Source of the DNA: Amoebophrya sp. A120
Taxonomy: Eukaryota; Protista; Dinoflagellata
Direction: 5' to 3'
Length of the DNA: 64,000 nucleotides
NCBI GenBank assembly: GCA_905178155.1
Contig: CAJINV010000003.1
Location: forward strand, 11,229,737 to 11,293,736
In this document: piece after piece, positions 1 to 64,000 of the stretch
Layout: every line of letters begins with the position of its first letter
Numbering within the stretch: position 1 is the first letter of the stretch
Program-made: the position numbers and the translations under genes
Notes under the pieces: model-generated
What the model was told of the DNA's origin: nothing
The model's database searches: none
Seen by the model: only the letters and a program-made list of their open reading frames with translations

Positions 1-467
1 CGCTTTCTCTTGGGGTGTGGAGCCTTACAATTTTGGCCCATTTCCGTTTGGCGGTGCGCCGGGTATTTTGCGTCGCGCAAAGCACCCGGCATATCGGGCA
101 CGTGTTTGCAGGTGCTGAGCGCAACCTCTGGTCGGGCGTGTTTGGGTTTGTTTGTGTTGTCATCTCGAAAAGCCGCGGCGGGCGGTTTTTGTGGTGGTGC
201 TCTGTGTCGCGCCGTGTGGCGTGTTATTTCTCTTCTTCAGGCGAAGACGGCCGCCGCCCCTTTTTTTTCCTTTGTGTTCGGCTTTGGAATTTTAGAAACC
301 AAGACGCCCGGGTCCTTTCAAATTTGCGGAAATCAGTGTCCTCTCCTCGGCTAAATTTTCGGCTAAATCGGCTGACTTTTTTTTCCTTCCCGAATTCCCT
401 GTGGTTCCGCATTTTGCCGCCGGCTAAATTCGGCATCGCCGGGATTTCCGGAGTGAATCCCGGAAAA

Positions 468-682
468 TTTAGCCAAGATTTAGCCGACCGATTTAGCCGC
501 ATAGATTTAGCCGACCGATTTAGCCGACCGATTTAGCCGCATAGATTTAGCCGACCGATTTAGCCGACCGATTTAGCCGGCCGATTTAGCCGACCGATTT
601 AGCCGGCAGATTTAGCCGGCCGATTTAGCCGGCCGATTTAGCCGACCGATTTAGCCGGGATTTAGCCGACCGATTTAGCCGA
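468..682. repeat. Minisatellite of 13-14 bp units (ATTTAGCCGACCG / ATTTAGCCGGCCG / ATTTAGCCGCATAG)
   Basis: About 16 consecutive ATTTAGCC-cored units are directly visible. Confidence 0.95.
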
Positions 683-859
683 TCGCGGAAGTGTAGCAGG
701 GAGATGCAGAAACCCGCTGCGGATGGGATGTGGGCCAGCCCATAGATATCCGGGACCCGCGCAGACTTTCGCCGGCCCCGGCTTCCTGTGGTTTGGGTTT
801 GTTTATCTTGGGCCCGAAGGTTTCCTTCTTCCGGTATTTCCTTTCATATTCCCCATTGG

Positions 860-1087
860 GCGTGGGGTTTCGCATGGTTCCGCGCGTGGTCCATCCGGGC
901 CGCCACGCAACAATCGCAGGAAGCCCCTTGGGGTTTTTGTTTTCTTCTACCCGCGCCGCGCTGGCTTTCTCTTTTCCCCCGGCGGCAGCGCCGTCGGGGC
1001 CGCTTCTGCTTGCCCGGACTTTTAAAAAATCCCGAAAAAATTAGCCAAAAAATAGCGCGCGAAGTCGCCCCAAACCCTCCAACTGAG
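860..1087. repeat. Dispersed repeat end, related to 62804-62943, truncating the YR ORF
   Basis: cccgaaaaaattagccaaaa..tagcg.gcgaa.tcgcccc...ccctcca.ctgag occurs at 1031-1087 and 62886-62943, with weaker similarity extending leftward. Confidence 0.7.
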
Positions 1088-1365
1088 GAGAGCTCGTGAT
1101 GCCGCAGCCGGTTCTCGGTGCGGACATGGGACACGTAGGCCGTCGCCGTGTTTGCGGCCATTTCCCCGGTGTGGACCTTCACGCCGAGCCTGGCGGCAAA
1201 AAGCTCCAGGTTCGTAATTGATAGCGGGAAGTCGGTGAGGCCGCGAGCTGAGCACATTTGCTCGTACTCCTGCACCGCGGATGCCCTTGCGCTCGACGTT
1301 GCCTTGGCATGCATCTGGCCCCGGAGCATGTCCAGGGCGGTGCCGTCGTCGATCGCGTCCGACAT
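1088..1365 (-). pseudogene. N-terminal core-binding (SAM-like) domain of a tyrosine recombinase, interrupted
   Basis: MSDAIDD...ARASAVQEYEQMCSARGLTDFPLSITNLELFAARL...MAANTATAYVSHVRTENRLRHH resembles the N-terminus of DIRS-type YRs. No catalytic R-H-R-Y domain is visible before the repeat insertion at ~1087. Confidence 0.7.
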
Positions 1366-1394
1366 CTTTATCTCTGTCTGGGAGGGTGGGTGGG

Positions 1395-1512
1395 GAACGA
1401 GAAACCAAAAGGCCCGCACGTCGTTGCCCGGAGCGGTGTCGTCTACGTTAGCTGGCAGCGCTTAGCCTCATTTTGCTATTGATAGGGCTGATGGACGCAA
1501 AATACCAATTAA
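1395..1512. repeat. 118-bp direct repeat, copy between pol and YR
   Basis: Matches 7341-7458 with 2 mismatches. Confidence 0.95.
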
Positions 1513-2134
1513 CCGCTTTGGCTATGGTTACGACGTGCGTGAGGTTAGCTGTCACAGCTTTGGAACTTTGAGCGAAACGCGAAAAGGGCGCGAGCAAGCG
1601 AAACGCGCGAGGCACGCAAGCGCGGCATCTTGTGCCGGCCCCGCTGTGCCTACGTCGGGACTGCATTGCGAACGCCAATTTTTCACGTATCGAGGCCGTG
1701 GAGATCAACTCCCAAAGCCCGCACGCCCAAAGCTCCACCGGGCGAGAAAACAAGACCAGACCAATCGACTGCGTGCCAGGGCTCAACGTCGCAAGATTCT
1801 GAACATGGTCAAGGTTGATTGTTCTGTGTCGGTCTACCAGTCTTCATCAAGTTCAATCATCATCGCCCCAAAAGAACACGGAGATGGTGGCCAAGTGCCG
1901 CCGTCTTCTCCAAGATTCCAACTCCCCCAAGCATGCCGCTGCCATCACTTCGCCGACTCACGGCAATCACTTCGCCGGGTTGGCGGCGTCCGCGGTACCT
2001 GTGTGTTGTTTGGGTTGGAAATTGCGAAGCGTGTAGCTGTGGTCTCTGCACTCGAATCACGATAGCGCAATATCGTGATCCGAATGCAGAAAAGCTGCGG
2101 CTCCGTGGCCCCCACCATGTGTCACGCATCCATT

Positions 2135-4393
2135 CTACCAAGCAGGTAGTACCTGGGTGGCCTCCGGCAAGCACCGTGGCGCGCAGCCCCGGGAGGGGTC
2201 GTCCGCCGGGTTGGCCCCGGAGTCCACTCGCTCTACCCAGATCATGCAGCCAAGCTGCGCGGCCAGAAGCCAGGAGCGCTCGACCGAAGCGCGCAGGGCG
2301 TCGCTCTTCGCGCTGCCCCGTACGAAAGACCCCTGCGCCACTGTGTTATCGATCCAGAGGAAAAGGTCGGCGCCCTGCAGCTGGTGCGCAAAGGAAAGGA
2401 GCGCGGCCTCAACCTCCGCTCCTTCCAAAGCCGCAGCGTCCTCCTCGGCTTGCGCCCCGAAGTCGATGCGCGTGTAGGTTGGGCCGCCCGTGGCACACCC
2501 TTCCAAAGGCAGCAGAATTGCCCCGGCCCCAGTCAAGCTCGCGTCCGTGTACATCGCGCACTGCGGGCGCGATGGTGCTCGCCCGCCATCAGGAGGGCAG
2601 GCGGGCACGACCCGGCTGAAAGCGAGACGGGCGGCGGACCCTTCTGCCGCAAAGAGGCCCGCCCACCACTCGAGCGCCCGCCGGAGGTTCTTGTTCAGCC
2701 GGGCGTGGGCAGGGAGGTTCTTCGCCGCGGCGCGGCGCTGCAGCGCGTGCAACATTGCTCGCCCGATGCGGCCAAAGAGACACGTCGTCGACCAGCTGAG
2801 GCGCCCGCCGAGCGTAGCAGCCTCTGCGGTCGTCATGCTGTTGCGGTCAAGGTGGTCCCGGATGTAGTGCCGGATCTTTGTAATCCGGTGCGGGCTGAGG
2901 TTGTACCGAACCCCTTCCGGCTCCACCGCGATAACGATCCCGCAGTAGATGACCTCGGCGCCTTCCTCGGTTTTTGCCTCGTTAAGCTTTGTTTTGAGGA
3001 TGTCACCAAGGAAGGTCTGCACGTCTGCCGTTGCGGACTCGTCTTCCTCATCGGCGGGGAAGATGTAGTCGTCATAGTAGGCAAACATCGGGAGCGCTAG
3101 CTGGTCCCGCACGACCTGGGTGAGGGCCGCGCTCAGCCCATTATAGTGCAGAGCCGACGCTGCCTCCCCGAAAAGGAGGCGGTCGGCGACGAAGTACCGC
3201 AGCGCCCCGCTAGGGTCTTCGACCATGATCACGCGGAGAAACTCCTCGTTGCTCGCGCGGAGCTGGCGGTATGCCTTCTCGTGGTCCTTCTTGCAGCTCT
3301 TGCAGCGGCGCCCCGGCCGCAGACCTTGGTAGCGCGCGAGCGCAGCGGCGTAAAGGTCGACCGTGGCGAGCTTGATGGGGGTCCAGATGATGTTGGCGCG
3401 ATTGATTTGCGCGGCCTTGCCATCATCGACGGGGCGGGGCTTGTACTCCCACCCGGGCTTGTCCGCCTTCAGCTGCCACGCAACGAAGCGGCGGAAAAAG
3501 ACGCAGTCCTCCCCCTGCGCCACGCTGCTGTCGATCTCGTGCGCGAACCCCTCGCGCACCTCCTCCTGGATGCTCTTCCACAGAAACGCCTTGTTTTCTG
3601 GGGCGTCCTTGTGGATGCACCTCGCCGCCTCATCATGCACCCCAGCCTGCTCCGCGAGCAGTTCCGGGACAGAGAGCTCGGGCGCGGCGTTTGACGTCTG
3701 TTCGAAGATGTCCGCGTACGAATGCGCGCCGGACATCGGGAACCGCTTGCGGAGGTTCTCGAAGAACGGCGTGACCTCGTCTACGCCGATGTGCCCCCCG
3801 TCGCGTAGCATCTCCAGAAGCAGGTCGACGTGGACCCCTTGCCCATAGGGGTCCGGAACCTCCGCGGCGCGCGCGGCCCACTTCTTGATCGCTGCCCGGC
3901 GGAGCGCTTGATGCTCCGGGACCGTAAGGCGTGCCGCCCTGTCGACCGCCCTCGCCGCGTCCGGTGGGAGCGGGTTGCGTTGCAGCTCGTTCCAGTCGCG
4001 GACGAGCTCCTTGGCAGCTGCAACATGCTGTGCGGGGGACAAGCCCGGGGGAATTGACGCGAGCAAGCCCTTCTGCTTGCCCAAAAGCGTTCCGCCCGCG
4101 CGCGCGTCCTGGAAGCCGGGCGGCGCCGCCGGCTTCGGCGGCTCCGCGCCAGCGGTTGCCGGCTTCCGTCCCGACCGCCCCCCGCCGTGTTTGGCGGTCT
4201 TTGCCTCGGGCGCGGCAAAACTGGGGCCTCCGGAACCTGCCGCATCGCCGGCACCTGTCTGTGGTGGTGCCCGCTCGGTGCCGGTGGTCGTGGCGGCGGC
4301 TGCGCCGCCAACGGGCGGCGCAATCTTTTCCCCTGTGACACATGGTGGACAATTCCAGGGCGCCCATCGGTGAATGGGAGAGGGAGGGGTCAC
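2135..4393 (-). CDS. pol: Reverse transcriptase + RNase H (DIRS/Ngaro-type pol), intact ORF
   Basis: RT motifs KPRPVDD, KKDHEKAYRQL, LLFGEAAS, AYYDDY; RNase H motifs MYTDAS..GAGAI, ALEG, LWIDN, RVDSGANPADDPSR. Confidence 0.95.
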   Translation of the reverse strand: MTPPSPIHRWAPWNCPPCVTGEKIAPPVGGAAAATTTGTERAPPQTGAGDAAGSGGPSFAAPEAKTAKHGGGRSGRKPATAGAEPPKPAAPPGFQDARAGGTLLGKQKGLLASIPPGLSPAQHVAAAKELVRDWNELQRNPLPPDAARAVDRAARLTVPEHQALRRAAIKKWAARAAEVPDPYGQGVHVDLLLEMLRDGGHIGVDEVTPFFENLRKRFPMSGAHSYADIFEQTSNAAPELSVPELLAEQAGVHDEAARCIHKDAPENKAFLWKSIQEEVREGFAHEIDSSVAQGEDCVFFRRFVAWQLKADKPGWEYKPRPVDDGKAAQINRANIIWTPIKLATVDLYAAALARYQGLRPGRRCKSCKKDHEKAYRQLRASNEEFLRVIMVEDPSGALRYFVADRLLFGEAASALHYNGLSAALTQVVRDQLALPMFAYYDDYIFPADEEDESATADVQTFLGDILKTKLNEAKTEEGAEVIYCGIVIAVEPEGVRYNLSPHRITKIRHYIRDHLDRNSMTTAEAATLGGRLSWSTTCLFGRIGRAMLHALQRRAAAKNLPAHARLNKNLRRALEWWAGLFAAEGSAARLAFSRVVPACPPDGGRAPSRPQCAMYTDASLTGAGAILLPLEGCATGGPTYTRIDFGAQAEEDAAALEGAEVEAALLSFAHQLQGADLFLWIDNTVAQGSFVRGSAKSDALRASVERSWLLAAQLGCMIWVERVDSGANPADDPSRGCAPRCLPEATQVLPAW

Positions 4394-4486
4394 ACATTCA
4401 TCATTTTCATGCTCTTGCTTTTCACTACGAGATGATCAAGATGGGAACGCGTGATGAGGTATAGAAGAGAAAAAAAAAAACCTACG

Positions 4487-5755
4487 TCAAACTAGACTAG
4501 TGCCGTCGGCTTTCTTCTTCTTCTTCTTCTTTCCGCCCTCGCCGGCACCTGCCGGGACCCCCGGGTTCGTCGTAGCAGCGGCACTCGGGACAGCCGGGCC
4601 GCCGCCACCCTTGCCACCGCCGGCAGCCTCGCTGCCCGGAAGCGCACCCTTACCACCACGACGCTTCTTCATCGCCTGATGCTGTCCCCCGCCCGGGGCG
4701 GATGCGTCCCCGCCGGCAGCCGCCTCGCTGCGTTTGTTGCTCGCGGCCTTGTGGTCCGCAAGCTTCATGTCGGTGAGGAGGTCCTCGAAGATGTCTTTGT
4801 TCTTCTCCAGGAAGAACGCCTCCGCCTCCTCGGGTGTCACCAGCCCCGCGCGCTCCGCGCGCCGGCGGTTCTCCATGTCGTACGAAGCCGCCAGGGTCGG
4901 ACTGTGCCGGCACGCGATAGCGCCAAGGACCTCCATGTACTTCGCGGCGACCAGGAGGGTCCGGCCGGGCTGAAAGGCACCCGCAACGCCAAGGCTGGTC
5001 AGGTACCGCGTCGCGGCCAGGTGCAGCTGATGCGTCGGCAAGTGCTTCGTCTTCAGCTCCTTGGCCCGCTCCAGAAGGAACGCGGCCCCCCCTTCCTTCT
5101 CCTTGAGGTCGTTAACGCCCTCGATTTCGTCCTTGTAGGTGTGGGTCCACATGGGGTCACTCCAGGGCGCGACCTTCATCTCGCAGAGCGGAAGGGTGCA
5201 GTTACCCTTTTCCTGCGCCACCATGACGCAGTAGACCTGCTCCTTCGTGGGGGCGAGCGACTTGCCCAAGCCGGCGGTCTTGGCCCCGGCCAGCAGGTCG
5301 ATCTTCCGCTTCGGCACCTTGCTGCTGCCGACCCCGGCGCCGCGGAGCTGCGCGATCTCCGCCATCGCCCGCTTGACCTTTAGGCAGGAGGTGGCGATCT
5401 CCGCCGGCGGGACGCCACAGGCCCGGATGTCCTCGGAGCTTTGGAAAAGCTCCACAAACTCCTCGATGTCCTTCGCGCCATAGTCGACCAAGACCTTGAG
5501 CAGGGCCTTGCGCCGCTGGCCGTGAATGGGAATCCCGAGCGCCTTCAGCTCGAAGAACATGCGGAGCTTGGCCGCCAGGCGAACATCTTCGTCGACCTGC
5601 GGGCCCAGGTTGTGCGAGATGCTCGCAAACTCTTGGTCCAACACCTGCCGGCTGCTGCCGACGAAAAACGCCTCAAACCCGGTCGGGAGCAAAGCGCCGA
5701 GAACGCCAGCGGCACACGCCGCGGCCTTCTTTTCAAGCAACGAGGACCCGGGCAT
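4487..5755 (-). CDS. Gag-like ORF1 of the retroelement (422 aa)
   Basis: Long ATG ORF immediately upstream of pol with the same GC-rich composition; Y-D-x-x-x-R-R segment (ASYDMENRRR) and Gly/Lys-rich tail; no CCHC seen. Confidence 0.75.
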   Translation of the reverse strand: MPGSSLLEKKAAACAAGVLGALLPTGFEAFFVGSSRQVLDQEFASISHNLGPQVDEDVRLAAKLRMFFELKALGIPIHGQRRKALLKVLVDYGAKDIEEFVELFQSSEDIRACGVPPAEIATSCLKVKRAMAEIAQLRGAGVGSSKVPKRKIDLLAGAKTAGLGKSLAPTKEQVYCVMVAQEKGNCTLPLCEMKVAPWSDPMWTHTYKDEIEGVNDLKEKEGGAAFLLERAKELKTKHLPTHQLHLAATRYLTSLGVAGAFQPGRTLLVAAKYMEVLGAIACRHSPTLAASYDMENRRRAERAGLVTPEEAEAFFLEKNKDIFEDLLTDMKLADHKAASNKRSEAAAGGDASAPGGGQHQAMKKRRGGKGALPGSEAAGGGKGGGGPAVPSAAATTNPGVPAGAGEGGKKKKKKKADGTSLV

Positions 5756-6025
5756 TTTCTTTTGTGGTGTCTTTGTTTGATCTTGGAGCGAGAGAAGATA
5801 TTTACTCTTTAACGAGCAAGAAGCTTGCGAGCGCGAGGGGTTTGCTGTTTGTTAAAGAACAAAAAACGCACACGCCGCGGCCTTCTTTTCAAGCAACGAG
5901 GACCCGGGCGCTTTCTGTTGTGGTGTCTTCGTTTGATCTTGGAGCGAAAGAAGATATTTCTTCTTTAACGAACAAGAAGCTTGCGAGCGCGCGGGGTCTG
6001 TTGTTTGTTAAAGAACAAAAAGCGA
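5713..6025. repeat. ~156-bp tandem duplication spanning the ORF1 start and 5' leader
   Basis: 5713-5868 vs 5869-6025. The upstream copy lacks the ATG (ggcat -> ggcgc on the + strand). Confidence 0.9.
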
Positions 6026-6510
6026 ACGCATGGAGGTCGCGCGCCTCTCATCGCCTTCTGCTGGCCTTCTCAGCACCTGTCAAGCACGCGGACACGTTGC
6101 TCGCTCCGTTGCAAGGAGCGGCAGGTGACGCGGCTCCGCGCGATGCCTGCGCAGCGGGCCGATGTTGGGGCGACGGCCCTGCCAGGTGGTGGTGGCCACC
6201 AAACTCGCGGGCGAGCCTGGAAGCAGCTACGGCCTGCAGCTGGTTCGGCTGTTTTCGCACCCCTAAAAGCCAGAATAAGGCTTTTCGCACCACCAAAAGC
6301 CTTATTCTGGCTTTTAGTGGTGTTTCAAGCGATCTACTGCGTCCAGCTGCACGCGCGCGCCTGCAGCGCCGCTGCGTGCGTACCCCACGAGGGCTCTCCG
6401 CGTCGAGCGTCGGCTTCCACTCGAGGAAGCCGACACTCTTTTATGGCGCGCACCAGCACTCAGTCCTGGGACTGAGTGCTTCTAGCATCGACCGCTATCT
6501 CGCGCGTAGA

Positions 6511-7170
6511 GTGCACCTTCGCGTCGCCGCGGCAGCACCTCTACATGCGAGCGCGCGCGCTTTTCATGGTTGGGGCCTGTGACGTCGCCCTCTTTCGAGA
6601 GCGACGACGCACTTTTGTGGAGGGCGCCACCGCCTAGCGGCAGCACACCTCACACTGCACACTGTGCCTGCGCGCGTTGGTGAAGTGCACCTCCGCGTGA
6701 GCGGCAGCACCTTCGCCAAGCGTAGCGCGCACCTCGTTGGAGTGCACCTCCGCTTTCGCGGCAGCACCTCCTCCGAGCACGGCCTGTCCCTCTGAGGAGT
6801 GCACCTCCGCGTGAGCGGCAGCACCTTCGCCAAGCGTAGCGCGCACCTCGTTGGAGTGCACCTCCGCTTTCGCGGCAGCACCTCCTCCGAGCACGGCCTG
6901 TCCCTCTGAGGAGTGCACCTCCGCGTGAGCGGCAGCACCTCCTCTGAGTGCGACAGTCGCGGCACCGAAGCCAGCGGAGTGCGATCCGCACCTCTGCAAA
7001 GTGCACCTCTGCTTTCGCAGCAGCACCTGAGCAGAGTGCGGCGCTCATAGCACATCTGCAAAGTGCGCCTCTGCTTTCGCAGCAGCACCTGAGCAGAGTG
7101 CTTGACGCACATCCGTGCGGAGTGCAGTCTGCACAACCGTGGAGTGCACCTCTGCGTTGCAGCAGCACCT
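6511..7170. repeat. Array of a ~28-bp hairpin motif (gtgcacctCCGC-NNNN-GCGGcagcacct) with variable spacers; 114-bp higher-order period in the centre
   Basis: Copies at 6511, 6685, 6742, 6799, 6856, 6913, 7001, 7063 and 7144. Confidence 0.9.
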
Positions 7171-7340
7171 CCACGGAGCGCGTCATGCGCCTCCGCGTGG
7201 GCCGGGGCGCCTCGACGCTCCCGTGCCCACGGCTTTCTCTTTTCTTTTGGGGGGATATGGATACCACACGGCGCGCGGGCCGTCTTGCTCTTTGTGTTTA
7301 TTCCGACATTGCCAGACCGTACAACACACGGGCAACGATC

Positions 7341-7458
7341 GAACGAGAAACCAAAAGGCCCGCACGTCGTTGCCCGGAGCGGTGTCGTCTCCGTTAGCTG
7401 GCAGCGCTTAGCCTCATTTTGCTATTGATAGGGCTGATGGACGCAAAATATCAATTAA
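7341..7458. repeat. 118-bp direct repeat, 5'-terminal copy of the retroelement
   Basis: Matches 1395-1512; the sequence becomes AT-rich host-like immediately to the right. Confidence 0.95.
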
Positions 7459-8885
7459 AGTTATATAGTGAATGCCATATGCATATCATGTAAGCGCTAC
7501 GAAAGGATGCGAAATCTAGATGATACTACTCATGGTTGATTCCGCGAGCTCAAGAAGCAAATATAACAAACAAAAAGCACAGGAAGAATAGGAATAGCAA
7601 AAGCACCAATTTACAAAGGAGAGGTATGGAGCTGGAAACCGCGACTACGGATATCTATCGTCGAGAATGTACTATCTGTTTATGTATATTACGGGGTGCG
7701 TATTTACAAACGCGGCAAGCACTTGCACTCATTCAGCACATATAAAGAAGGAGGAAGAGCAGAGCCGCATGGTTGACTCTTCAGTGGTGCTGGTGAATTT
7801 GTAAGATGCATCGTCCAATAAATTTACACGATTCATCAAGTGGAAGTATTTTACCACGCTAGTACAGTAGGTTCTTCCTCCTGCCCGTGCGCTTCGTCGA
7901 TATCTTTTCCACCCGCCCGCCGTTCGTGGCCGTGGAACCCAAAAATCAAGAGATCCCGAGTGAAAGTAGAGCCTTTCTCCCGTCAAACGAGATCTGACGA
8001 TCTACAAGAAGCGTTCCTTCAATCGATCTGATATGTTGGACTCGACGAGAGCAGTTGTGTCGCCGCCTCCTGCGTTGACGTCGCAGGGCAACTAGCTATG
8101 TGACTCGTGCGCTTTGACCACGCACATGCATATGCATGTTGACATTTTTGCGCGGGATCCTGATCCATTATTGTTTCACAATTTTTGAGCGTGGTGCGGC
8201 GTCAAGACAGCGTGCAATTTTTTGCTTTCTAGTCTCTCTTTCTCGCTTCTTGTTCCTGGTGTGAAGACAATGCATGCGACCGAACATGTTCAAGATTGAT
8301 CACAACCCTGGTCAGCAGCCGCCGATCTCCATTCTTATTCGATCAGGTGTTTTTTGATCATTCTCTGCGATGAAAGGAGGTTGACCCTTTTTCTATTCGG
8401 GACCATTGCGGTGCGGCTTTTTCAAGCGATATAAAAAAATACGCTCAAGCTCATCTGCGTACAAAATAGCCCTGCTACAACATCTTCCGTTTTATTTTCA
8501 GCATTGCCCCGTTTCATTCGAACATGGAGGTGTGAGCAAGTGCTTGTCGAGCGCATTCGTTCAAATTTGCCAAAGAGGTCAATTACACGCTGGATCGCGC
8601 GGCGCAGAAAAAACGCCACACGATTCAAGAATGAAGCTAAAACTCAAATCATTGTCTGCTGCCGCGAAAAGATGTTGTAAACCTGCTGCGTCTGTCCATC
8701 GAGGGATAGAGTAAGAGGCAAGAACGCCAAGCACCACTATAGAAGCGAAGCGAAGCCCCGAGGCCCAAAGTCAAATGGCCCACTGACCATCTCCATTGTC
8801 TTATTTTGGTTTGGATTTCCAGCCGTTGTGCCTGTTTCACGACCTGTGGCACAAACTCGGAAAAGTATAGTTGGTCCGTGCTCCT

Positions 8886-11800
8886 ATGTTTCTATTGCTC
8901 CCCAAAACTGCAGCAACGGCACCCCACCGTCGGGGATTCGGGTCGCCATCCTCCGCTCCTGGTGGGCGAATGTCCCGGACGGACCGTGTGGCGCTGAACA
9001 ATCGGGCAGAGTTTGGTATGTTGCACCAGCCCCGCACCGCTGAGGAGAAGAAACAGCATCTTGAAGCTCTCGGCTCCGTGCCATTCGACATGCAGGACGC
9101 CTATCAGGAATGGCGCAGCGAGCAGCTCCCGACGAAGCAGAAGGGAAAGACAAAAAACCCTTTTCTGCGCATTCGCGACCGGTACACCTCCGAAAACCAC
9201 GCGCTGCAGTTGATGCTGCGTGCTTGTGTGGAGATTAATCTGGCCAGGAATAAGAACTCGGCACCAGCACCGGGTGGAGGTACGGGCACCAGCTCCAGCG
9301 CGAGCGCGTCTATTCTGTCGTCTAGTAGTGAAGCAAAGGATAATATTGTTGTTTCTGTTGAAGGAGACGAAGCCATGACTCGTAGCCCACTGAAATCGAG
9401 GCGCAGATCCCCGTGTGCATCTAGCTCCACGTCATCTTTATTTTCCGCATCCGCTTCATCTGTGACTATAGATGACTCAGGGAACAAGAACTGTAGCGTC
9501 ACCCGAGGAGTCTCAGGAAACACAGATTTACCCGGTGGCTCAACAGCTTTATTGTCGGCGTCTCCCGGCAGAAGTCGCGACGAAACCGATCGAGAAAACT
9601 TGACGCCTTCGTGTCTCGGCGATCTCTTGCGAGACGTGGAAGAATATGCACCGCAAATAGGTCTGATTGCTGGTGTGCAAAATAAAAATTGATTGGGGTC
9701 GCACGAATATTTGTAAAAGTACGTGCTCGGCTCTCGTACCCTCGGTCTCGAAGTTCGCCACGCATGTAGTGGTGGAACAACGCGGACGCTTGATCATGTC
9801 TCGCGGAGAAAATAAGCGCGACCTTTCTTGTATTTTGTAATTGCAACACGCATGTTTATACTGCATATACAAGCGCTTTTTGCCAAGCGGCTTGAAGCCC
9901 GTCTTTTTTGTCTGCCTGCTGGAGTATTTTTTCATTTTCTGTTTATTGAAAAGAAAGCCCGTTCAGAGCCAGACATATTTGCAGTCGTGGATATCAAAGC
10001 AGGATCAGAAACGCACGACGCAGCGGCACGTTTTCGCGACCGCAAGCTGTGGCACGACCTCATCGTTGCAGCCCGGCAACAGGCCACCTCCAGTCTCGAG
10101 TGCGCAATGGCGCTAAAAGCATTGATAAAGTCGGGATGTTTTTCCCCTCCAGACTCAGCAGCGGAGACCCTGCTCTCAGAGCGTGAGGCTTTCGCAGTCG
10201 AAGACCTTTTGTGGAAAGCCGTCTACGAGCTTGCCGGCGGGTCGGCCGGGACCAGCTGCTTCGCGCAGAAGCGCGTGCTGTTTCGACGCATTCGCAGGGA
10301 GAACGGGACCGACCGGCTTCGGTCGCCACACTCGCTCGTATATTGCTTCCACGCGTTCGCGTACTTCCAGAGACACTTACTCGCCGTCCCCATCCTCGGC
10401 CCGGCAAGCGACGGAAACGCTTGTGAAGATTCGGGTAGAGGAACCGCGGATGGCGCTGTGCGTCCGCCAAGACTCCCTCTGCCATCGAATGCTGAGGCAG
10501 ACCAGAAAGAAACAACAGCAGCGCCGCGCACTTCGCGGCAAAATGTTCGCGGAACAATAAAAACCCGTGGGCCATCAAGTGCAAGTGGAGTGCCGATCTT
10601 GTTGAAGCTCTGTCAGGTCGCCCGCAAGGAGGTCACGCGGCACTCCTTTGTGGCGGAACATCTGAAACTGTCGCTAGAGCTCGCACACCACTTGTCGAGC
10701 ATACTAACCTTCGCTGGTGACCAGAAGTTTTTGTCCTCCGCGCCGTTCGATTCTGGCCCGGAACAACAAGCGACGTGTTCAATTCCTCTTCCGCAGCTTC
10801 GGGACCTACTTCGTAACGTATTCGACCACATCCAGCAGCACGTGGCTGAATGTCGCAGAAACAACTTCGAAGGCCTCTGTGGCTTGAAAGCTAGCGAGAT
10901 CTTCTTTGTCGTCAACGCATACGGGAGAACGCATAAGCTGTTCCTCCCGGCGGATGGTGCCCAACTACAGCAACAGGCCTCACTCCGCACGGCTAGCAGA
11001 CCCGATTTTGGACGAGGACGCAGGAGAAACTTCCCTCACCAGCAGAGAGCCAGTCCACATCTTGCGCAGAACAAAAGTACGCCCGCAGTTCTTTTCGAAC
11101 GAGAGCGGGACTCCAGGGCTTACCTCGATATCAGCTTTAAAGGTTTCGGCGTCTGGTGGGGGTTGTCGTGCTAGTTTGTCACGTCTGTGTATCATGTTGG
11201 TAGCGTAGCGTAGGAGGATCATGAAGAGCCACGCATCTTCGGGAGTTTTCCAGCAGTGGCTCTGTGTTGAACAAACAAAAAACAATTTTCTACGTACAGT
11301 GCATGAGAAACCGAAGTCGCTTCTTCATTTCGTGTGGCTCTGACCCGAGATAATTTGCTGCGCAGTTATATCAACTTAAAGCCGCAGTGAGCGTCAGGGT
11401 CAGATATGCATGACCATACAACCTGAGTCTCTGTTGCCGCGGCGTTACTGTTCTCTGGCAGCATACAACAGAACAAGACTCCAACACAGACCCTCTTGCA
11501 GATAAGCATGATAAAGTAAGAGTCATTTCAGAAGTGTCAGCCGCGCATTTCTGACCTAGACCTAGATAGATTGATAAAATCGCTGTAACAAAATTCCCCA
11601 CGACCCGCAGCACGTACAATTTTGCAATGAATAGCTGAGGGACTTCTGCAGTTTGCTCCGCTCGTGCACAAGGAGCTTGCGCAATTCACTCCCAACCAAT
11701 TAGCGGGCATCTTGAACGCGTTCGGGCACACTTCCACTTTTTTGAAGGTCAGCGAGATTCTTGACGGCGATCGAGATCATCGCGCACCCCCGGCGCATCG

Positions 11801-13652
11801 TCCTGCAACTCAGGTCGCCACCTGTCCGAGTTGGAATCAGCAGCGGACGGAGCGGAGATTCGCGCGCGCGCTGGTGTCCCTCTTTGCAGAAGTAGGTTCG
11901 CACCTGTGCGGCCTTCTGGCGGAGGACCCGCGAACGGAGGACCACTCGACGTCGTCCCGGAGAGCCGCGACACCTCCTTCTAGTGCGAGGAGCCACGATC
12001 TCCTGCCCAACAAGCTGTCGCTGCGCAATGTCTCCGTGGTCTGCAATGCCTTTGCGCAAGTGGGTATCCAGCACGAGCGGTGGTTTGAGCTCATCAGTCA
12101 GGAAGGCGCGGCCATCATCGCCGAGGACAGCACGCGCTGGAGCGCGGGAGGACGACGAGGTGGTCAGTCCGAAGAACACCGCAAGGACCTGGAAGAGTGG
12201 CAGCGGCAACTGACGATGATTGTGCACGCATACGGAAAGTTGAAGCTTTCCCGGCAGCCCAAGCACCTGCCGTTCCTTCTCTTTTTGTGGGACCGTATCA
12301 AATTGTCGCTGAAGCAGGTCGCATCGGCTCAGTCGATCGCACTCCTGCTGCATTCTTTCACCAAAATGAGGCTTGAAGAGGACCAAGACAGCAGCACGTG
12401 CAGTGGTATGCTGCCTTGCTTTGCGGACAGAATGCTCGCACTTGTCAGTACTAGCGCGGCGCTGCGACGAAGTTCATCTTGCTCACGCACGAAAACAAGG
12501 AACACAATTAGCACACTTACGATCACAAGCTTCGCATACGCACTGCACAAGAACGGCCTGGCGTCGTCCCATGAAATCTGGGATGCACTGGCCGCGTACG
12601 TGGCCCTGCTCCCGGATGACGCTCATTTTTTTTTCGAGGAGGAACAGGAAAAGCACGAACTTCGTTTCCGTGGGCAGTCTGCCCCAGAACCCTTCGAAAG
12701 CGTGGCTGTGCTGTCCAGAAATGCAAAAAGTGACATGGGAGGAGACATAAACAAAACGAGGCGCATCCAAAGGGAAATAGATGGGGCAGTTGTTCTTGCA
12801 CAGCGCCACGGCTTGGTCCAGGAGAGAAACACAGGAACAGCAGAGCTACGTAGAAGTACCTCAACCTCTCACGAGAAGCCCCACGAAGATGTAGATCTGT
12901 TCCGTCTATGCTCTGCAAAAGCTATCGCACTCGTAACAAAATTGCAGTCATGAAGATGCGCGAGCGCCGCGACAAATGTCTTCTTCAAATCCGAGCTCAA
13001 GTAACTCATGTATCACGTTCGCAACGCCTAGCCCTAGTGGTAGTACTTTTGATGATCTTCCCAAAATGAAAATTTGTGCTTGTCATGTGAACTCTACTAG
13101 TGCGGCAATGCGATGCAATACTTTTGCAATGCATGCCATCACTTGACCCCCGGGGAATTGGCGAACCTCTGCGCCGCACTGGGAGGCAAACGTGGAGCGT
13201 CGGTGACAAGGTTTTTCCATCGTGTGGTGGAGACGGTGGAGGGCAGGAAAGATGGTCTCGATTGTGTCATTCATCGAATGAATTTTCTCGAACTCTGCAA
13301 ACTGCTTGATGCGCTAGCAACGCACGCGGAAGAAACCAGAGCCCGGCAGCAGGAGGAGGACCAGCACGCACAAGCGGATCCTAAGAGGTGCCGCTCCACC
13401 TCCTCCCATCAATCCTTCTGTCTTTCCGTCTGTGCCTCCCAGAACCTAGTAGCAATCCTCCAGGCCGCCGTGGTAAATCTGGCTGCACCAGCGACGCCGT
13501 TCCCGGCCATTCCCTACCGAAACTTGCTCAAAAGTTTGGAGCAGTTGCACCTCACCACTCTGTCAGAAGACTTTATGCAAGCTGTCGCGGAAAGAATAAG
13601 CGCAGCCAAGAAGCACGAGAAAATGAAAACCACTGCTGTGCCAGCGCCCTGA
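8886..13652 (+). CDS. Helical-repeat (HPR/OPR/FASTK-like) putative organellar RNA-binding protein; exons ~8886-9644, 9999-11128, 11639-12906, 13141-13652
   Basis: Repeated motifs LKASEIFFVVNAYGR, FTPNQLAGILNAFG, LSLRNVSVVCNAFAQV, RQLTMIVHAYGKL, SAQSIALLLHSFTKM, LTPGELANLCAALG. Four same-frame ORFs join after introner removal. Confidence 0.75.
9645..9993. mobile_element. Introner, family A (TIR TATGnnnTGCAAATATGTCTGGGTCTGGAA)
   Basis: Ends tatgcaccgcaaataggtctg / cagacatatttgcagtcgtggata; flanks aagaa/tcaaa; 354-nt removal is in frame (DVEE|AGSE). Confidence 0.8.
11129..11633. mobile_element. Composite/nested introner, family A
   Basis: Degenerate TIRs with an internal TIR pair at ~11393-11561; flanks ctcga/gctga; 510-nt removal gives AYLE|GLLQF. 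Confidence 0.6.
12907..13135. mobile_element. Introner, family A
   Basis: tatgctctgcaaaa / ttttgcaatgcatg; flanks ccgtc/ccatc; 234-nt removal gives DLFRHLTPGELANL. Confidence 0.85.
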
Positions 13653-14440
13653 GCAGCTCGCCTGTGCGCTCTTCTTTTGAGATAAGTTAGTTCAAGTAGT
13701 ATTCCTCCAGATTACGTTTGCCACCTCGGTTGAGCTACAAGCTGCACAAGTGAAACCTGCGCAATTGATGAGTACTGAAAAAAGAAACCATATCCATGAT
13801 TCATGCAGGATTTGCGAGTATTCAAAATCAAATATTACTTTATTGTGGAAGATAAAAGGCTGAGCCTTAAAGGCTCGAGACCACTACAGTCCGTTCGTAG
13901 TGAACCTGCCAATCGTAGGCAATTGATTCGGTCTTCTTGAGAGAAGAAGAAATGGCTCGTAATTTTTCTAGGAGATGTGTCTTTTCGGGAAAACCCGTGC
14001 AAAGGTTTGGTTTTGTTCGAAGGAGATATTTTGCGTATGGTCCTCTCCGCGTCTGTGGTGTTCGTTGAGAAGAGGACGCGCTTGTACTACATGAGGGCGA
14101 TTTATTGTCAGTGTCGGTGCAATCACGACCAAGTTGTTCTTGTTTCTGCATCTTCTTTCATTTTGCGCGCCCTGCAAGAGGGACGAAAAGAAGTCTGATG
14201 TAGGCATTTTCTTTTGATCTCGAACATCAAACCCACGAGGACAAAGCTGCGAGTGTTGATATCATCACGCGAGTGCGAATCAATGTACTTTATGGACCGA
14301 AGATAATCATGCGTATCTAGTTCATGAAAACAAAATCAACGCAAGACGAAAGGAAAAGGCAGCGCCGAGGTCGATGGACGTCGAGCAGGATGCACTTTTG
14401 CAACTTTAAGTGAAAACGGCCTCGCCTGGTTCGTTTTTCA

Positions 14441-17075
14441 ATGTCTCGGTCGAGCCACATTTTGCTGCGGTTCGTGGAGATCCTCAGCATCATCCTCACT
14501 GAGATTGATATTGAGACCCAGACTATCCTGAGTGGTCATGGTTCCTTCGATTTTCACAGGCTTTTTGTGAAGGGAATCCAGGTTTGCGATGCGAACTGCG
14601 CACGGTGTCGTGTCTTTGCCCACCAAGTCAGTGGCTGCAATCCCGACCGCAAGGTGCCTTGCCAGACTGGATGGCACTGCATGGAGTGCCGCCCGGGATA
14701 CGAGCTGTGGTTCGACCGGTGTTTTCAGCCCTGCCCCGCCGGTTATTTTCGCTACGGTTACCAGTGCCAGCGCTGCTCCCTGAACTGTCTTGAATGTACC
14801 GGACCGCACCCGCACGAGTGCATCCGTTGTGCTCCAACGCACATTTTCGACGATCGTAAACTCTGCACGAAGCGGTGCCCCGACGGGTTTTATCCGGCGC
14901 TCGACGATGGGAAGACGGGCGCGACTGTAATCTACCCAGATCTTGGTGATGGTCGACGAGAAACAGTGGACTACATGGGCTGCGGCACGTGTCATCACAC
15001 CTGCAAAACTTGTCGCAGCTGGACAGCAATCGCTTGCACTTCGTGCGACGCCGAGAGCTACTTTCGTCCTATCTTCTTTGCTGCAAACGCAGGCATCACC
15101 GAAAGACAGCCGCCAGGAACGGGCGAATGCGTAAAAACGCCAAATCTTAGGTATTTTCAATCCTGTTGCGCTTCCTAGATTCTGATCGTTAAGATGCTCT
15201 GTCGTGGAATACTTCTAGATGTTTACGCCAAATAGATCTGTATACTGCTACGCTTCTAGGCCAAAGCTAAAGCAGAGTAGCGTACTCGCGAGACAGCGTG
15301 CTCGCGTAGGGCTACTATGCAGACGAGTACAACGAAGCAGCGTACTCGCGAATCGCGTCGCACGCGCAGATTGCATAATTTCTTCATTCGCATACGCATT
15401 CCAAGAAGCAACAAGCTGCTAGAACTAGAAAGAAAGGCTTCGTGGATATCAAGTCATCTTCTGTATTCACTATATTAAGTCTCTCCATGATATTAAAAAC
15501 TTGCAAGGTTCTATCGCCGCAAGCCCGAGGATACGCGTCAATACGAGTGTCCAGAGGGAACGTTGGAGTGCGAATCTTCGTGGAGGGCATTTCGGTGCGA
15601 TCCCAGCACTCACTTCCCCCCTATCATTCAAGCCGATCAGGTTCCGTAGAAAATGCAAATATGTCCGGGTCTGCAAAAGTGCAACGCTTGGCATGCGTAT
15701 TTTACGTGACCCATGATGTGTAGTGTGTGTCCCAGCACCAAAGATGTTTTGCCTGCTCTTTCCTTTTGATGCCTATCCGGCATAGCAAAAAAACTAAATA
15801 TTCTCTCTACGTAGCAAAAACTGGACTCCTTTGACCGTTCACGGAACACAGATTTTTTCAGAGTCCAAAAGTGACATCACTCACAAGTTGTACCCTTCCA
15901 GGCCCAGACATGATGTTTGCACACGCATACTGCGAAGTGCCATGCCATTCAGCAGCTGGATCAGAGCTCCATCACCGCCGAAACCTACCTGGGCGACGCA
16001 GTGAACAACCCAGGCGCACCGTCGTGGTCGAGTGTGAGTGACGTCGCGTTGGAGGGTCTCGGCGTCATGACCGCGGCCGCTGCTGCGTCGTCATCGACGG
16101 TTTTACGGCAATTAGTCACGAAGTGGCTCCGCCGCCAGTTACACGAGCGAGACGTCAAGCGACAAACAACGACGCCTGCGCCGCTATGGGTGTGTCAGGA
16201 TTGAAATCGTCAAAGTTGAAATAGTTTGTCATGCATAAAATGGATACCAATTAGCCTTACAGTTTGTAGTCGGTGCATGACAAATTTTCCCGGTCCTGGA
16301 AGCGAGTCTGTCATGCGGTTTAGGGCAAAAGAGCTGCCTTCTGTCATGCTAGTTAGCAGTCCAACTTTTGACCCTTACCAGGACTATGATCTGCGTCCCG
16401 TTGGTCCTCTGCAATAGAGTCACTTTTTGATTTTGTGTCGCATTTTATGCATTACAAATTATTTCAACTTTGACGATTTCAAACCTGACGCTTCCATAGC
16501 CGCCCCGTGCAGTTTACTCCGGCGAAGGACCCACTTCTACTTCTGGTGACGATATTTCCTTGTCTGCAGTCCAGCACCGAAGTCAGCCGGCCACAACAAC
16601 GCCCGCGCCGCACCTAGGAGAGGCAGGTGAAACACCGCGTCTGCGTCGACGCGGCGGCGCCTCTAGCGGCCTTCCAAACCCACCCAGACCCACCGAGCGG
16701 ATTGCGGAAAGTAGGGAGGACCTTCTTCACGACGAGAACGAAGTAGACGAAAATGGAAATGACTCGGAAGAAGGGTCTTCATCACCACCGGAGGACGAGC
16801 CGGGCCTTGCTAGTAGAGGCGGTAGCGCAACAAGACCATCTTCTCCGGTGCCAGGGGAACAAGTCGCTGAAACTGCAACGGACCACACGACCACCGCTGG
16901 CGGGGGTGCTGTGGTGGCAGGTAATAAACCCAGTATGGGAATGCACAACTACTGCCCCTCAACCTCATCTGGATTGCAAAAATGCCAAATCCTGTCTGAG
17001 CCTTATGGCTGTGCTTGCATAACAAGTTCTGGAAGCCGCCCTCCAAACTGCACTAATATACTCCGTCGTGCGTAG
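14441..17075 (+). CDS. Furin-like (FU) Cys-rich repeat protein, probably surface or secreted; 5' end undefined; exons ..15150, 15508-15646, 15935-16184, 16504-17075
   Basis: CPAGYF...CQRCSLNCLECTGPHPHECIRC and CPDGFY..CGTCHHTCKTC..ACTSC. Canonical GT-AG intron 15151-15507 plus two introners restore the frame. Confidence 0.8.
15647..15929. mobile_element. Introner, family A
   Basis: tagaaaatgcaaatatgtccgggtctg / caggcccagacatgatgtttgcacacgcata; flanks ttccg/ctgcg; 288-nt removal deletes an in-frame TAG (DQVP|KCHA). Confidence 0.85.
16185..16498. mobile_element. Introner, family B (~58-bp TIR TATGGnnGnGTCAGGnTTGAAATCG..TGCATAAAATG)
   Basis: Near-perfect long TIR; perfect 5-bp duplication GCCGC; 319-nt removal is in frame. 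Confidence 0.95.
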
Positions 17076-17155
17076 ATTCGTGATGCAAACAAAGACTGTA
17101 TTCTTGAGGTTGTTTCTGTTGCTAGAGATGCACTCGAAATGAGGGGGAGGGGGAA

Positions 17156-17889
17156 TTGAGTACTCTCATACCCAGAGGTGGCCCACCACGACCAGGAACT
17201 ACAATGCCCGCTGAGGAAGAAGAACATGGACAAGAAGAAGACCAGAGGGCACACGGCGGCCAAGAGGAAGAATCGGACGCACTGCCAGAGGAGGTGAGTA
17301 ACTGGATAAATCTGCACACGTACGTGTCGCCAGGCAGTATTCTTGAGAAGGCCATCCTGAGCGGCGAGGCGGGCAAAAATCTATCCACCCTCTTTGGCGA
17401 GCTGAACCGGACACAGGCGGAACAGGTTTTGTACCAAGCCGGGAAGCGGCGACTGCAGAAGGTAAAAGAACTGCAGCAGAAAGTGCAGAAAAACACAGAC
17501 GCGAAAAAGCAGCACCGAGAACGAAAAGCGTACGATGGCAATGTGGAGCGAGTGATGGGCGCCGCGTCGCACCGGGAGCACCAGCGCCTTCCTCGAAAAC
17601 GAAATCGCTATAAAGGAAAGCGCACAAGGGCCGAGGTGCTGCAGGCTGAAGCTCAAGAAGCAGCCGCGATGGCAAAGCAAGCGAGAGATCAGCAGGGATA
17701 GAGCAGCACAAATTCGCCGAGTTAAGAGAGATCTTCACAGAAGAACAGCCAAAGAAGATAACTGTGGCTGATGTACTACGTGTTGCCAGATATATAGCTC
17801 GATGAAAAAGCGGGCGTGTTGCAAAACTTAAGGACCGTGCAAGAAGCCTAGCACTGCTTAAAACGCAAATCATAAGGGAAAAACCATGA
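17156..17889 (+). pseudogene. Charged coiled-coil ORF, apparently frameshifted near 17698 with a further in-frame TGA; function unknown
   Basis: The 181-aa ORF is followed in a shifted frame by IEQHKFAELREIFTEEQPKKITVADVLRVARYIAR*KSGRVAKLKDRARSLALLK. Confidence 0.4.
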
Positions 17890-19139
17890 CGCGACAGCAC
17901 CTATGCATCTTTATTCTAGTACTCAACACGGCAGCGACACCGCGGCCAGCCATTCGCTAGGTATGACATGTTCTGATGCTTGTGTTCTACTTGGTGCTAG
18001 TGCACATGGTCGGTTCCTCAAGGTCGATCCTAGTGCTTTTTTGTTGCATGAAAGCGCTGTGTGTTCTGAAAGCCGCAGAGAATGTTAGCAAGAAGAAATC
18101 ATGGAAATGCCTCCTATCAGTCCTAGCTGGTCCGAGCGATCTATCAGAAATGTAACGACTACAGCGCTGACACATTGCTACCTCGTTGTTCGCGATGAAC
18201 AAGCAGTCCACGCTTCTTTGCAGTGCCGATACATCAAAAACCTAGCTGGAGTGAGTTTTCGTTCCACGCATTGGTGCACGTCGTGAACCAACAACAGTAG
18301 TACAACTGAGGGATTCATCATGTTCTTTAGCATTTCCGCAGAATTTCAATTTTTTTGACACAATAAAGAGGGTAATTTGAATAAACCATCTAGAAGTTGT
18401 AAGTCAAGTATAAACATAGTGGCCTTCATCAACAGACGTAGTTTCGCTACGGTATTTGTTACGAGGACTGTGACGCTTTACCTTTTCCATCCTCATCGCC
18501 CGAGCATGAAATGGCATGGGACAGCATTGCAGAACGAGAAGCGAAAGATTTGCTTTCTGACTCAGAATGGGAATGGCGCACTGAATGTCACCAGCAGCAT
18601 AGTCAATCTCATCCGAAGATGAAGATGGCCGCAAAGCAGAAATGCCACTCGATTGCCATTGCCTGAGGAGGTGAAGCTGACAAATAACGAAACCGGTTTA
18701 AGACGAGGTGGCACGACAAGGGCGACAATCTTCTGACTTTCCAAGAAAAGTCCCAGCTGGTTCGTGTTGCAACTTCCGGTCAAGAACATCCACTGTATAA
18801 TTACCTTGTTCCGCAATAGTAGTGTTTGCGATTGCGTTTGCGATACCGAACCCGACCTCAAAAGGTGGCAACTATTAAGGCCGCGAGACTACCGCAGCGC
18901 GTGCGTGTTTATCTGTGCTCCGAGCTGCACGGGGGCAACTACAGCAACGAAACACAACATCGCACTGTGCGGAGCTCCAGTAGCAGAAAGAAAGTCTCTC
19001 TGTCGTCCATCTTTCAAGTAAATTTGTGGCGGCAAGAAACACACAAGAGACGAGACCCGATACAAGACCACCGGAAATAAAACGGAGCCACAGCCGATCT
19101 GTCACGCCCGTGTCCTCGAATCGGAGCAACACACAGAAA

Positions 19140-22100
19140 ATGTCCTCCTGGCTGAACTCGTTACTTTTCCGAAAGGTCTTATGGCAATGTCAGGGGTGAA
19201 GGTCTTATGGCAATGTCAAGGGTGAACTTTGAAATGTTAATATTTGCGAAGTGCTATAATTGCATGCTAGACAGTGTGTTTGTCCATGTCATGCCCAATC
19301 GCAAGGAGTCGTGCCGTCAGTGTTTAATAGTACCTGACGGGCGGGTGGAGCGGCTAGATGGACGCGTGACAGGTGCAGTGGTCCTTTTGTGCCTTGTATC
19401 CTCACGCTGCAATGCGGCGTCAAGAACAGGCCTACTGGGTGGTTTTTTCACGCACACGCGTTGCGGCAAGTTGGACACAACTGCAGGTCTCTCAGACGAC
19501 CGGTCGTCTTGAATTTATGCCAGTCAGCACCACTGTAGGACGACTTTCCACCTGGCGTTTCCATAGCTGTACACTTTTCCGAATGCCCAGGAAGTTGAAG
19601 AGGTTAGGGACCTCGCCGAAGTATCAAGATGTAAACTGCCCGTGCCCCGGATTTCTTGCAAAGTGTTTCTCGCAATGCAGCTGCAAGGTGCTTCGTTCTG
19701 CAATGGCAGTCGTGGGCCTTGGTTTGCATTCTTGTATCGATGCCTCACCGTAAGCCCGAAGAGTTGACTGAGCGCCACACACAGCCGCAAAATGAATACT
19801 TCGTATTTGGTTGATCTCGCGCCACGGTGCAGACGGCACAACGAACGGCACGTAGTACATCAATTCCAGATACATATTTATCAGTTAATATGACTAGTAA
19901 AAAATAAGTAGAAGATTAGAAACGTCGCTCCTTCTTCGTGATGAAGATGAACTGTAGCAGCACATTGCCCGCTTGACATCGGCGATCAGTGGCTAGAATT
20001 GCTGGCTGTAGCTCTGTGCTATCTTGGTCTCCTTTGGCAGTAAGGCTGCAAGAGTAAAGACTTTGCATTTTTGGGGGCAGAGCAGTGCCTTTCACTTCGA
20101 GACGTGGGCGGCTTTGCCTTTGTGTCCCTGTGCAGGGATCCCAAAACAGGGGATCAATACGCTTTGAAAAAGATGATCTGCCAAGACAAAAAGAAACTTG
20201 ACCTAGCAAACAAGGAGGTACTTCTTGAATCTAAAATTTATTTGCAGTAGGTACTAGAGAAGAGAAATTATGAAGTTAGCGGTTTGATGATGATCGTGGA
20301 CCCTAGTTCTTTTTTCTGGTTCTGGGCTTCCTGCTATGCTGCGACTTGTTGGAAGTGCAATGCATTTCGTGTTGTAGTGGCGTGGTGTCTTCTATTTCAT
20401 GTACCGGCACACGCGCTCCCGTCCCTCTCGAGCTCGCCGCCGCAGCCACATAAGTACTAAATACCTAGCGAGGTCAAAAATGACAAAACCATATCGAACG
20501 CAAAAAGCAAAAACTTCATCTCGAACATTTATCAACCATAAAGTGGTGCTATATAATCATTATTCTTTACCAGGTGGCCATCCTGGCTGCCCTACCGGAG
20601 CATAAGAACATCGTGCGCTTCTACCAGTCGGCTCTGATCGAGCTCGCAGCGAGCGGTGGAGGTCCAGTGAAAAAGGAGATTGTGATGCTTCTGGAGTTGT
20701 GCGACGGAGGCACGTTGCTCGATTGGATCCTTAAGCGGGGCCCACAAAAACGCGTCGAAGCCGACATTTTGAAGCCATTGCAGGACGTTTCCGAAGCTGT
20801 TTTCTTGCTCCATTCGCATAAACCTCCCGTAGTACACCAGGATCTGAAGGTTGAGAACATACTACTCGGCAGCGACGGCAACTGGAAGCTATGTGACTTT
20901 GGCTCCTGGACCAGTGAGCGCATCGACCTCACGAACGCGACGCGACAAGAAATCATGCGCAGGCAGGATCACTATGAAGAGCACGTAGCTGCCTCTTGTT
21001 TCTGTTTTTCTTTTTGATGTTTATTACATTTGCTGCAGCATTCGTTTCAAATTCAATGATATGAACAAGTGCACTATTTCGCTCTGGTGTCGGGTATCGC
21101 ACTTCACGCACCGCGATGCAGTTCGATTTTAACGCCAATTTTCACGTACTTCTTGCACCCGCAGGTAACGATGATGTACCGACCTCCAGAAATGGCTGAC
21201 TTGTACCAGAAACACATACTACACCTTCCAATTGACCAATGGCAAGTCGGATGCATCTTGTACACTCTGATGTTTTACAAGCAACCCTTCCAGGATTGCA
21301 CGGCACCGCTCGCCATCGCGCACGCAGGGTAAGCATTTTTCGTATCATTCAAATATGAGTATAAAGCAAATTTAAATTCTTGTCTTTATACTGTTAGTGT
21401 TACGGACGCACTATAGGTCGCGGTCGGCGGTGGCCTCTTTGCATGTGCCTCGATCGACAAGGGCAGAGGCAGAGCTCCGCCTGACAGTAGCGCTCAGATC
21501 ACTGCTACGCCTACTCACTACCATTTTACTTTATAGAAAGTATATTTTTCTAATTGTTACAGTGTATCTGCAGCAACTGTGGCTTTCAAGTCCTAAGTGT
21601 AAGATACGCGTCGCAATAAAAAATGAAGAAGCGCCAGCTATAAATTTAAATGAGTGCTGTGTGACAGATGACACAGGACGAGGACGCAGTGGTTGTTTGT
21701 GCTCACATGACGAACATCTGGACAGCAAGAAGTGGAGCCCCAAAATTGAAAGCAAAGAAAAAAAACAATCTTTACTTTTACAAAAAAAGTGCCCTCGTTC
21801 TCATGATGGGGCCACGTGTAGTTTTGTAGTAGTACTTCCATAGGCCGCTACCCGGACGCCGTCTGGCCCCAGATCGTATTGCATAGCTTTCAAAGGAGAA
21901 AACGAGCCCGAGTTGTGTAAGAAAGCCGCCCGGGCTATCATTGCGAGGGTAACTTCTCAATACGAGCAAGTGCCAGGCTTCATGAGTTCTGCAGGCCGGC
22001 CGCAGTCTGCGCATGCACAGTGCGCAGGCCGTGCCGGTGTTGCGCAGATACGCCGACGGGTAGACGCCCACGCGTCTGCGCGGCCCGTTGGGTTCCCGGC

Positions 22101-25100
22101 AAGTCGAAGTGCACGGGGCGGGGGCGGATACTTAATTAAAATTGGCCGGCCTCTGTCGTGTCAAAGTCAACTTCTTTGCATGCCGCCAAAGTTTCGCCAC
22201 CAATCTGTTTTTCTGTGCTCTCGTCATCTGTGCAAGTCTCCCCCTTACAATAAACACAGCCTACAACTGGATTGATTCTTGATTGGCATCTGCTACCGCC
22301 CGGCCGCGGCACTGTAGACATATCTAGTACAGTAACTGCAAAATAAATTATCACTCATGATTGTATGACTACTCAGGTATGAACTTCCCCCGGACTACAT
22401 TCCTGGAGACACATACAGCGAAAATCTCGAGACAGTGCTGCACTGGTTGCTGGCACGAAACCCGGAGAGTCGGTTGACCTCTCGAAATCTGGTCCGCATC
22501 CTGTGGGAATGGGAAGGAAACCCATGCCTAGATCCTACGGAAGACGCCAACACATTGGTGGTTTCGCCCCCCATGGACGTTCTGCAACAGAAGCGGGAAA
22601 AAAGAAAAAAGTGCGTGGACAAGGCACAGCAGCTCTCTGTATCCACAACGAATTTCCAAACACGTACAAAGAACGCCAACGCGAAAACTTTTGCAAGAGC
22701 AAGACAAACCTTGCTATAATATCAATCCCATTCAGTATATGTCAAGCGAGATTCTCTAGAAAGTTGGCGAAGTTTGATGTGATGCGTTTTGTATTATGCA
22801 TCACAAATTGAAAATGTCCGTAGAGCCAACTAGTAATCCCGTTTATTCTAATTATTCTAATTCTAATAGAGCCATAGTAACCCGCGTTACAGGAGTTTTC
22901 ATCTCTCTGATGATGATGATGATGATGATGATGCTGAGCAAATTTGATGTCACGCGATTTCTATATGTTATGCTCATGCGAAAAAAGAGGCAGGCGGACA
23001 GAGGGCAAACAAGAGGTGGCCGGGAGGTCCAAAGATGTGAATGTGAAAAAGAGGCCATTAGAGGTGAAGGTGGCGCGAATAACGGACGACGTCTCGCGCA
23101 CGATCCCAGCCACCCCTGTGGCTCTGTGCCGGATTATTAGCGGGGACCTTCAAAGAGGTCAAAGGGAGGGCCTGCGGGAGATTCGCGAGAACGTAGAAAC
23201 GCAGCAGGCGGGCGCGAATCCGCACGGCGTGGCGCATACTTGGCGCGGCAGGCGACTCGCGGCCTGTGCGCTTCGGCTTTTTTTCGCGCCACCCTCTCGC
23301 GCCAACCTCTCGCGCAACCCTCCCGTGCCACCCTTTCGCACAGAGAAGAGCGGCGCTGGGAAATTGTTGACTGGGGTGGCTTATTTTGACTAGCGAAAAG
23401 CATAGCAGATTGGTGTGGCGTCCAGGTGCCTGTTGTTCAGCCCCAGTGTGCGGGGTAGTTGCTCCCTGTGCAGAGCGCCCACAGGCGCAGGGTGCGCGCA
23501 GATGCTGTGGGCGCATAGATATGCCGCTGCGGTCCGGTCGGTCCCTCTGCAAACACCTCAATCCCGGCCCAACAGCCTTACGCTCCGCTGGTAGCCGGAC
23601 GGAGCATCGCTGGTTTATGCAGGTGCGACGCTTTTGCGATGCATTTTGTATGTGTGCGGAAAAATTTGAATGCATATTTTGGCGCCGTCTACAATCCCGT
23701 CGCGGTAATGAACCTGGTAGAAACGACCTCCGTATCCGCTGCAGATATCTATGTCTGGGCGTAAAAGAATGCAAGACCTGTCACGCTTGGGCACCAAGAG
23801 AGAAAAATTTATCATGCGTGTTGCGCTGCTGCAACCCCAGTTTTGTCATGCAAAAACGCGACTTGTCATGCCATGATTCCGGAAGACAACATAGGCGCCC
23901 AAAAACTTGTCATGCGGAGGTCCGTCTTGTAGATCGGTGGTTGATCTTAAACTGTACCATCCACACACTTGCATCACAACTTTCGTTGAAGAGCCAGACA
24001 CATTTACAGCGCATATTGTGCCTCGTCTCCGGCGAGTCCGGGACGAGGGAAAACCTCTGGGGACGACTATGGATTGCAAGTATGTTCTGTGGCTCTGGCG
24101 GAATAAATGTAACTTGTCACGCAAAGTCTCCAACACAAAAATGCCTGCGTCGCATGAACGCCAAAAGTTTCCCAATTCTCGCTTGGGAAAAGGCGGACTA
24201 CTTCTCATGCGGAATAAGCATGGGGGAAGTCTCGCAAAATCGGTGATGCTTCTGTGTGCAGCATTTTTCCAGACCGTGTGTGACGTGGGAGGTCCTGGAC
24301 GTGGTCCAGCACGAGATGCATGACTACAAGTCTTGTATTCATCTTCCAGACCCAGACAGATTTGCAGTGGATAAGAACGTCGCAGGGAATAGTACTACCA
24401 TGTCCAGCAGCATTCTAACCAACCTCGGCATCGCGACCCGCGGCGCGGAGAAGCTTCGCGGGGTCGCTGCGGGCCGAGACGGCGTCGTGGCGCCGACCCC
24501 TTCCGCCCTCTCGCCACGGAGCCAGGAGAAAAGCCAAAGCGGGGCTGCAACTGGAACTGCGTCAGCGTTTCCCTCCTCGTCGTCCGCTGGGACAACGACG
24601 AAAGACCCGGCGAAAGAAGGTGGCGCCGCCGACGAGATGCAGCGGTTTCGCACGAAAGCTGTCGGCCCCGCAACGGCAACGGAACAGGAGACGTTGGCGA
24701 AAAACAGCGCGAAAGGCCGTGGGAAGAGGTTCAAAGGAGAAGACGACCTCCGAGAGGACAACAGCGAGCCCTCGAGCGCCCCGGCGGTGGACCTGCTCGC
24801 CTACATCAAAGACGAGTCCACCCCCGACTCAAAACCCTACCCTGCCCGCGGAGGCGGCACACGTAGCGGCGCTGGCGCAGGATCAACGGGATGCATCAGC
24901 AACAGCAAGGAATCGTGGGTCGCGGACTTTGGGCAACAAGGTCCGACCGACACGAAGAACGCAACGACGAGCCCCGAGGACCTCCTAGTCGCACCTTCGG
25001 TAGGAGGAGCCGCTTCCTCCTCATCTAGTACGGCACCAGGAGGAAGTGCTGGCGCGGCCGTCGACGACTTCCTGTATCCTGTGTAAAAACGCCCCCATTG

Positions 25101-26254
25101 ACATTCCAGACATCTTGTGATATTTGCATGCTCAGGATGTGCTGAATGTCTGTCATGCAGCGCAGCCCCATCCAGAGCTTTTTCTGATGCATGGGGATTT
25201 GGAATTTGTCAACATGGTGGAATCAGGATAAGGCGATCGATTTCTTGTGATGCGGCTTTACTAGTACCGCTAAGCACGACAACGCTGGAAGCAGGAAGCG
25301 CAAACGTATCACGCGCAAGACAAGCCTGTGGAGCTCATTAATAGCCAAGCCTTGCTGATTTGTGTAGCGAAAAAGCGCCCACCTTGACTCTGGGGTCCTC
25401 GTCGGGACGGTTTTACACACAGTATCCTGTTTGACGGCTTCAACATCCCAGCGGGAGACCATCAAGCGCGTGCAGCCACGGAGCCCAGTGATCGCAGACT
25501 CAAGCGACATCTCCAAGCCGGCACCGGCGACGGCGGGGACCTCTTCTCTGGCGGCGGTGGCGCTTCCAGTTCGTCCTCCATCAGGATGCCTCCTAGTGAA
25601 ATAACAGAAGGACTTTTTAATCCAAGCAACAACAGCGGGGCGGTAGCTTCTACTCACAGGGAGGGCCCATCTTCTTCGAGATCTACCGCGGGAGGAGCTG
25701 TAGTCGTGCCACCAGCACCACCACGACGAAACTTCGATGCGTTGCATCACGTGGATTCGGTATTAGCAGCCGAGAGCGCGGACCGAGCTGGACGAGAAGC
25801 AAACTTGTTTGCGGATCTGGAGCCCCCGATTCGCGGCGTTTCTCCCTCGCCGATTCGTGGCGCGGACGACCACGCCTCCGGCGCAGCGCCGTCATTGATA
25901 CAACACCTCGACGGCGGCGCAGCACAAACGACTGACACTGCCCTTGCATCATCCCGGCCGGCACCTCCCGCGTCGCACGGAGGCAGTGTTCATTTTGCCA
26001 GCACGGGCAAGAACTCAATGAGTAACAAGAACTTCTTGCCTAATCAACGATCCACCTCCGACTCTGCGTCACTTCCAAAGACCGGCGACGCGACTTCTGG
26101 TACCTCCCCGTCGGCTTCTGCACTCCCGGCAGAGCTCAGGCCCTCACTCTCCAAAAGAGATCCCTTCCAGGTGGATTTTTTCAGTTCTGCTGCAACGACA
26201 AATGGACAGCGAGACCGCGACAAGCTTTTTGATGACATTGACATTTTTAAGTAA
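19140..26254 (+). CDS. NAK-family (AAK1/GAK/BIKE-like) Ser/Thr kinase with long low-complexity tail; exons 19140-19179, 19571-19621, 20108-20217, 20574-20984, 21165-21328, 22377-~22714, 23682-23732, 24021-24067, 24379-25074, 25430-26254
   Basis: LAEGGFAFV, YALKKM, HKNIV, PPVVHQDLKVENILL, KLCDFGS, TMMYRPPEM, DQWQVGCILYTLMFYKQPF. Three canonical GT-AG introns (20218-20573, 20985-21164, 21329-22376). Confidence 0.9.
19180..19565. mobile_element. Introner, family B, left end tandemly duplicated
   Basis: tatggcaatgtcagg / cctggcgtttccata; flanks ggtct/gctgt; removal gives FRKVYTFP. Confidence 0.85.
19622..20102. mobile_element. Introner inside the kinase Gly-rich loop
   Basis: Degenerate ~60-bp TIR (actgc..tgcccc..tgcaaagt.ttt..tgcagc); flanks cgaag/cgtgg; 486-nt removal restores LAEGGFAFV. 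Confidence 0.9.
21391..22332. mobile_element. TA-flanked TIR element (Tc1/mariner-MITE-like) inside a canonical intron
   Basis: ta|ctgt..ctataggtcgcggtcggcggtggc versus gctaccgcccggccgcggcactgtag..acag|ta. Confidence 0.6.
22715..23676. mobile_element. Composite family-A introner with duplicated or nested left ends (alternative start 22792 with perfect TTTTG duplication)
   Basis: Right end atttgaatgcata; left-end motifs at 22715-22790 and 22792. The exact donor is unresolved. Confidence 0.55.
23733..24015. mobile_element. Introner, family A
   Basis: tatccgctgcagatatctatgtctggg / ccagacacatttacagcgcata; flanks ctccg/ttgtg; 288-nt removal is in frame. Confidence 0.8.
24068..24373. mobile_element. 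Introner, family A
   Basis: tatggattgcaagtatgttctg / ccagacccagacagatttgcagtggata; flanks acgac/agaac; 311-nt removal gives SGDD|VAGN. Confidence 0.85.
25075..25424. mobile_element. Introner, family C (TIR TATCCTnnGTAAAAACG)
   Basis: Perfect TCCTG duplication; 355-nt removal joins ORF 24256 to ORF 25586 (DDFL|FDGF). Confidence 0.9.
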
Positions 26255-27371
26255 AGACACAACAAAAGCTGCCGCTGCTTCCATCTTCATACTTCATCTG
26301 TGCTTGTTGCTACAAGTACCATAGTACAACAAGAACGAACCTGCTGCCAATAAATCGAAAGCAACCTCTCGCAGATTCAAGATCACGATGAAGAACTCAC
26401 AAACCACTTCCAATTGCGTGCCGGTGAAGATTTTTAGACGTTGCTGTTGTTGCGCCCCCGGCGGTGTACATGGATTCAGAAACAATAAATTTCAATTATT
26501 ACGCGGCTTATATATGATATTATCTTAGTATCTTCACGCAAAGAGAACGAGGGGCCTCGCGCGCATGTCGTCCAGTGGATCCATGGATTGATATATGGAC
26601 CATTTCCATTTCATTTTCCAGCGATCTCAATCTTTGCAGCAACGTCGACTTAAGCCATGGCACAGAAAAGAACGTGGTGCGGCCGCGCTGGCGAGTATGG
26701 ATCAATGTGAAGATTGTTATGTTTTTGTTGGCCTTGCTCGTTCATGATATTCATACATGCTGCATGTATTTGATCATAAAGTCTCTGCCTTGCCATGTCC
26801 AATCGCGCGCATCGGTTTGGAGTGTTGACTTTGACGCGCATCTTGTAGTATCGTTCGCGAAGTAGATCATGATCACACCTCCGTCACCGTCTTCGAAGAA
26901 AAATCAATAGGGGGACACGATCTGGAGCCCAACAAGATGATACCAGCAGAACAGAAGCAGCAGGTCTTGTTCGGCGATGAGATGTATTTAGATGAAATAG
27001 TTTGAGTTTCCGGATACTTTCGTACAACTGAAAAGTTAATTATAATTTCCAGTGTAGTTGAACAAGGTGACTTGTTCATCGAGACGCGAGAGGTTCTGGC
27101 ACCTCACCGCCATCCGACCGCTAAGATACTTAGATTAAATAAAAGCTCCAACGACAAAGCGAAAAGCTCGAATAAAAAGATGGCATCTTCGGCCTTTGAA
27201 AGTTGGCGTCAGGAGCGAGTCGCTCGCGGGCTCGAACGTTTGGTCGTTTAGTATGAAGAGAAAAAAGTTTGCCGCTGACACTGCCAATAACTTTTTGCAG
27301 GTTTTCTAGTATGCCAGTTTTTTCTTGCGTCACACACACACCGTCGTCTTGTATTTCAGAAACCGCAGATC

Positions 27372-28971
27372 ATGGGACTTCGTGTATAGAGCTTATTAAC
27401 TTAACCGATAGTATAATTTGATTTGTAACACGAGTTTTTTTTAAAAATTGCGAAGAAAGATGCCATTCCAATGACATTAAGGAACCTGCGCAAGCTTTTT
27501 TCATGTATACTTACACATTGCAGAATATGACAGTGTTACGAGGTTTGCAATCGACAATGTTAAATGCATAAAATCGACACTACTTCCATTTGGTCTTGCT
27601 CTTGTTCGAGCCCCAAATACCAATTCAAATTTCAAGTGGTGCATGACAAGTTTTGTGAGCACCCGAGGCCAAGAAATCCTATTGCTCTTTGTCATAGTGT
27701 TAGTGTTTGGGCAAGGAAGACCACTTCGCTTCTCGTTCTATCCAACACCAAACAGGCTCACGATTGGTTTCGCCTGCCTGCGCTCAAATACATGCTGGCA
27801 CTCTGCGCCTTGCATTTTATGCGTGACCACGGCTTATTTCAACTTTGTCGATTTCAAGCCTGACGATTCCACACAAAACAGCGTCGCGAGCGTCAATTTG
27901 GACAGTGACAGCAATGTGAAAGAAGCCACAACTTGGGCCCATAATTACGTCAACGAAGCAGGATATCAATTGCAAATATCATCACGGTGTCTGAAAGTTT
28001 GGCGTGCAGGTGTTGCATGGCTCAAAAGATATGCTGGAATACGCATTGGCCGAATGTCACAGGTTTTGCGAGAGCTTTGGCTTTTTTACAATGCCTACTC
28101 TGAATGAGAACTCGTCTGCTCGCAACGTGGCCAAAAATGGACAGCTTCTGGTCCTCATGCACGTTGACAGGAGTTTCCGCGACCATTGAAAAAGAGCATC
28201 ACAAGTTCGCGATCGATGCAGGGCGGGATCTGGATCTGCGCCGGCGACTGCTGGCAGTATCGTATCCAACTAACCAACCAACAAGTTTGCCACTTTCCAG
28301 ACCCACCGGACACAGATATTTGCACTTCATACGGCAGAGGGGACGGCGGAGTCAGCGAACCTGAAAAGCAATGTTTTGCTAGCGAAGGGTAGCCTTGTGC
28401 AGAAGTTCCTTATGTATTGCAAGTATGTCTGGGAGGTCTGGAAACTTGCTAGAACAAAACTCACCATTCTTGGCGTTGGCTGCCAAGTGAGAATAAATAT
28501 CTGTCATGCGTATGGCGAAACAGTCAGTGCCATCTGTTTGCCATGCGATGCAAACGCGACTTGTCATGATCTGGCCTCGGGACGAAGACATAGCCGCTCA
28601 TAACGCTCATCAAAACCCTGTCACGCGTGGGCGGTCCGTAGCCGTACTATTACAGAGGTTTTTATCATCCAGCACACGTTTGCAGGAAGACCAAGACATA
28701 GAATTTGCAGGTGATTTTCTTCTTGCACGCGCAAAACAAAAAAGCGACTTTCTTCGAGTGTAGTTTTGACAAATTTGTCACCGCCGCTACCAGGGCCCTG
28801 GAACACTTCGACGTAGATACTCCACAGAAAATCCTAGCGACGTTGTGTCATAACAATTCCAAGTCCGGCATTGTAAATATATTTCGACTATTTCTATACG
28901 AAAAGGCAAAAACAAATACTCATCAGGGGATCAGGGACGGGGTAATTTGTCGTGCTTACATCCGCCTGTAA
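27372..28971 (+). CDS. Hypothetical protein hidden by three introners; exons ~27445-27525, 27879-27963, 28337-28410, 28722-28971 (start uncertain)
   Basis: Three successive element+5-bp removals give one continuous frame ...FFMYTYTLQNSVASV...NEAGEGTAES...VQKFLHAQNKKATFF...RAYIRL*. No domain recognised. Confidence 0.65.
27526..27873. mobile_element. Introner, family B
   Basis: Right TIR nearly identical to 16441-16498; flanks cagaa/caaaa. Confidence 0.85.
27964..28331. mobile_element. Introner, family A
   Basis: tatcaattgcaaatatc / gatatttgcacttcata; flanks cagga/cggca; interior homologous to the 33411 and 34131 copies. Confidence 0.85.
28411..28716. mobile_element. Introner, family A
   Basis: tatgtattgcaagtatgtct / agacatagaatttgcaggtgatt; flanks ttcct/ttctt; 311-nt removal is in frame. 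Confidence 0.8.
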
Positions 28972-29409
28972 CTGCTGCATGCTGTAGGGTCTTCACTCGT
29001 AGCGAGTACTTACTTTTTGTTTTTGTGTAGTATGGTGAGTACTCGGACTACGAATCTCGTAGTCACTTTGTTTTACATACAATAAAAAACAAAGTTATTG
29101 ATGCGCACCTGCTGCACGAACCCTGGCGCCACGGCCAACCGCCGTTAGAGCCACCGGTTCTTGGGGCTCGCGTCGTTGCGCACTCGTGTCCGACAAATCA
29201 ACCTAGCCACGTGCCGATAACGCCGGCCCTAATGAGTTGAAGACTACTTCTATCCGCATCCGCCTAAGAATGGGCGCGCCGGTCTTCTCTAGTAGGCCCG
29301 CTGTCGGACCTTGACCTTGTAGCTCCTCCTGCCAGCGCTATTTTGTTTTGATATGACGCGCTAGTTTTTCTTTTTCTGTGCGATAGAAGAGACAGGGGTC
29401 TACGGCACT

Positions 29410-32400
29410 TTGCAGCTGCTTTTTACGCTGTCGGCGCAGCCCTTAGCGGTCCCGGGTTCCATGGTGCCTGCGCTGCAAAATCTGCGGTACCGTCGCGGTC
29501 AAGGGCTGAAGGCGGAGAGGATTCAAAAGTCGTGCGAAGCTACCAATGTCGCGCCCTTGCACGAAGAAGCACATGATCCCCTTTGTATGGATGTGTCAGG
29601 ATCGCAATCGACAAGATCGAAAAACTTGCGATGCATAAAATATAGGGCACTGAAGGCCTGTATTGGGGAGCAGGCAAATGAGACCGATTGTAAGCCTGTT
29701 TAGGGGTATGCAATGTGCTGCCAGAGTAGCATGACAGGAGCAGTCTGCTTTGCCCAAGCAGCACGACAAACTGGATTTAGGTGCTCCCGAAGTTTGTCAT
29801 GCGCCACTTGCAAGCTGAAGCTCCAACTGACATCGTCATCGATTTTGTGCATCGCAAATTTTCCGACTTTGTCAATTTTGACTCTGCCACTTCCATACTT
29901 TGGCGCGAAGACGTAGAAAGCGTCTCCTCGACGAGCAGCGGGGCGTCGACGAGTGACTCCTTGCTTTTCTCAAGCGACGAAATCGATTCCAATCGCCGGT
30001 TTCTCGGCGAAGCTGAAGCTAGGCGCAGGCCCTCCCTCGGCTCGGATCCCTCAGAACACTTTTTTATCAAACACACGCCGTGCCCACGCCACCAGCAGCA
30101 GCAGCGACGAGAGGGAGGCCGCAGAAGGACTGCTCGTCAGCATGATGTAGTCTCTGGTCGTGTAGTTGCACACGATCATATTATGTTGCGGAGCAAAAGC
30201 GTCCCCACGGGTCGTGCGGCTCGAGCCGAGCTTGTGGAACCCCGACGGCAGACGCTGTCAGCCCCCAGACATACGCGCGACGCAATGTTGGAAATGCCAA
30301 CAAATGGCCTCGTAGGCTAATATCTAGTTCTCTCTACTCTGCAACGAGGACGTGAGTTCTCTAGTGATTTTCTTCAAAATTTGAGGCTTCTCTGTGCTCT
30401 ATCTCCTTGGTCTCGTCCAGTATGTAAAACGTTCCAGAGTCAACTTAACTCTGGAACGTTTAGCAACACAATAAATCAGAAGTTTTGGGAGTCCTCGCGC
30501 TTGAACAGTTCCTCGTCTCTGTAGTGGTGTAGTACAGGAGTTGTTCTTTAGCAAGGACAGCCGGCTCACAAAGCCATCTCCTTGTCCTCTTTACCGCACT
30601 GTGCCAAAGCATATGCCTCTCATCATGGCGGGGTTGCGAATTACCAATGTTCCACATCCACTTCCACCAGTTGCAGATCTGCATGACAGCCCTGGGGTGG
30701 GGACACTTTTGCTCATGATGCACGAAGCTGGTCGTGCCGCGACGCGGGCGACAACGAGAACAAGAAGAAGAACGACCGGCGCAAAACTAGAAGAAGGCGT
30801 ACGGGTGCGTCGTCTTGTTCACTCTGAAAAGCAAGAAGGGGAGGAAGAAGAAGAAGAAGTAGACGGAAGCGCATGCGCATACAAGAAGAAGAAGCTGCAA
30901 CATGAAGATGCCAGTTCTGGCGCAGACTTGCTCCTCTTTGACGCATTCGAGCGACAGGTCGTGCAACTGGGATGCAGCAACCAGCGTGACTTGCAGAGAC
31001 GACCACGTGGGGATCTACTACCTTCTACTTGTACTTCCGAGGATTTGGCAAAAACAGCTGCAAACTCGCTGGGTTCCGTGTTCGGCAGGGCAGAGCTAGA
31101 AAAGGTTTTCACCCGGGGTGGAGCAAGGGACGTCGGAGCAGGCCGCTTGCTGTCTTCCTGTATTCATCGTTGGTCCTCCATTATCGCCGAGTTGCGGGCT
31201 CTGGCGTATTGCCTATGCGAAGATGGTGCGTCCGCTGTTGCTCATTTGTGGAACGAGAAGAAGCTGTGCCTAGCGAACCTGCCGTCCCTGCTCAATGGTC
31301 ACGCCACCCGTCATTTAAACGAGAATCACGACCCACAACTTTTTCGAGCGGTACACGATGACTCATCTTCGGGAGATGAAACTCGTGGCACCACGTGTCT
31401 ACAAGAAGGTAGCTACTGCGAGGAAAAATCAAAATTCCCATACTGGAAATGCAAATGTATGCTTCTGAAATAATATAAATTTGTGATGCGGAAGATTTGG
31501 GGCCCTGGCGCTGGCCACAAATGAAATAATCGTCTCTGTATTGCAAGAAGGCCACTCCAGAGAGCCCGCCAATTTGTAGCTGTTACGCAGAAGGCTCGTA
31601 ATGATTTAGGGCCTACACCGGAGACGCCTGCCATACTAAGTGCCTGCAGCCCCTCCTAGTGGAAGACAGGGCTTGTTCATGGACACAACTCCCGCGGCAT
31701 GATAGATTTTCATTTTATTGTGGGAAGGGGGGGCTTTTCGTCTTGATAGTAGCTGGCGAGCTCTGGGGGCACGCCTCACAATATCCAGTACAAATAAAAG
31801 TATTGCGCTCTATATGATCATGAAAATGAATTGCAGCTGTACATGACAAGTTTGGTTTCCTTTTCCTACCCAATCTCCATTTACGATGTCTTCTTGAGAA
31901 ATTTTGTTAAATGCGATTTATGCTAGTGCGATATTCTTGCAATGCATACACCACGCTCATAGCCGATTTTGAAGGCGCTCCGCTGCAGGAAGGCAAGGCT
32001 GCGAGACCATCCACGAGCAGACACCTCCAGGGACATCAAGAACAGGGAAAGAGTCTTCAGGGGCTCCTGCGCAGGCTACGCTCCTGCCGAAACAGCATTC
32101 GACCGCTCGCGCAGTTGCACAGTCTGCTCAGCGACGTATTTACGAAGCTCAATGAGTGCCAAGAATCTGGGCTCCAGCGTGACCGTGGCCACGGCGCGGA
32201 ATTGCTGCTGTTCCGTAGCCTGAATGCAGTTATGCGGACAGGGTGTGGTGTACCCCTCCCCCTCGCGGGCTCATCAAAAACTGGAGGGGCGGCGCTGAAT
32301 GGCGCGTGGCGTAGTACGCTCGAGGCACACCAAAAGGACCTCAACCTCTGGAACAGGTTCGCAACTTGCTCAAGCTGGACCTCACCAAGAACGGATCGCG

Positions 32401-35400
32401 TAAAAGCAACAAGGGCGGTGTTTGGAGCCGCTGCGTGCAAGGCGGGCGATCTCGTCGCTCTGCGCTTGCGACTCGATGCAGCGTGTCGCGTGGACCCTTT
32501 CCAGGTGGAGTTGCGTTTTGATTTAGATGGTGGTGGAAAGAACTTCGATGCTGAGTCGTCGCCCCGTGCGGTAGAGCGCCTCTCCAACAACAATGACGAT
32601 GCCTCCGAGACGGCCGAGACCAGGACGGCCGGCCCGACATCGAGAACCGATCATGATGAGGCGCATTTCTTTTCTCGCGACGCGAGTGAAGATGCCAGTC
32701 TGCTTCTTCTGCCGCAGGCAATGCGGCTGCAGGAGGAGACGTGCGTGAGCATCTTGCGAGGCGCGCAATTGTGTGCGCGTGTGCAAAGTCAGCAACTGTT
32801 GTCGATGTTAATGCATCCCCGACACGGGCCGCTCCGCATCGCTCTGCGCGCACTGCAGCTGTTGGCGCTTTGCCAGCACGCAGAATTGACGGACCGGCTT
32901 TCCGCACTGGTGGCCTCAGACACCTTGACCACCGTGAACCTGCAGAAAACGGTGCGGACTTTCTTGCTAGAAACGTGGCCGATCGGGGGTGGACTAGAAC
33001 TAGATCGAAGCCTCCCTAGCGCGACTCGAACCGCCATGACGCAATGTGATTATCAAATGCAAATGCGTCATCTGGGTCTGGAAAACAAGTGGAAGCTGTG
33101 ATGCGGATTCTGGAACAGGCAAAGATTTGTCATGCGTGGTCAGCAAAAGTAGCTCACTGCTCGTCTTCAAAATCTGGGATTATTTCTCATGCGGGATACG
33201 TATTGGGAAACCTCGTCAGAACCTGTGACGTCATTGCTTGCAACATGCCCGAAGAGATTCTGGGTCATGCAAAAACATCATGACAAAGGAGACGGAAAGC
33301 CCACACGCTTCCAGACGCAGCGATAATATTTGCGATGCATACAACTGATGACGATGAATGGATCTTGACAACGCAACGACTGAGGGAGAGGATGGCTCTG
33401 GAAGTGTGCGTACCAAATGCAAATATTTCTGGATCTGGAAGATTGATTCTGCAATTTGGCCATGCATTTTTTGGGTCACGCAGATTGATGCTTTGGAAAA
33501 ATTCGAGCAAGAGCATAACAAGTTTTGTTCGTGTCTCATCTTGGTGCCTATCCTGGTGCATGAGAAGCTCGTTACTCGCGTAGCAAAAAGTGGAGCACAG
33601 CTGTTGGCGTTCATGCAACACGCATTCTTGCGCAGAACAGTAGAGTTTGTGTGACGAATTCATCGGATAACTCTTCCACACCTCCCAGGAGACATATTAG
33701 CAATGCATAGCGCGCAAGCCATCTCGTGGTGGTGGACCTGCTGCAGGAAGAGCATGAACGTGCTGAAAGACATGAAAAAGAAAAGATGCAGAGCCGGGGC
33801 GTTGATGCACGAATCAATGCGACGCAGGCGGCACCGGGACCGGGACCGGCAGGCAAAAATGGTGATTTAATTACGCGGAGCATTTACAACAACTGCCTTC
33901 CTCGGCAGAGATACCGATTTCAGTGGCAGTTCCTCGACGCGGCAGAGCCGCATAGCCATCGAGGAGAGGATGGTAATTTTCCGACTCAAGTGCAGGACCG
34001 CGCTCGGATCAGAGCAGAAACAAAGCCAGTGAAAGTTGCTGGCACAACAGCAAACGACCTTAGAATGCGTTGTCCCAGCACGGTTAAAGCGGGAGCTTTG
34101 AACTGCTCAATCCCGGGTTTCTTTTCGCCGTATCACTTGTAAGTGTGTCTGGCTCTGGAAGATTGCTCAAGTTTCTCATGCATGTTTTGGAGGACATAGA
34201 AGAAGAAGATGCAGGAGCTCTGGAATGCACACAAAAGCATCACAAGTTTTGTTCAACTCTCTTGATGCCGATCAACCTGCATGAGAAGTTGAAGTTCATC
34301 GCTATTTGCGTAGTAAAAAGTGGACAACTTTTGGCGTTCATGCAGCGTGAATTTTTGAGTAATCCAGAGCTTGCATGACGCCACTCACTCTAGAAGAGGA
34401 CCACCCAGAGGACATATTTGCGATGCATAGGCCGATGCAGATGGACATGTACTCGCGCTGCTTCAGTTTCCTGCTCGAGCTCAAGGGCGCTCGCAAATTG
34501 CTACAGCAGGCGCACTTCTTCCTGTACAACAAGAATTCCAGCAGCACGTCGGCCAGACAGAACAGGAACACCCATGTAGGAGAGCGTCGCAGTGCGCAGC
34601 CGGCGGTGAACTCCTTTGGATTTGGCTCGCATATGCATTGCAAATTCATTGTCTGGGTCTGGAGTGATGCAACCTGCAGCGACGCGACTACGTTTGGATT
34701 CTACATGTTGAGATCTGTCTTGCATACACAGCAAGAAAGATCCAGCTCTTTGCGACGCCGACGCGGAGAGGGCATTTCTCATGCAGTATGGGCATCAGAA
34801 AGTCCTCGCAGGGTCTGTGATGCTACGGCATGCATCACAGACAGAGACATCATGGGAGGTGGTCATGCATAATCTGCATGACAAGCGTCTGCATTCTTCC
34901 TCGAGAGGACCCAGACATATTTGCATTTGATGTCGCACCCCCGCACGCAATTGCTGTTGCAGCAGGACGAGCACCACGTGTTGCAAGATGCACACCTGTT
35001 GCGGTCCGAGATGTTGCATTTTGTGCAAGGCCTCGAGTCCGCGCTTAGCATGCGCGTAGCGGCTTGCATCGACACCTTCGACAAAAACGCGGCAGCAGGA
35101 ATCTCCATGTTTAATAGTTCGGCCGAGACGAGCACGAGCAGTTCTGGTACGATCCGCTCTAGCAGCAGGCGCGCCAGGAGCCGAAATCCTTTGTCGCTTG
35201 TTTCCCGTCCTCAAAGCCACATGGTTGTGGAAAGGGAGGCCAAGAGCAACACACGCCCCCTCTCAAAGCTAACGGAGGCAAAGAGCTCATCCCAGACTGG
35301 TGGGTGCCGCACTCCCAGTACTTCTTACAGCAGGTGGGAATCTTCGTCTGCGCCTGGAGGCACAGCTGGAGCTGCCTCCCCGTCCTATCTTCGTGCATAT

Positions 35401-37694
35401 GGGCGGTCGTCAGTGCGGCCGGCTTGGTCCTCCCATGGTGCCCTTCCACCGTCACAGAACCAATACCAAAGTACGACAAATAATAAGAGAGATGACATTG
35501 AGATTGACGGGGCTGGTACTGGTTCGATATCAAAATCAAATATGTCCGGATCTGAAAAAATACGATGTGTGCAAGTCCTACTGCGAAGATACACATTTTG
35601 CATGACGCATCGTGTCTGTGATGTATGCCCTGCCGTCACAGATTTTGCGCAGGCTTCTTTATGCCTGTCTAGCATGAGAAACGCCGAGTCCTTCCTCGCG
35701 TAGCAAAAATAATTTCTAGAGTTCTCTTTTTACTTGTTGCTACTCAACATGATGTAAGTACTACATTTTTTTTTTGAAAAATCCAAAGACAGAGTGAGCA
35801 TGAGCACAACTTGCAGTCTTCCTCCAGGCACAGACATTATATCTGCCATGCATATTGAAGAACCGAGGATCTCAATCATCGCATCTTGCGTCGGCGTATC
35901 GGGTCTATCCTGATAAAAGATCCTTCTGCCTCATATTCAAAAGGAAAACTTGAGATGCCGATGTGTGAGTGTGGCGATACACCAACTGTGTCTTGCAAGA
36001 AGGCAACTTGCTAGCAGAACCAGAGGCCTTCGCCCCATTGGGTGCGTGATTTGTCATATTGTTGGGCCTACGGGGCAGCCGTTTGATGCCATGCCACGCA
36101 ACTAGACCCAAACGCCCCTGCAAAGGCTGAGGGTAAGTAAGTAACTCGCTCACAATCCCTTAATGCATGCAGGGCCCCCGCCGCGCTTGATGTTTGTGTA
36201 GCAGTAGTACAACGCAAACCCAGCCTCAGAATATATATATAAACCTCGTTTGGAACAGTATTACAGGGTGGGAGGATTTCCTCTTTGAGACTTTCCAGTT
36301 CGGATCCCACAAAGACTGAGCCAGGAGACGGAAAAAAGGTTCCAGCTATCCGCTGTAAAAAAACATCTCCACCCCAGAGTTGGCATGCAAATAATTATCC
36401 ACTGCAGCCCTAATAAAAAAAAAATGGCGCAGTGCCGCCTGCTTGCTTTAACTTTATCGATGGCGCAGGGCTTTATTGACAGGGTTTCGCTGCAGGGCTT
36501 TATCAACAGCAGTTTCTGTGGCGACCACTGATCGAGGTAGCACTCGACTTTGTATGTTGGGGTCGCGGGCGAAACTGCCTCCTTGCCCATCCCCCGGGGA
36601 GTGGATCCCTCACCTGTTGTAGCGATGATAATCATCATGCGGGTGTCCACTACATAACGGTGATGATGCGCAGCCCGATGTATGAGGACCTTTTTCGAGA
36701 AGTACGCGCTGGGAGTTTGTCATGCTCGAAGCAGGGCATGAGGTGGCCTATTTGTAAATGCGGACGCGCTAGCGAATAAACAGGAATACGCTACACGCAT
36801 AGCTTTGTCATTCGCAGCAGCCGAAAGTTTGTGAGTTGTGTACTAACAAAATCCTCAACATGATTCAGGGGTGGAAACGTTTTTACACAGGATACCAGCA
36901 CAAACACAAGCAAAGTCTCTAGCTTTTGTTGATCAACTGGCAAGCATCGGCTTCGAAGACCTCCAGGCGCTGCATATCTTCAGAGTGCACATCAACCCCC
37001 CCTCGATCCCCTCACTTCTTGTCATGCAGAATCAGAAACCCAGTTGGAGTTGCGGTGCTTCTGCTTCCTCACTCACCACCGGGGAGGGAAGCCGTGGCGC
37101 CGGGGTCGCAAGGTGGGGGCTGTCCAGTACGTGATGACGCGGATGCTTTGTCATTCTGTGCTTGTGGAACTGTTTGCATATGCAAATTCCTGAAGAGGCA
37201 GCCCACAGAGTTGTACGTACTTGCTTTTACTACACTCCGCACACGATCGTGGACTTTTGTTTCATACACGAGCTCCTTCACGTGATGCGCTAGTGTTTGT
37301 ATTCTTTTGCAGCTTGGCAACATTGCTGCCCTCGTACAACGACTGAGAGGGAGGGGGATTAACTTGCTTATGCACTCTCATACTGCATGCGCGCTTTCTC
37401 GAGGAGGTTTCGCCCGAAAAGTGGCTCGGAGACTCCTCTCTACTTGCGGATTTGCGACAGTTAGTGACCCTTGTCCGCTCGTTTGCTGAGAATTTTTGTG
37501 CCGCGCCGCCGGGGAACGAAGGTGAAGATCCGCGCTGGTGGGTGCGGCAACGAGTGAAGCTAACCGAATATCGAAAAGAATTTAGGTCGACGCTGTTGTT
37601 CGTTCTAAAGCTGCTGAAATTCGCTCCTTGCCACTCGCGGAAAGAATTCACATCCCTCTTTCATCAACTAAACGGGAACGGATTCTACATTTGA
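29410..37694 (+). CDS. Gamma-tubulin complex component (Spc97/Spc98 family, possibly GCP5-like), highly divergent, many introns; start slightly upstream
   Basis: LQLLFTLSAQP, LRALQLLALCQ, MDMYSRCFSFLLELKGARKLL, LLRSEMLHFVQGL, EDLQALH..RVVRTCF, and C-terminal LFHQLNGNGFYI*, resembling GRIP2-domain motifs. Junctions at ~30.2-30.6, 31.4-31.95 and 36.1-37.45 kb are unresolved. Confidence 0.8.
29586..29897. mobile_element. Introner, family B
   Basis: ~55-bp TIR; perfect CTTTG duplication; 317-nt removal gives HDPLWREDV. Confidence 0.95.
33051..33341. mobile_element. Introner, family A
   Basis: tatcaaatgcaaat..tctgggtctggaa / ttccagacgcag..atttgcgatgcata; flanks gtgat/caact; 296-nt removal is in frame. 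Confidence 0.8.
33411..33709. mobile_element. Introner, family A
   Basis: taccaaatgcaaatatttctgg / gacatattagcaatgcata; flanks gtgcg/gcgcg; 304-nt removal is in frame. Confidence 0.85.
34131..34429. mobile_element. Introner, family A
   Basis: Flanks cgccg/ggccg; 304-nt removal gives IPGFFSP|MQMDMYSRCF. Confidence 0.9.
34632..34932. mobile_element. Introner, family A
   Basis: Perfect TCGCA duplication; 306-nt removal is in frame; no sliding register within the duplication gives GT-AG or GC-AG. Confidence 0.9.
35528..35854. mobile_element. Introner, family A
   Basis: tatcaaaatcaaatatgtccggatctg / caggcacagacat..gccatgcata; flanks ttcga/ttgaa. Confidence 0.75.
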
Positions 37695-40600
37695 CGAAGA
37701 CCACACTGATTTGACGCAAGCTCAAGCAACCGCATTCGAATGAAGTTATGCGTTGGACAAGTATCGATCCAGTATATATCAAAATCGCATGCTCATATGA
37801 TTTTTGGCAACAACAAATAGGAACTGCCGACTCAGCTTGCAAAAGGTATTTTTCATACATGACTGCGATCCATACGACGAGTGCGGGTCTTTTGCAGAGC
37901 ATAAAAATGTTGATCACCGAAGATTTTTTTTCGGAAATTTTCACTTTCAGCGAAGTGAGGTTTTGTTTTGTTCAGCGGCGCGCCCTTTTCTTGTTCATGG
38001 TTATGCTTCCGACGTTTTCTCGTTGATCCCTCAGAAAGTAGGACTTCTACAAGAACTATGTAGCACACACCACGTCCATGATTCCATCGAATTTCTGAAG
38101 AAGTTGAATCGGAAACTACAGGATAATGCATTATACTGATACTGATACCGATATGAAGCAAAAAGTGAAAGAACAACGAGCATGATGATGATGATGCTGA
38201 TGATGATAAGAAGTAGCTTTATGCCGGCGATGAAGAAGAAGACACCGTAGGTATTTCGTATTCGTAAATGAAAAAGAACAACTAGTATCATGATACTCAT
38301 TCCCAGTACTGCGTAAAAGTACTCCAAACCCTCCTCAGCGTTGCAAGCTAGCAAGCAGATCCATTATTTTCGAGGTCTTTGCAATTTGATTTTTTTTTGG
38401 ATTGGGTATGATATGTTTTTTAAGAACTGACAGCCCACCTGTCACTGTCAGACGGAGCGTGAGAAATCAGTGCAATGGAATTCGCGAAGGCCGTTGTGTA
38501 GCGGATGATCCGCACCGTAATTGTGCTTTATAGTACATCTACACGGCGATATCAATCTGTTACTCCTACCTCCAAATGCATAGCTGAAACGCATGGGAAC
38601 GCTTTCGCGGCACCTCGAAGTAAAGATTTCGGACACTAAAAAAGATGCTAGCTCTCGGTGCGCAACGGGCGCGCTCAGTTCCTATGTTGGCGCTACAGGT
38701 TGGAAGCGTGCCTATGCCAGCAGAATTGATTTACCTAAATGCATTTCCATTTCCCAGCGACCACGAGTAAAGTTGTCTTGAGACTTAACTCGTCTAGCGA
38801 GCACGAAGATGCTAATAAAACTAGGTCAACTCCAATTCGCACGAATTTTAAACTTGCGGGCAGTTGCCGCCTTTCGGTATGTGGCAGGAGATGTCTTAGC
38901 CTAGATGGAGGGACGCGCTGTGATTGCCCCGATTGCTTCGCGTCTCACCTCTTCCGGCCATTCTGTGCCATGAGAAACCTCGGCAAAATGACCTGTCCCC
39001 TGGTATGGTTTCTGAAGGACGATGTGGGGTGACGTGTGTAGTAAGCAGCCCATCATCCCATTGCGCGAAGCAGGAATGATGCGCTTTTTTTTGTGTGAGA
39101 TCGTCCCTGTCCATGTGGCACATAAGTAGCGTCGACAGAGGCACAACCCTGCCCCTGGTGGTGCCTGTAAAAGTGCTCCCATTCCCATGGCCATGGTGAA
39201 AGAAGATCCTGACTCAAAGTGGAGTAGGGCGCGGAGCTCGATCGGCTCTTCGCACACAGTCCAACGGGATGGCGTTTCTTTTGGTTCATGCCCTGGGAAG
39301 AAAGCGTCTAGCTGCGGGAAGCGTCTTTCTTTCTTCTTGTGTCGATCATTTACATTTTCGTGCACTCGTCGCTTGGCCCTTTTTACTGTTGCATGGCGTT
39401 CCTTTTTGTCAGGCCGATGCCCCTGCTTGAGAAATTGGTGGGGGTGTGTTGCCGCTGGTAGCTCCTTGTGACGGCGATAAAAAACCCACATTGCAGCTGC
39501 GGCGGGAAGGATTTTCCTAAAGTCCACGTCGCCGCGTTTCGCTTGGTGAATGCCGGCGACTTTCTCCCGCTATATGATCGGCGTCCCCGCCCTTCTTATG
39601 TGCTTCTAAACGGGAGCGACTTGGTGCATGGACGTACGAAGTTGCGAATACTTAAAGCATCGATCTACGAAGAGAAACGCTAGGACCCGGAGCCTGATAC
39701 TGGGAAATATTTGTTGGTAGTTTTTTTCCTCGATGTTCAGTTTTTTTCAACTTCAAAATTCCGACATCGATTTGGAATTGGTCTCGGTACTCAGTTTCCA
39801 TTTGAAATCGCTAAGAGTCACCAACTCCAACTCAACTTCGAAATAGGCTCGGGAGGCCGATTCTGATTTCGAATTCATTGGATTGGTTCGCCACTTTTGA
39901 TATTGAAGCTCTTGGCTTCAATTTTGATCCACTGGCGCAGACGTCCGTAGCGTTTCAATTTTGTAGGTGTCCTTGGCGTTGCCGTTGCGCGGCCTACGGC
40001 CTTGTGATGCGCGCGGCAGGCTACTCCGCAATGCGATCGATGGAGGGTGGGACCTGCACCGGCGACAGGCGCTACGCACTCAACAAGCTAACAAGCTGCA
40101 ACCTTCCAGACCCAGACACGTCTGCAATTCACGATAGAACCTAACCGGAAACAAGTGCACCCAAAAGAGGGCCCTCTCCGTCTCGGTTAGCAGCCGAATC
40201 GCTTTAATTGACAAGGGCACGCCCCCGAGCGTGTTGGCTCGCTATTATTATAGGATGAAGCGAAAAGAACTCAACTCCCGCATTGCAACGCTGCCCCGGT
40301 GGGCGGTGAGAGGGAGAGCCTATCTACAAGAGACTAGTGACCCTCTGCCAAGTTGTGGCGCTGCCTGCGGGGGGAGGCGCACGACTGTCGGCAGGTCGTC
40401 TGCTTATGGAAAGGCACTTTTATATATCTGTCTTGTGTTGATCCTCGAAAGACCACTGCCCTGCGCGCCTTTTTTTGTCGGCCATGATTTGATCCCACCT
40501 GCGATTTTGCGTCTGTTTTTGGGTAAGATATTCCTGCCATAGCGCTCGGGCGAGGAGTATTCCACACAACAGCAGCAGCAACAGGGGTGTGCGCGATGTT

Positions 40601-41112
40601 GTTGGGACTCGCCGTACGGTGTGCAAAAGAATCAGCTCCATACTTCTCGTATGTGGAGGCGACAAGCCCACACGACTACCCCACGTTCTTCAAAGCAACT
40701 TTTATTTCTGTAAGTATCTTTCTACTCCTCCTAATCCTATACTTTTCTTGAGCGATGAGATTTGCTTTGCCTCCTCTTCCAGACTTTACCTGATTTCATG
40801 CAAAAATGCATTTGCATGCCAAATTTTCATTTTGCGCTCGTCCTGTGCAAATGCGATATCGCTATTTTCTATGAATTCGAATATTGCGTTTGCGAGAAGT
40901 GCAACACTTTTGCTACATTTCATATTCCTACGCACGCGACAGCTTTCAGGACGTCGAAACGGATTCTGCAAGCCGCTCTCTTCGTCTAATATTGGAAAAA
41001 CATGTCTGTTTTAGTGTGGCCAGGTTGTACGGTCATGACACCATGTAACAACGTCTTGCGAGACAGAGTCCCATGATTCCTTTTGTGTCCGACAACATCA
41101 TGTGTGTTTTTA

Positions 41113-41880
41113 TGTGTAGTGAGGCCACCGAACGGCTCTAGCCGGCAAAACGGCCGGCAGTTTGCCATCCAGCCAGCAAAACGGCCGGCAGTTTTGAAGC
41201 GGTCGGAAGTAGGGTTTTTGCACAACTGAAAGGCTCAACTATCAAGCGGCCGGGGCTCTAATAACAAACGAGCTCGAGCGACCTCCAATTCTGTCGGTTG
41301 GCGCTTGATATAACGACGCAAGAGAGACGGCAAAAGGGGCGCCCTTCTGAGGCGCCCACCGCCTTGGTTTCGGGCGCTTTTTGGCGCCCAAAAGGCTCCG
41401 CAAAAGAAGACCGCGCAAAACTAAGTACACCGCGACTTCGGAGCATTGATTGACTGCCGGCGACCGCGAAGGTGGCCGCCTTTTCGCCAGCTGCCAAGCC
41501 TGCGAAGCTCTTCAAAACGCACAGCAGAGAAAAGCGAAAACGCAAAAACAAAAAAGCGCGTCACACTCATGGAGCGGGAGCCAGCCCGCACACCATGGGC
41601 CCAATTTTTTCCGTTTCCTGGGCCCGCCCCGGCGCACCCGCAGCGAGCCCATACTGTCGGGGTTGGCTTCCGGCCAGAAATTCTACAAATTTCCCAAAAT
41701 AAATTTGCGACGCTTCTGAGTCGGCCGTCAGCGATTTCGCGCGGCGTAGCGCCAGTGTGGCGAGCCTGCAAAAACCGACTTTGCGGCAGGCCCGCGGCCA
41801 TGGTGGAGGCGCGAAAATGCCCATCGTCTCATTACCCCCGCGTCCGCCCCGCCGGCTGTAATATAATTTGGCGCGTATCA
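41113..41880. repeat. ~770-bp dispersed repeat, homologous to 45184-45920
   Basis: Shared start tgtagtgagg.caccgaacgg.tcta.ccgg and long blocks such as aaaaggggcgcccttctgaggcgcccaccgccttggtttc and aggtggccgccttttcgcc. Confidence 0.9.
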
Positions 41881-43187
41881 TGTTTTTGTTTTCTTTTTGT
41901 GGCCGCTGCATCAAGGCGCGGGCGCCGGGATCCACCGTGCGACGAGGTCTTCGTCTTGTAGACTAGTTTCAGGCATTAGCCACGCTTGAGAAGTCCTCTC
42001 CTGATGTCATTCCGAGGGAATTTGTCATGGTGGTCGCCCGATAAGTCGTTCACATCAAAGCAGCCACTTGCTTTCTGGGATTTCACCCTTCATGAGCTCG
42101 AGCCGCGGCGTGAAAAGGCAAGAACTTCACCTCTACTACTGCTTCTATGACGGTTTTTTATATATAGCTACTCCTACAACAGCGCTGGTGGTGGAGCTAC
42201 GATTGGTATTGTGCAGCACTGCGCATGTTGTTGGGCGCACGCGTCTTCTTGCTTTAGGTGGTAGCTTATGGGATTCTCAAACGTGACACTCATACCTGTT
42301 GCGTGATTTGTACTGCGGAATTACAATCAGCATTGAAACGATCAAGCTACTCCGCGTGACAAATTATCGAAGGGCCAAACAGCATAAAAATCTGATCCAG
42401 ATTTGTAAATGCAAGCTAAGACTATTTACTTGACTTTCGCTACTCTTGCGATGCGAATTCCGCCATACTGCAGCTGGTGCACCACAAGAGAGGCTTGCGC
42501 TTGGGCTTGGAGTAGTACGAGAACGCGGAGCCCTATTCTACCGAATCTTCAATCGTCGTAAACAAGCCAACACGTCCGAGGCAGTCGACGAAAAAGATGA
42601 AAGACAAACACTATTAAGACAGCTACTCATTTCTCTAAGTGACAAATTATCGCTACGACCAGCGGTAGCGGGGCGGATACTGGTGTGAAGTTTGAGTGAG
42701 ATCACGTCGCTGTGTGTTGTCTCTTCTTATCCTGGTTTCTATTTCGTTTGTTGCCGACGTCGTTGAGGGGCTACATGATGATAGCGGAGCCACAGTAGAG
42801 CTTGACACAAGCTGACACGGCTACTTCGGCACGCCAAAAGGAAAAGCTCTGTGCCGCACTGTTTTTGTGTTGCTCTTGGTTTATTAATGAGAGCGAAAGC
42901 ACATCCTAAGCCTAACAGAGAGCGAAGAGGTCAGATGCCGCTGATTTCGTGAGCGAGGAAATCATGTCGCACGGAGTCCAGGTGGATCGACTAAATTCAA
43001 ATTGCTAGCAAAATCAATGGGCTTGCCGCGCGATTTAGAATGCGGGCACGGGTACGCACATCAGGAGAAGTTGATCCGTGTCAATCATCGCGCTTGTACG
43101 AGTATGGAACACGCTATGGAAAGACCCTGCAGAAGCTGTGACAAGCACGGATAGGGCCGCAGTTTCTTGGAGCGCGCACGGTGCGCA

Positions 43188-46100
43188 ATGTTGCCTTTGC
43201 GCCTTCTATTTTGCCGGCGCTGTGTCGTCGTCTCCTGTGTAATCTCGCTCGCGACCTGGACACCCGTGTCCGTGTTCTCGGTCGATGCCGATGCTCAGCA
43301 CAGGAGCAATCACGTCGGCGGCGACGAAACTAAAAAGCACGAGGAGAAGAACCAAGATCACCACGGCGACGGTCATCACGGTCATCACGATCACGGTCAT
43401 CACGGCCACACGACCAAGTTGGCCGCTCATCACGGTAATCAACAGGAGAAAAGGCAGGACACCAAAACCAATTTGGCCGCTCATGACGGTCATCACGATC
43501 ACGGCCATCACGATCACGGTCATCACGGTCATCACGGCCACACCAAGTTGGCCGCTCATCACGGTAAGCAACAGGAGAACAGGCAGGACACCAAAACCAA
43601 TTCGGCCGCTCAAGACGGTGGTCACACGAGCGACCATCACGGTGATCTTCAACAGAAGAACAGACACCACAGCAAGAGCATCGCCAAAACGCACGACGGC
43701 GGCGGCCATCAAAACGGCGACCACGTACACACGAAAAACAAAAATCGCGCCAGCTCTGGTCCACATAGCGCGCTGGCCCGACTCAAGACACTTGTTAAAA
43801 AACCTACGACGTCGGCTTCCACATCCGCCTCAAGAAAAGGAAATGTAGCTTCCCGCGCCGCCTCCGCCACAAAAAACGTAGCTTCCCGCACCGCCTCCGG
43901 CGCAAGAAATATAGCTCACCGCACCGCCTCCGGCGCAAGACATACAGCTCTCCGCGCCGCCTCCGCCTCAAAAAAAGCAGCTTCCCGCGCCCTGTCGATG
44001 GTCGCGCGAGGGCGGCGGGGACTGATGGAACGGAAGGCAGCTTAGGGGGGAAAACCGGGCGTGGCGACGTGGGTTCCGCAGCAATTTTTGCAAGGCCACG
44101 CAAGTGGCCCCCTTAGGGCGGAAGGACGCCCCGCTGCTCTGTCTGACCAGCTTGTTGCAATAACAAAGCGCAGCGAGCGCGCAAAGCCCCGGCCGGGAGT
44201 TCGGCTCAACATTTCCCAAGAATTGCGAGAGCCGGCGCCGAGGGCTCCGCCTTGGCGCGCAGTGCGTGGGGTCCTTGCCAGCCAGGCTTTTTCGCCAACG
44301 TGCGGGCGCCTGGTCGGAATCAAGCAACAGAGAGAAGCAGCTGCGCCAACGCCATATCATGGCCGGCGCGCTCATTTATAAATTTGCAGCCTGTAGTGCT
44401 GGGCCTCGGGCTCGGGCGCTCCTGTTTTAAGTACAAATCTCGCAGCACTACAACCATGGTTCGACGGGCTCACCCAAATTGAAAGCGGCGCCCCCGATGC
44501 TGCACACAGTGAGGCCACAACACGCAAGGCGCCTCTCTCTGTGTCTGTCGTTGCGTCTGTGTGTGAGCAAGCTATAGCTTCGCCGCTCTGTAATTTCTGA
44601 CTGAAATAGAACACGGCAACGCAAGAAGAGCCACCGCGCCAAACCTCAGGCCGCTTTCGTTCATGGCCCGGCTGCCTCCTTGCGGATGGTCCTTTCTTTC
44701 GTTGCTTGCCTTTCCGCGCGCCCCACGCACCCCGTCCCCGCCCGGATATGTGCCTATGTCGAGCGCCCCGGCCCGGTTGGGCGGTGTTTTTCTTTGTGTA
44801 TGGCCTTTCTCCGGCGCCCGGCCGGGCGTGGGCCCGCCTGCGGCCCCTTTCAGACAGAAAGGCCCGCCTGCATGGGCCCCCCGCGGATCTTCCGTCTTGT
44901 TGGCGAAACAACAAAGGAGGCCGGGAAAGGGTTTCTGTTTGTTTCTAAGGGCGGCGCCCTTTTCTGGCCTCCCCGAATCCGCTTGGTAGGGCCAGTTGCG
45001 GGCCTGGCGGGCGCGCGGCCCTTTTGGAAAGTTTGGAGGCTATTTGGGGGCGGTCTAGAAATTTGGGCCTAGGGATGGAAAATGTAGAAAAGCTTCATAC
45101 CTATAACGTACTAGCTAGCATGGGCGGGCATTGTTCTGAGCAGGATGGCGCTCATTGTTTGCGATTTTTGGCGTCCCCACTAGTATGTAGTGAGGTCACC
45201 GAACGGTTCTAACCGGGGAGTTTTTTTGCCACCTACCGTGAAAAACGGCCGGCAGTTTTGAAGCGGGCGGAAGTGTTTTTTGACAGAAAAAATTTTCAAT
45301 TATCAAGCGGCCGGGGCTTTGATATCAAACAAGCCCGAGCGGATTCTATCGATTCGCACTTGATAAAACGACGCAAAGGAGCCGCCAAAAGGGGCGCCCT
45401 TCTGAGGCGCCCACCGCCTTGGTTTCTAGCGATTTGGGGCGCCCAAAAAGGGGCGCGCAAAAAACTCGCCCAAAATCAGAACAGCGAAACAGCATGGCGC
45501 GGCCCCGATTTCGGAGCATTTTGGGCGGCCGCGAAAGTGGCCGCCTTTTCGCCGGTTTCAATCAGAGCCTGGGAAGCTTTGCAAAAAGCGCCGGCGCGAA
45601 AAATAAAAACGCGAAAAAGAAAAAGCGCCCCAGACGCGCAATACCAATCCGCATGCTATGGGCCCGATTTTTCTTCGCTTTTTGGGCGCCCTCCGTGGAA
45701 CCCGGATCGGCGCCATAGCATGGGGGCTGGGCTTCGGAAAGGAATTTCGAAGATTTGCCAAAATTTGCAACGTTTCTCGAGCGGCCGCCATACCGTGCGG
45801 CATAACGCTACTCACGGCGGTATGGCGGGCCCAGAAAAAGCAAAGCCGCGGCCAAGGCGGCGGCCGGCAAGAAAACGCCCACGACCTCACTACCTCCGCC
45901 CCGGCGGCTATATTTGGTACGGTCGGACCGTGCTAGAAATGCAGCCAGCGACCGCGCTAGAAGTGCCTACGTGGGCGAGCAGGTGAATATATATCCAAAA
46001 AATGGGCCGCATACTTCCAATTTCGAAATATGCGGCCCAGGCCGCAGGGGGCGCCGGGATCAATGGGGCACGGAGAGAAAGAGCGAGGGACGGCGCCGGG

Positions 46101-49100
46101 GCCAAGTTGCCTAGCTAGCACAAAGCCCAGGGCGTTCACACGCGGACGGCAGCCCCGGCGAGAGCGGAGGGGCAAAACTTGCAGTGCCTAAAGTAATATA
46201 CCTCTCGTTCGACTTTACCTGTGGGCGCTTTTCTACTTGATTGAGCTAGCACCCTCGGCAGAAAGTCGCCCGGCAGATTTTTCATATTGCTCCGGCAAGA
46301 GTTCAAAGCCCTTGCCCCTGTGCCGGCCCCCATGCCGTGGGCGTGGATGAATGGCGCAAAGGTGTTGCGAACTAGGGAACGCAAACCGGTTTTGGGGTAG
46401 GGTTGGGGGATTAATAAATGCCGCGCGTTCGCTTGCAACCAAGAAAGGTTGCTGGCAGGCGGCTGCCGTTTTTTCTGAGGTCTCGCCGTCGCGACGGTAT
46501 CTCGCTCCCTCCGCGCGCAACCGGCGCACAGGTTCAGGCCTTGTGTGTCCATAGCGAGTGGGGACACCTGAGCGAGGGCGCAGCCGGGGAATAGAAGGCT
46601 GCTGCAGCTTGTGCTGCAATTACAAGGCTAAGACAGCTATGCTAAGCCGGGCACTCCGCCCGTCCTAGCAGAACAGCTGAACGCGCGCACATGATGTCGG
46701 CGGACAGGGGCACTGCTTTCATGATGATGGAACAATCACCAACATCCGTCGGCCACGAGGATTCAGATAGTTTCAGCTACAACACGAATACAGATAAAAT
46801 TTGAATTAGAAAAGATAAACATAAAGAAGGGAAAAATAAAGAACAAAGAGCCTCCTACTTCGGCTTCTCTTAAAACCAAAAGCAACTATTTACGCGCGCG
46901 CCCAATAGAAAAAGCTTCGGAACCCACGGCGTCGCGCTCGGTTTTCCTCACCAAGGAGCGGTCTGGGACCAGATCACCAAAAACCCAATTGCGAAGAAGG
47001 CCCTTGACAAATGGGCCAAGGGGAAAAAGCGTGGAGCAGACATGTTGAAAAAATTGAGGAGGTGGATCATTCTCGCCCGCAGTGACCGCCATCAACCGCC
47101 CTCATTTAAAGCGCTCGCCTCGACCATTTTCAAGAGGAAGGGCTCCACTCTCACAGCAAGCCATAGGCATGGCCACGACATCAAACTCATTAAGAGGATG
47201 CACACGGCCGCCCAGGTGATGGGGCGCTTTCTGAAGGATGTCGAGCGCGCAGCAAAAATGGCGGCGGAAACCGAACAACGGACCGGCTCGAAGGCGGAAG
47301 CCGAAGCGGCGTCACTACTTGAGCTGGGGATCTTGTCAGCGGATTTTATGAAAAATGCCTGCGAGTCCTATTAGACCCGCACTACAGCAATCGCATTGGT
47401 CCTGTCGCTCGTACTGGTCGCCCCCTTTTGGCGTGGCGCCAGGGCCCCGCCCAAGATGACCTGCCCAGCGGCCTGCGCCGCTTAGTCTACCCCGCTCGCG
47501 TCGCCGCCCCTTCGCATCTTGGAAAGTCGTGGTCGCATCGAGCGACCAAATGCTCACTAGTAGTAGGGGAACACCTACGCTTTGCGCTTTATCAGGCACT
47601 TCTTGCACGTTGTGCTCCGGCTTTCGCCACGTGGGACCCCGTGGGCAGAAGAGAGGCACTTATCCACACACGCGCCGCGCCCATTTCTAGCTAGGTACAA
47701 TCTAGGTTGTCTTCTTATTCATTTTCAATCGAGCCACTCCTAGGCTTAGGCTTAGGTAGGCCGCCACGGCCGCCGGCACGGGATCGCTGTCGACGGCGAC
47801 GCGTCCGTCTCCCCTTCGATCTCCGACTTCTTCGGCTGCACAAGTTCGATCCGGAAGTGTTTAGTTTAGGTTTCAGGGTTTACGTTTAGGCCGCGCTGAT
47901 TCATTTTCAATCGACCCACTCTATAGGATGCGCACGCCCACAATGTTCAGCTCGCTACGCGCCCACAATGTTCAGCTCGCTACGTTCGCTACGCTCCTAC
48001 CCTAGGATTTTAGTTTCCAATATGAAAAACCGCGCCTGTAGTGTGGCTTTCGACAGAGAAAAATAAAAATCGGCGCACGCTAGCTGGTGGTGTGATCGCT
48101 TTCAAGTACTTACGCCCGTATAGAGCGCTACTGCTCCAGGGTAGGGGCGCCATTCCATCAATAAAACCGCTTCGCGCTGCATTCTAAGGGAACTGGTCAG
48201 TGAATGGAAGTAGACACGTAACAGGATCAGTTAGCGCCGAAATAAATCCGTCAAAGTCGTCCCGGTCAGAGAGGACGAGGATCAGAGCACGCCTCAAGGG
48301 CTGGCGCGCGCGCTCGTCTTGCGTCATCGCTGAGGGGCAGGCGAATGCCCTACGTAGATCGCAGCAGCAGGCGCGTGCTCGCGTATCCTCTAGCGGCAGC
48401 GTGGTCGGAATGTGTTGAAGGGGGCCGGCAGCAGCCAGCCACTCACTGCGCTCGTATGGGGCTCGTATAGGTCCGACTGCTCGTATCTGTTGGGCGCCTC
48501 GTATTGGCCTTGCGTTCTCATAAAATAAAAATCCACTTCGTGGTCACTGGCATCCGTAGGGCACGACTTGTGGAATATGGTCACGAGCGCAGTCCAGGCC
48601 ATTCAGACTATGACTTCAAAGCTCGCGGAGTTCTTCGGTAAATTGCTTACGTGGGTATTTCCCCCAGAAACGGATGACTCAGAAAAGAGCGGAGTAGCAA
48701 TGAAATCCTTATCCGCCCCCCCGGCGGATAGAATTAAGCGGGGGGGTGGCCCCTCCCGGTTTTTCCGCCGGCGGGCTGTCCTTCCGGAATAGGCCCTATG
48801 AATTGGCTTGGCCCCGGCGCCGTTTTGTATTTGTTGAGGCCGAGGAGCCCCGGGTAGACACACAGAACGTTGCCGGTGCTTCCGACCGGCTTGTCCAACG
48901 CGATAAACACACAGGAAACTGCCAAACCACGTCGCACCATGTGGATTGATGGAAGAGCAAGAAAATAAAGAGCCGCAGCACGCCAGTGCCTGCCACGCAA
49001 GCAAGCAAAGCAAGGCGTTAGGGCGTGGCTTTGAGAATTATCCACGCGCAGAAACTAGATAGTCGCGCATGTCCTTGCATCCTGTGCAAAAGTATCGCAC

Positions 49101-52100
49101 TCGTATAAATGCTACCGCTTTTTTTGCATGAAGCCACTTAGAAGTTGGTGGGAGGTTGTTGGGAAGTCGGTGGCGAAGTTGGTGAGAAGCAGGCGGCGAA
49201 GTTGTTGCGAAGTCCGTGAGAAGTGGCGGCACGTGTTGGCGTCGTCATCGCCTCGGCCGAGTGTCGCGGCACGTCACTCCGCCGCGGCGCGTTCTATCCC
49301 CCTCGCTGCTTGCCGCTGCAGCTGCAAGGGCTGGAAAGAGCTGCGCTGTAGGTAAATAGAAAGACGGCCACTGCCGTTTTTCTTTTAATTTATTTGCAAC
49401 GCTGCTCGACCAGCTCGCGCGACGGCTCCACGCACGAGACCATACAAAAGAGGCGGCAGAAGCTGCATCTGTGATGGCTGCACGCGCAGACGCCTTTCTG
49501 ATGGTTGTGCGCGCGCGACGATGTGGTGCTGCACGTCGCGCGGGCGCTGAAGTTATCCATTTATATAATTAATTGCTGGACTTTGAACACGCCTGCCACA
49601 CTGAGTGACTAAAGCCTCTACCTAAGCAGGTCCCTCAATCATTTCGAGCGCTTCAATCTCTCAGCAGACCGGGCGAAAGCCTCTGGCTGCGTTGCATCCT
49701 GAGGCAGGGCGCAACGTCATTCAAATTCATCGCATGGAACTGCCCCGATCCTGGTCAGAGTCAAGTGGCTAAAAAGCATGGGAGTACCCCCCTCAATGCT
49801 GTCGGTATAGTGCTCAACCCTAACGGGAGCCAACCCCCTTCAGGGTGGCCATTCTGAACCTCTAGACCGAGCGGAGTCCCTTCATTTCGTTACGATCGTG
49901 ATGGCTTTGCCTTCGTAGTATTTGGGGGACTCGGGTCAAATGGCGAAGAGATTCCTTAGGGATCTAGCTAGTTCAGGCCATTCCGGTCTTGTCATTTCAT
50001 TGGGAGCAGGCATCTCAGATCGTCTCGAGAAGCTTCAGGCATGGTTGTGAGAGGGTTCTGATCACATGACCAACATTAATTGCGGAGCTACGTATAATCA
50101 ATTAAAGCTAACGAGTTTCGCAATTAATAACAAACGGGCTTTGTTTTCTTTCGCTAAAAAACGCAGTCTTGCGTGAAGCCTACGCGGTTTATAAAAATTT
50201 TTTCACTCGAACTTCTCAACAGCTTCTCAACAACTTCTTCACAAACATCGCCACGAACATCCGACCAGCTTCCCGAATTTTTACAGGCTTCATGCAATTA
50301 ATTTTTACGAGAAAATCTGCTCTGACAAATTAATTGCGTGACGCCTCCAAAAGATCACTTGCGGGAGCCCGAAAGCTTTCAGCGGCAAGGCGCGGCCGAA
50401 GTATGCACAACCAAGCTTAGTTATTCGCGACTGCGCAAGCGGCCACGAATCGAGATGCAGGAAACCCTTGAGACATCGCCTGCAGGCTGGTAAAGAAATC
50501 CGCGCGCCTACAATTCAAATCCGCATCAATTCCCCGAACAAACTCAAACCCGACCGCCGACTCCCGCCAACTTCTCAGCATCGGGCTGGGAAGTTGGTGA
50601 AAAGGCTGGGGGGAAGTTGGTGGGAAGTTGGTTAGAAATACGCGAGAAGCTGGCGAGAAGTTGGCGAGATGTTTGGCGCAGAAAAAAGGGGGATCTATAC
50701 GAGTGCGATACTTTTGCACAGGATACCTTGGGCCCTTCTATCTAGGCTATCTACCCGGAAAAGCTCCGACGTGCCATGTCGGGGCTTTTTTGGGTTTGTC
50801 AATACATAGATGCTCGGGCATCATCGCGGGGCAGGTAATAGCTATCCACAGATCGGGGTCGCACAAACATCGAGGACGTGCACAGGCTGGGGACTGGTCG
50901 CAGGCGCAGGCACCTTGTCGGGGCTGCAACCAAGGTGCCGCTACCTCCCAAAAACCCCGCGCAAGAAATTAATCAGCACCCAGCCCGCAACGCACGCCCG
51001 TGCAGGGGCCCGGCCGGCGCTGCTGCCCCATCCCCGGCGCCTAGGCGCAATGAATGTCGCGCGGCGTGGCGGCCGGGGGTGGTAGCGGGGGTGGTAGCGG
51101 GCTCGCTGCGGCTTGCCCAGATTGATTCACAATCCGCCGCGCTCGGCCCCGAGGCCTGTGCGGCGGGAAAACCTCACTGGGGCACGAGAAGGGAACGAAG
51201 TGAGAAAGCCGGGAACGGGAACCGAGACGAGAAAACGAGACGCCGCACGGGCCTCGAGGCGGGCCCGTTTCGTTTGTTTTTCCCATTTCGGGCGGGCACT
51301 TGCGCAGCGTCGGAAAGCTAGAGCACATAGGCCGGCAGCGGCATGAAAAAAAAAAAGCCGGCGAACAAAACTAGAGCGGGCCAGGCTGCCCCTGTCGCCG
51401 GCCCACGCGACCCATCAACATCTCAGTGAAAAAACACGGCCAGCAGGGCGGGAGTTATTACTTAGCGCGCGCCGTGGCAAATATGTCAGCAGTACGGCCC
51501 GGCGCGGGGGCCAGGAAATGGCTGCCCCCCCCGCCCGAGGGCCTGTCCCGGTAGAATATAAATGAGTCGAGCACACCACCAGGGGGAATTTTACCAAACA
51601 CGGCGCGCGGCATTTATTAGAGCCGGCCCCGGAGTGCGCACGCAGGCGCGCAGCCTCGGGCGTTGTTGTGGAGCGGCCTGTCCCGGTGCGTGGCCCGATT
51701 GCCTGCAAAAGCAGGCAAGCTCATGGCGGGCGGCTTGGGTTTGCGCAGGTGCACCCCTTCGAAGGCGAGCGCGCGCAAACGAAAAACCCTGGGCGGACCC
51801 GGCGCCGCTAGCTGCAGCAATGTGCGCCCCAGAGCAAAGCGACATGGCCTAGCAAGTTGGCACACAGCTCGAAAGCGCGAGGCGAGGGAGCCCGTTGGCC
51901 CTCGCGTTGCATCTGATAGGATTTTACTGCTGTGGAGCAACTTCGGGCATTGCTATTTGCTTGGCCATTTCTTGCGTGGCGAATTTCCCAAGCGCTTTCG
52001 CCTTTTGTGTGGCGGATAAATATCCGCTGGCGTGTCTTCATTTCGCCGAAATCAATCCCGGCAGTGTTGTCACTTCAGTGTGGCCACTTCAAACGCAGCG

Positions 52101-55100
52101 CCTGCTACTTTTCACAGAAACATCACAAAGGCCGCCGGCGTCATGCCGTCCGTCGGTCTTTGTGGTGCTTGGAAATCTGCCCGCAGCATGCCGCATGCCT
52201 TGGGTATATCAAGGCCTGGCCTGGCCTATCCGCCCCTGGCCTATCCGCCGGGGGGGGCGGATAAGGATTTCACTGCTACTCCACTCAAGCGCCGCGGTGG
52301 TCATCCGCTCGGTGGTCGACGCCGTGGCTCCCGCGGGTACATTAGAAAGCCTGGCGAAGTCTGTGTTGAGAACCTTCGCGGGCGATATGGCACGGTCGCT
52401 GGGTCTCTCGGACGTTGTCGATAATATCGTGGACGTTGTCGACAGTATGCCCCTCAATGTCGGAAAAATCATGCTGAGCATAGCGCAAGACTTTATGAAC
52501 GAGGTTGCGGGACAGGTTTACAGAGGTGTGCGCGAGGGGCTCACTATAACCGAGAGTACAGAACAAAGCAATCTGGACGAAGCGCAACAGAAATTCGCAG
52601 ACGAAAAGAAAAGGGAGAGGCAAGGGAAGGGAGACAACGAGAACGACAAACAGAGGAAGAAACGCCAAGGCAGCAAGAAGAAAGAAACGGCTTCCACGAA
52701 ACCCAGAGGTAAGGCGGACATGCCCGGGCGATGTTTCATTCTATTTGGTAGCTTCAGAGAAGTTCCACCAAGCGATGGAAAGTGTAAAAAAGCAGCATAG
52801 AAGCTATAAAGTGCTGGCTAGCATGGTCAGACGCTCTAATAAATAGCAGCAGGAGCAGCGCGGCCAATGTGAATGTCGTGAATATTTTGCATTTTTTGCC
52901 GTGCTAGCTAGCACGGTCGAAGCGTGGTAGGATTAGGAAACCCGCCAAAAACAGGAGCGCAGCAGAGTAGCCAGCTGTTGGTGGTTGGTTTGCACTTTTT
53001 GCGCAGGTCCGTAGCACGGCCTGGGCGTGCTGCGAAAGAGGCTAAAAGTCGGAAATTTTTCCCGTCCCCGCGGCCGGATCGGATTTTCGCAGTCCACGAA
53101 ATACAAAACGCCTTTTGCAAAGATCCGCTACCTAGGCCGGCGATTTTCGAAAAATGCACGCGCTGCTAGCGCGACAAATGCCAACGCTGGCGCCTTTGCT
53201 TTTCGCAACTGGCTGAAATTCTCGCAATTTTCCCTGCGAAGCGGTTGCCCGGCTTGGCGCCTCCGCCACGTCCCGGCTGGGAGGGTGCATGGTGCTCGGC
53301 GCGTGCTGATAGCGCCTATGCGGGCAAAAGAGCGAGCACATGCCCACAAAGCGGAGTATCTATATACTCGAAAAGCCCCACACTCATGCGCCCACTTTTT
53401 TGCGCGCGTACGCGCTAGCAGCGCCAGCGCGCGGCGACTGGTATTAAATCGGTTGCGCGGCCGCCCGTTCTCGGCGCGACGCCTTTCGATTATTTCGGGC
53501 CGACAGTCCGAAAATAAGTAAAAGCCCTTTCGAGGTCGAGCGAATACGTGTCACCGCGTGACGTGCCTACGAGCGCAAAAAATGGACAGACACAGAGCCA
53601 CTCCCTCAGCCGCGTTCGGAGGTGCCATGGATTTGACCCCTGTCGTGCTAAAAGGAAATACGTATTGCAGGAATCGCATACGTGTCCGATTTGCGCGCAG
53701 GATGTTAAGCGTTTTCGCGGTCGCGCCAATGCGGCCCAGTCGCGAGGGTTGCTGGAATTCCGGAACTTTTGAAGGTTGGGGCCTATTTCTTAGCATGGTT
53801 CCTTCGGCCGTGCTAGAAATAGGCCTCAGATTCGCAATTAAAGCGCATGGCCTCGCTTGCGCGACCGCAGTGCCGTGCCAGCTAGTACTTTATGCCATAT
53901 GACAAGTATAAAACTTTTTGCGGTTTTCCGACCATAGTTCGACCGTAGGTGGTCACGCCCCCGACTATCTGCCCGCGCGCGCGCGCGCCCCCTGCCCCTG
54001 CTGGACCTTCTGTGCGCGCGCGGGCGCGATTGTGTGCGCACACAGGACCACAAAAGAGGAGTCTCCGTGCGCGCACGCAAATAAGGGTCTGCGCTTCCGC
54101 ATCAAGCTCAAATCTTCGCGCCAAATCGCGCGCGCGCGCGGGCGCGTGCAGAACTACCGCCGGCACACGTTGCGCCTTAGGCAATTTCCGCGGCGCGCCT
54201 CCGCTTGTGCAGCCGAAAACGGATGCGCAAGACCGGTCCCGGTCGTTGGTGGGTGTGTGTTGTGCCAGACACAGGGCGTTCGATCGAAGGGGGTCGCCCG
54301 CGGTCTTCTGAATCTCACTCTCAGCATTTGACAATAAGAATCGAACTGCTTCGCCAAAATCCGGAACGCAGCCACGCACAAGCTAGCAACTAGAAAGAAG
54401 GAACGCGCGGGCCTGTCGACCTGACGCTGACCAGGGGTCCTGGCGGTGTTCCGGTTAAGCAACAAAGTGCCGCAGGCTGCTCCGCCAGAGATGGGGAGAC
54501 GAACGAGCATGCCGCCTGCGTGTTCGTTAAGGACTCGAAAGACACAATCTGCACAAGCTTGTTGGACAACTTCTACGAGAATGTCATCGGCGTCGCTTGG
54601 GGAACAATTAGGGACTCCATCAACCAATTCCTGTTGAGCCTCGGAACCATGATTCTGCACTTCGTAGAGTCAAACTTTTTCCAGGGTTGGGAGATCCCTG
54701 GCGGAGAAGCTCTCGTGAAAGTTTATCTTGTTGAGACGATCGACGAAGAGGGTTTGAAGCCTGTCGCACACGCATTGAAAGAGCATGTCGAGGAAACAGG
54801 ACAAGAGTTTTGCGATAAAATGTTCAAGGGGCTTGGCGCAGGAGAGATGCTGCAGTCTCTTCTAGTGCAGTTGATGGTGGCAAGTGGCGACAGCAAGATT
54901 CGGGATGCGATTCTGAAAACGAGCAAGTCAGAGGCGGAGAAGGAGGACGCGGCAAAGAAAGCTGAGGCCGAAGCAGAAGAAGAGCAACTGGCAGCGGTAG
55001 TGGGAACGTGCGCGGCCAAAATTGCTCACCAGCCCGCGGCGCTGGCGGACGGTATGGTTGACAGTTTCGTGAAGAGTCTGGGCGTCCACGTTGCGGGGTT

Positions 55101-58100
55101 TGCTCATTCAGTCTACTCTGATGTAATGGACGTGCTTGGAGATGAATTGTACGAACTTATAACGATGGCCGTCGAAAAACTGGGCGTCCAGCTTATTCCA
55201 GGGATTGGGCGCATTTATTTCATTCTGGAGCCGCTGTTTTACTTTATGAGCGCCGCGCTTGCCAGATTTATAGCCAACGCGCTCGCCGCTGCCGAGGAGC
55301 AAGCGGAAGCACCTGAGAAAGCAATGGCCACGTACATCGCGAAACAAGTCAAGGGCCTCCTCTATCCTACGTAAAAACGTCACCGCCCCAGAGTCGTCAT
55401 GCAAATCTGCAAGCCTCAAGTGGTCCAGTCCCCTGTCTGAATGGCGTTACGGCTTAGCGGAGAGTCTCGCCCCTTAGCCAAAGGGGTGCGCCGTCTCTTC
55501 CGTGAGAGCAAAAGCGTATGGCTTAAAAAGGGCGCGGTCCTGGGTCATCCTGTATATTTGGCTGTCGCACTTAGCTCACTGAAACTTGCTGGGCTTTATT
55601 GACAGGGTGTGGTGGGTAGGTCCAGGCCGGTCAGTAATTTTCTCGGGGCGAATTACCGGGTTTGCGACGGGCTTTTGGATGTTGAGGTCGCCGAAAGTGT
55701 TTCCTCGCCCACCCCCCACCCCCCCGGGGAGGGCATCCTTGGCCTGTGCCGCTGGGTGCGGGTGCCCACTGAATGATGACGATGCGCAAACCAATGAGCA
55801 GCACTTTCTCATGCTGTCTAGTACTTTTTGTTTTCCATGCTCTAATCAGAATAAGAGGGAGCTGGATTTGTGATGCGGCATCACTGCTAGCCAAACTAAA
55901 CACCACTACACTGGAACAAGACCACCCGAACTTGTCATGCGCAGCAGGCGAAACATGCTGACTTGTGTAAGCAAAGTTCCCATCTTGACTATTGGGACGC
56001 TTTTACTCATCTTGACGATGTGTAGGTGTAGCAGAATAATTCCCATCTTAACCATGTTCTCATCTTGGGCACGTTTTTACTCATGATATCCTCGTCAACA
56101 GCGAAACAGGAAGGCTGCGGGAAGAGGTAAAAGGAATCGTGATGACGATGGCAAAGATAGGGGCTGAAATTCTCCTCGGTAAAAAACTCTCGTTGTCGAC
56201 AAAACTCTCGTTGTCGTTCTTGTCCACGAACGACAACAACGAAAACGCTCGGTCGCTGTTGCCGGGACCGGCTCCAGCACCAGCGGCCTCTCTGGTTACA
56301 AATTTTGACGATGGCCCGGCGACAGCCGATTATAGCGGTTTTGGAGGGGGAAACGCCACCATTGCCAGTGCTTTTCCTGTTGTCCTTGATTTCAGAGCGC
56401 GCCACACTGGGAGGCGATCTCGGATATCGGTCGCGGGGGCGTCCGCCGCCATAAACTTCCGGGGCGAGCCGTTGTCTGCGCTGCAAGTACATGCATTGAA
56501 AATATGTCTAGGTCTGGAAACTTCTGATGCAAGGAAGGGAATAGTTAGACCTAGCACACTTTAGTGCGCTCCCCAGTATGACAAGTTTTTTCGTGGCTCA
56601 CAGTAAAAGTTGCGTACTCCGCATGAGAAGCCGCGTTTTTGCATGACAGACAAGAGGACCTGTTCGCGGGCACGCAACACAGAGCTCAGGAGAGTCTGAG
56701 TCATGCCAGACTAGCATGACAAATCGCGCAATCTCCCAGACCCAGTAATATTTGCAGTTCATAAAGTATCTTCCGAGCCCGTTCTGCTCGAGTTGGGTTC
56801 CGCGGTGCCTGACAGGTGGGTACCCACCTCGTTGGCACAGGTGCATGACTCACAGGCGCCTGGCGAGGATTCGCAAACGAGCGATTGGAAAGAAGGGATG
56901 GAGGGCCTTCTACTGTAGTACTGGACCCCGCTCAAAATACGAGCGGCGGAATAAAGCTGCAGAAACCCTGATGAACATCAGACCGCTTGCCGCGTACTAT
57001 GTGGCGCCAATTTATGAAAGCCAACCGCAACGCATGCGCCATGTCTAGAAAAAAGCAAACCGCAGCAAAGCCGGCCGCGCTTTGCGCTTTCCAACATTCG
57101 GGCCGCGGCATGAATTACTGGGGAAAGCTCAGAAAAGCACCCGCCCCTGTGAAATGTTAGGCGGGGGCCTGCGCTTCTCCTGTTTCGTTATTCGCGACGC
57201 CCGGCCCTGTTGATTTGGGGAGCGCCGCAGGCCGCGGGTGCTGGATCCCCGGGCGGAGACGCGGCCAGCGCGGGCTCTTGATGGGAATGCTAAGGGCGGG
57301 CGGCACGCGCTTCGGGGGCCGGCGGTTGCCTGCAGGACCCCCCCTGTGATTCCTCTCGCGCCCCTCTGTCCCGGCCGGCTTTGCCGGGCCGGCGACGGCC
57401 TCGGCGCGCGCCCGGCTATCCCTTGCAGTTAGTGGCAGGATGCCGCTATGGATCAAGCAAGGGGGGGCCGCCCGAACGGGGAGGCGCGCCGGTTCGGAGC
57501 TGCAGCGGGCAAGCATTGCCGGGCCCGGGGCCCGAGAGAGTGTTGCGCGCGTTCCCATCGCCCCCCCCGTCATTAGCGACGGATGGAAATCGTCCAGAGG
57601 CTGCTCCCTACATACCAACAAACGGAACGCGCGGGCGCGCCCCCTCCCCGTGGCGCCCTCCCCCCCTGGCTAAGCACGTGAGTGCGTGGAATAGCGATGA
57701 AGCAGGAGGCCCGCGCAGCGCAAACGATGACGCTCCGAGAGACGAGAGGGCCCGAGTATGATCCGAGTTGTTCCATCTCGTGGCATGGGTTCCCTGTTGT
57801 GTTCACATCGTAGGCCGGCCCCCCCCTTTGTGAATGATTCGCAAAGGGGGGGGATGAGGAATCCATACGACCTAGCCTCCTTGACTAGTAATCTGAGTTG
57901 AATTCTTTACATTGCCTAACTTGGCCCGCCGACCTCTCCCGCCCTTGTGGTTAATGGGAGTTTATTTCAATTGCTGGCATTGGCAATTTTGTTTCTGTGT
58001 TGTTTCGTCGTAGTTTGTTGGCCTGGAACCCTAGCAGCGCGCGCCTAGGCAGCGCGCGCCTAGTCAGTGTGGACCAGTGTCGGCGCTGTCTTCTGTGTGG

Positions 58101-61100
58101 GAGGGGACAGATGTCGTCTGGAGACTGGTGCTGCCTACTGCAAGTAGTGGCTTCCGCGTTGCAGTCGGAGCCCATCGCATGTTCTGAGATCCCACGAAAT
58201 TTGTGCCTGCCGAGAAATTGCGGCCTTCAGCAGGCTCGATGCCGGCATCACCCCGCCGGTGATCAGCTGCGGGCATGCGTTGCGGCCCCTACTTCGTCGC
58301 GTCTGCGTTCGTATTTGCACCATTTCCGTCCTCGGCCCTGCAGGCATCCGAGGACACCAATGGAGCGGAGCGAGCCGGGCCCTTCGCCTTCTTGGTCTCC
58401 CCGGGGGCCAGCCTTGTTTTGCTTCTGGGAAGGAAGTCCAAGGGAATGCCCTCGGGTTTTGCGCGCTCGCCATTGATTCGCACTCTCGGCCTGCCTCTTA
58501 GTGGCCGCGCCAGCCATTTTTCGTGTGCGCCCCCCAATTTGCGAGCCTGGTGGCCACGTTTGCCCCCTTGATGGTTGCCACCTTTGTGGGCTGTTGCGAG
58601 TGTGTTTCCTCTGGTGGGCTGGGTGCCCGGCATTTGGATTTGGGCGCGTTGGTTGTGGCTCTGCTGGCTTGGTAGATAGGTGCAGGCGTGCGACTTTTCC
58701 GGCGCTGCTCTGCCGGCCGGCCAGGTCGTGTTGCTAAGCAACTTGCTTGCCTGGGCTTACGCTTTCACTCACATTCCGCGACCGCCCGCCCCACCCTGGC
58801 TCCGGTCGGTCGTTGCCCTCTGCCGGGGCCCCGTCTTTTTTGGTCCGGTTCGTGTTCATCTCTGTGCGCGGCCAGGTTTTGTTCGTTGCCAGTCTTGGTG
58901 TGGGGGTGGGACGGAGGGTTGAACGTTGTGGCGAAACTTGCGGCAATTTGCCTCGCAGGTCTTTCGGGCGGGGCGGAACGGGAAACGCTTTGAACAAGTT
59001 AGCGCATGCAAAAACTACCGCAAACCTAAACCAAAAGGAGCGCGCCGAAGTGCCGCAAAAGGAAGCGACAAAGCAGCGCGTCGCCGGGTGCTTCTGGCGG
59101 CCGGCGGTCTTTGTTTCGGGGGGCCCTGCGAAAGGCTTGGCTCGGAAAAGCCGGCCGGCCACCGGGTCGTGCGAGTCAGGCAATGGAGAAGGCGCCCGGC
59201 GACAACCATGCGCCGGGCCGACCAAGCTCGGCAGGCCCCCCATCCAATTGGCCCCCCAGCGTGGTTTGATTGTCGGTCCTGTGTCGTCCCGCGCACGGCG
59301 CAACCCAAAACCGCCCGCCACGCCATTTCCGCCCCCTCCTCCCCGAAGCCCCTGCCCCGGCCGTGTCGGTCGTGGTAGCTTCTAGCAAGCCTCGGCCGGG
59401 GCTTGTCGTTTATTCTCGTCTTTTTCATTCTCGTCTTTTTTTTTTGGTTTTGCGCGACCGCACCACCCGGCCGCCTCAGTTATCTTTTTATCTTCCTGCC
59501 TTCGACCAAGCAGTTTTTTTCTCCTGGGTTTAGGTTTAGGTAGGCCGCCACCGACACCGGCACGGGATGGCTACCGTCGCGACCGTCTCACCTTCGATCC
59601 AGCCACCGCCCTCATCTGCTACTCAAGATCGACCCAGAAAGGGTTTAGTTTAGGTTTAAGGGTTTAGGAACCAATTTTATCTTCCTGCCTTCGACGCCGC
59701 GGCGCCCAGAGAACCAGCCCGCGCTTCCGGCTTCTTCCAAATTTATTAGCGAGCTACGCCAGGCCCAGGGAGCCGCAGCCGAGCCGTGGTTGCAAGTAAT
59801 GGAAGGAAGCGCGCCCGGGCCTATGGCCGGCATGCCAAACTAACAACGACGCGCCGGCGCACATATGGACCGGCCCGCCCGCCTGCGTGCGGGCGGGCGG
59901 GGCGGGCGGGGCGCGCGGGCCGGCGCATTGGCCCGCGTCCCGGGCTACCTGCGCCACCGCTTTGGCCCCTGCCTTTCCCCCGACCAGTGTGTGAGTGCCC
60001 AGCGAGCCAGCTGGGGCTCGGTCGCGTTGCGTCGCCCCTCCCAACTTAGCCCAGCGCGTGGGCGCCAGCTTCGTGAGGCGCGGCTGGGGCGCTGGGCTAT
60101 TGCGCCAGTGTCTCACTCGGAGTAAGTTTCCGCCGCCTGAAAATCAAAAAATGGGGTCCAGTACTTCAGTAAGCACGAGGGGAAAAAACAGACTTAATGA
60201 AGCGATCGCAAAATTCATGAACGAAACGGAGCTATGAGCTTGAGAGGTCTGCGCCTGCTTCTGGTGTTTTTTCAATATAGAGGCACGCTCCGAGAAATGG
60301 CGCGCCACGTACTACGACGGGGCCACACACTATGAAGGGCGCCAGTTGCTCGACCTGGGTTGGAAATAGCTAAGCGTAAGCGCCTGCACTTCCACGTAGT
60401 GCGCCCCTGCGAGAGATATGCCGGGGAGCCGCTCCTTCCTTGGGGGAACCGCCCCTCCCCTGGGGGAGCCGTCCCATCCCCGGGAGATCCTCCCCCCCCA
60501 CCGGGGGATCCTCCGTCCCTCGCCCCGGGGGATCCGCCCATCCCCGGGGGGTGTCCGCCGCTCCCCCGGGAGATCCTCCCTCGCCCCCGGGGCGGCGCAA
60601 ATGGGGAAAGAACATCCCCGCCGAACCCTTTGGGGCGCGCGGCCGGCCCGCGCATGTTTCTACTTGTTGCGCCGGCCCCCCGGGCGAAGGCGAAGCCAGG
60701 CGCGGGGAATAGTCTGCGCAGCACCCCGGCGCCCCGGACCAGGCTAGCTACTTGGCGATCTGCGCGATAATTTGGCCAGAGTCGCCGCGAGGAGAATGCT
60801 GCACGCCCTGCCGAAATGTCCTGTGGAAGCGGCGCGGCTTGTAGCCTGAGACACGGCGCGCCCGGTTCCGTTGGTGTTGTGTGCTGGCAAGAGCGCGAAG
60901 CCTGTATCGCAGACGCAGTGTGGCCGACCCATAAAAAGCGCCGTCGTCTTGGCAGGCTTGGGTATATGTCGCGCAGCGCGCGTCCTGGTGATTGTTTCTG
61001 TCCGGCGGGCCCGTTTTCTCTTCATGCCCAAGCAAGATGATGATCTATGATTATCGGGCGGCCACATTTGAAAAAACCGGACGAGAAGGAGGCTCGTTAA

Positions 61101-62248
61101 AGCCTCTAAAATCTTTGCAGGAGTTTGGAGGGCGCATTACGAACAGAATATCGGAGACCATCAGAAGCGAGGTACAGGGCGCACTTGAGGCTGTCGTCAG
61201 AGATGCCGGAGGAGCACCGCTCGCCTTTGTCGAGAGTTTTTTGGGTGCCGGCGTGGCATTCTTCAGCGCCACCATGGCAGATACCATTTCTACGATGTGC
61301 GTCGCCGATGCCAAGGCTGCAGGAATCGAATCCCCAAAAATGCTTACGGCGGTCCAGCAGCATGTCACCCACAAGCTCGAGGAGTTTGCTGAGCAAGCAA
61401 AGGACATGCTAGAAGAAAAAGCGAAGGAGCTGCTTTTTTCCTTCGTGAATAAAATAATCAACAAACTCAACCCAGGGGACGATGTAGGGCCGGACTACGC
61501 GGGAATGCTAAAGCAAGCCATCGGGGCCCTGGTCCAGAACATTAGAGACCTTATTGACAAGTACAAGGGGAAATTCCAAGAAGATCGCGTCGACAAAGAG
61601 AAGGGAAAGGGTCTCGAAGTCTTACACGATGAAGAGAAAGCGTCACTCTCGTCGTCCTCGTTTCTGGATTACAGCAGGCAAGAAGATGGTGAGGCGGCCC
61701 CTTCTGTTGGCAGCGGAATTATCAGGGCAGGCAACGCTTACGGTGAGGCGGTTGGCGATGATCCGTCCTTTACCGATGAGCGCGCTGGTCATTATGGTCT
61801 TGCTGCGCAAAGTTCTACTTTTGTCCAAGGAGGGGGCGAGCCGCATGGTCGCGCCACGAATGGAGCTACCCCAGTTGGACCCGCGGCAGCGGCCGCGCGG
61901 CTTCGCCTGATGGTCGACGCGCTCGCGGAGACAGCTGAAGACGCCGCTGACGAGGCCCCGGCGCAGCAAGGCCATCACGAAGAAGAAGAAGCCGCTGGCG
62001 CACCGAGTACTTTTGCGAATGTGGGCGCCTTGCCAGCCGACACTCCGCCCGACCGCGACCGCTACGACGTGACGGCAATCCCAGCGACGCGCGTGCGCAT
62101 GCAAATGAATGTGGTCGCGGATGGTAGTACTGTGGAAGAAGGACAGCTCTCTTCGCACACTCAGCAGGAGCCGGACGACGCGGCCGCGCAAACTTCCCGC
62201 GTAGATGAGTTTCCACCTGCGCCGCGCGGCGAGTTGGAAGGCCAGTGA
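43188..62248 (+). CDS. Large putative secreted protein: signal peptide, His/Gly-rich repeats, basic 11-aa repeats, then helical domains; exons ~43188-44042, 44397-44596, 45065-45183, 48560-48691, 52292-~52790, 54394-55362, 56094-56489, 56769-56912, 60172-~60227, ~61078-62248
   Basis: Six junctions close in frame by removing a TIR element plus one duplication. Junctions at ~44.0, ~52.8 and ~60.2 kb are not resolved, so this could be more than one gene (43188-44045 also reads as a stand-alone ORF). Confidence 0.6.
44597..45059. mobile_element. Intron with AATTT direct repeat overlapping a short inverted repeat
   Basis: aatttctgac / gtctagaaatt; 468-nt removal gives SPLCNLGLGM. Confidence 0.6.
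45184..48554. mobile_element. 3.4-kb introner-like element
   Basis: tatgtagtga / tcactggcatc ends (weak right TIR); flanks actag/cgtag; 3376-nt removal gives FLASPLGHDLWNMV. The left arm recurs at 41113; contains a broken ORF at ~47042-47485. Confidence 0.6.
47717..47921. mobile_element. Telomere-repeat-capped small insertion with 23-bp direct repeats, copy 1
   Basis: DR attcattttcaatcga(g/c)ccactc at 47717 and 47899; core homologous to 59526-59668. Confidence 0.8.
48687..52286. mobile_element. 3.6-kb TIR element acting as an intron
   Basis: ~45-bp TIR gag(c/t)ggagtagca(a/g)tgaaatccttatccgcccccccggcggatag; 3600-nt removal joins SEKS|AAVVIR. Confidence 0.85.
49077..50726. mobile_element. Nested 1.65-kb non-autonomous TIR element
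   Basis: Perfect 29-bp TIR atcctgtgcaaaagtatcgcactcgtata (49079-49107 / 50696-50724); CTT (ccttg) flanking duplication; 12-bp gaagttggtg subterminal repeats. Confidence 0.9.
55363..56088. mobile_element. Introner, family C
   Basis: tatcctacgtaaaaacgt / acgtttttactcatgata; perfect TCCTC duplication; 731-nt removal joins ORF 54520 to ORF 56139. Confidence 0.9.
56490..56763. mobile_element. Introner, family A
   Basis: catgcattgaaaatatgtctaggtctgg / ccagacccagtaatatttgcagttcata; perfect AAGTA duplication; 279-nt removal is in frame. Confidence 0.95.
56913..60169. mobile_element. 3.26-kb TA-flanked TIR element acting as an intron
   Basis: ta|ctgtagtactggacccc ... ggggtccagtacttcag|ta; 3259-nt removal is in frame (EGLL..TRGKNRL). 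Confidence 0.85.
59486..59695. mobile_element. Telomere-repeat-capped small insertion with 21-bp direct repeats, copy 2
   Basis: Perfect DR ttttatcttcctgccttcgac at 59486 and 59675; TTTAGG runs on both sides of the shared core. Confidence 0.8.
60420..60592. repeat. GC-rich degenerate minisatellite (ccggg(g/a)gatcctccc units)
   Basis: About 8 units of ~20 bp are visible. Confidence 0.7.
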
Positions 62249-62803
62249 GGGTTCACGCTACATCTATTGTGCTCGAACTTGCTTTCGGGCCCACGTCAAA
62301 CTCAAATAGTTGTTTTCTCCCTACGAATAAAAGCACCAACGGAGCCAGCAGCAGAACGCTCTCTAGAAACCAATTTCCGTAGGGGAACCGGAACGAGTGT
62401 GATCGGATCAAAAATAGTTCGCCCTAAAGTCTTCCGACAAGCCGCACTGGTGTGGACTTCGTGTTTATTTTGAAGTTGAGTTTTATGCTGGTTTTCGTTT
62501 TATTTAACGATGATCTGCGGCAATGCACGGGCGGGGCTCTCGCAAAGAAATATCTCTAAACGCTCGCGATTTTCATTCGTCAATACGCCAGCGATGACTC
62601 GTTTTATTTGAGCACCTTCTTAGAAGAGCAGAAAACAAAGGCAAAACTGGCCGGCACAAGAAAAAGGCGAAAATGAGATACGAAGATAAAAAAACAGATC
62701 CTGTTTGTTTGAAAGTTAAAAGTACAATAATGGCGGAAAAGGAATCCGGAAATCTGGACCGGACAAAAAGAAGGGAGTCCGCCCCGGGCAGGGGGGGGTC
62801 CAG

Positions 62804-62943
62804 GACGGGGGTTCGGGATTTTCGTTTTCGTCTGTCCATGCTCCGGGTGCGTTTTCTTTCTGTGCGCGGGCCGCGCGGCCGGAACCCCGAAAAAATTAGC
62901 CAAAATTTAGCGGGCGAAATCGCCCCGCGCCCTCCAGCTGAGC
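62804..62943. repeat. Dispersed repeat related to 860-1087
   Basis: Direct similarity to 860-1087, ending at ...ccctcca.ctgag in both copies. Confidence 0.7.
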
Positions 62944-64000
62944 GGGGGCGAGGCAATGGCGGCAGGCCGCGCCGCCCGCTTTGTTATGTAAGGAGCTAGC
63001 CGTAGCGCCACACCGCCGGCCGCAGCCCTAGCCGCCGCGGGCGCCAAGGCGTAGCGGCAGGCAGCTGCTCCGCGGCAAAGCAGGAGCCAGGACAAGCACG
63101 GCCCAGCCACACTTCGGGGCGTTTGTTTCGGCACACAAGAGCTGAGCCACAATGCGGCCCCGCCCCTTGATTGAATGCCAAGCCCAAGCCCAAGCCAGCG
63201 CGCCCGGGCCGCGCGCCCGGCGCTGCGCCTCGCCATGGGTTAAGGGAGTCTTCACTACTCCCACCGGCAACACACCGCGGAGCGAGGCCCGAGCGAGCGA
63301 GTAAAGCCACGGTGGCGGGATAGGACACAGCGCCGAAGGGTTGTCCTGCACGCTCGCACCACCACCCCCGCCCCGTTTGATTATGCAGCCCCAGCGCCTG
63401 GCGATCCTCGGGGCCCGGTTGGCGGCTATGGGAAACTAACATGCCCCCAGGACTTCGGTACGCCAGTCGTCATGCCGCACGTAGAAAACTGAAACGAACC
63501 TAGAGGACGAGTAGAAGAAACATTTAACTTTAAGGCCGCAAGCTCATTTGTATATTTTTTTCTTATTTGAACAAGGTGCAATAGTATAGCCAAGGCTCCA
63601 CCACTTTTTCGAGTGGGTTTGGAACAAGGAAGCTCGAAAGCATCCCGAACCGAGACGCCAGCCTTTCGCAAGATTTTTTTTCAGGTGCTAGCCCAAGAAG
63701 TGTTTCAAAAACGTCACAAAGTGGCGAGAGTCTGTGCTTCAAGAGCACAAGCATAACAAAAACAAAGTGAAAAGGAAAAAACGCTAATCCTCAAGAAGAG
63801 GCAGCTGCAAAACGAAAACGCTAATCCTCAAGAAGTAGGCGCGTCTCATTTTAGTTTGGATGCAGAAAACCTTATCGCGGCGACGCAATGACTGGCGCCG
63901 TGCTAAGGCGTTAGCTCTTGAAAAACTCGGCGTCGTGTCCTAGATTTTTTTTTTTAAGTGTTAGAGAGAATGTCAGATTATATAGAGTTACAGGGTTTCA

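Follow-up and report, generated by a model that had tools for sequence, protein, structure and literature searches.

Background

The transposon-derived introns (introners) of the marine parasite Amoebophrya A120 are already known. In the account of Farhat 2021 (PMC7789003), they carry an inverted repeat of the form TAT, 7 nt, AAA, have no fixed terminal dinucleotide, and show direct repeats of 3-5 nt across the exon/intron boundaries; its Table S4 gives N-T donors, with T second in all nine predominant A120 motifs. The passages of that paper covered here hold no single cut register, per-position repeat analysis, or arm asymmetry. Gozashti et al. 2025 (PMC12130899) describe the A120 families as TIR DNA-transposon introners, one of them LTR-integrase-like; the passages covered have mobilisation rather than the cut register as their subject. 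Nearly all spliceosomal proteins and U2, U4, U5, and U6 are reported present in A120, and U1 was not found. A120 removes tens of thousands of introns without consensus ends or a detected U1, and the results given here refine this known puzzle.

The nonconventional introns of Euglena (PMC12501133, PMC11282704) are described as likely MITE-derived, with inverted motifs that lie a set distance away from each cut; their boundaries are blurred by direct repeats, and their code was read from 'nonslidable' introns. A purine starts exon 2, pairing matters in knock-in tests, the spacers around the CAG/CTG-type motifs are 3 nt on the 5' side and 5-6 nt on the 3' side (PMC12501133), and release as circles is reported (PMC11282704). 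Fritillaria borealis likewise has non-canonical transposon introns with TIR and TSD, for which excision by an adapted major spliceosome is reported; their preferred ends are AG-AC and AG-AT (PMC11282704), whereas both terminal bases are free in A120.

Data and intron definition

The window is the whole 64,000-nucleotide stretch of A120 DNA that was analysed. Twenty-four elements were defined by transcript-contig joints, with the flanks unused; the contigs come from one sample, in runs guessed to be RNA. The first set of joints contained 12 TIR elements among the 15 of 26 rows listed, and the second, with 14 transcript rows among the 15 of 16 listed, added 12. In the probable DNA run X1, no joint skipping an element was present among the rows listed. 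The skip length, with placement free and blind to the flanks, equalled the element plus 5 nt in 21 of the 24; the remaining three were placed with that length imposed. The metagenome set consists of loci apparently from the same species as A120.

Introns are given below from 1 nt before the inverted repeat to 4 nt after it (register 4), with left and right flanks. Each non-canonical intron is supported by a transcript-contig joint unless another basis is stated, and those absent from the 22 flank pairs of the preliminary description are marked unlisted.

9644..13139, +, candidate elements 9645-9993, 11129-11633, and 12907-13135; with these removed in register 4, a frame of 1227 codons is open from 8871 (sequence only)
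15646..15933, +, non-canonical intron, element 15647-15929, TTCCG/CTGCG, joint in X3
16184..16502, +, non-canonical intron, element 16185-16498, GCCGC/GCCGC
16933..17174, +, non-canonical intron, element 16934-17170, CCCAG/CCCAG, unlisted
19179..19569, +, non-canonical intron, element 19180-19565, GGTCT/GCTGT, cut after base 4 or 5 needed
19621..20106, +, non-canonical intron, element 19622-20102, CGAAG/CGTGG
22639..23680, +, long non-canonical intron, element 22640-23676, CTCTG/TTTTG, unlisted
23732..24019, +, non-canonical intron, element 23733-24015, CTCCG/TTGTG
24067..24377, +, non-canonical intron, element 24068-24373, ACGAC/AGAAC
25074..25428, +, non-canonical intron, element 25075-25424, TCCTG/TCCTG, G instead of A at -7
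27180..37692, +, host gene of 15 elements, match to A120 protein P0121 (1456 aa, Pfam PF04130)
27251..27513, +, non-canonical intron, element 27252-27509, TTTAG/CTTAC, base 5 unequal, unlisted
27514..27524, +, 11-nt micro-exon (register 4) flanked by two elements; the ten letters between joint sides are 27514-27523
27525..27877, +, non-canonical intron, element 27526-27873, CAGAA/CAAAA
27963..28335, +, non-canonical intron, element 27964-28331, CAGGA/CGGCA
28410..28720, +, element 28411-28716, TTCCT/TTCTT, frame restored and fits P0121; no joint among those listed, outside the 24
29585..29901, +, non-canonical intron, element 29586-29897, CTTTG/CTTTG, high-copy family
30181..30724, +, non-canonical intron, element 30182-30720, CATAT/CACGA, base 5 unequal, unlisted, joint unambiguous (X3, X4, X5)
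31413..31752, +, non-canonical intron, element 31414-31748, GTAGC/GTAGC, unlisted (set aside in the preliminary description as the ambiguous case 31441)
31781..31952, +, non-canonical intron, element 31782-31948, CACAA/CACCA, unlisted
33050..33345, +, non-canonical intron, element 33051-33341, GTGAT/CAACT
33410..33713, +, non-canonical intron, element 33411-33709, GTGCG/GCGCG
34130..34433, +, non-canonical intron, element 34131-34429, CGCCG/GGCCG
34631..34936, +, non-canonical intron, element 34632-34932, TCGCA/TCGCA
35527..35858, +, non-canonical intron, element 35528-35854, TTCGA/TTGAA, also an unspliced contig in X4
35905..36294, +, non-canonical intron, element 35906-36290, GGGTC/CTTTC, unlisted
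36346..36898, +, non-canonical intron, element 36347-36894, CCAGC/CCAGC, unlisted
36974..37386, +, non-canonical intron, element 36975-37382, CTGCA/CTGCA, unlisted, also unspliced contigs in X4 and X5
55362..56767, +, candidate elements 55363-56088 and 56490-56763; without them a frame of 504 codons is open from 54394 (from the letters of the window)

Elements and target duplication

The window elements are the introners described in Farhat 2021 (PMC7789003). Exon 31956-33047 matches, at 100% identity, a protein recorded under Amoebophrya sp. A120. In the arm matrices, the inverted repeats start with TAT followed by 7 variable nt and then As, in line with the 8-20 nt repeat of the A120 introners. 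The elements form families (nearest-neighbour identity tertiles 0.80 and 0.87) with high summed X1 depth (5332 in bin 29344-29717 vs about 43). A minority family has repeat ends with TCAGG in place of the As.

The 5-bp target duplication named in the preliminary description was confirmed. Exact 5-bp duplications flank 271 of 418 metagenome copies, against 41, 6, 1, 0, 0, 0, and 0 for lengths of 2, 3, 4, 6, 7, 8, and 9, and matches to empty sites carry a single 5-nt copy in 16 of 16 cases, the same as a flank in 10 of the 16. The duplication, which falls within the 3-5 nt of Farhat 2021, arises on insertion; removal deletes the element together with 5 nt, and long frames are reopened (451, 937, 221, and 1352 codons).

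A hairpin with a short direct repeat is the usual setting of reverse-transcriptase template switching, and both features are present here in data that are contigs instead of raw reads. We nevertheless give almost no credence to template switches as the source of the joints: the two sides of joint 30180-30725 have no base in common where they meet, one register fits all joints, the frames require removal, and X4 and X5 show zero depth in some intron bins whose flanking exons are covered.

Cut register

A cut at or after base 4 of the repeat is required by eight joint-defined elements and a cut at or before base 4 by two, so that the 24 joints share one register alone, with the cut following base 4 at either side. 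Unambiguous joints put the start of the intron 1 nt ahead of the left inverted repeat and its end 4 nt beyond the right one, spacers of 1 and 4 nt as opposed to the longer ones of Euglena. The upper bound of the register comes from two elements (27252 and 30182) in one contig sample of guessed RNA status. Only three cases delimit the register in the metagenome set, L014 and L019 excluding 3 or less and L046 excluding 5; we infer that a single register is common to all copies.

The view that the cut is measured from the TIR therefore holds as to a fixed distance, with bases 1-4 of the right copy intronic and free to drift, as had been proposed, and the suggested 4-5 nt beyond the stem becomes 4 nt; on the 5' side, the cut precedes the repeat by 1 nt instead of falling at the stem base. 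The absence of a fixed terminal dinucleotide was borne out, with GT..AG termini in only 10 of 352 copies and GT and AG together in 0 of the 24 joint-defined introns at register 4. Because both sides are cut after base 4, the left copy of base 5 opens the intron, and the right copy opens the exon that follows. Base 5 can be A, C, G, or T, as previously stated, and its two copies are free to differ.

Identity at base 5

Base 5 had been described as invariant, from 32 mismatches in 88 sites at positions 1-4 and 0 in 22 at position 5. The arithmetic is right (7, 8, 10, 7, and 0 mismatches), and the position-5 deficit in that list has P=1.2e-4, or 6.5e-4 as the best of five positions. Twenty-one of the 22 pairs lie at TAT-type inverted-repeat ends, and the pair actag/cgtag has no matching element. 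The closest candidate for that pair, 22834-23191 (arm identity 7/14), is within the long intron 22639-23680.

The list of 22 is an unfair sample: it includes 15 of the 24 joint-defined elements, and both base-5 mismatches are among the nine left off. Mismatches at positions 1-5 number 7, 6, 10, 8, and 2 in the 24 elements (position 5, 2/24 vs 31/96 at positions 1-4, P=0.0099; 0.049 as the best of five positions) and 3, 1, 3, 2, and 2 in the nine (P=0.62). In 119 diverged metagenome copies they number 38, 35, 15, 37, and 39, with 32.8 expected at each, and base 5 shows no conservation there (P=0.92 for position 5). The share of mismatches at position 5 is 2/33 in the window vs 39/164 in the metagenome set (Fisher P=0.02). 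The metagenome set also has a deficit at position 3 (11 vs 29 expected), which is outside what the fixed-register model explains.

The base-5 identity rule is false. Elements 27252 and 30182, with unequal base 5, were removed exactly, the former with the same micro-exon letters in three runs and the latter with an unambiguous joint in X3, X4, and X5 (three runs, one sample in both cases), and contigs 27100-27863 and 29849-30829 of the probable DNA run X1 confirm the sequence of both loci with 0 differences. Base 5 also differs in 31 of 105 diverged clean metagenome copies in open coding frames. Against these, a strict need for a 1-nt identity between donor and acceptor has the 0/22 of the hand-picked list in its favour and retains a negligible probability; the 0/22 itself would reflect by-eye selection and chance. 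A routine +1 slide is likewise unsupported: the transcript at 27252 keeps the right-copy base 5 where the left-copy base would make a TAG stop, and the annotated A120 protein P0121 carries the register-4 residue, Lys, at 30182. Had the rule held, it would have given splicing a new and remarkable principle; it fails under unbiased sampling.

An improbable variant is that base-5 identity, though not required, is slightly promoted among old introns by infrequent coupled +1 slips or by greater efficiency. The window deficit and the old metagenome copies (n=40; 16, 15, 15, 18, and 10 mismatches, diluted by mis-paired ends; P=0.065-0.069) lean that way, and a weak bias in the old copies is compatible with the data at P=0.07. 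Stricter filters on the old copies give P=0.10-0.35, however, the position-5 ratio in 373 clean metagenome copies is 1.31 (95% 0.85-1.89), the nine unlisted elements show nothing, and a slip at 27252 leads to a stop.

Hairpin pairing

The RNA hairpin itself might serve as the ruler, with sequence irrelevant. Pairing of the arms is predicted (at least 0.5) in 16 of 24 folded elements, including 27252 and 30182, but eight others were removed although their arms are predicted unpaired (<0.2), with the qualification that equilibrium folds can miss pairing held by protein. Arm changes that preserve G-U pairs and those that form A-C are equally frequent (229 vs 226 in the metagenome set, 36 vs 31 in the window), with no sign in either of selection on pairing, unlike the knock-in results in Euglena, and the third-base bias described below runs opposite to the G-U prediction (anti-wobble). 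We consider a pure hairpin ruler very improbable.

Direction-dependent bases and proposed mechanism

The inverted-repeat ends are constrained by transcript direction, with U+2 and A+3 kept at the start of the intron and A-7 at its end. Among 489 copies, the TA of the repeat end (U+2/A+3) is altered in 2 cases at the 5' end and in 15 at the 3' end (P=0.002), and the third repeat base in 21 vs 4 (A at -7; P=0.0009). In 373 copies oriented by the flanks alone, the third base has 15 vs 1 changes (P=0.0005), and this holds on both contig strands. In the openly available text of the papers searched, neither the +1/-4 register nor the 5'/3' asymmetry was found.

The reading that we hold with slightly more confidence than doubt is that these are fixed-register introns whose repeat ends a spliceosome would read as stand-in splice signals; the machine is likely a spliceosome with relaxed requirements that recognises N-UA together with a branch A at -7. 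N-U-A would act as a donor resembling GUA with its first base free, and A-7 would be the putative branch adenosine, from which the 3' cut would be counted with no need for AG. The symmetric TAT...ATA repeat would supply both signals in either orientation, so that any insertion would be spliceable. Insertion direction in the metagenome set is 185 vs 185 among 465 copies, 95 of which have no assigned orientation. U2-type spliceosomal introns share U+2 and A+3 with these introns but not G+1 or AG. A canonical donor is expected to have G at +5; no such preference was seen at the 5' arm (177 vs 171). From the spliceosomal reading follow point predictions, namely a lariat at A-7 and loss of splicing on changing U+2, A+3, or A-7 but not base 5 or arm pairing. 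Where alignment programs give no unique A120 intron border, the register also supplies a rule for setting it.

A dedicated non-spliceosomal or second machine, as proposed for Euglena, could read the repeat ends in the same register and may release circles. Such a machine would suit the dispensable AG and G+1, the undetected U1, and the fixed spacers and circles of Euglena. It is rather unlikely, since the constrained bases sit exactly in the canonical donor register (U+2, A+3) with an adenosine near the 3' end, T is second in the predominant motifs of A25 too, and the first base of exon 2 shows no purine bias (observed/expected A 97/91, G 100/111, P=0.67, n=352), unlike in Euglena. A broader proposal, possible though doubtful, is that a dedicated machine or a rebuilt U1-less spliceosome reads three terminal repeat bases as a portable splice code, cutting 1 nt before UA and 7 nt after A, which would make insertions harmless in either orientation and converge with the Euglena system in an unrelated lineage. 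Exceptions to the direction-dependent bases occur in the window: element 25075 has G at -7 and was removed all the same, and candidate element 56490 begins N-CA.

Identity of the elements

The elements in the window carry arms made of TAT, 7 variable bases and As, a pattern that fits the A120 introner elements described in the available portions of Farhat et al. 2021 (PMC7789003) as a TAT-started repeat with 7 variable bases and As. Because of this match, and because the exon at 31956-33047 shows 100% identity to an Amoebophrya sp. A120 protein of 1456 aa (the sole match of 7990 candidates scored), the elements are already known. The intron system itself is known, and the matter at issue is the claimed rule that base 5 of the 5-bp target duplication is identical on both sides of each element.

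Transcript joints in the window

Contigs of three runs from one sample (X3, X4, and X5, RNA by guess) were aligned to 15500-35400 and 27100-38300. The 15 joints listed of 26 in the first region were three GT-AG introns and 12 elements. For the second region, 15 of 16 joints were listed, 14 of them from the transcript runs; three repeated earlier rows, another was split by a micro-exon, 12 elements were added, and the 15th row was a repeat cross-over seen in X1 alone. X1, a probable DNA run, covered 30 of 30 bins with zero differing letters, and an element-skipping joint was not seen among its rows listed. Removal of the elements left open frames of 451, 937, 221, and 1352 codons.

The 24 elements defined by these joints form the RNA set, from which element 28411 was left out. 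With free placement of the repeat ends, the skipped length equaled the element plus 5 in 21 of the 24; the remaining three (starts TAG, TAC, and TAT) were set under that constraint, and RNA-set statistics were taken after this placement. A first automated pairing of ends in the window was noisy from internal repeat-like motifs and was excluded from the counts. Unspliced contigs crossed the elements at 35528 (X4) and 36975 (X4 and X5) and may represent pre-mRNA, retention, or DNA.

Three further structures were observed. An 11-nt micro-exon (27514-27524) between two elements was included exactly in X3, X4, and X5. The element at 37747-37903 (flanks GAAGT/AAAAT) lies right after the stop codon at 37692, and transcript contigs enter it unspliced and stop inside at 37849 and 37856. 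At 19180 the first 26 bases and the left flank are in tandem duplicate (19180-19230, second copy at 19206), and the cut is at the first copy.

Cut register

Two elements with unequal base 5 were removed exactly:

30182-30720: flanks CATAT/CACGA; joint 30180-30725 with zero ambiguous bases in X3, X4, and X5
27252-27509: flanks TTTAG/CTTAC; the micro-exon starts with the right-copy C

The DNA sequence of the first was confirmed by an X1 contig, and its residue in P0121, the 1456-aa protein whose gene hosts 15 elements, is Lys (cut after base 4) and not Ile (cut after base 5). In the second, the left-copy G in place of the right-copy C would create TAG. Eight elements require the cut to fall no earlier than base 4, and two require it no later than base 4. 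The register fitting 24 of 24 joints, here register 4, takes the intron as left base 5, the element, and right bases 1-4; this single-register fit assumes the same register in all copies, and its upper bound comes from two elements. The proposal that the cut is measured from the terminal inverted repeat is thereby supported in the form of a fixed register. The register (+1/-4) also agrees with the nine predominant A120 motifs in Table S4 of PMC7789003, which all have T second. At 30182-30200 the left arm exceeds the right by 3 nt before the shared A-run and the cut is still 1 nt before TATG; the register is therefore fixed by the terminal bases and not by the A-run.

In the metagenome loci, register 4 is bracketed by three predicted junctions. 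Testing the register by coding likelihood proved unreliable: with 119 copies, 1526 of 2000 resamples favoured register 4, with 108 copies only 638 of 2000 did, and the known set of the window was assigned register 3. Neither the register nor the arm asymmetry described below appears in the literature surveyed, including the accessible parts of PMC12130899, PMC11453091, and PMC12621601; Fig. 3 and Figs. S19-S25 of PMC7789003 and the datasets of PMC12130899 may bear on both.

Base-5 identity of the flanks

The preliminary description had listed 22 hand-picked flank pairs, of which 21 were placed at repeat ends and one (actag/cgtag) was not.

Mismatches between flank copies at positions 1, 2, 3, 4, and 5
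Preliminary list (22 pairs): 7, 8, 10, 7, 0
RNA set (24 elements): 7, 6, 10, 8, 2
RNA-set elements absent from the list (9): 3, 1, 3, 2, 2
Metagenome copies with 1-3 mismatches (119): 38, 35, 15, 37, 39
Diverged copies, sensitive caller (154): 48, 44, 32, 52, 43
Oldest of these diverged copies (40): 16, 15, 15, 18, 10

The arithmetic of the list was reproduced on recounting (P=1.2e-4 under within-element exchangeability), a value that carries weight only if the list is unbiased. Invariance of base 5 held within the list and failed in 2 of 24 elements of the RNA set (P=0.0099; best-of-five 0.049); both exceptions are absent from the list. A synonymous-site explanation for them was ruled out, one slip giving a stop and the other Lys to Ile. 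With these two elements removed exactly and position 5 not conserved in the metagenome, the strict identity rule is refuted. The preliminary observation is borne out in part. The GC/AT direction of flank mismatches showed no polarity, and tests lent no support to pairing between the left base 5 and the right base 1 or to hairpin extension through flank changes.

Metagenome copies

A pattern scan returned 127 stretches, giving 122 loci (783 kb), or 119 once merged. One gene compared with A120 gave nine aligned pieces at 91-100% identity, seven of them at ≥98.6%; judged from sequence identity, the loci probably come from the same species, and two or more alleles are represented among them. An A120 ortholog of one locus (L023) was searched for and not found. 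Flank-blind matrices yielded 485 end pairs. The 5-bp repeat was masked before strand and frame were assigned from the neighbouring exons; calls were consistent inside each locus, and one oriented call lacked coding signal. When 74 exon pieces were scanned against Pfam, one junction fell within a conserved motif.

The duplication was perfect in 271 of 418 non-redundant coding copies, and 16 empty-site matches, 5 of them tandem paralogs of the same locus, each had a single 5-nt copy. The 271 identical copies and 28 of the 418 with 4-5 mismatches (probable mis-pairs) were dropped from position tests. Among the 119 copies left, positions 1 and 5 were not lower than 2 and 4, so strand errors cannot mask a position-5 effect. 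The clean set (373 copies, omitting those >400 nt and double ones) had a position-5 ratio of 1.31 (0.85-1.89). Metagenome copies are younger than those in the window. A more sensitive caller, which at its threshold made 12 true calls in the window and no false ones (a check that is circular for the matrix), gave 521 copies; for its 40 oldest diverged copies P was 0.065 (0.10-0.35 under stricter filters), and 0.069 for position 5 when oldest copies were pooled with the nine unlisted window elements. A weak base-5 bias in old introns is possible, with low probability.

Position 3 had about 2.5-fold fewer mismatches than the others in the metagenome loci (15 vs 32.8 expected, P=3.6e-5; 11 vs 29 with the base accounted for), irrespective of codon position or strand. 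It is the most diverged position in the window (10/24). One guess for the metagenome deficit is a symmetric DNA-level process during insertion. Target choice shows a mild palindromic preference in 352 copies (111 vs 85 for C at position 2 and 134 vs 110 for G at position 4; P about 0.01, uncorrected), and 169 of 352 insertions (48%) are in phase 0. Elements are present or absent between near-identical alleles (L008 4925-5074 and 17269-17551 vs L026; L047 vs L068; L029 vs L059), a polymorphism with clean empty sites that, at the sequence level, indicates apparent ongoing gain or precise loss.

Sequence requirements of the ends

Within genes the copies occur in either orientation (185 vs 185), and a difference between 5' and 3' arms therefore reflects selection on the transcript. 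Across 489 copies the first two bases were changed 2 times in the 5' arm and 15 times in the 3' arm (P=0.002), and the third base 21 and 4 times (P=0.0009); in 373 copies oriented by flanks alone the third base gave 15 vs 1, on both contig strands. The remaining arm positions, of 18 examined, showed no 5'/3' difference at P<0.02. In the register, the constrained bases are U+2, A+3, and A-7, and the constraint on them is sequence-specific. The third-base bias is the opposite of what G-U pairing would allow, and arm positions 4-20 showed no G-U excess over A-C mismatches (229 vs 226). Folding of the 24 elements predicted 8 as unpaired. In one of the removed introns the -7 base is G.

The suggestion that no fixed dinucleotide consensus exists was borne out, as the terminal bases are free: GT..AG occurred in 10 of 352 copies, and neither it nor AG (35 vs 28 expected) was preferred at insertion. 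G+5 was not favoured, and the first base of exon 2 showed no purine bias in metagenome copies.

Candidate mechanism

The elements carry a 5-bp duplication and are removed exactly, in one register. The canonical donor is GURAG, the branch is an adenosine, and some protists have short fixed branch-to-acceptor distances. We infer, with moderate confidence, that removal is by a spliceosome with relaxed termini, which would take N-UA as donor, use A-7 as branch, and reach the 3' cut by counting from A-7. PMC7789003 reports almost the full set of spliceosomal proteins in A120, together with U2, U4, U5, and U6; U1 was not found. The main rival, a distinct machinery of the kind put forward for Euglena, is considered rather unlikely; in its favour, the nonconventional introns of Euglena likewise use fixed spacers, as the A120 elements do (PMC12501133 and PMC11282704, in the portions available). 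A fixed register with a three-base signal is supported.

Other repeats

A repeat of ~165 nt with TGTTA...TAACA ends, outside the TAT families, lies at L020 161 and recurs in 12 or more further loci. In the window, 38000-54300 is long and gene-poor; its repeats are nested, and TAT-type pairs are sparse. A 30-nt stretch is duplicated at 1465-1494 and 7411-7440 (regions 844-1484 and 6564-7430), flanking a long minus-strand coding region at 2135-5851; these repeats possibly belong to a larger repeated or mobile unit.
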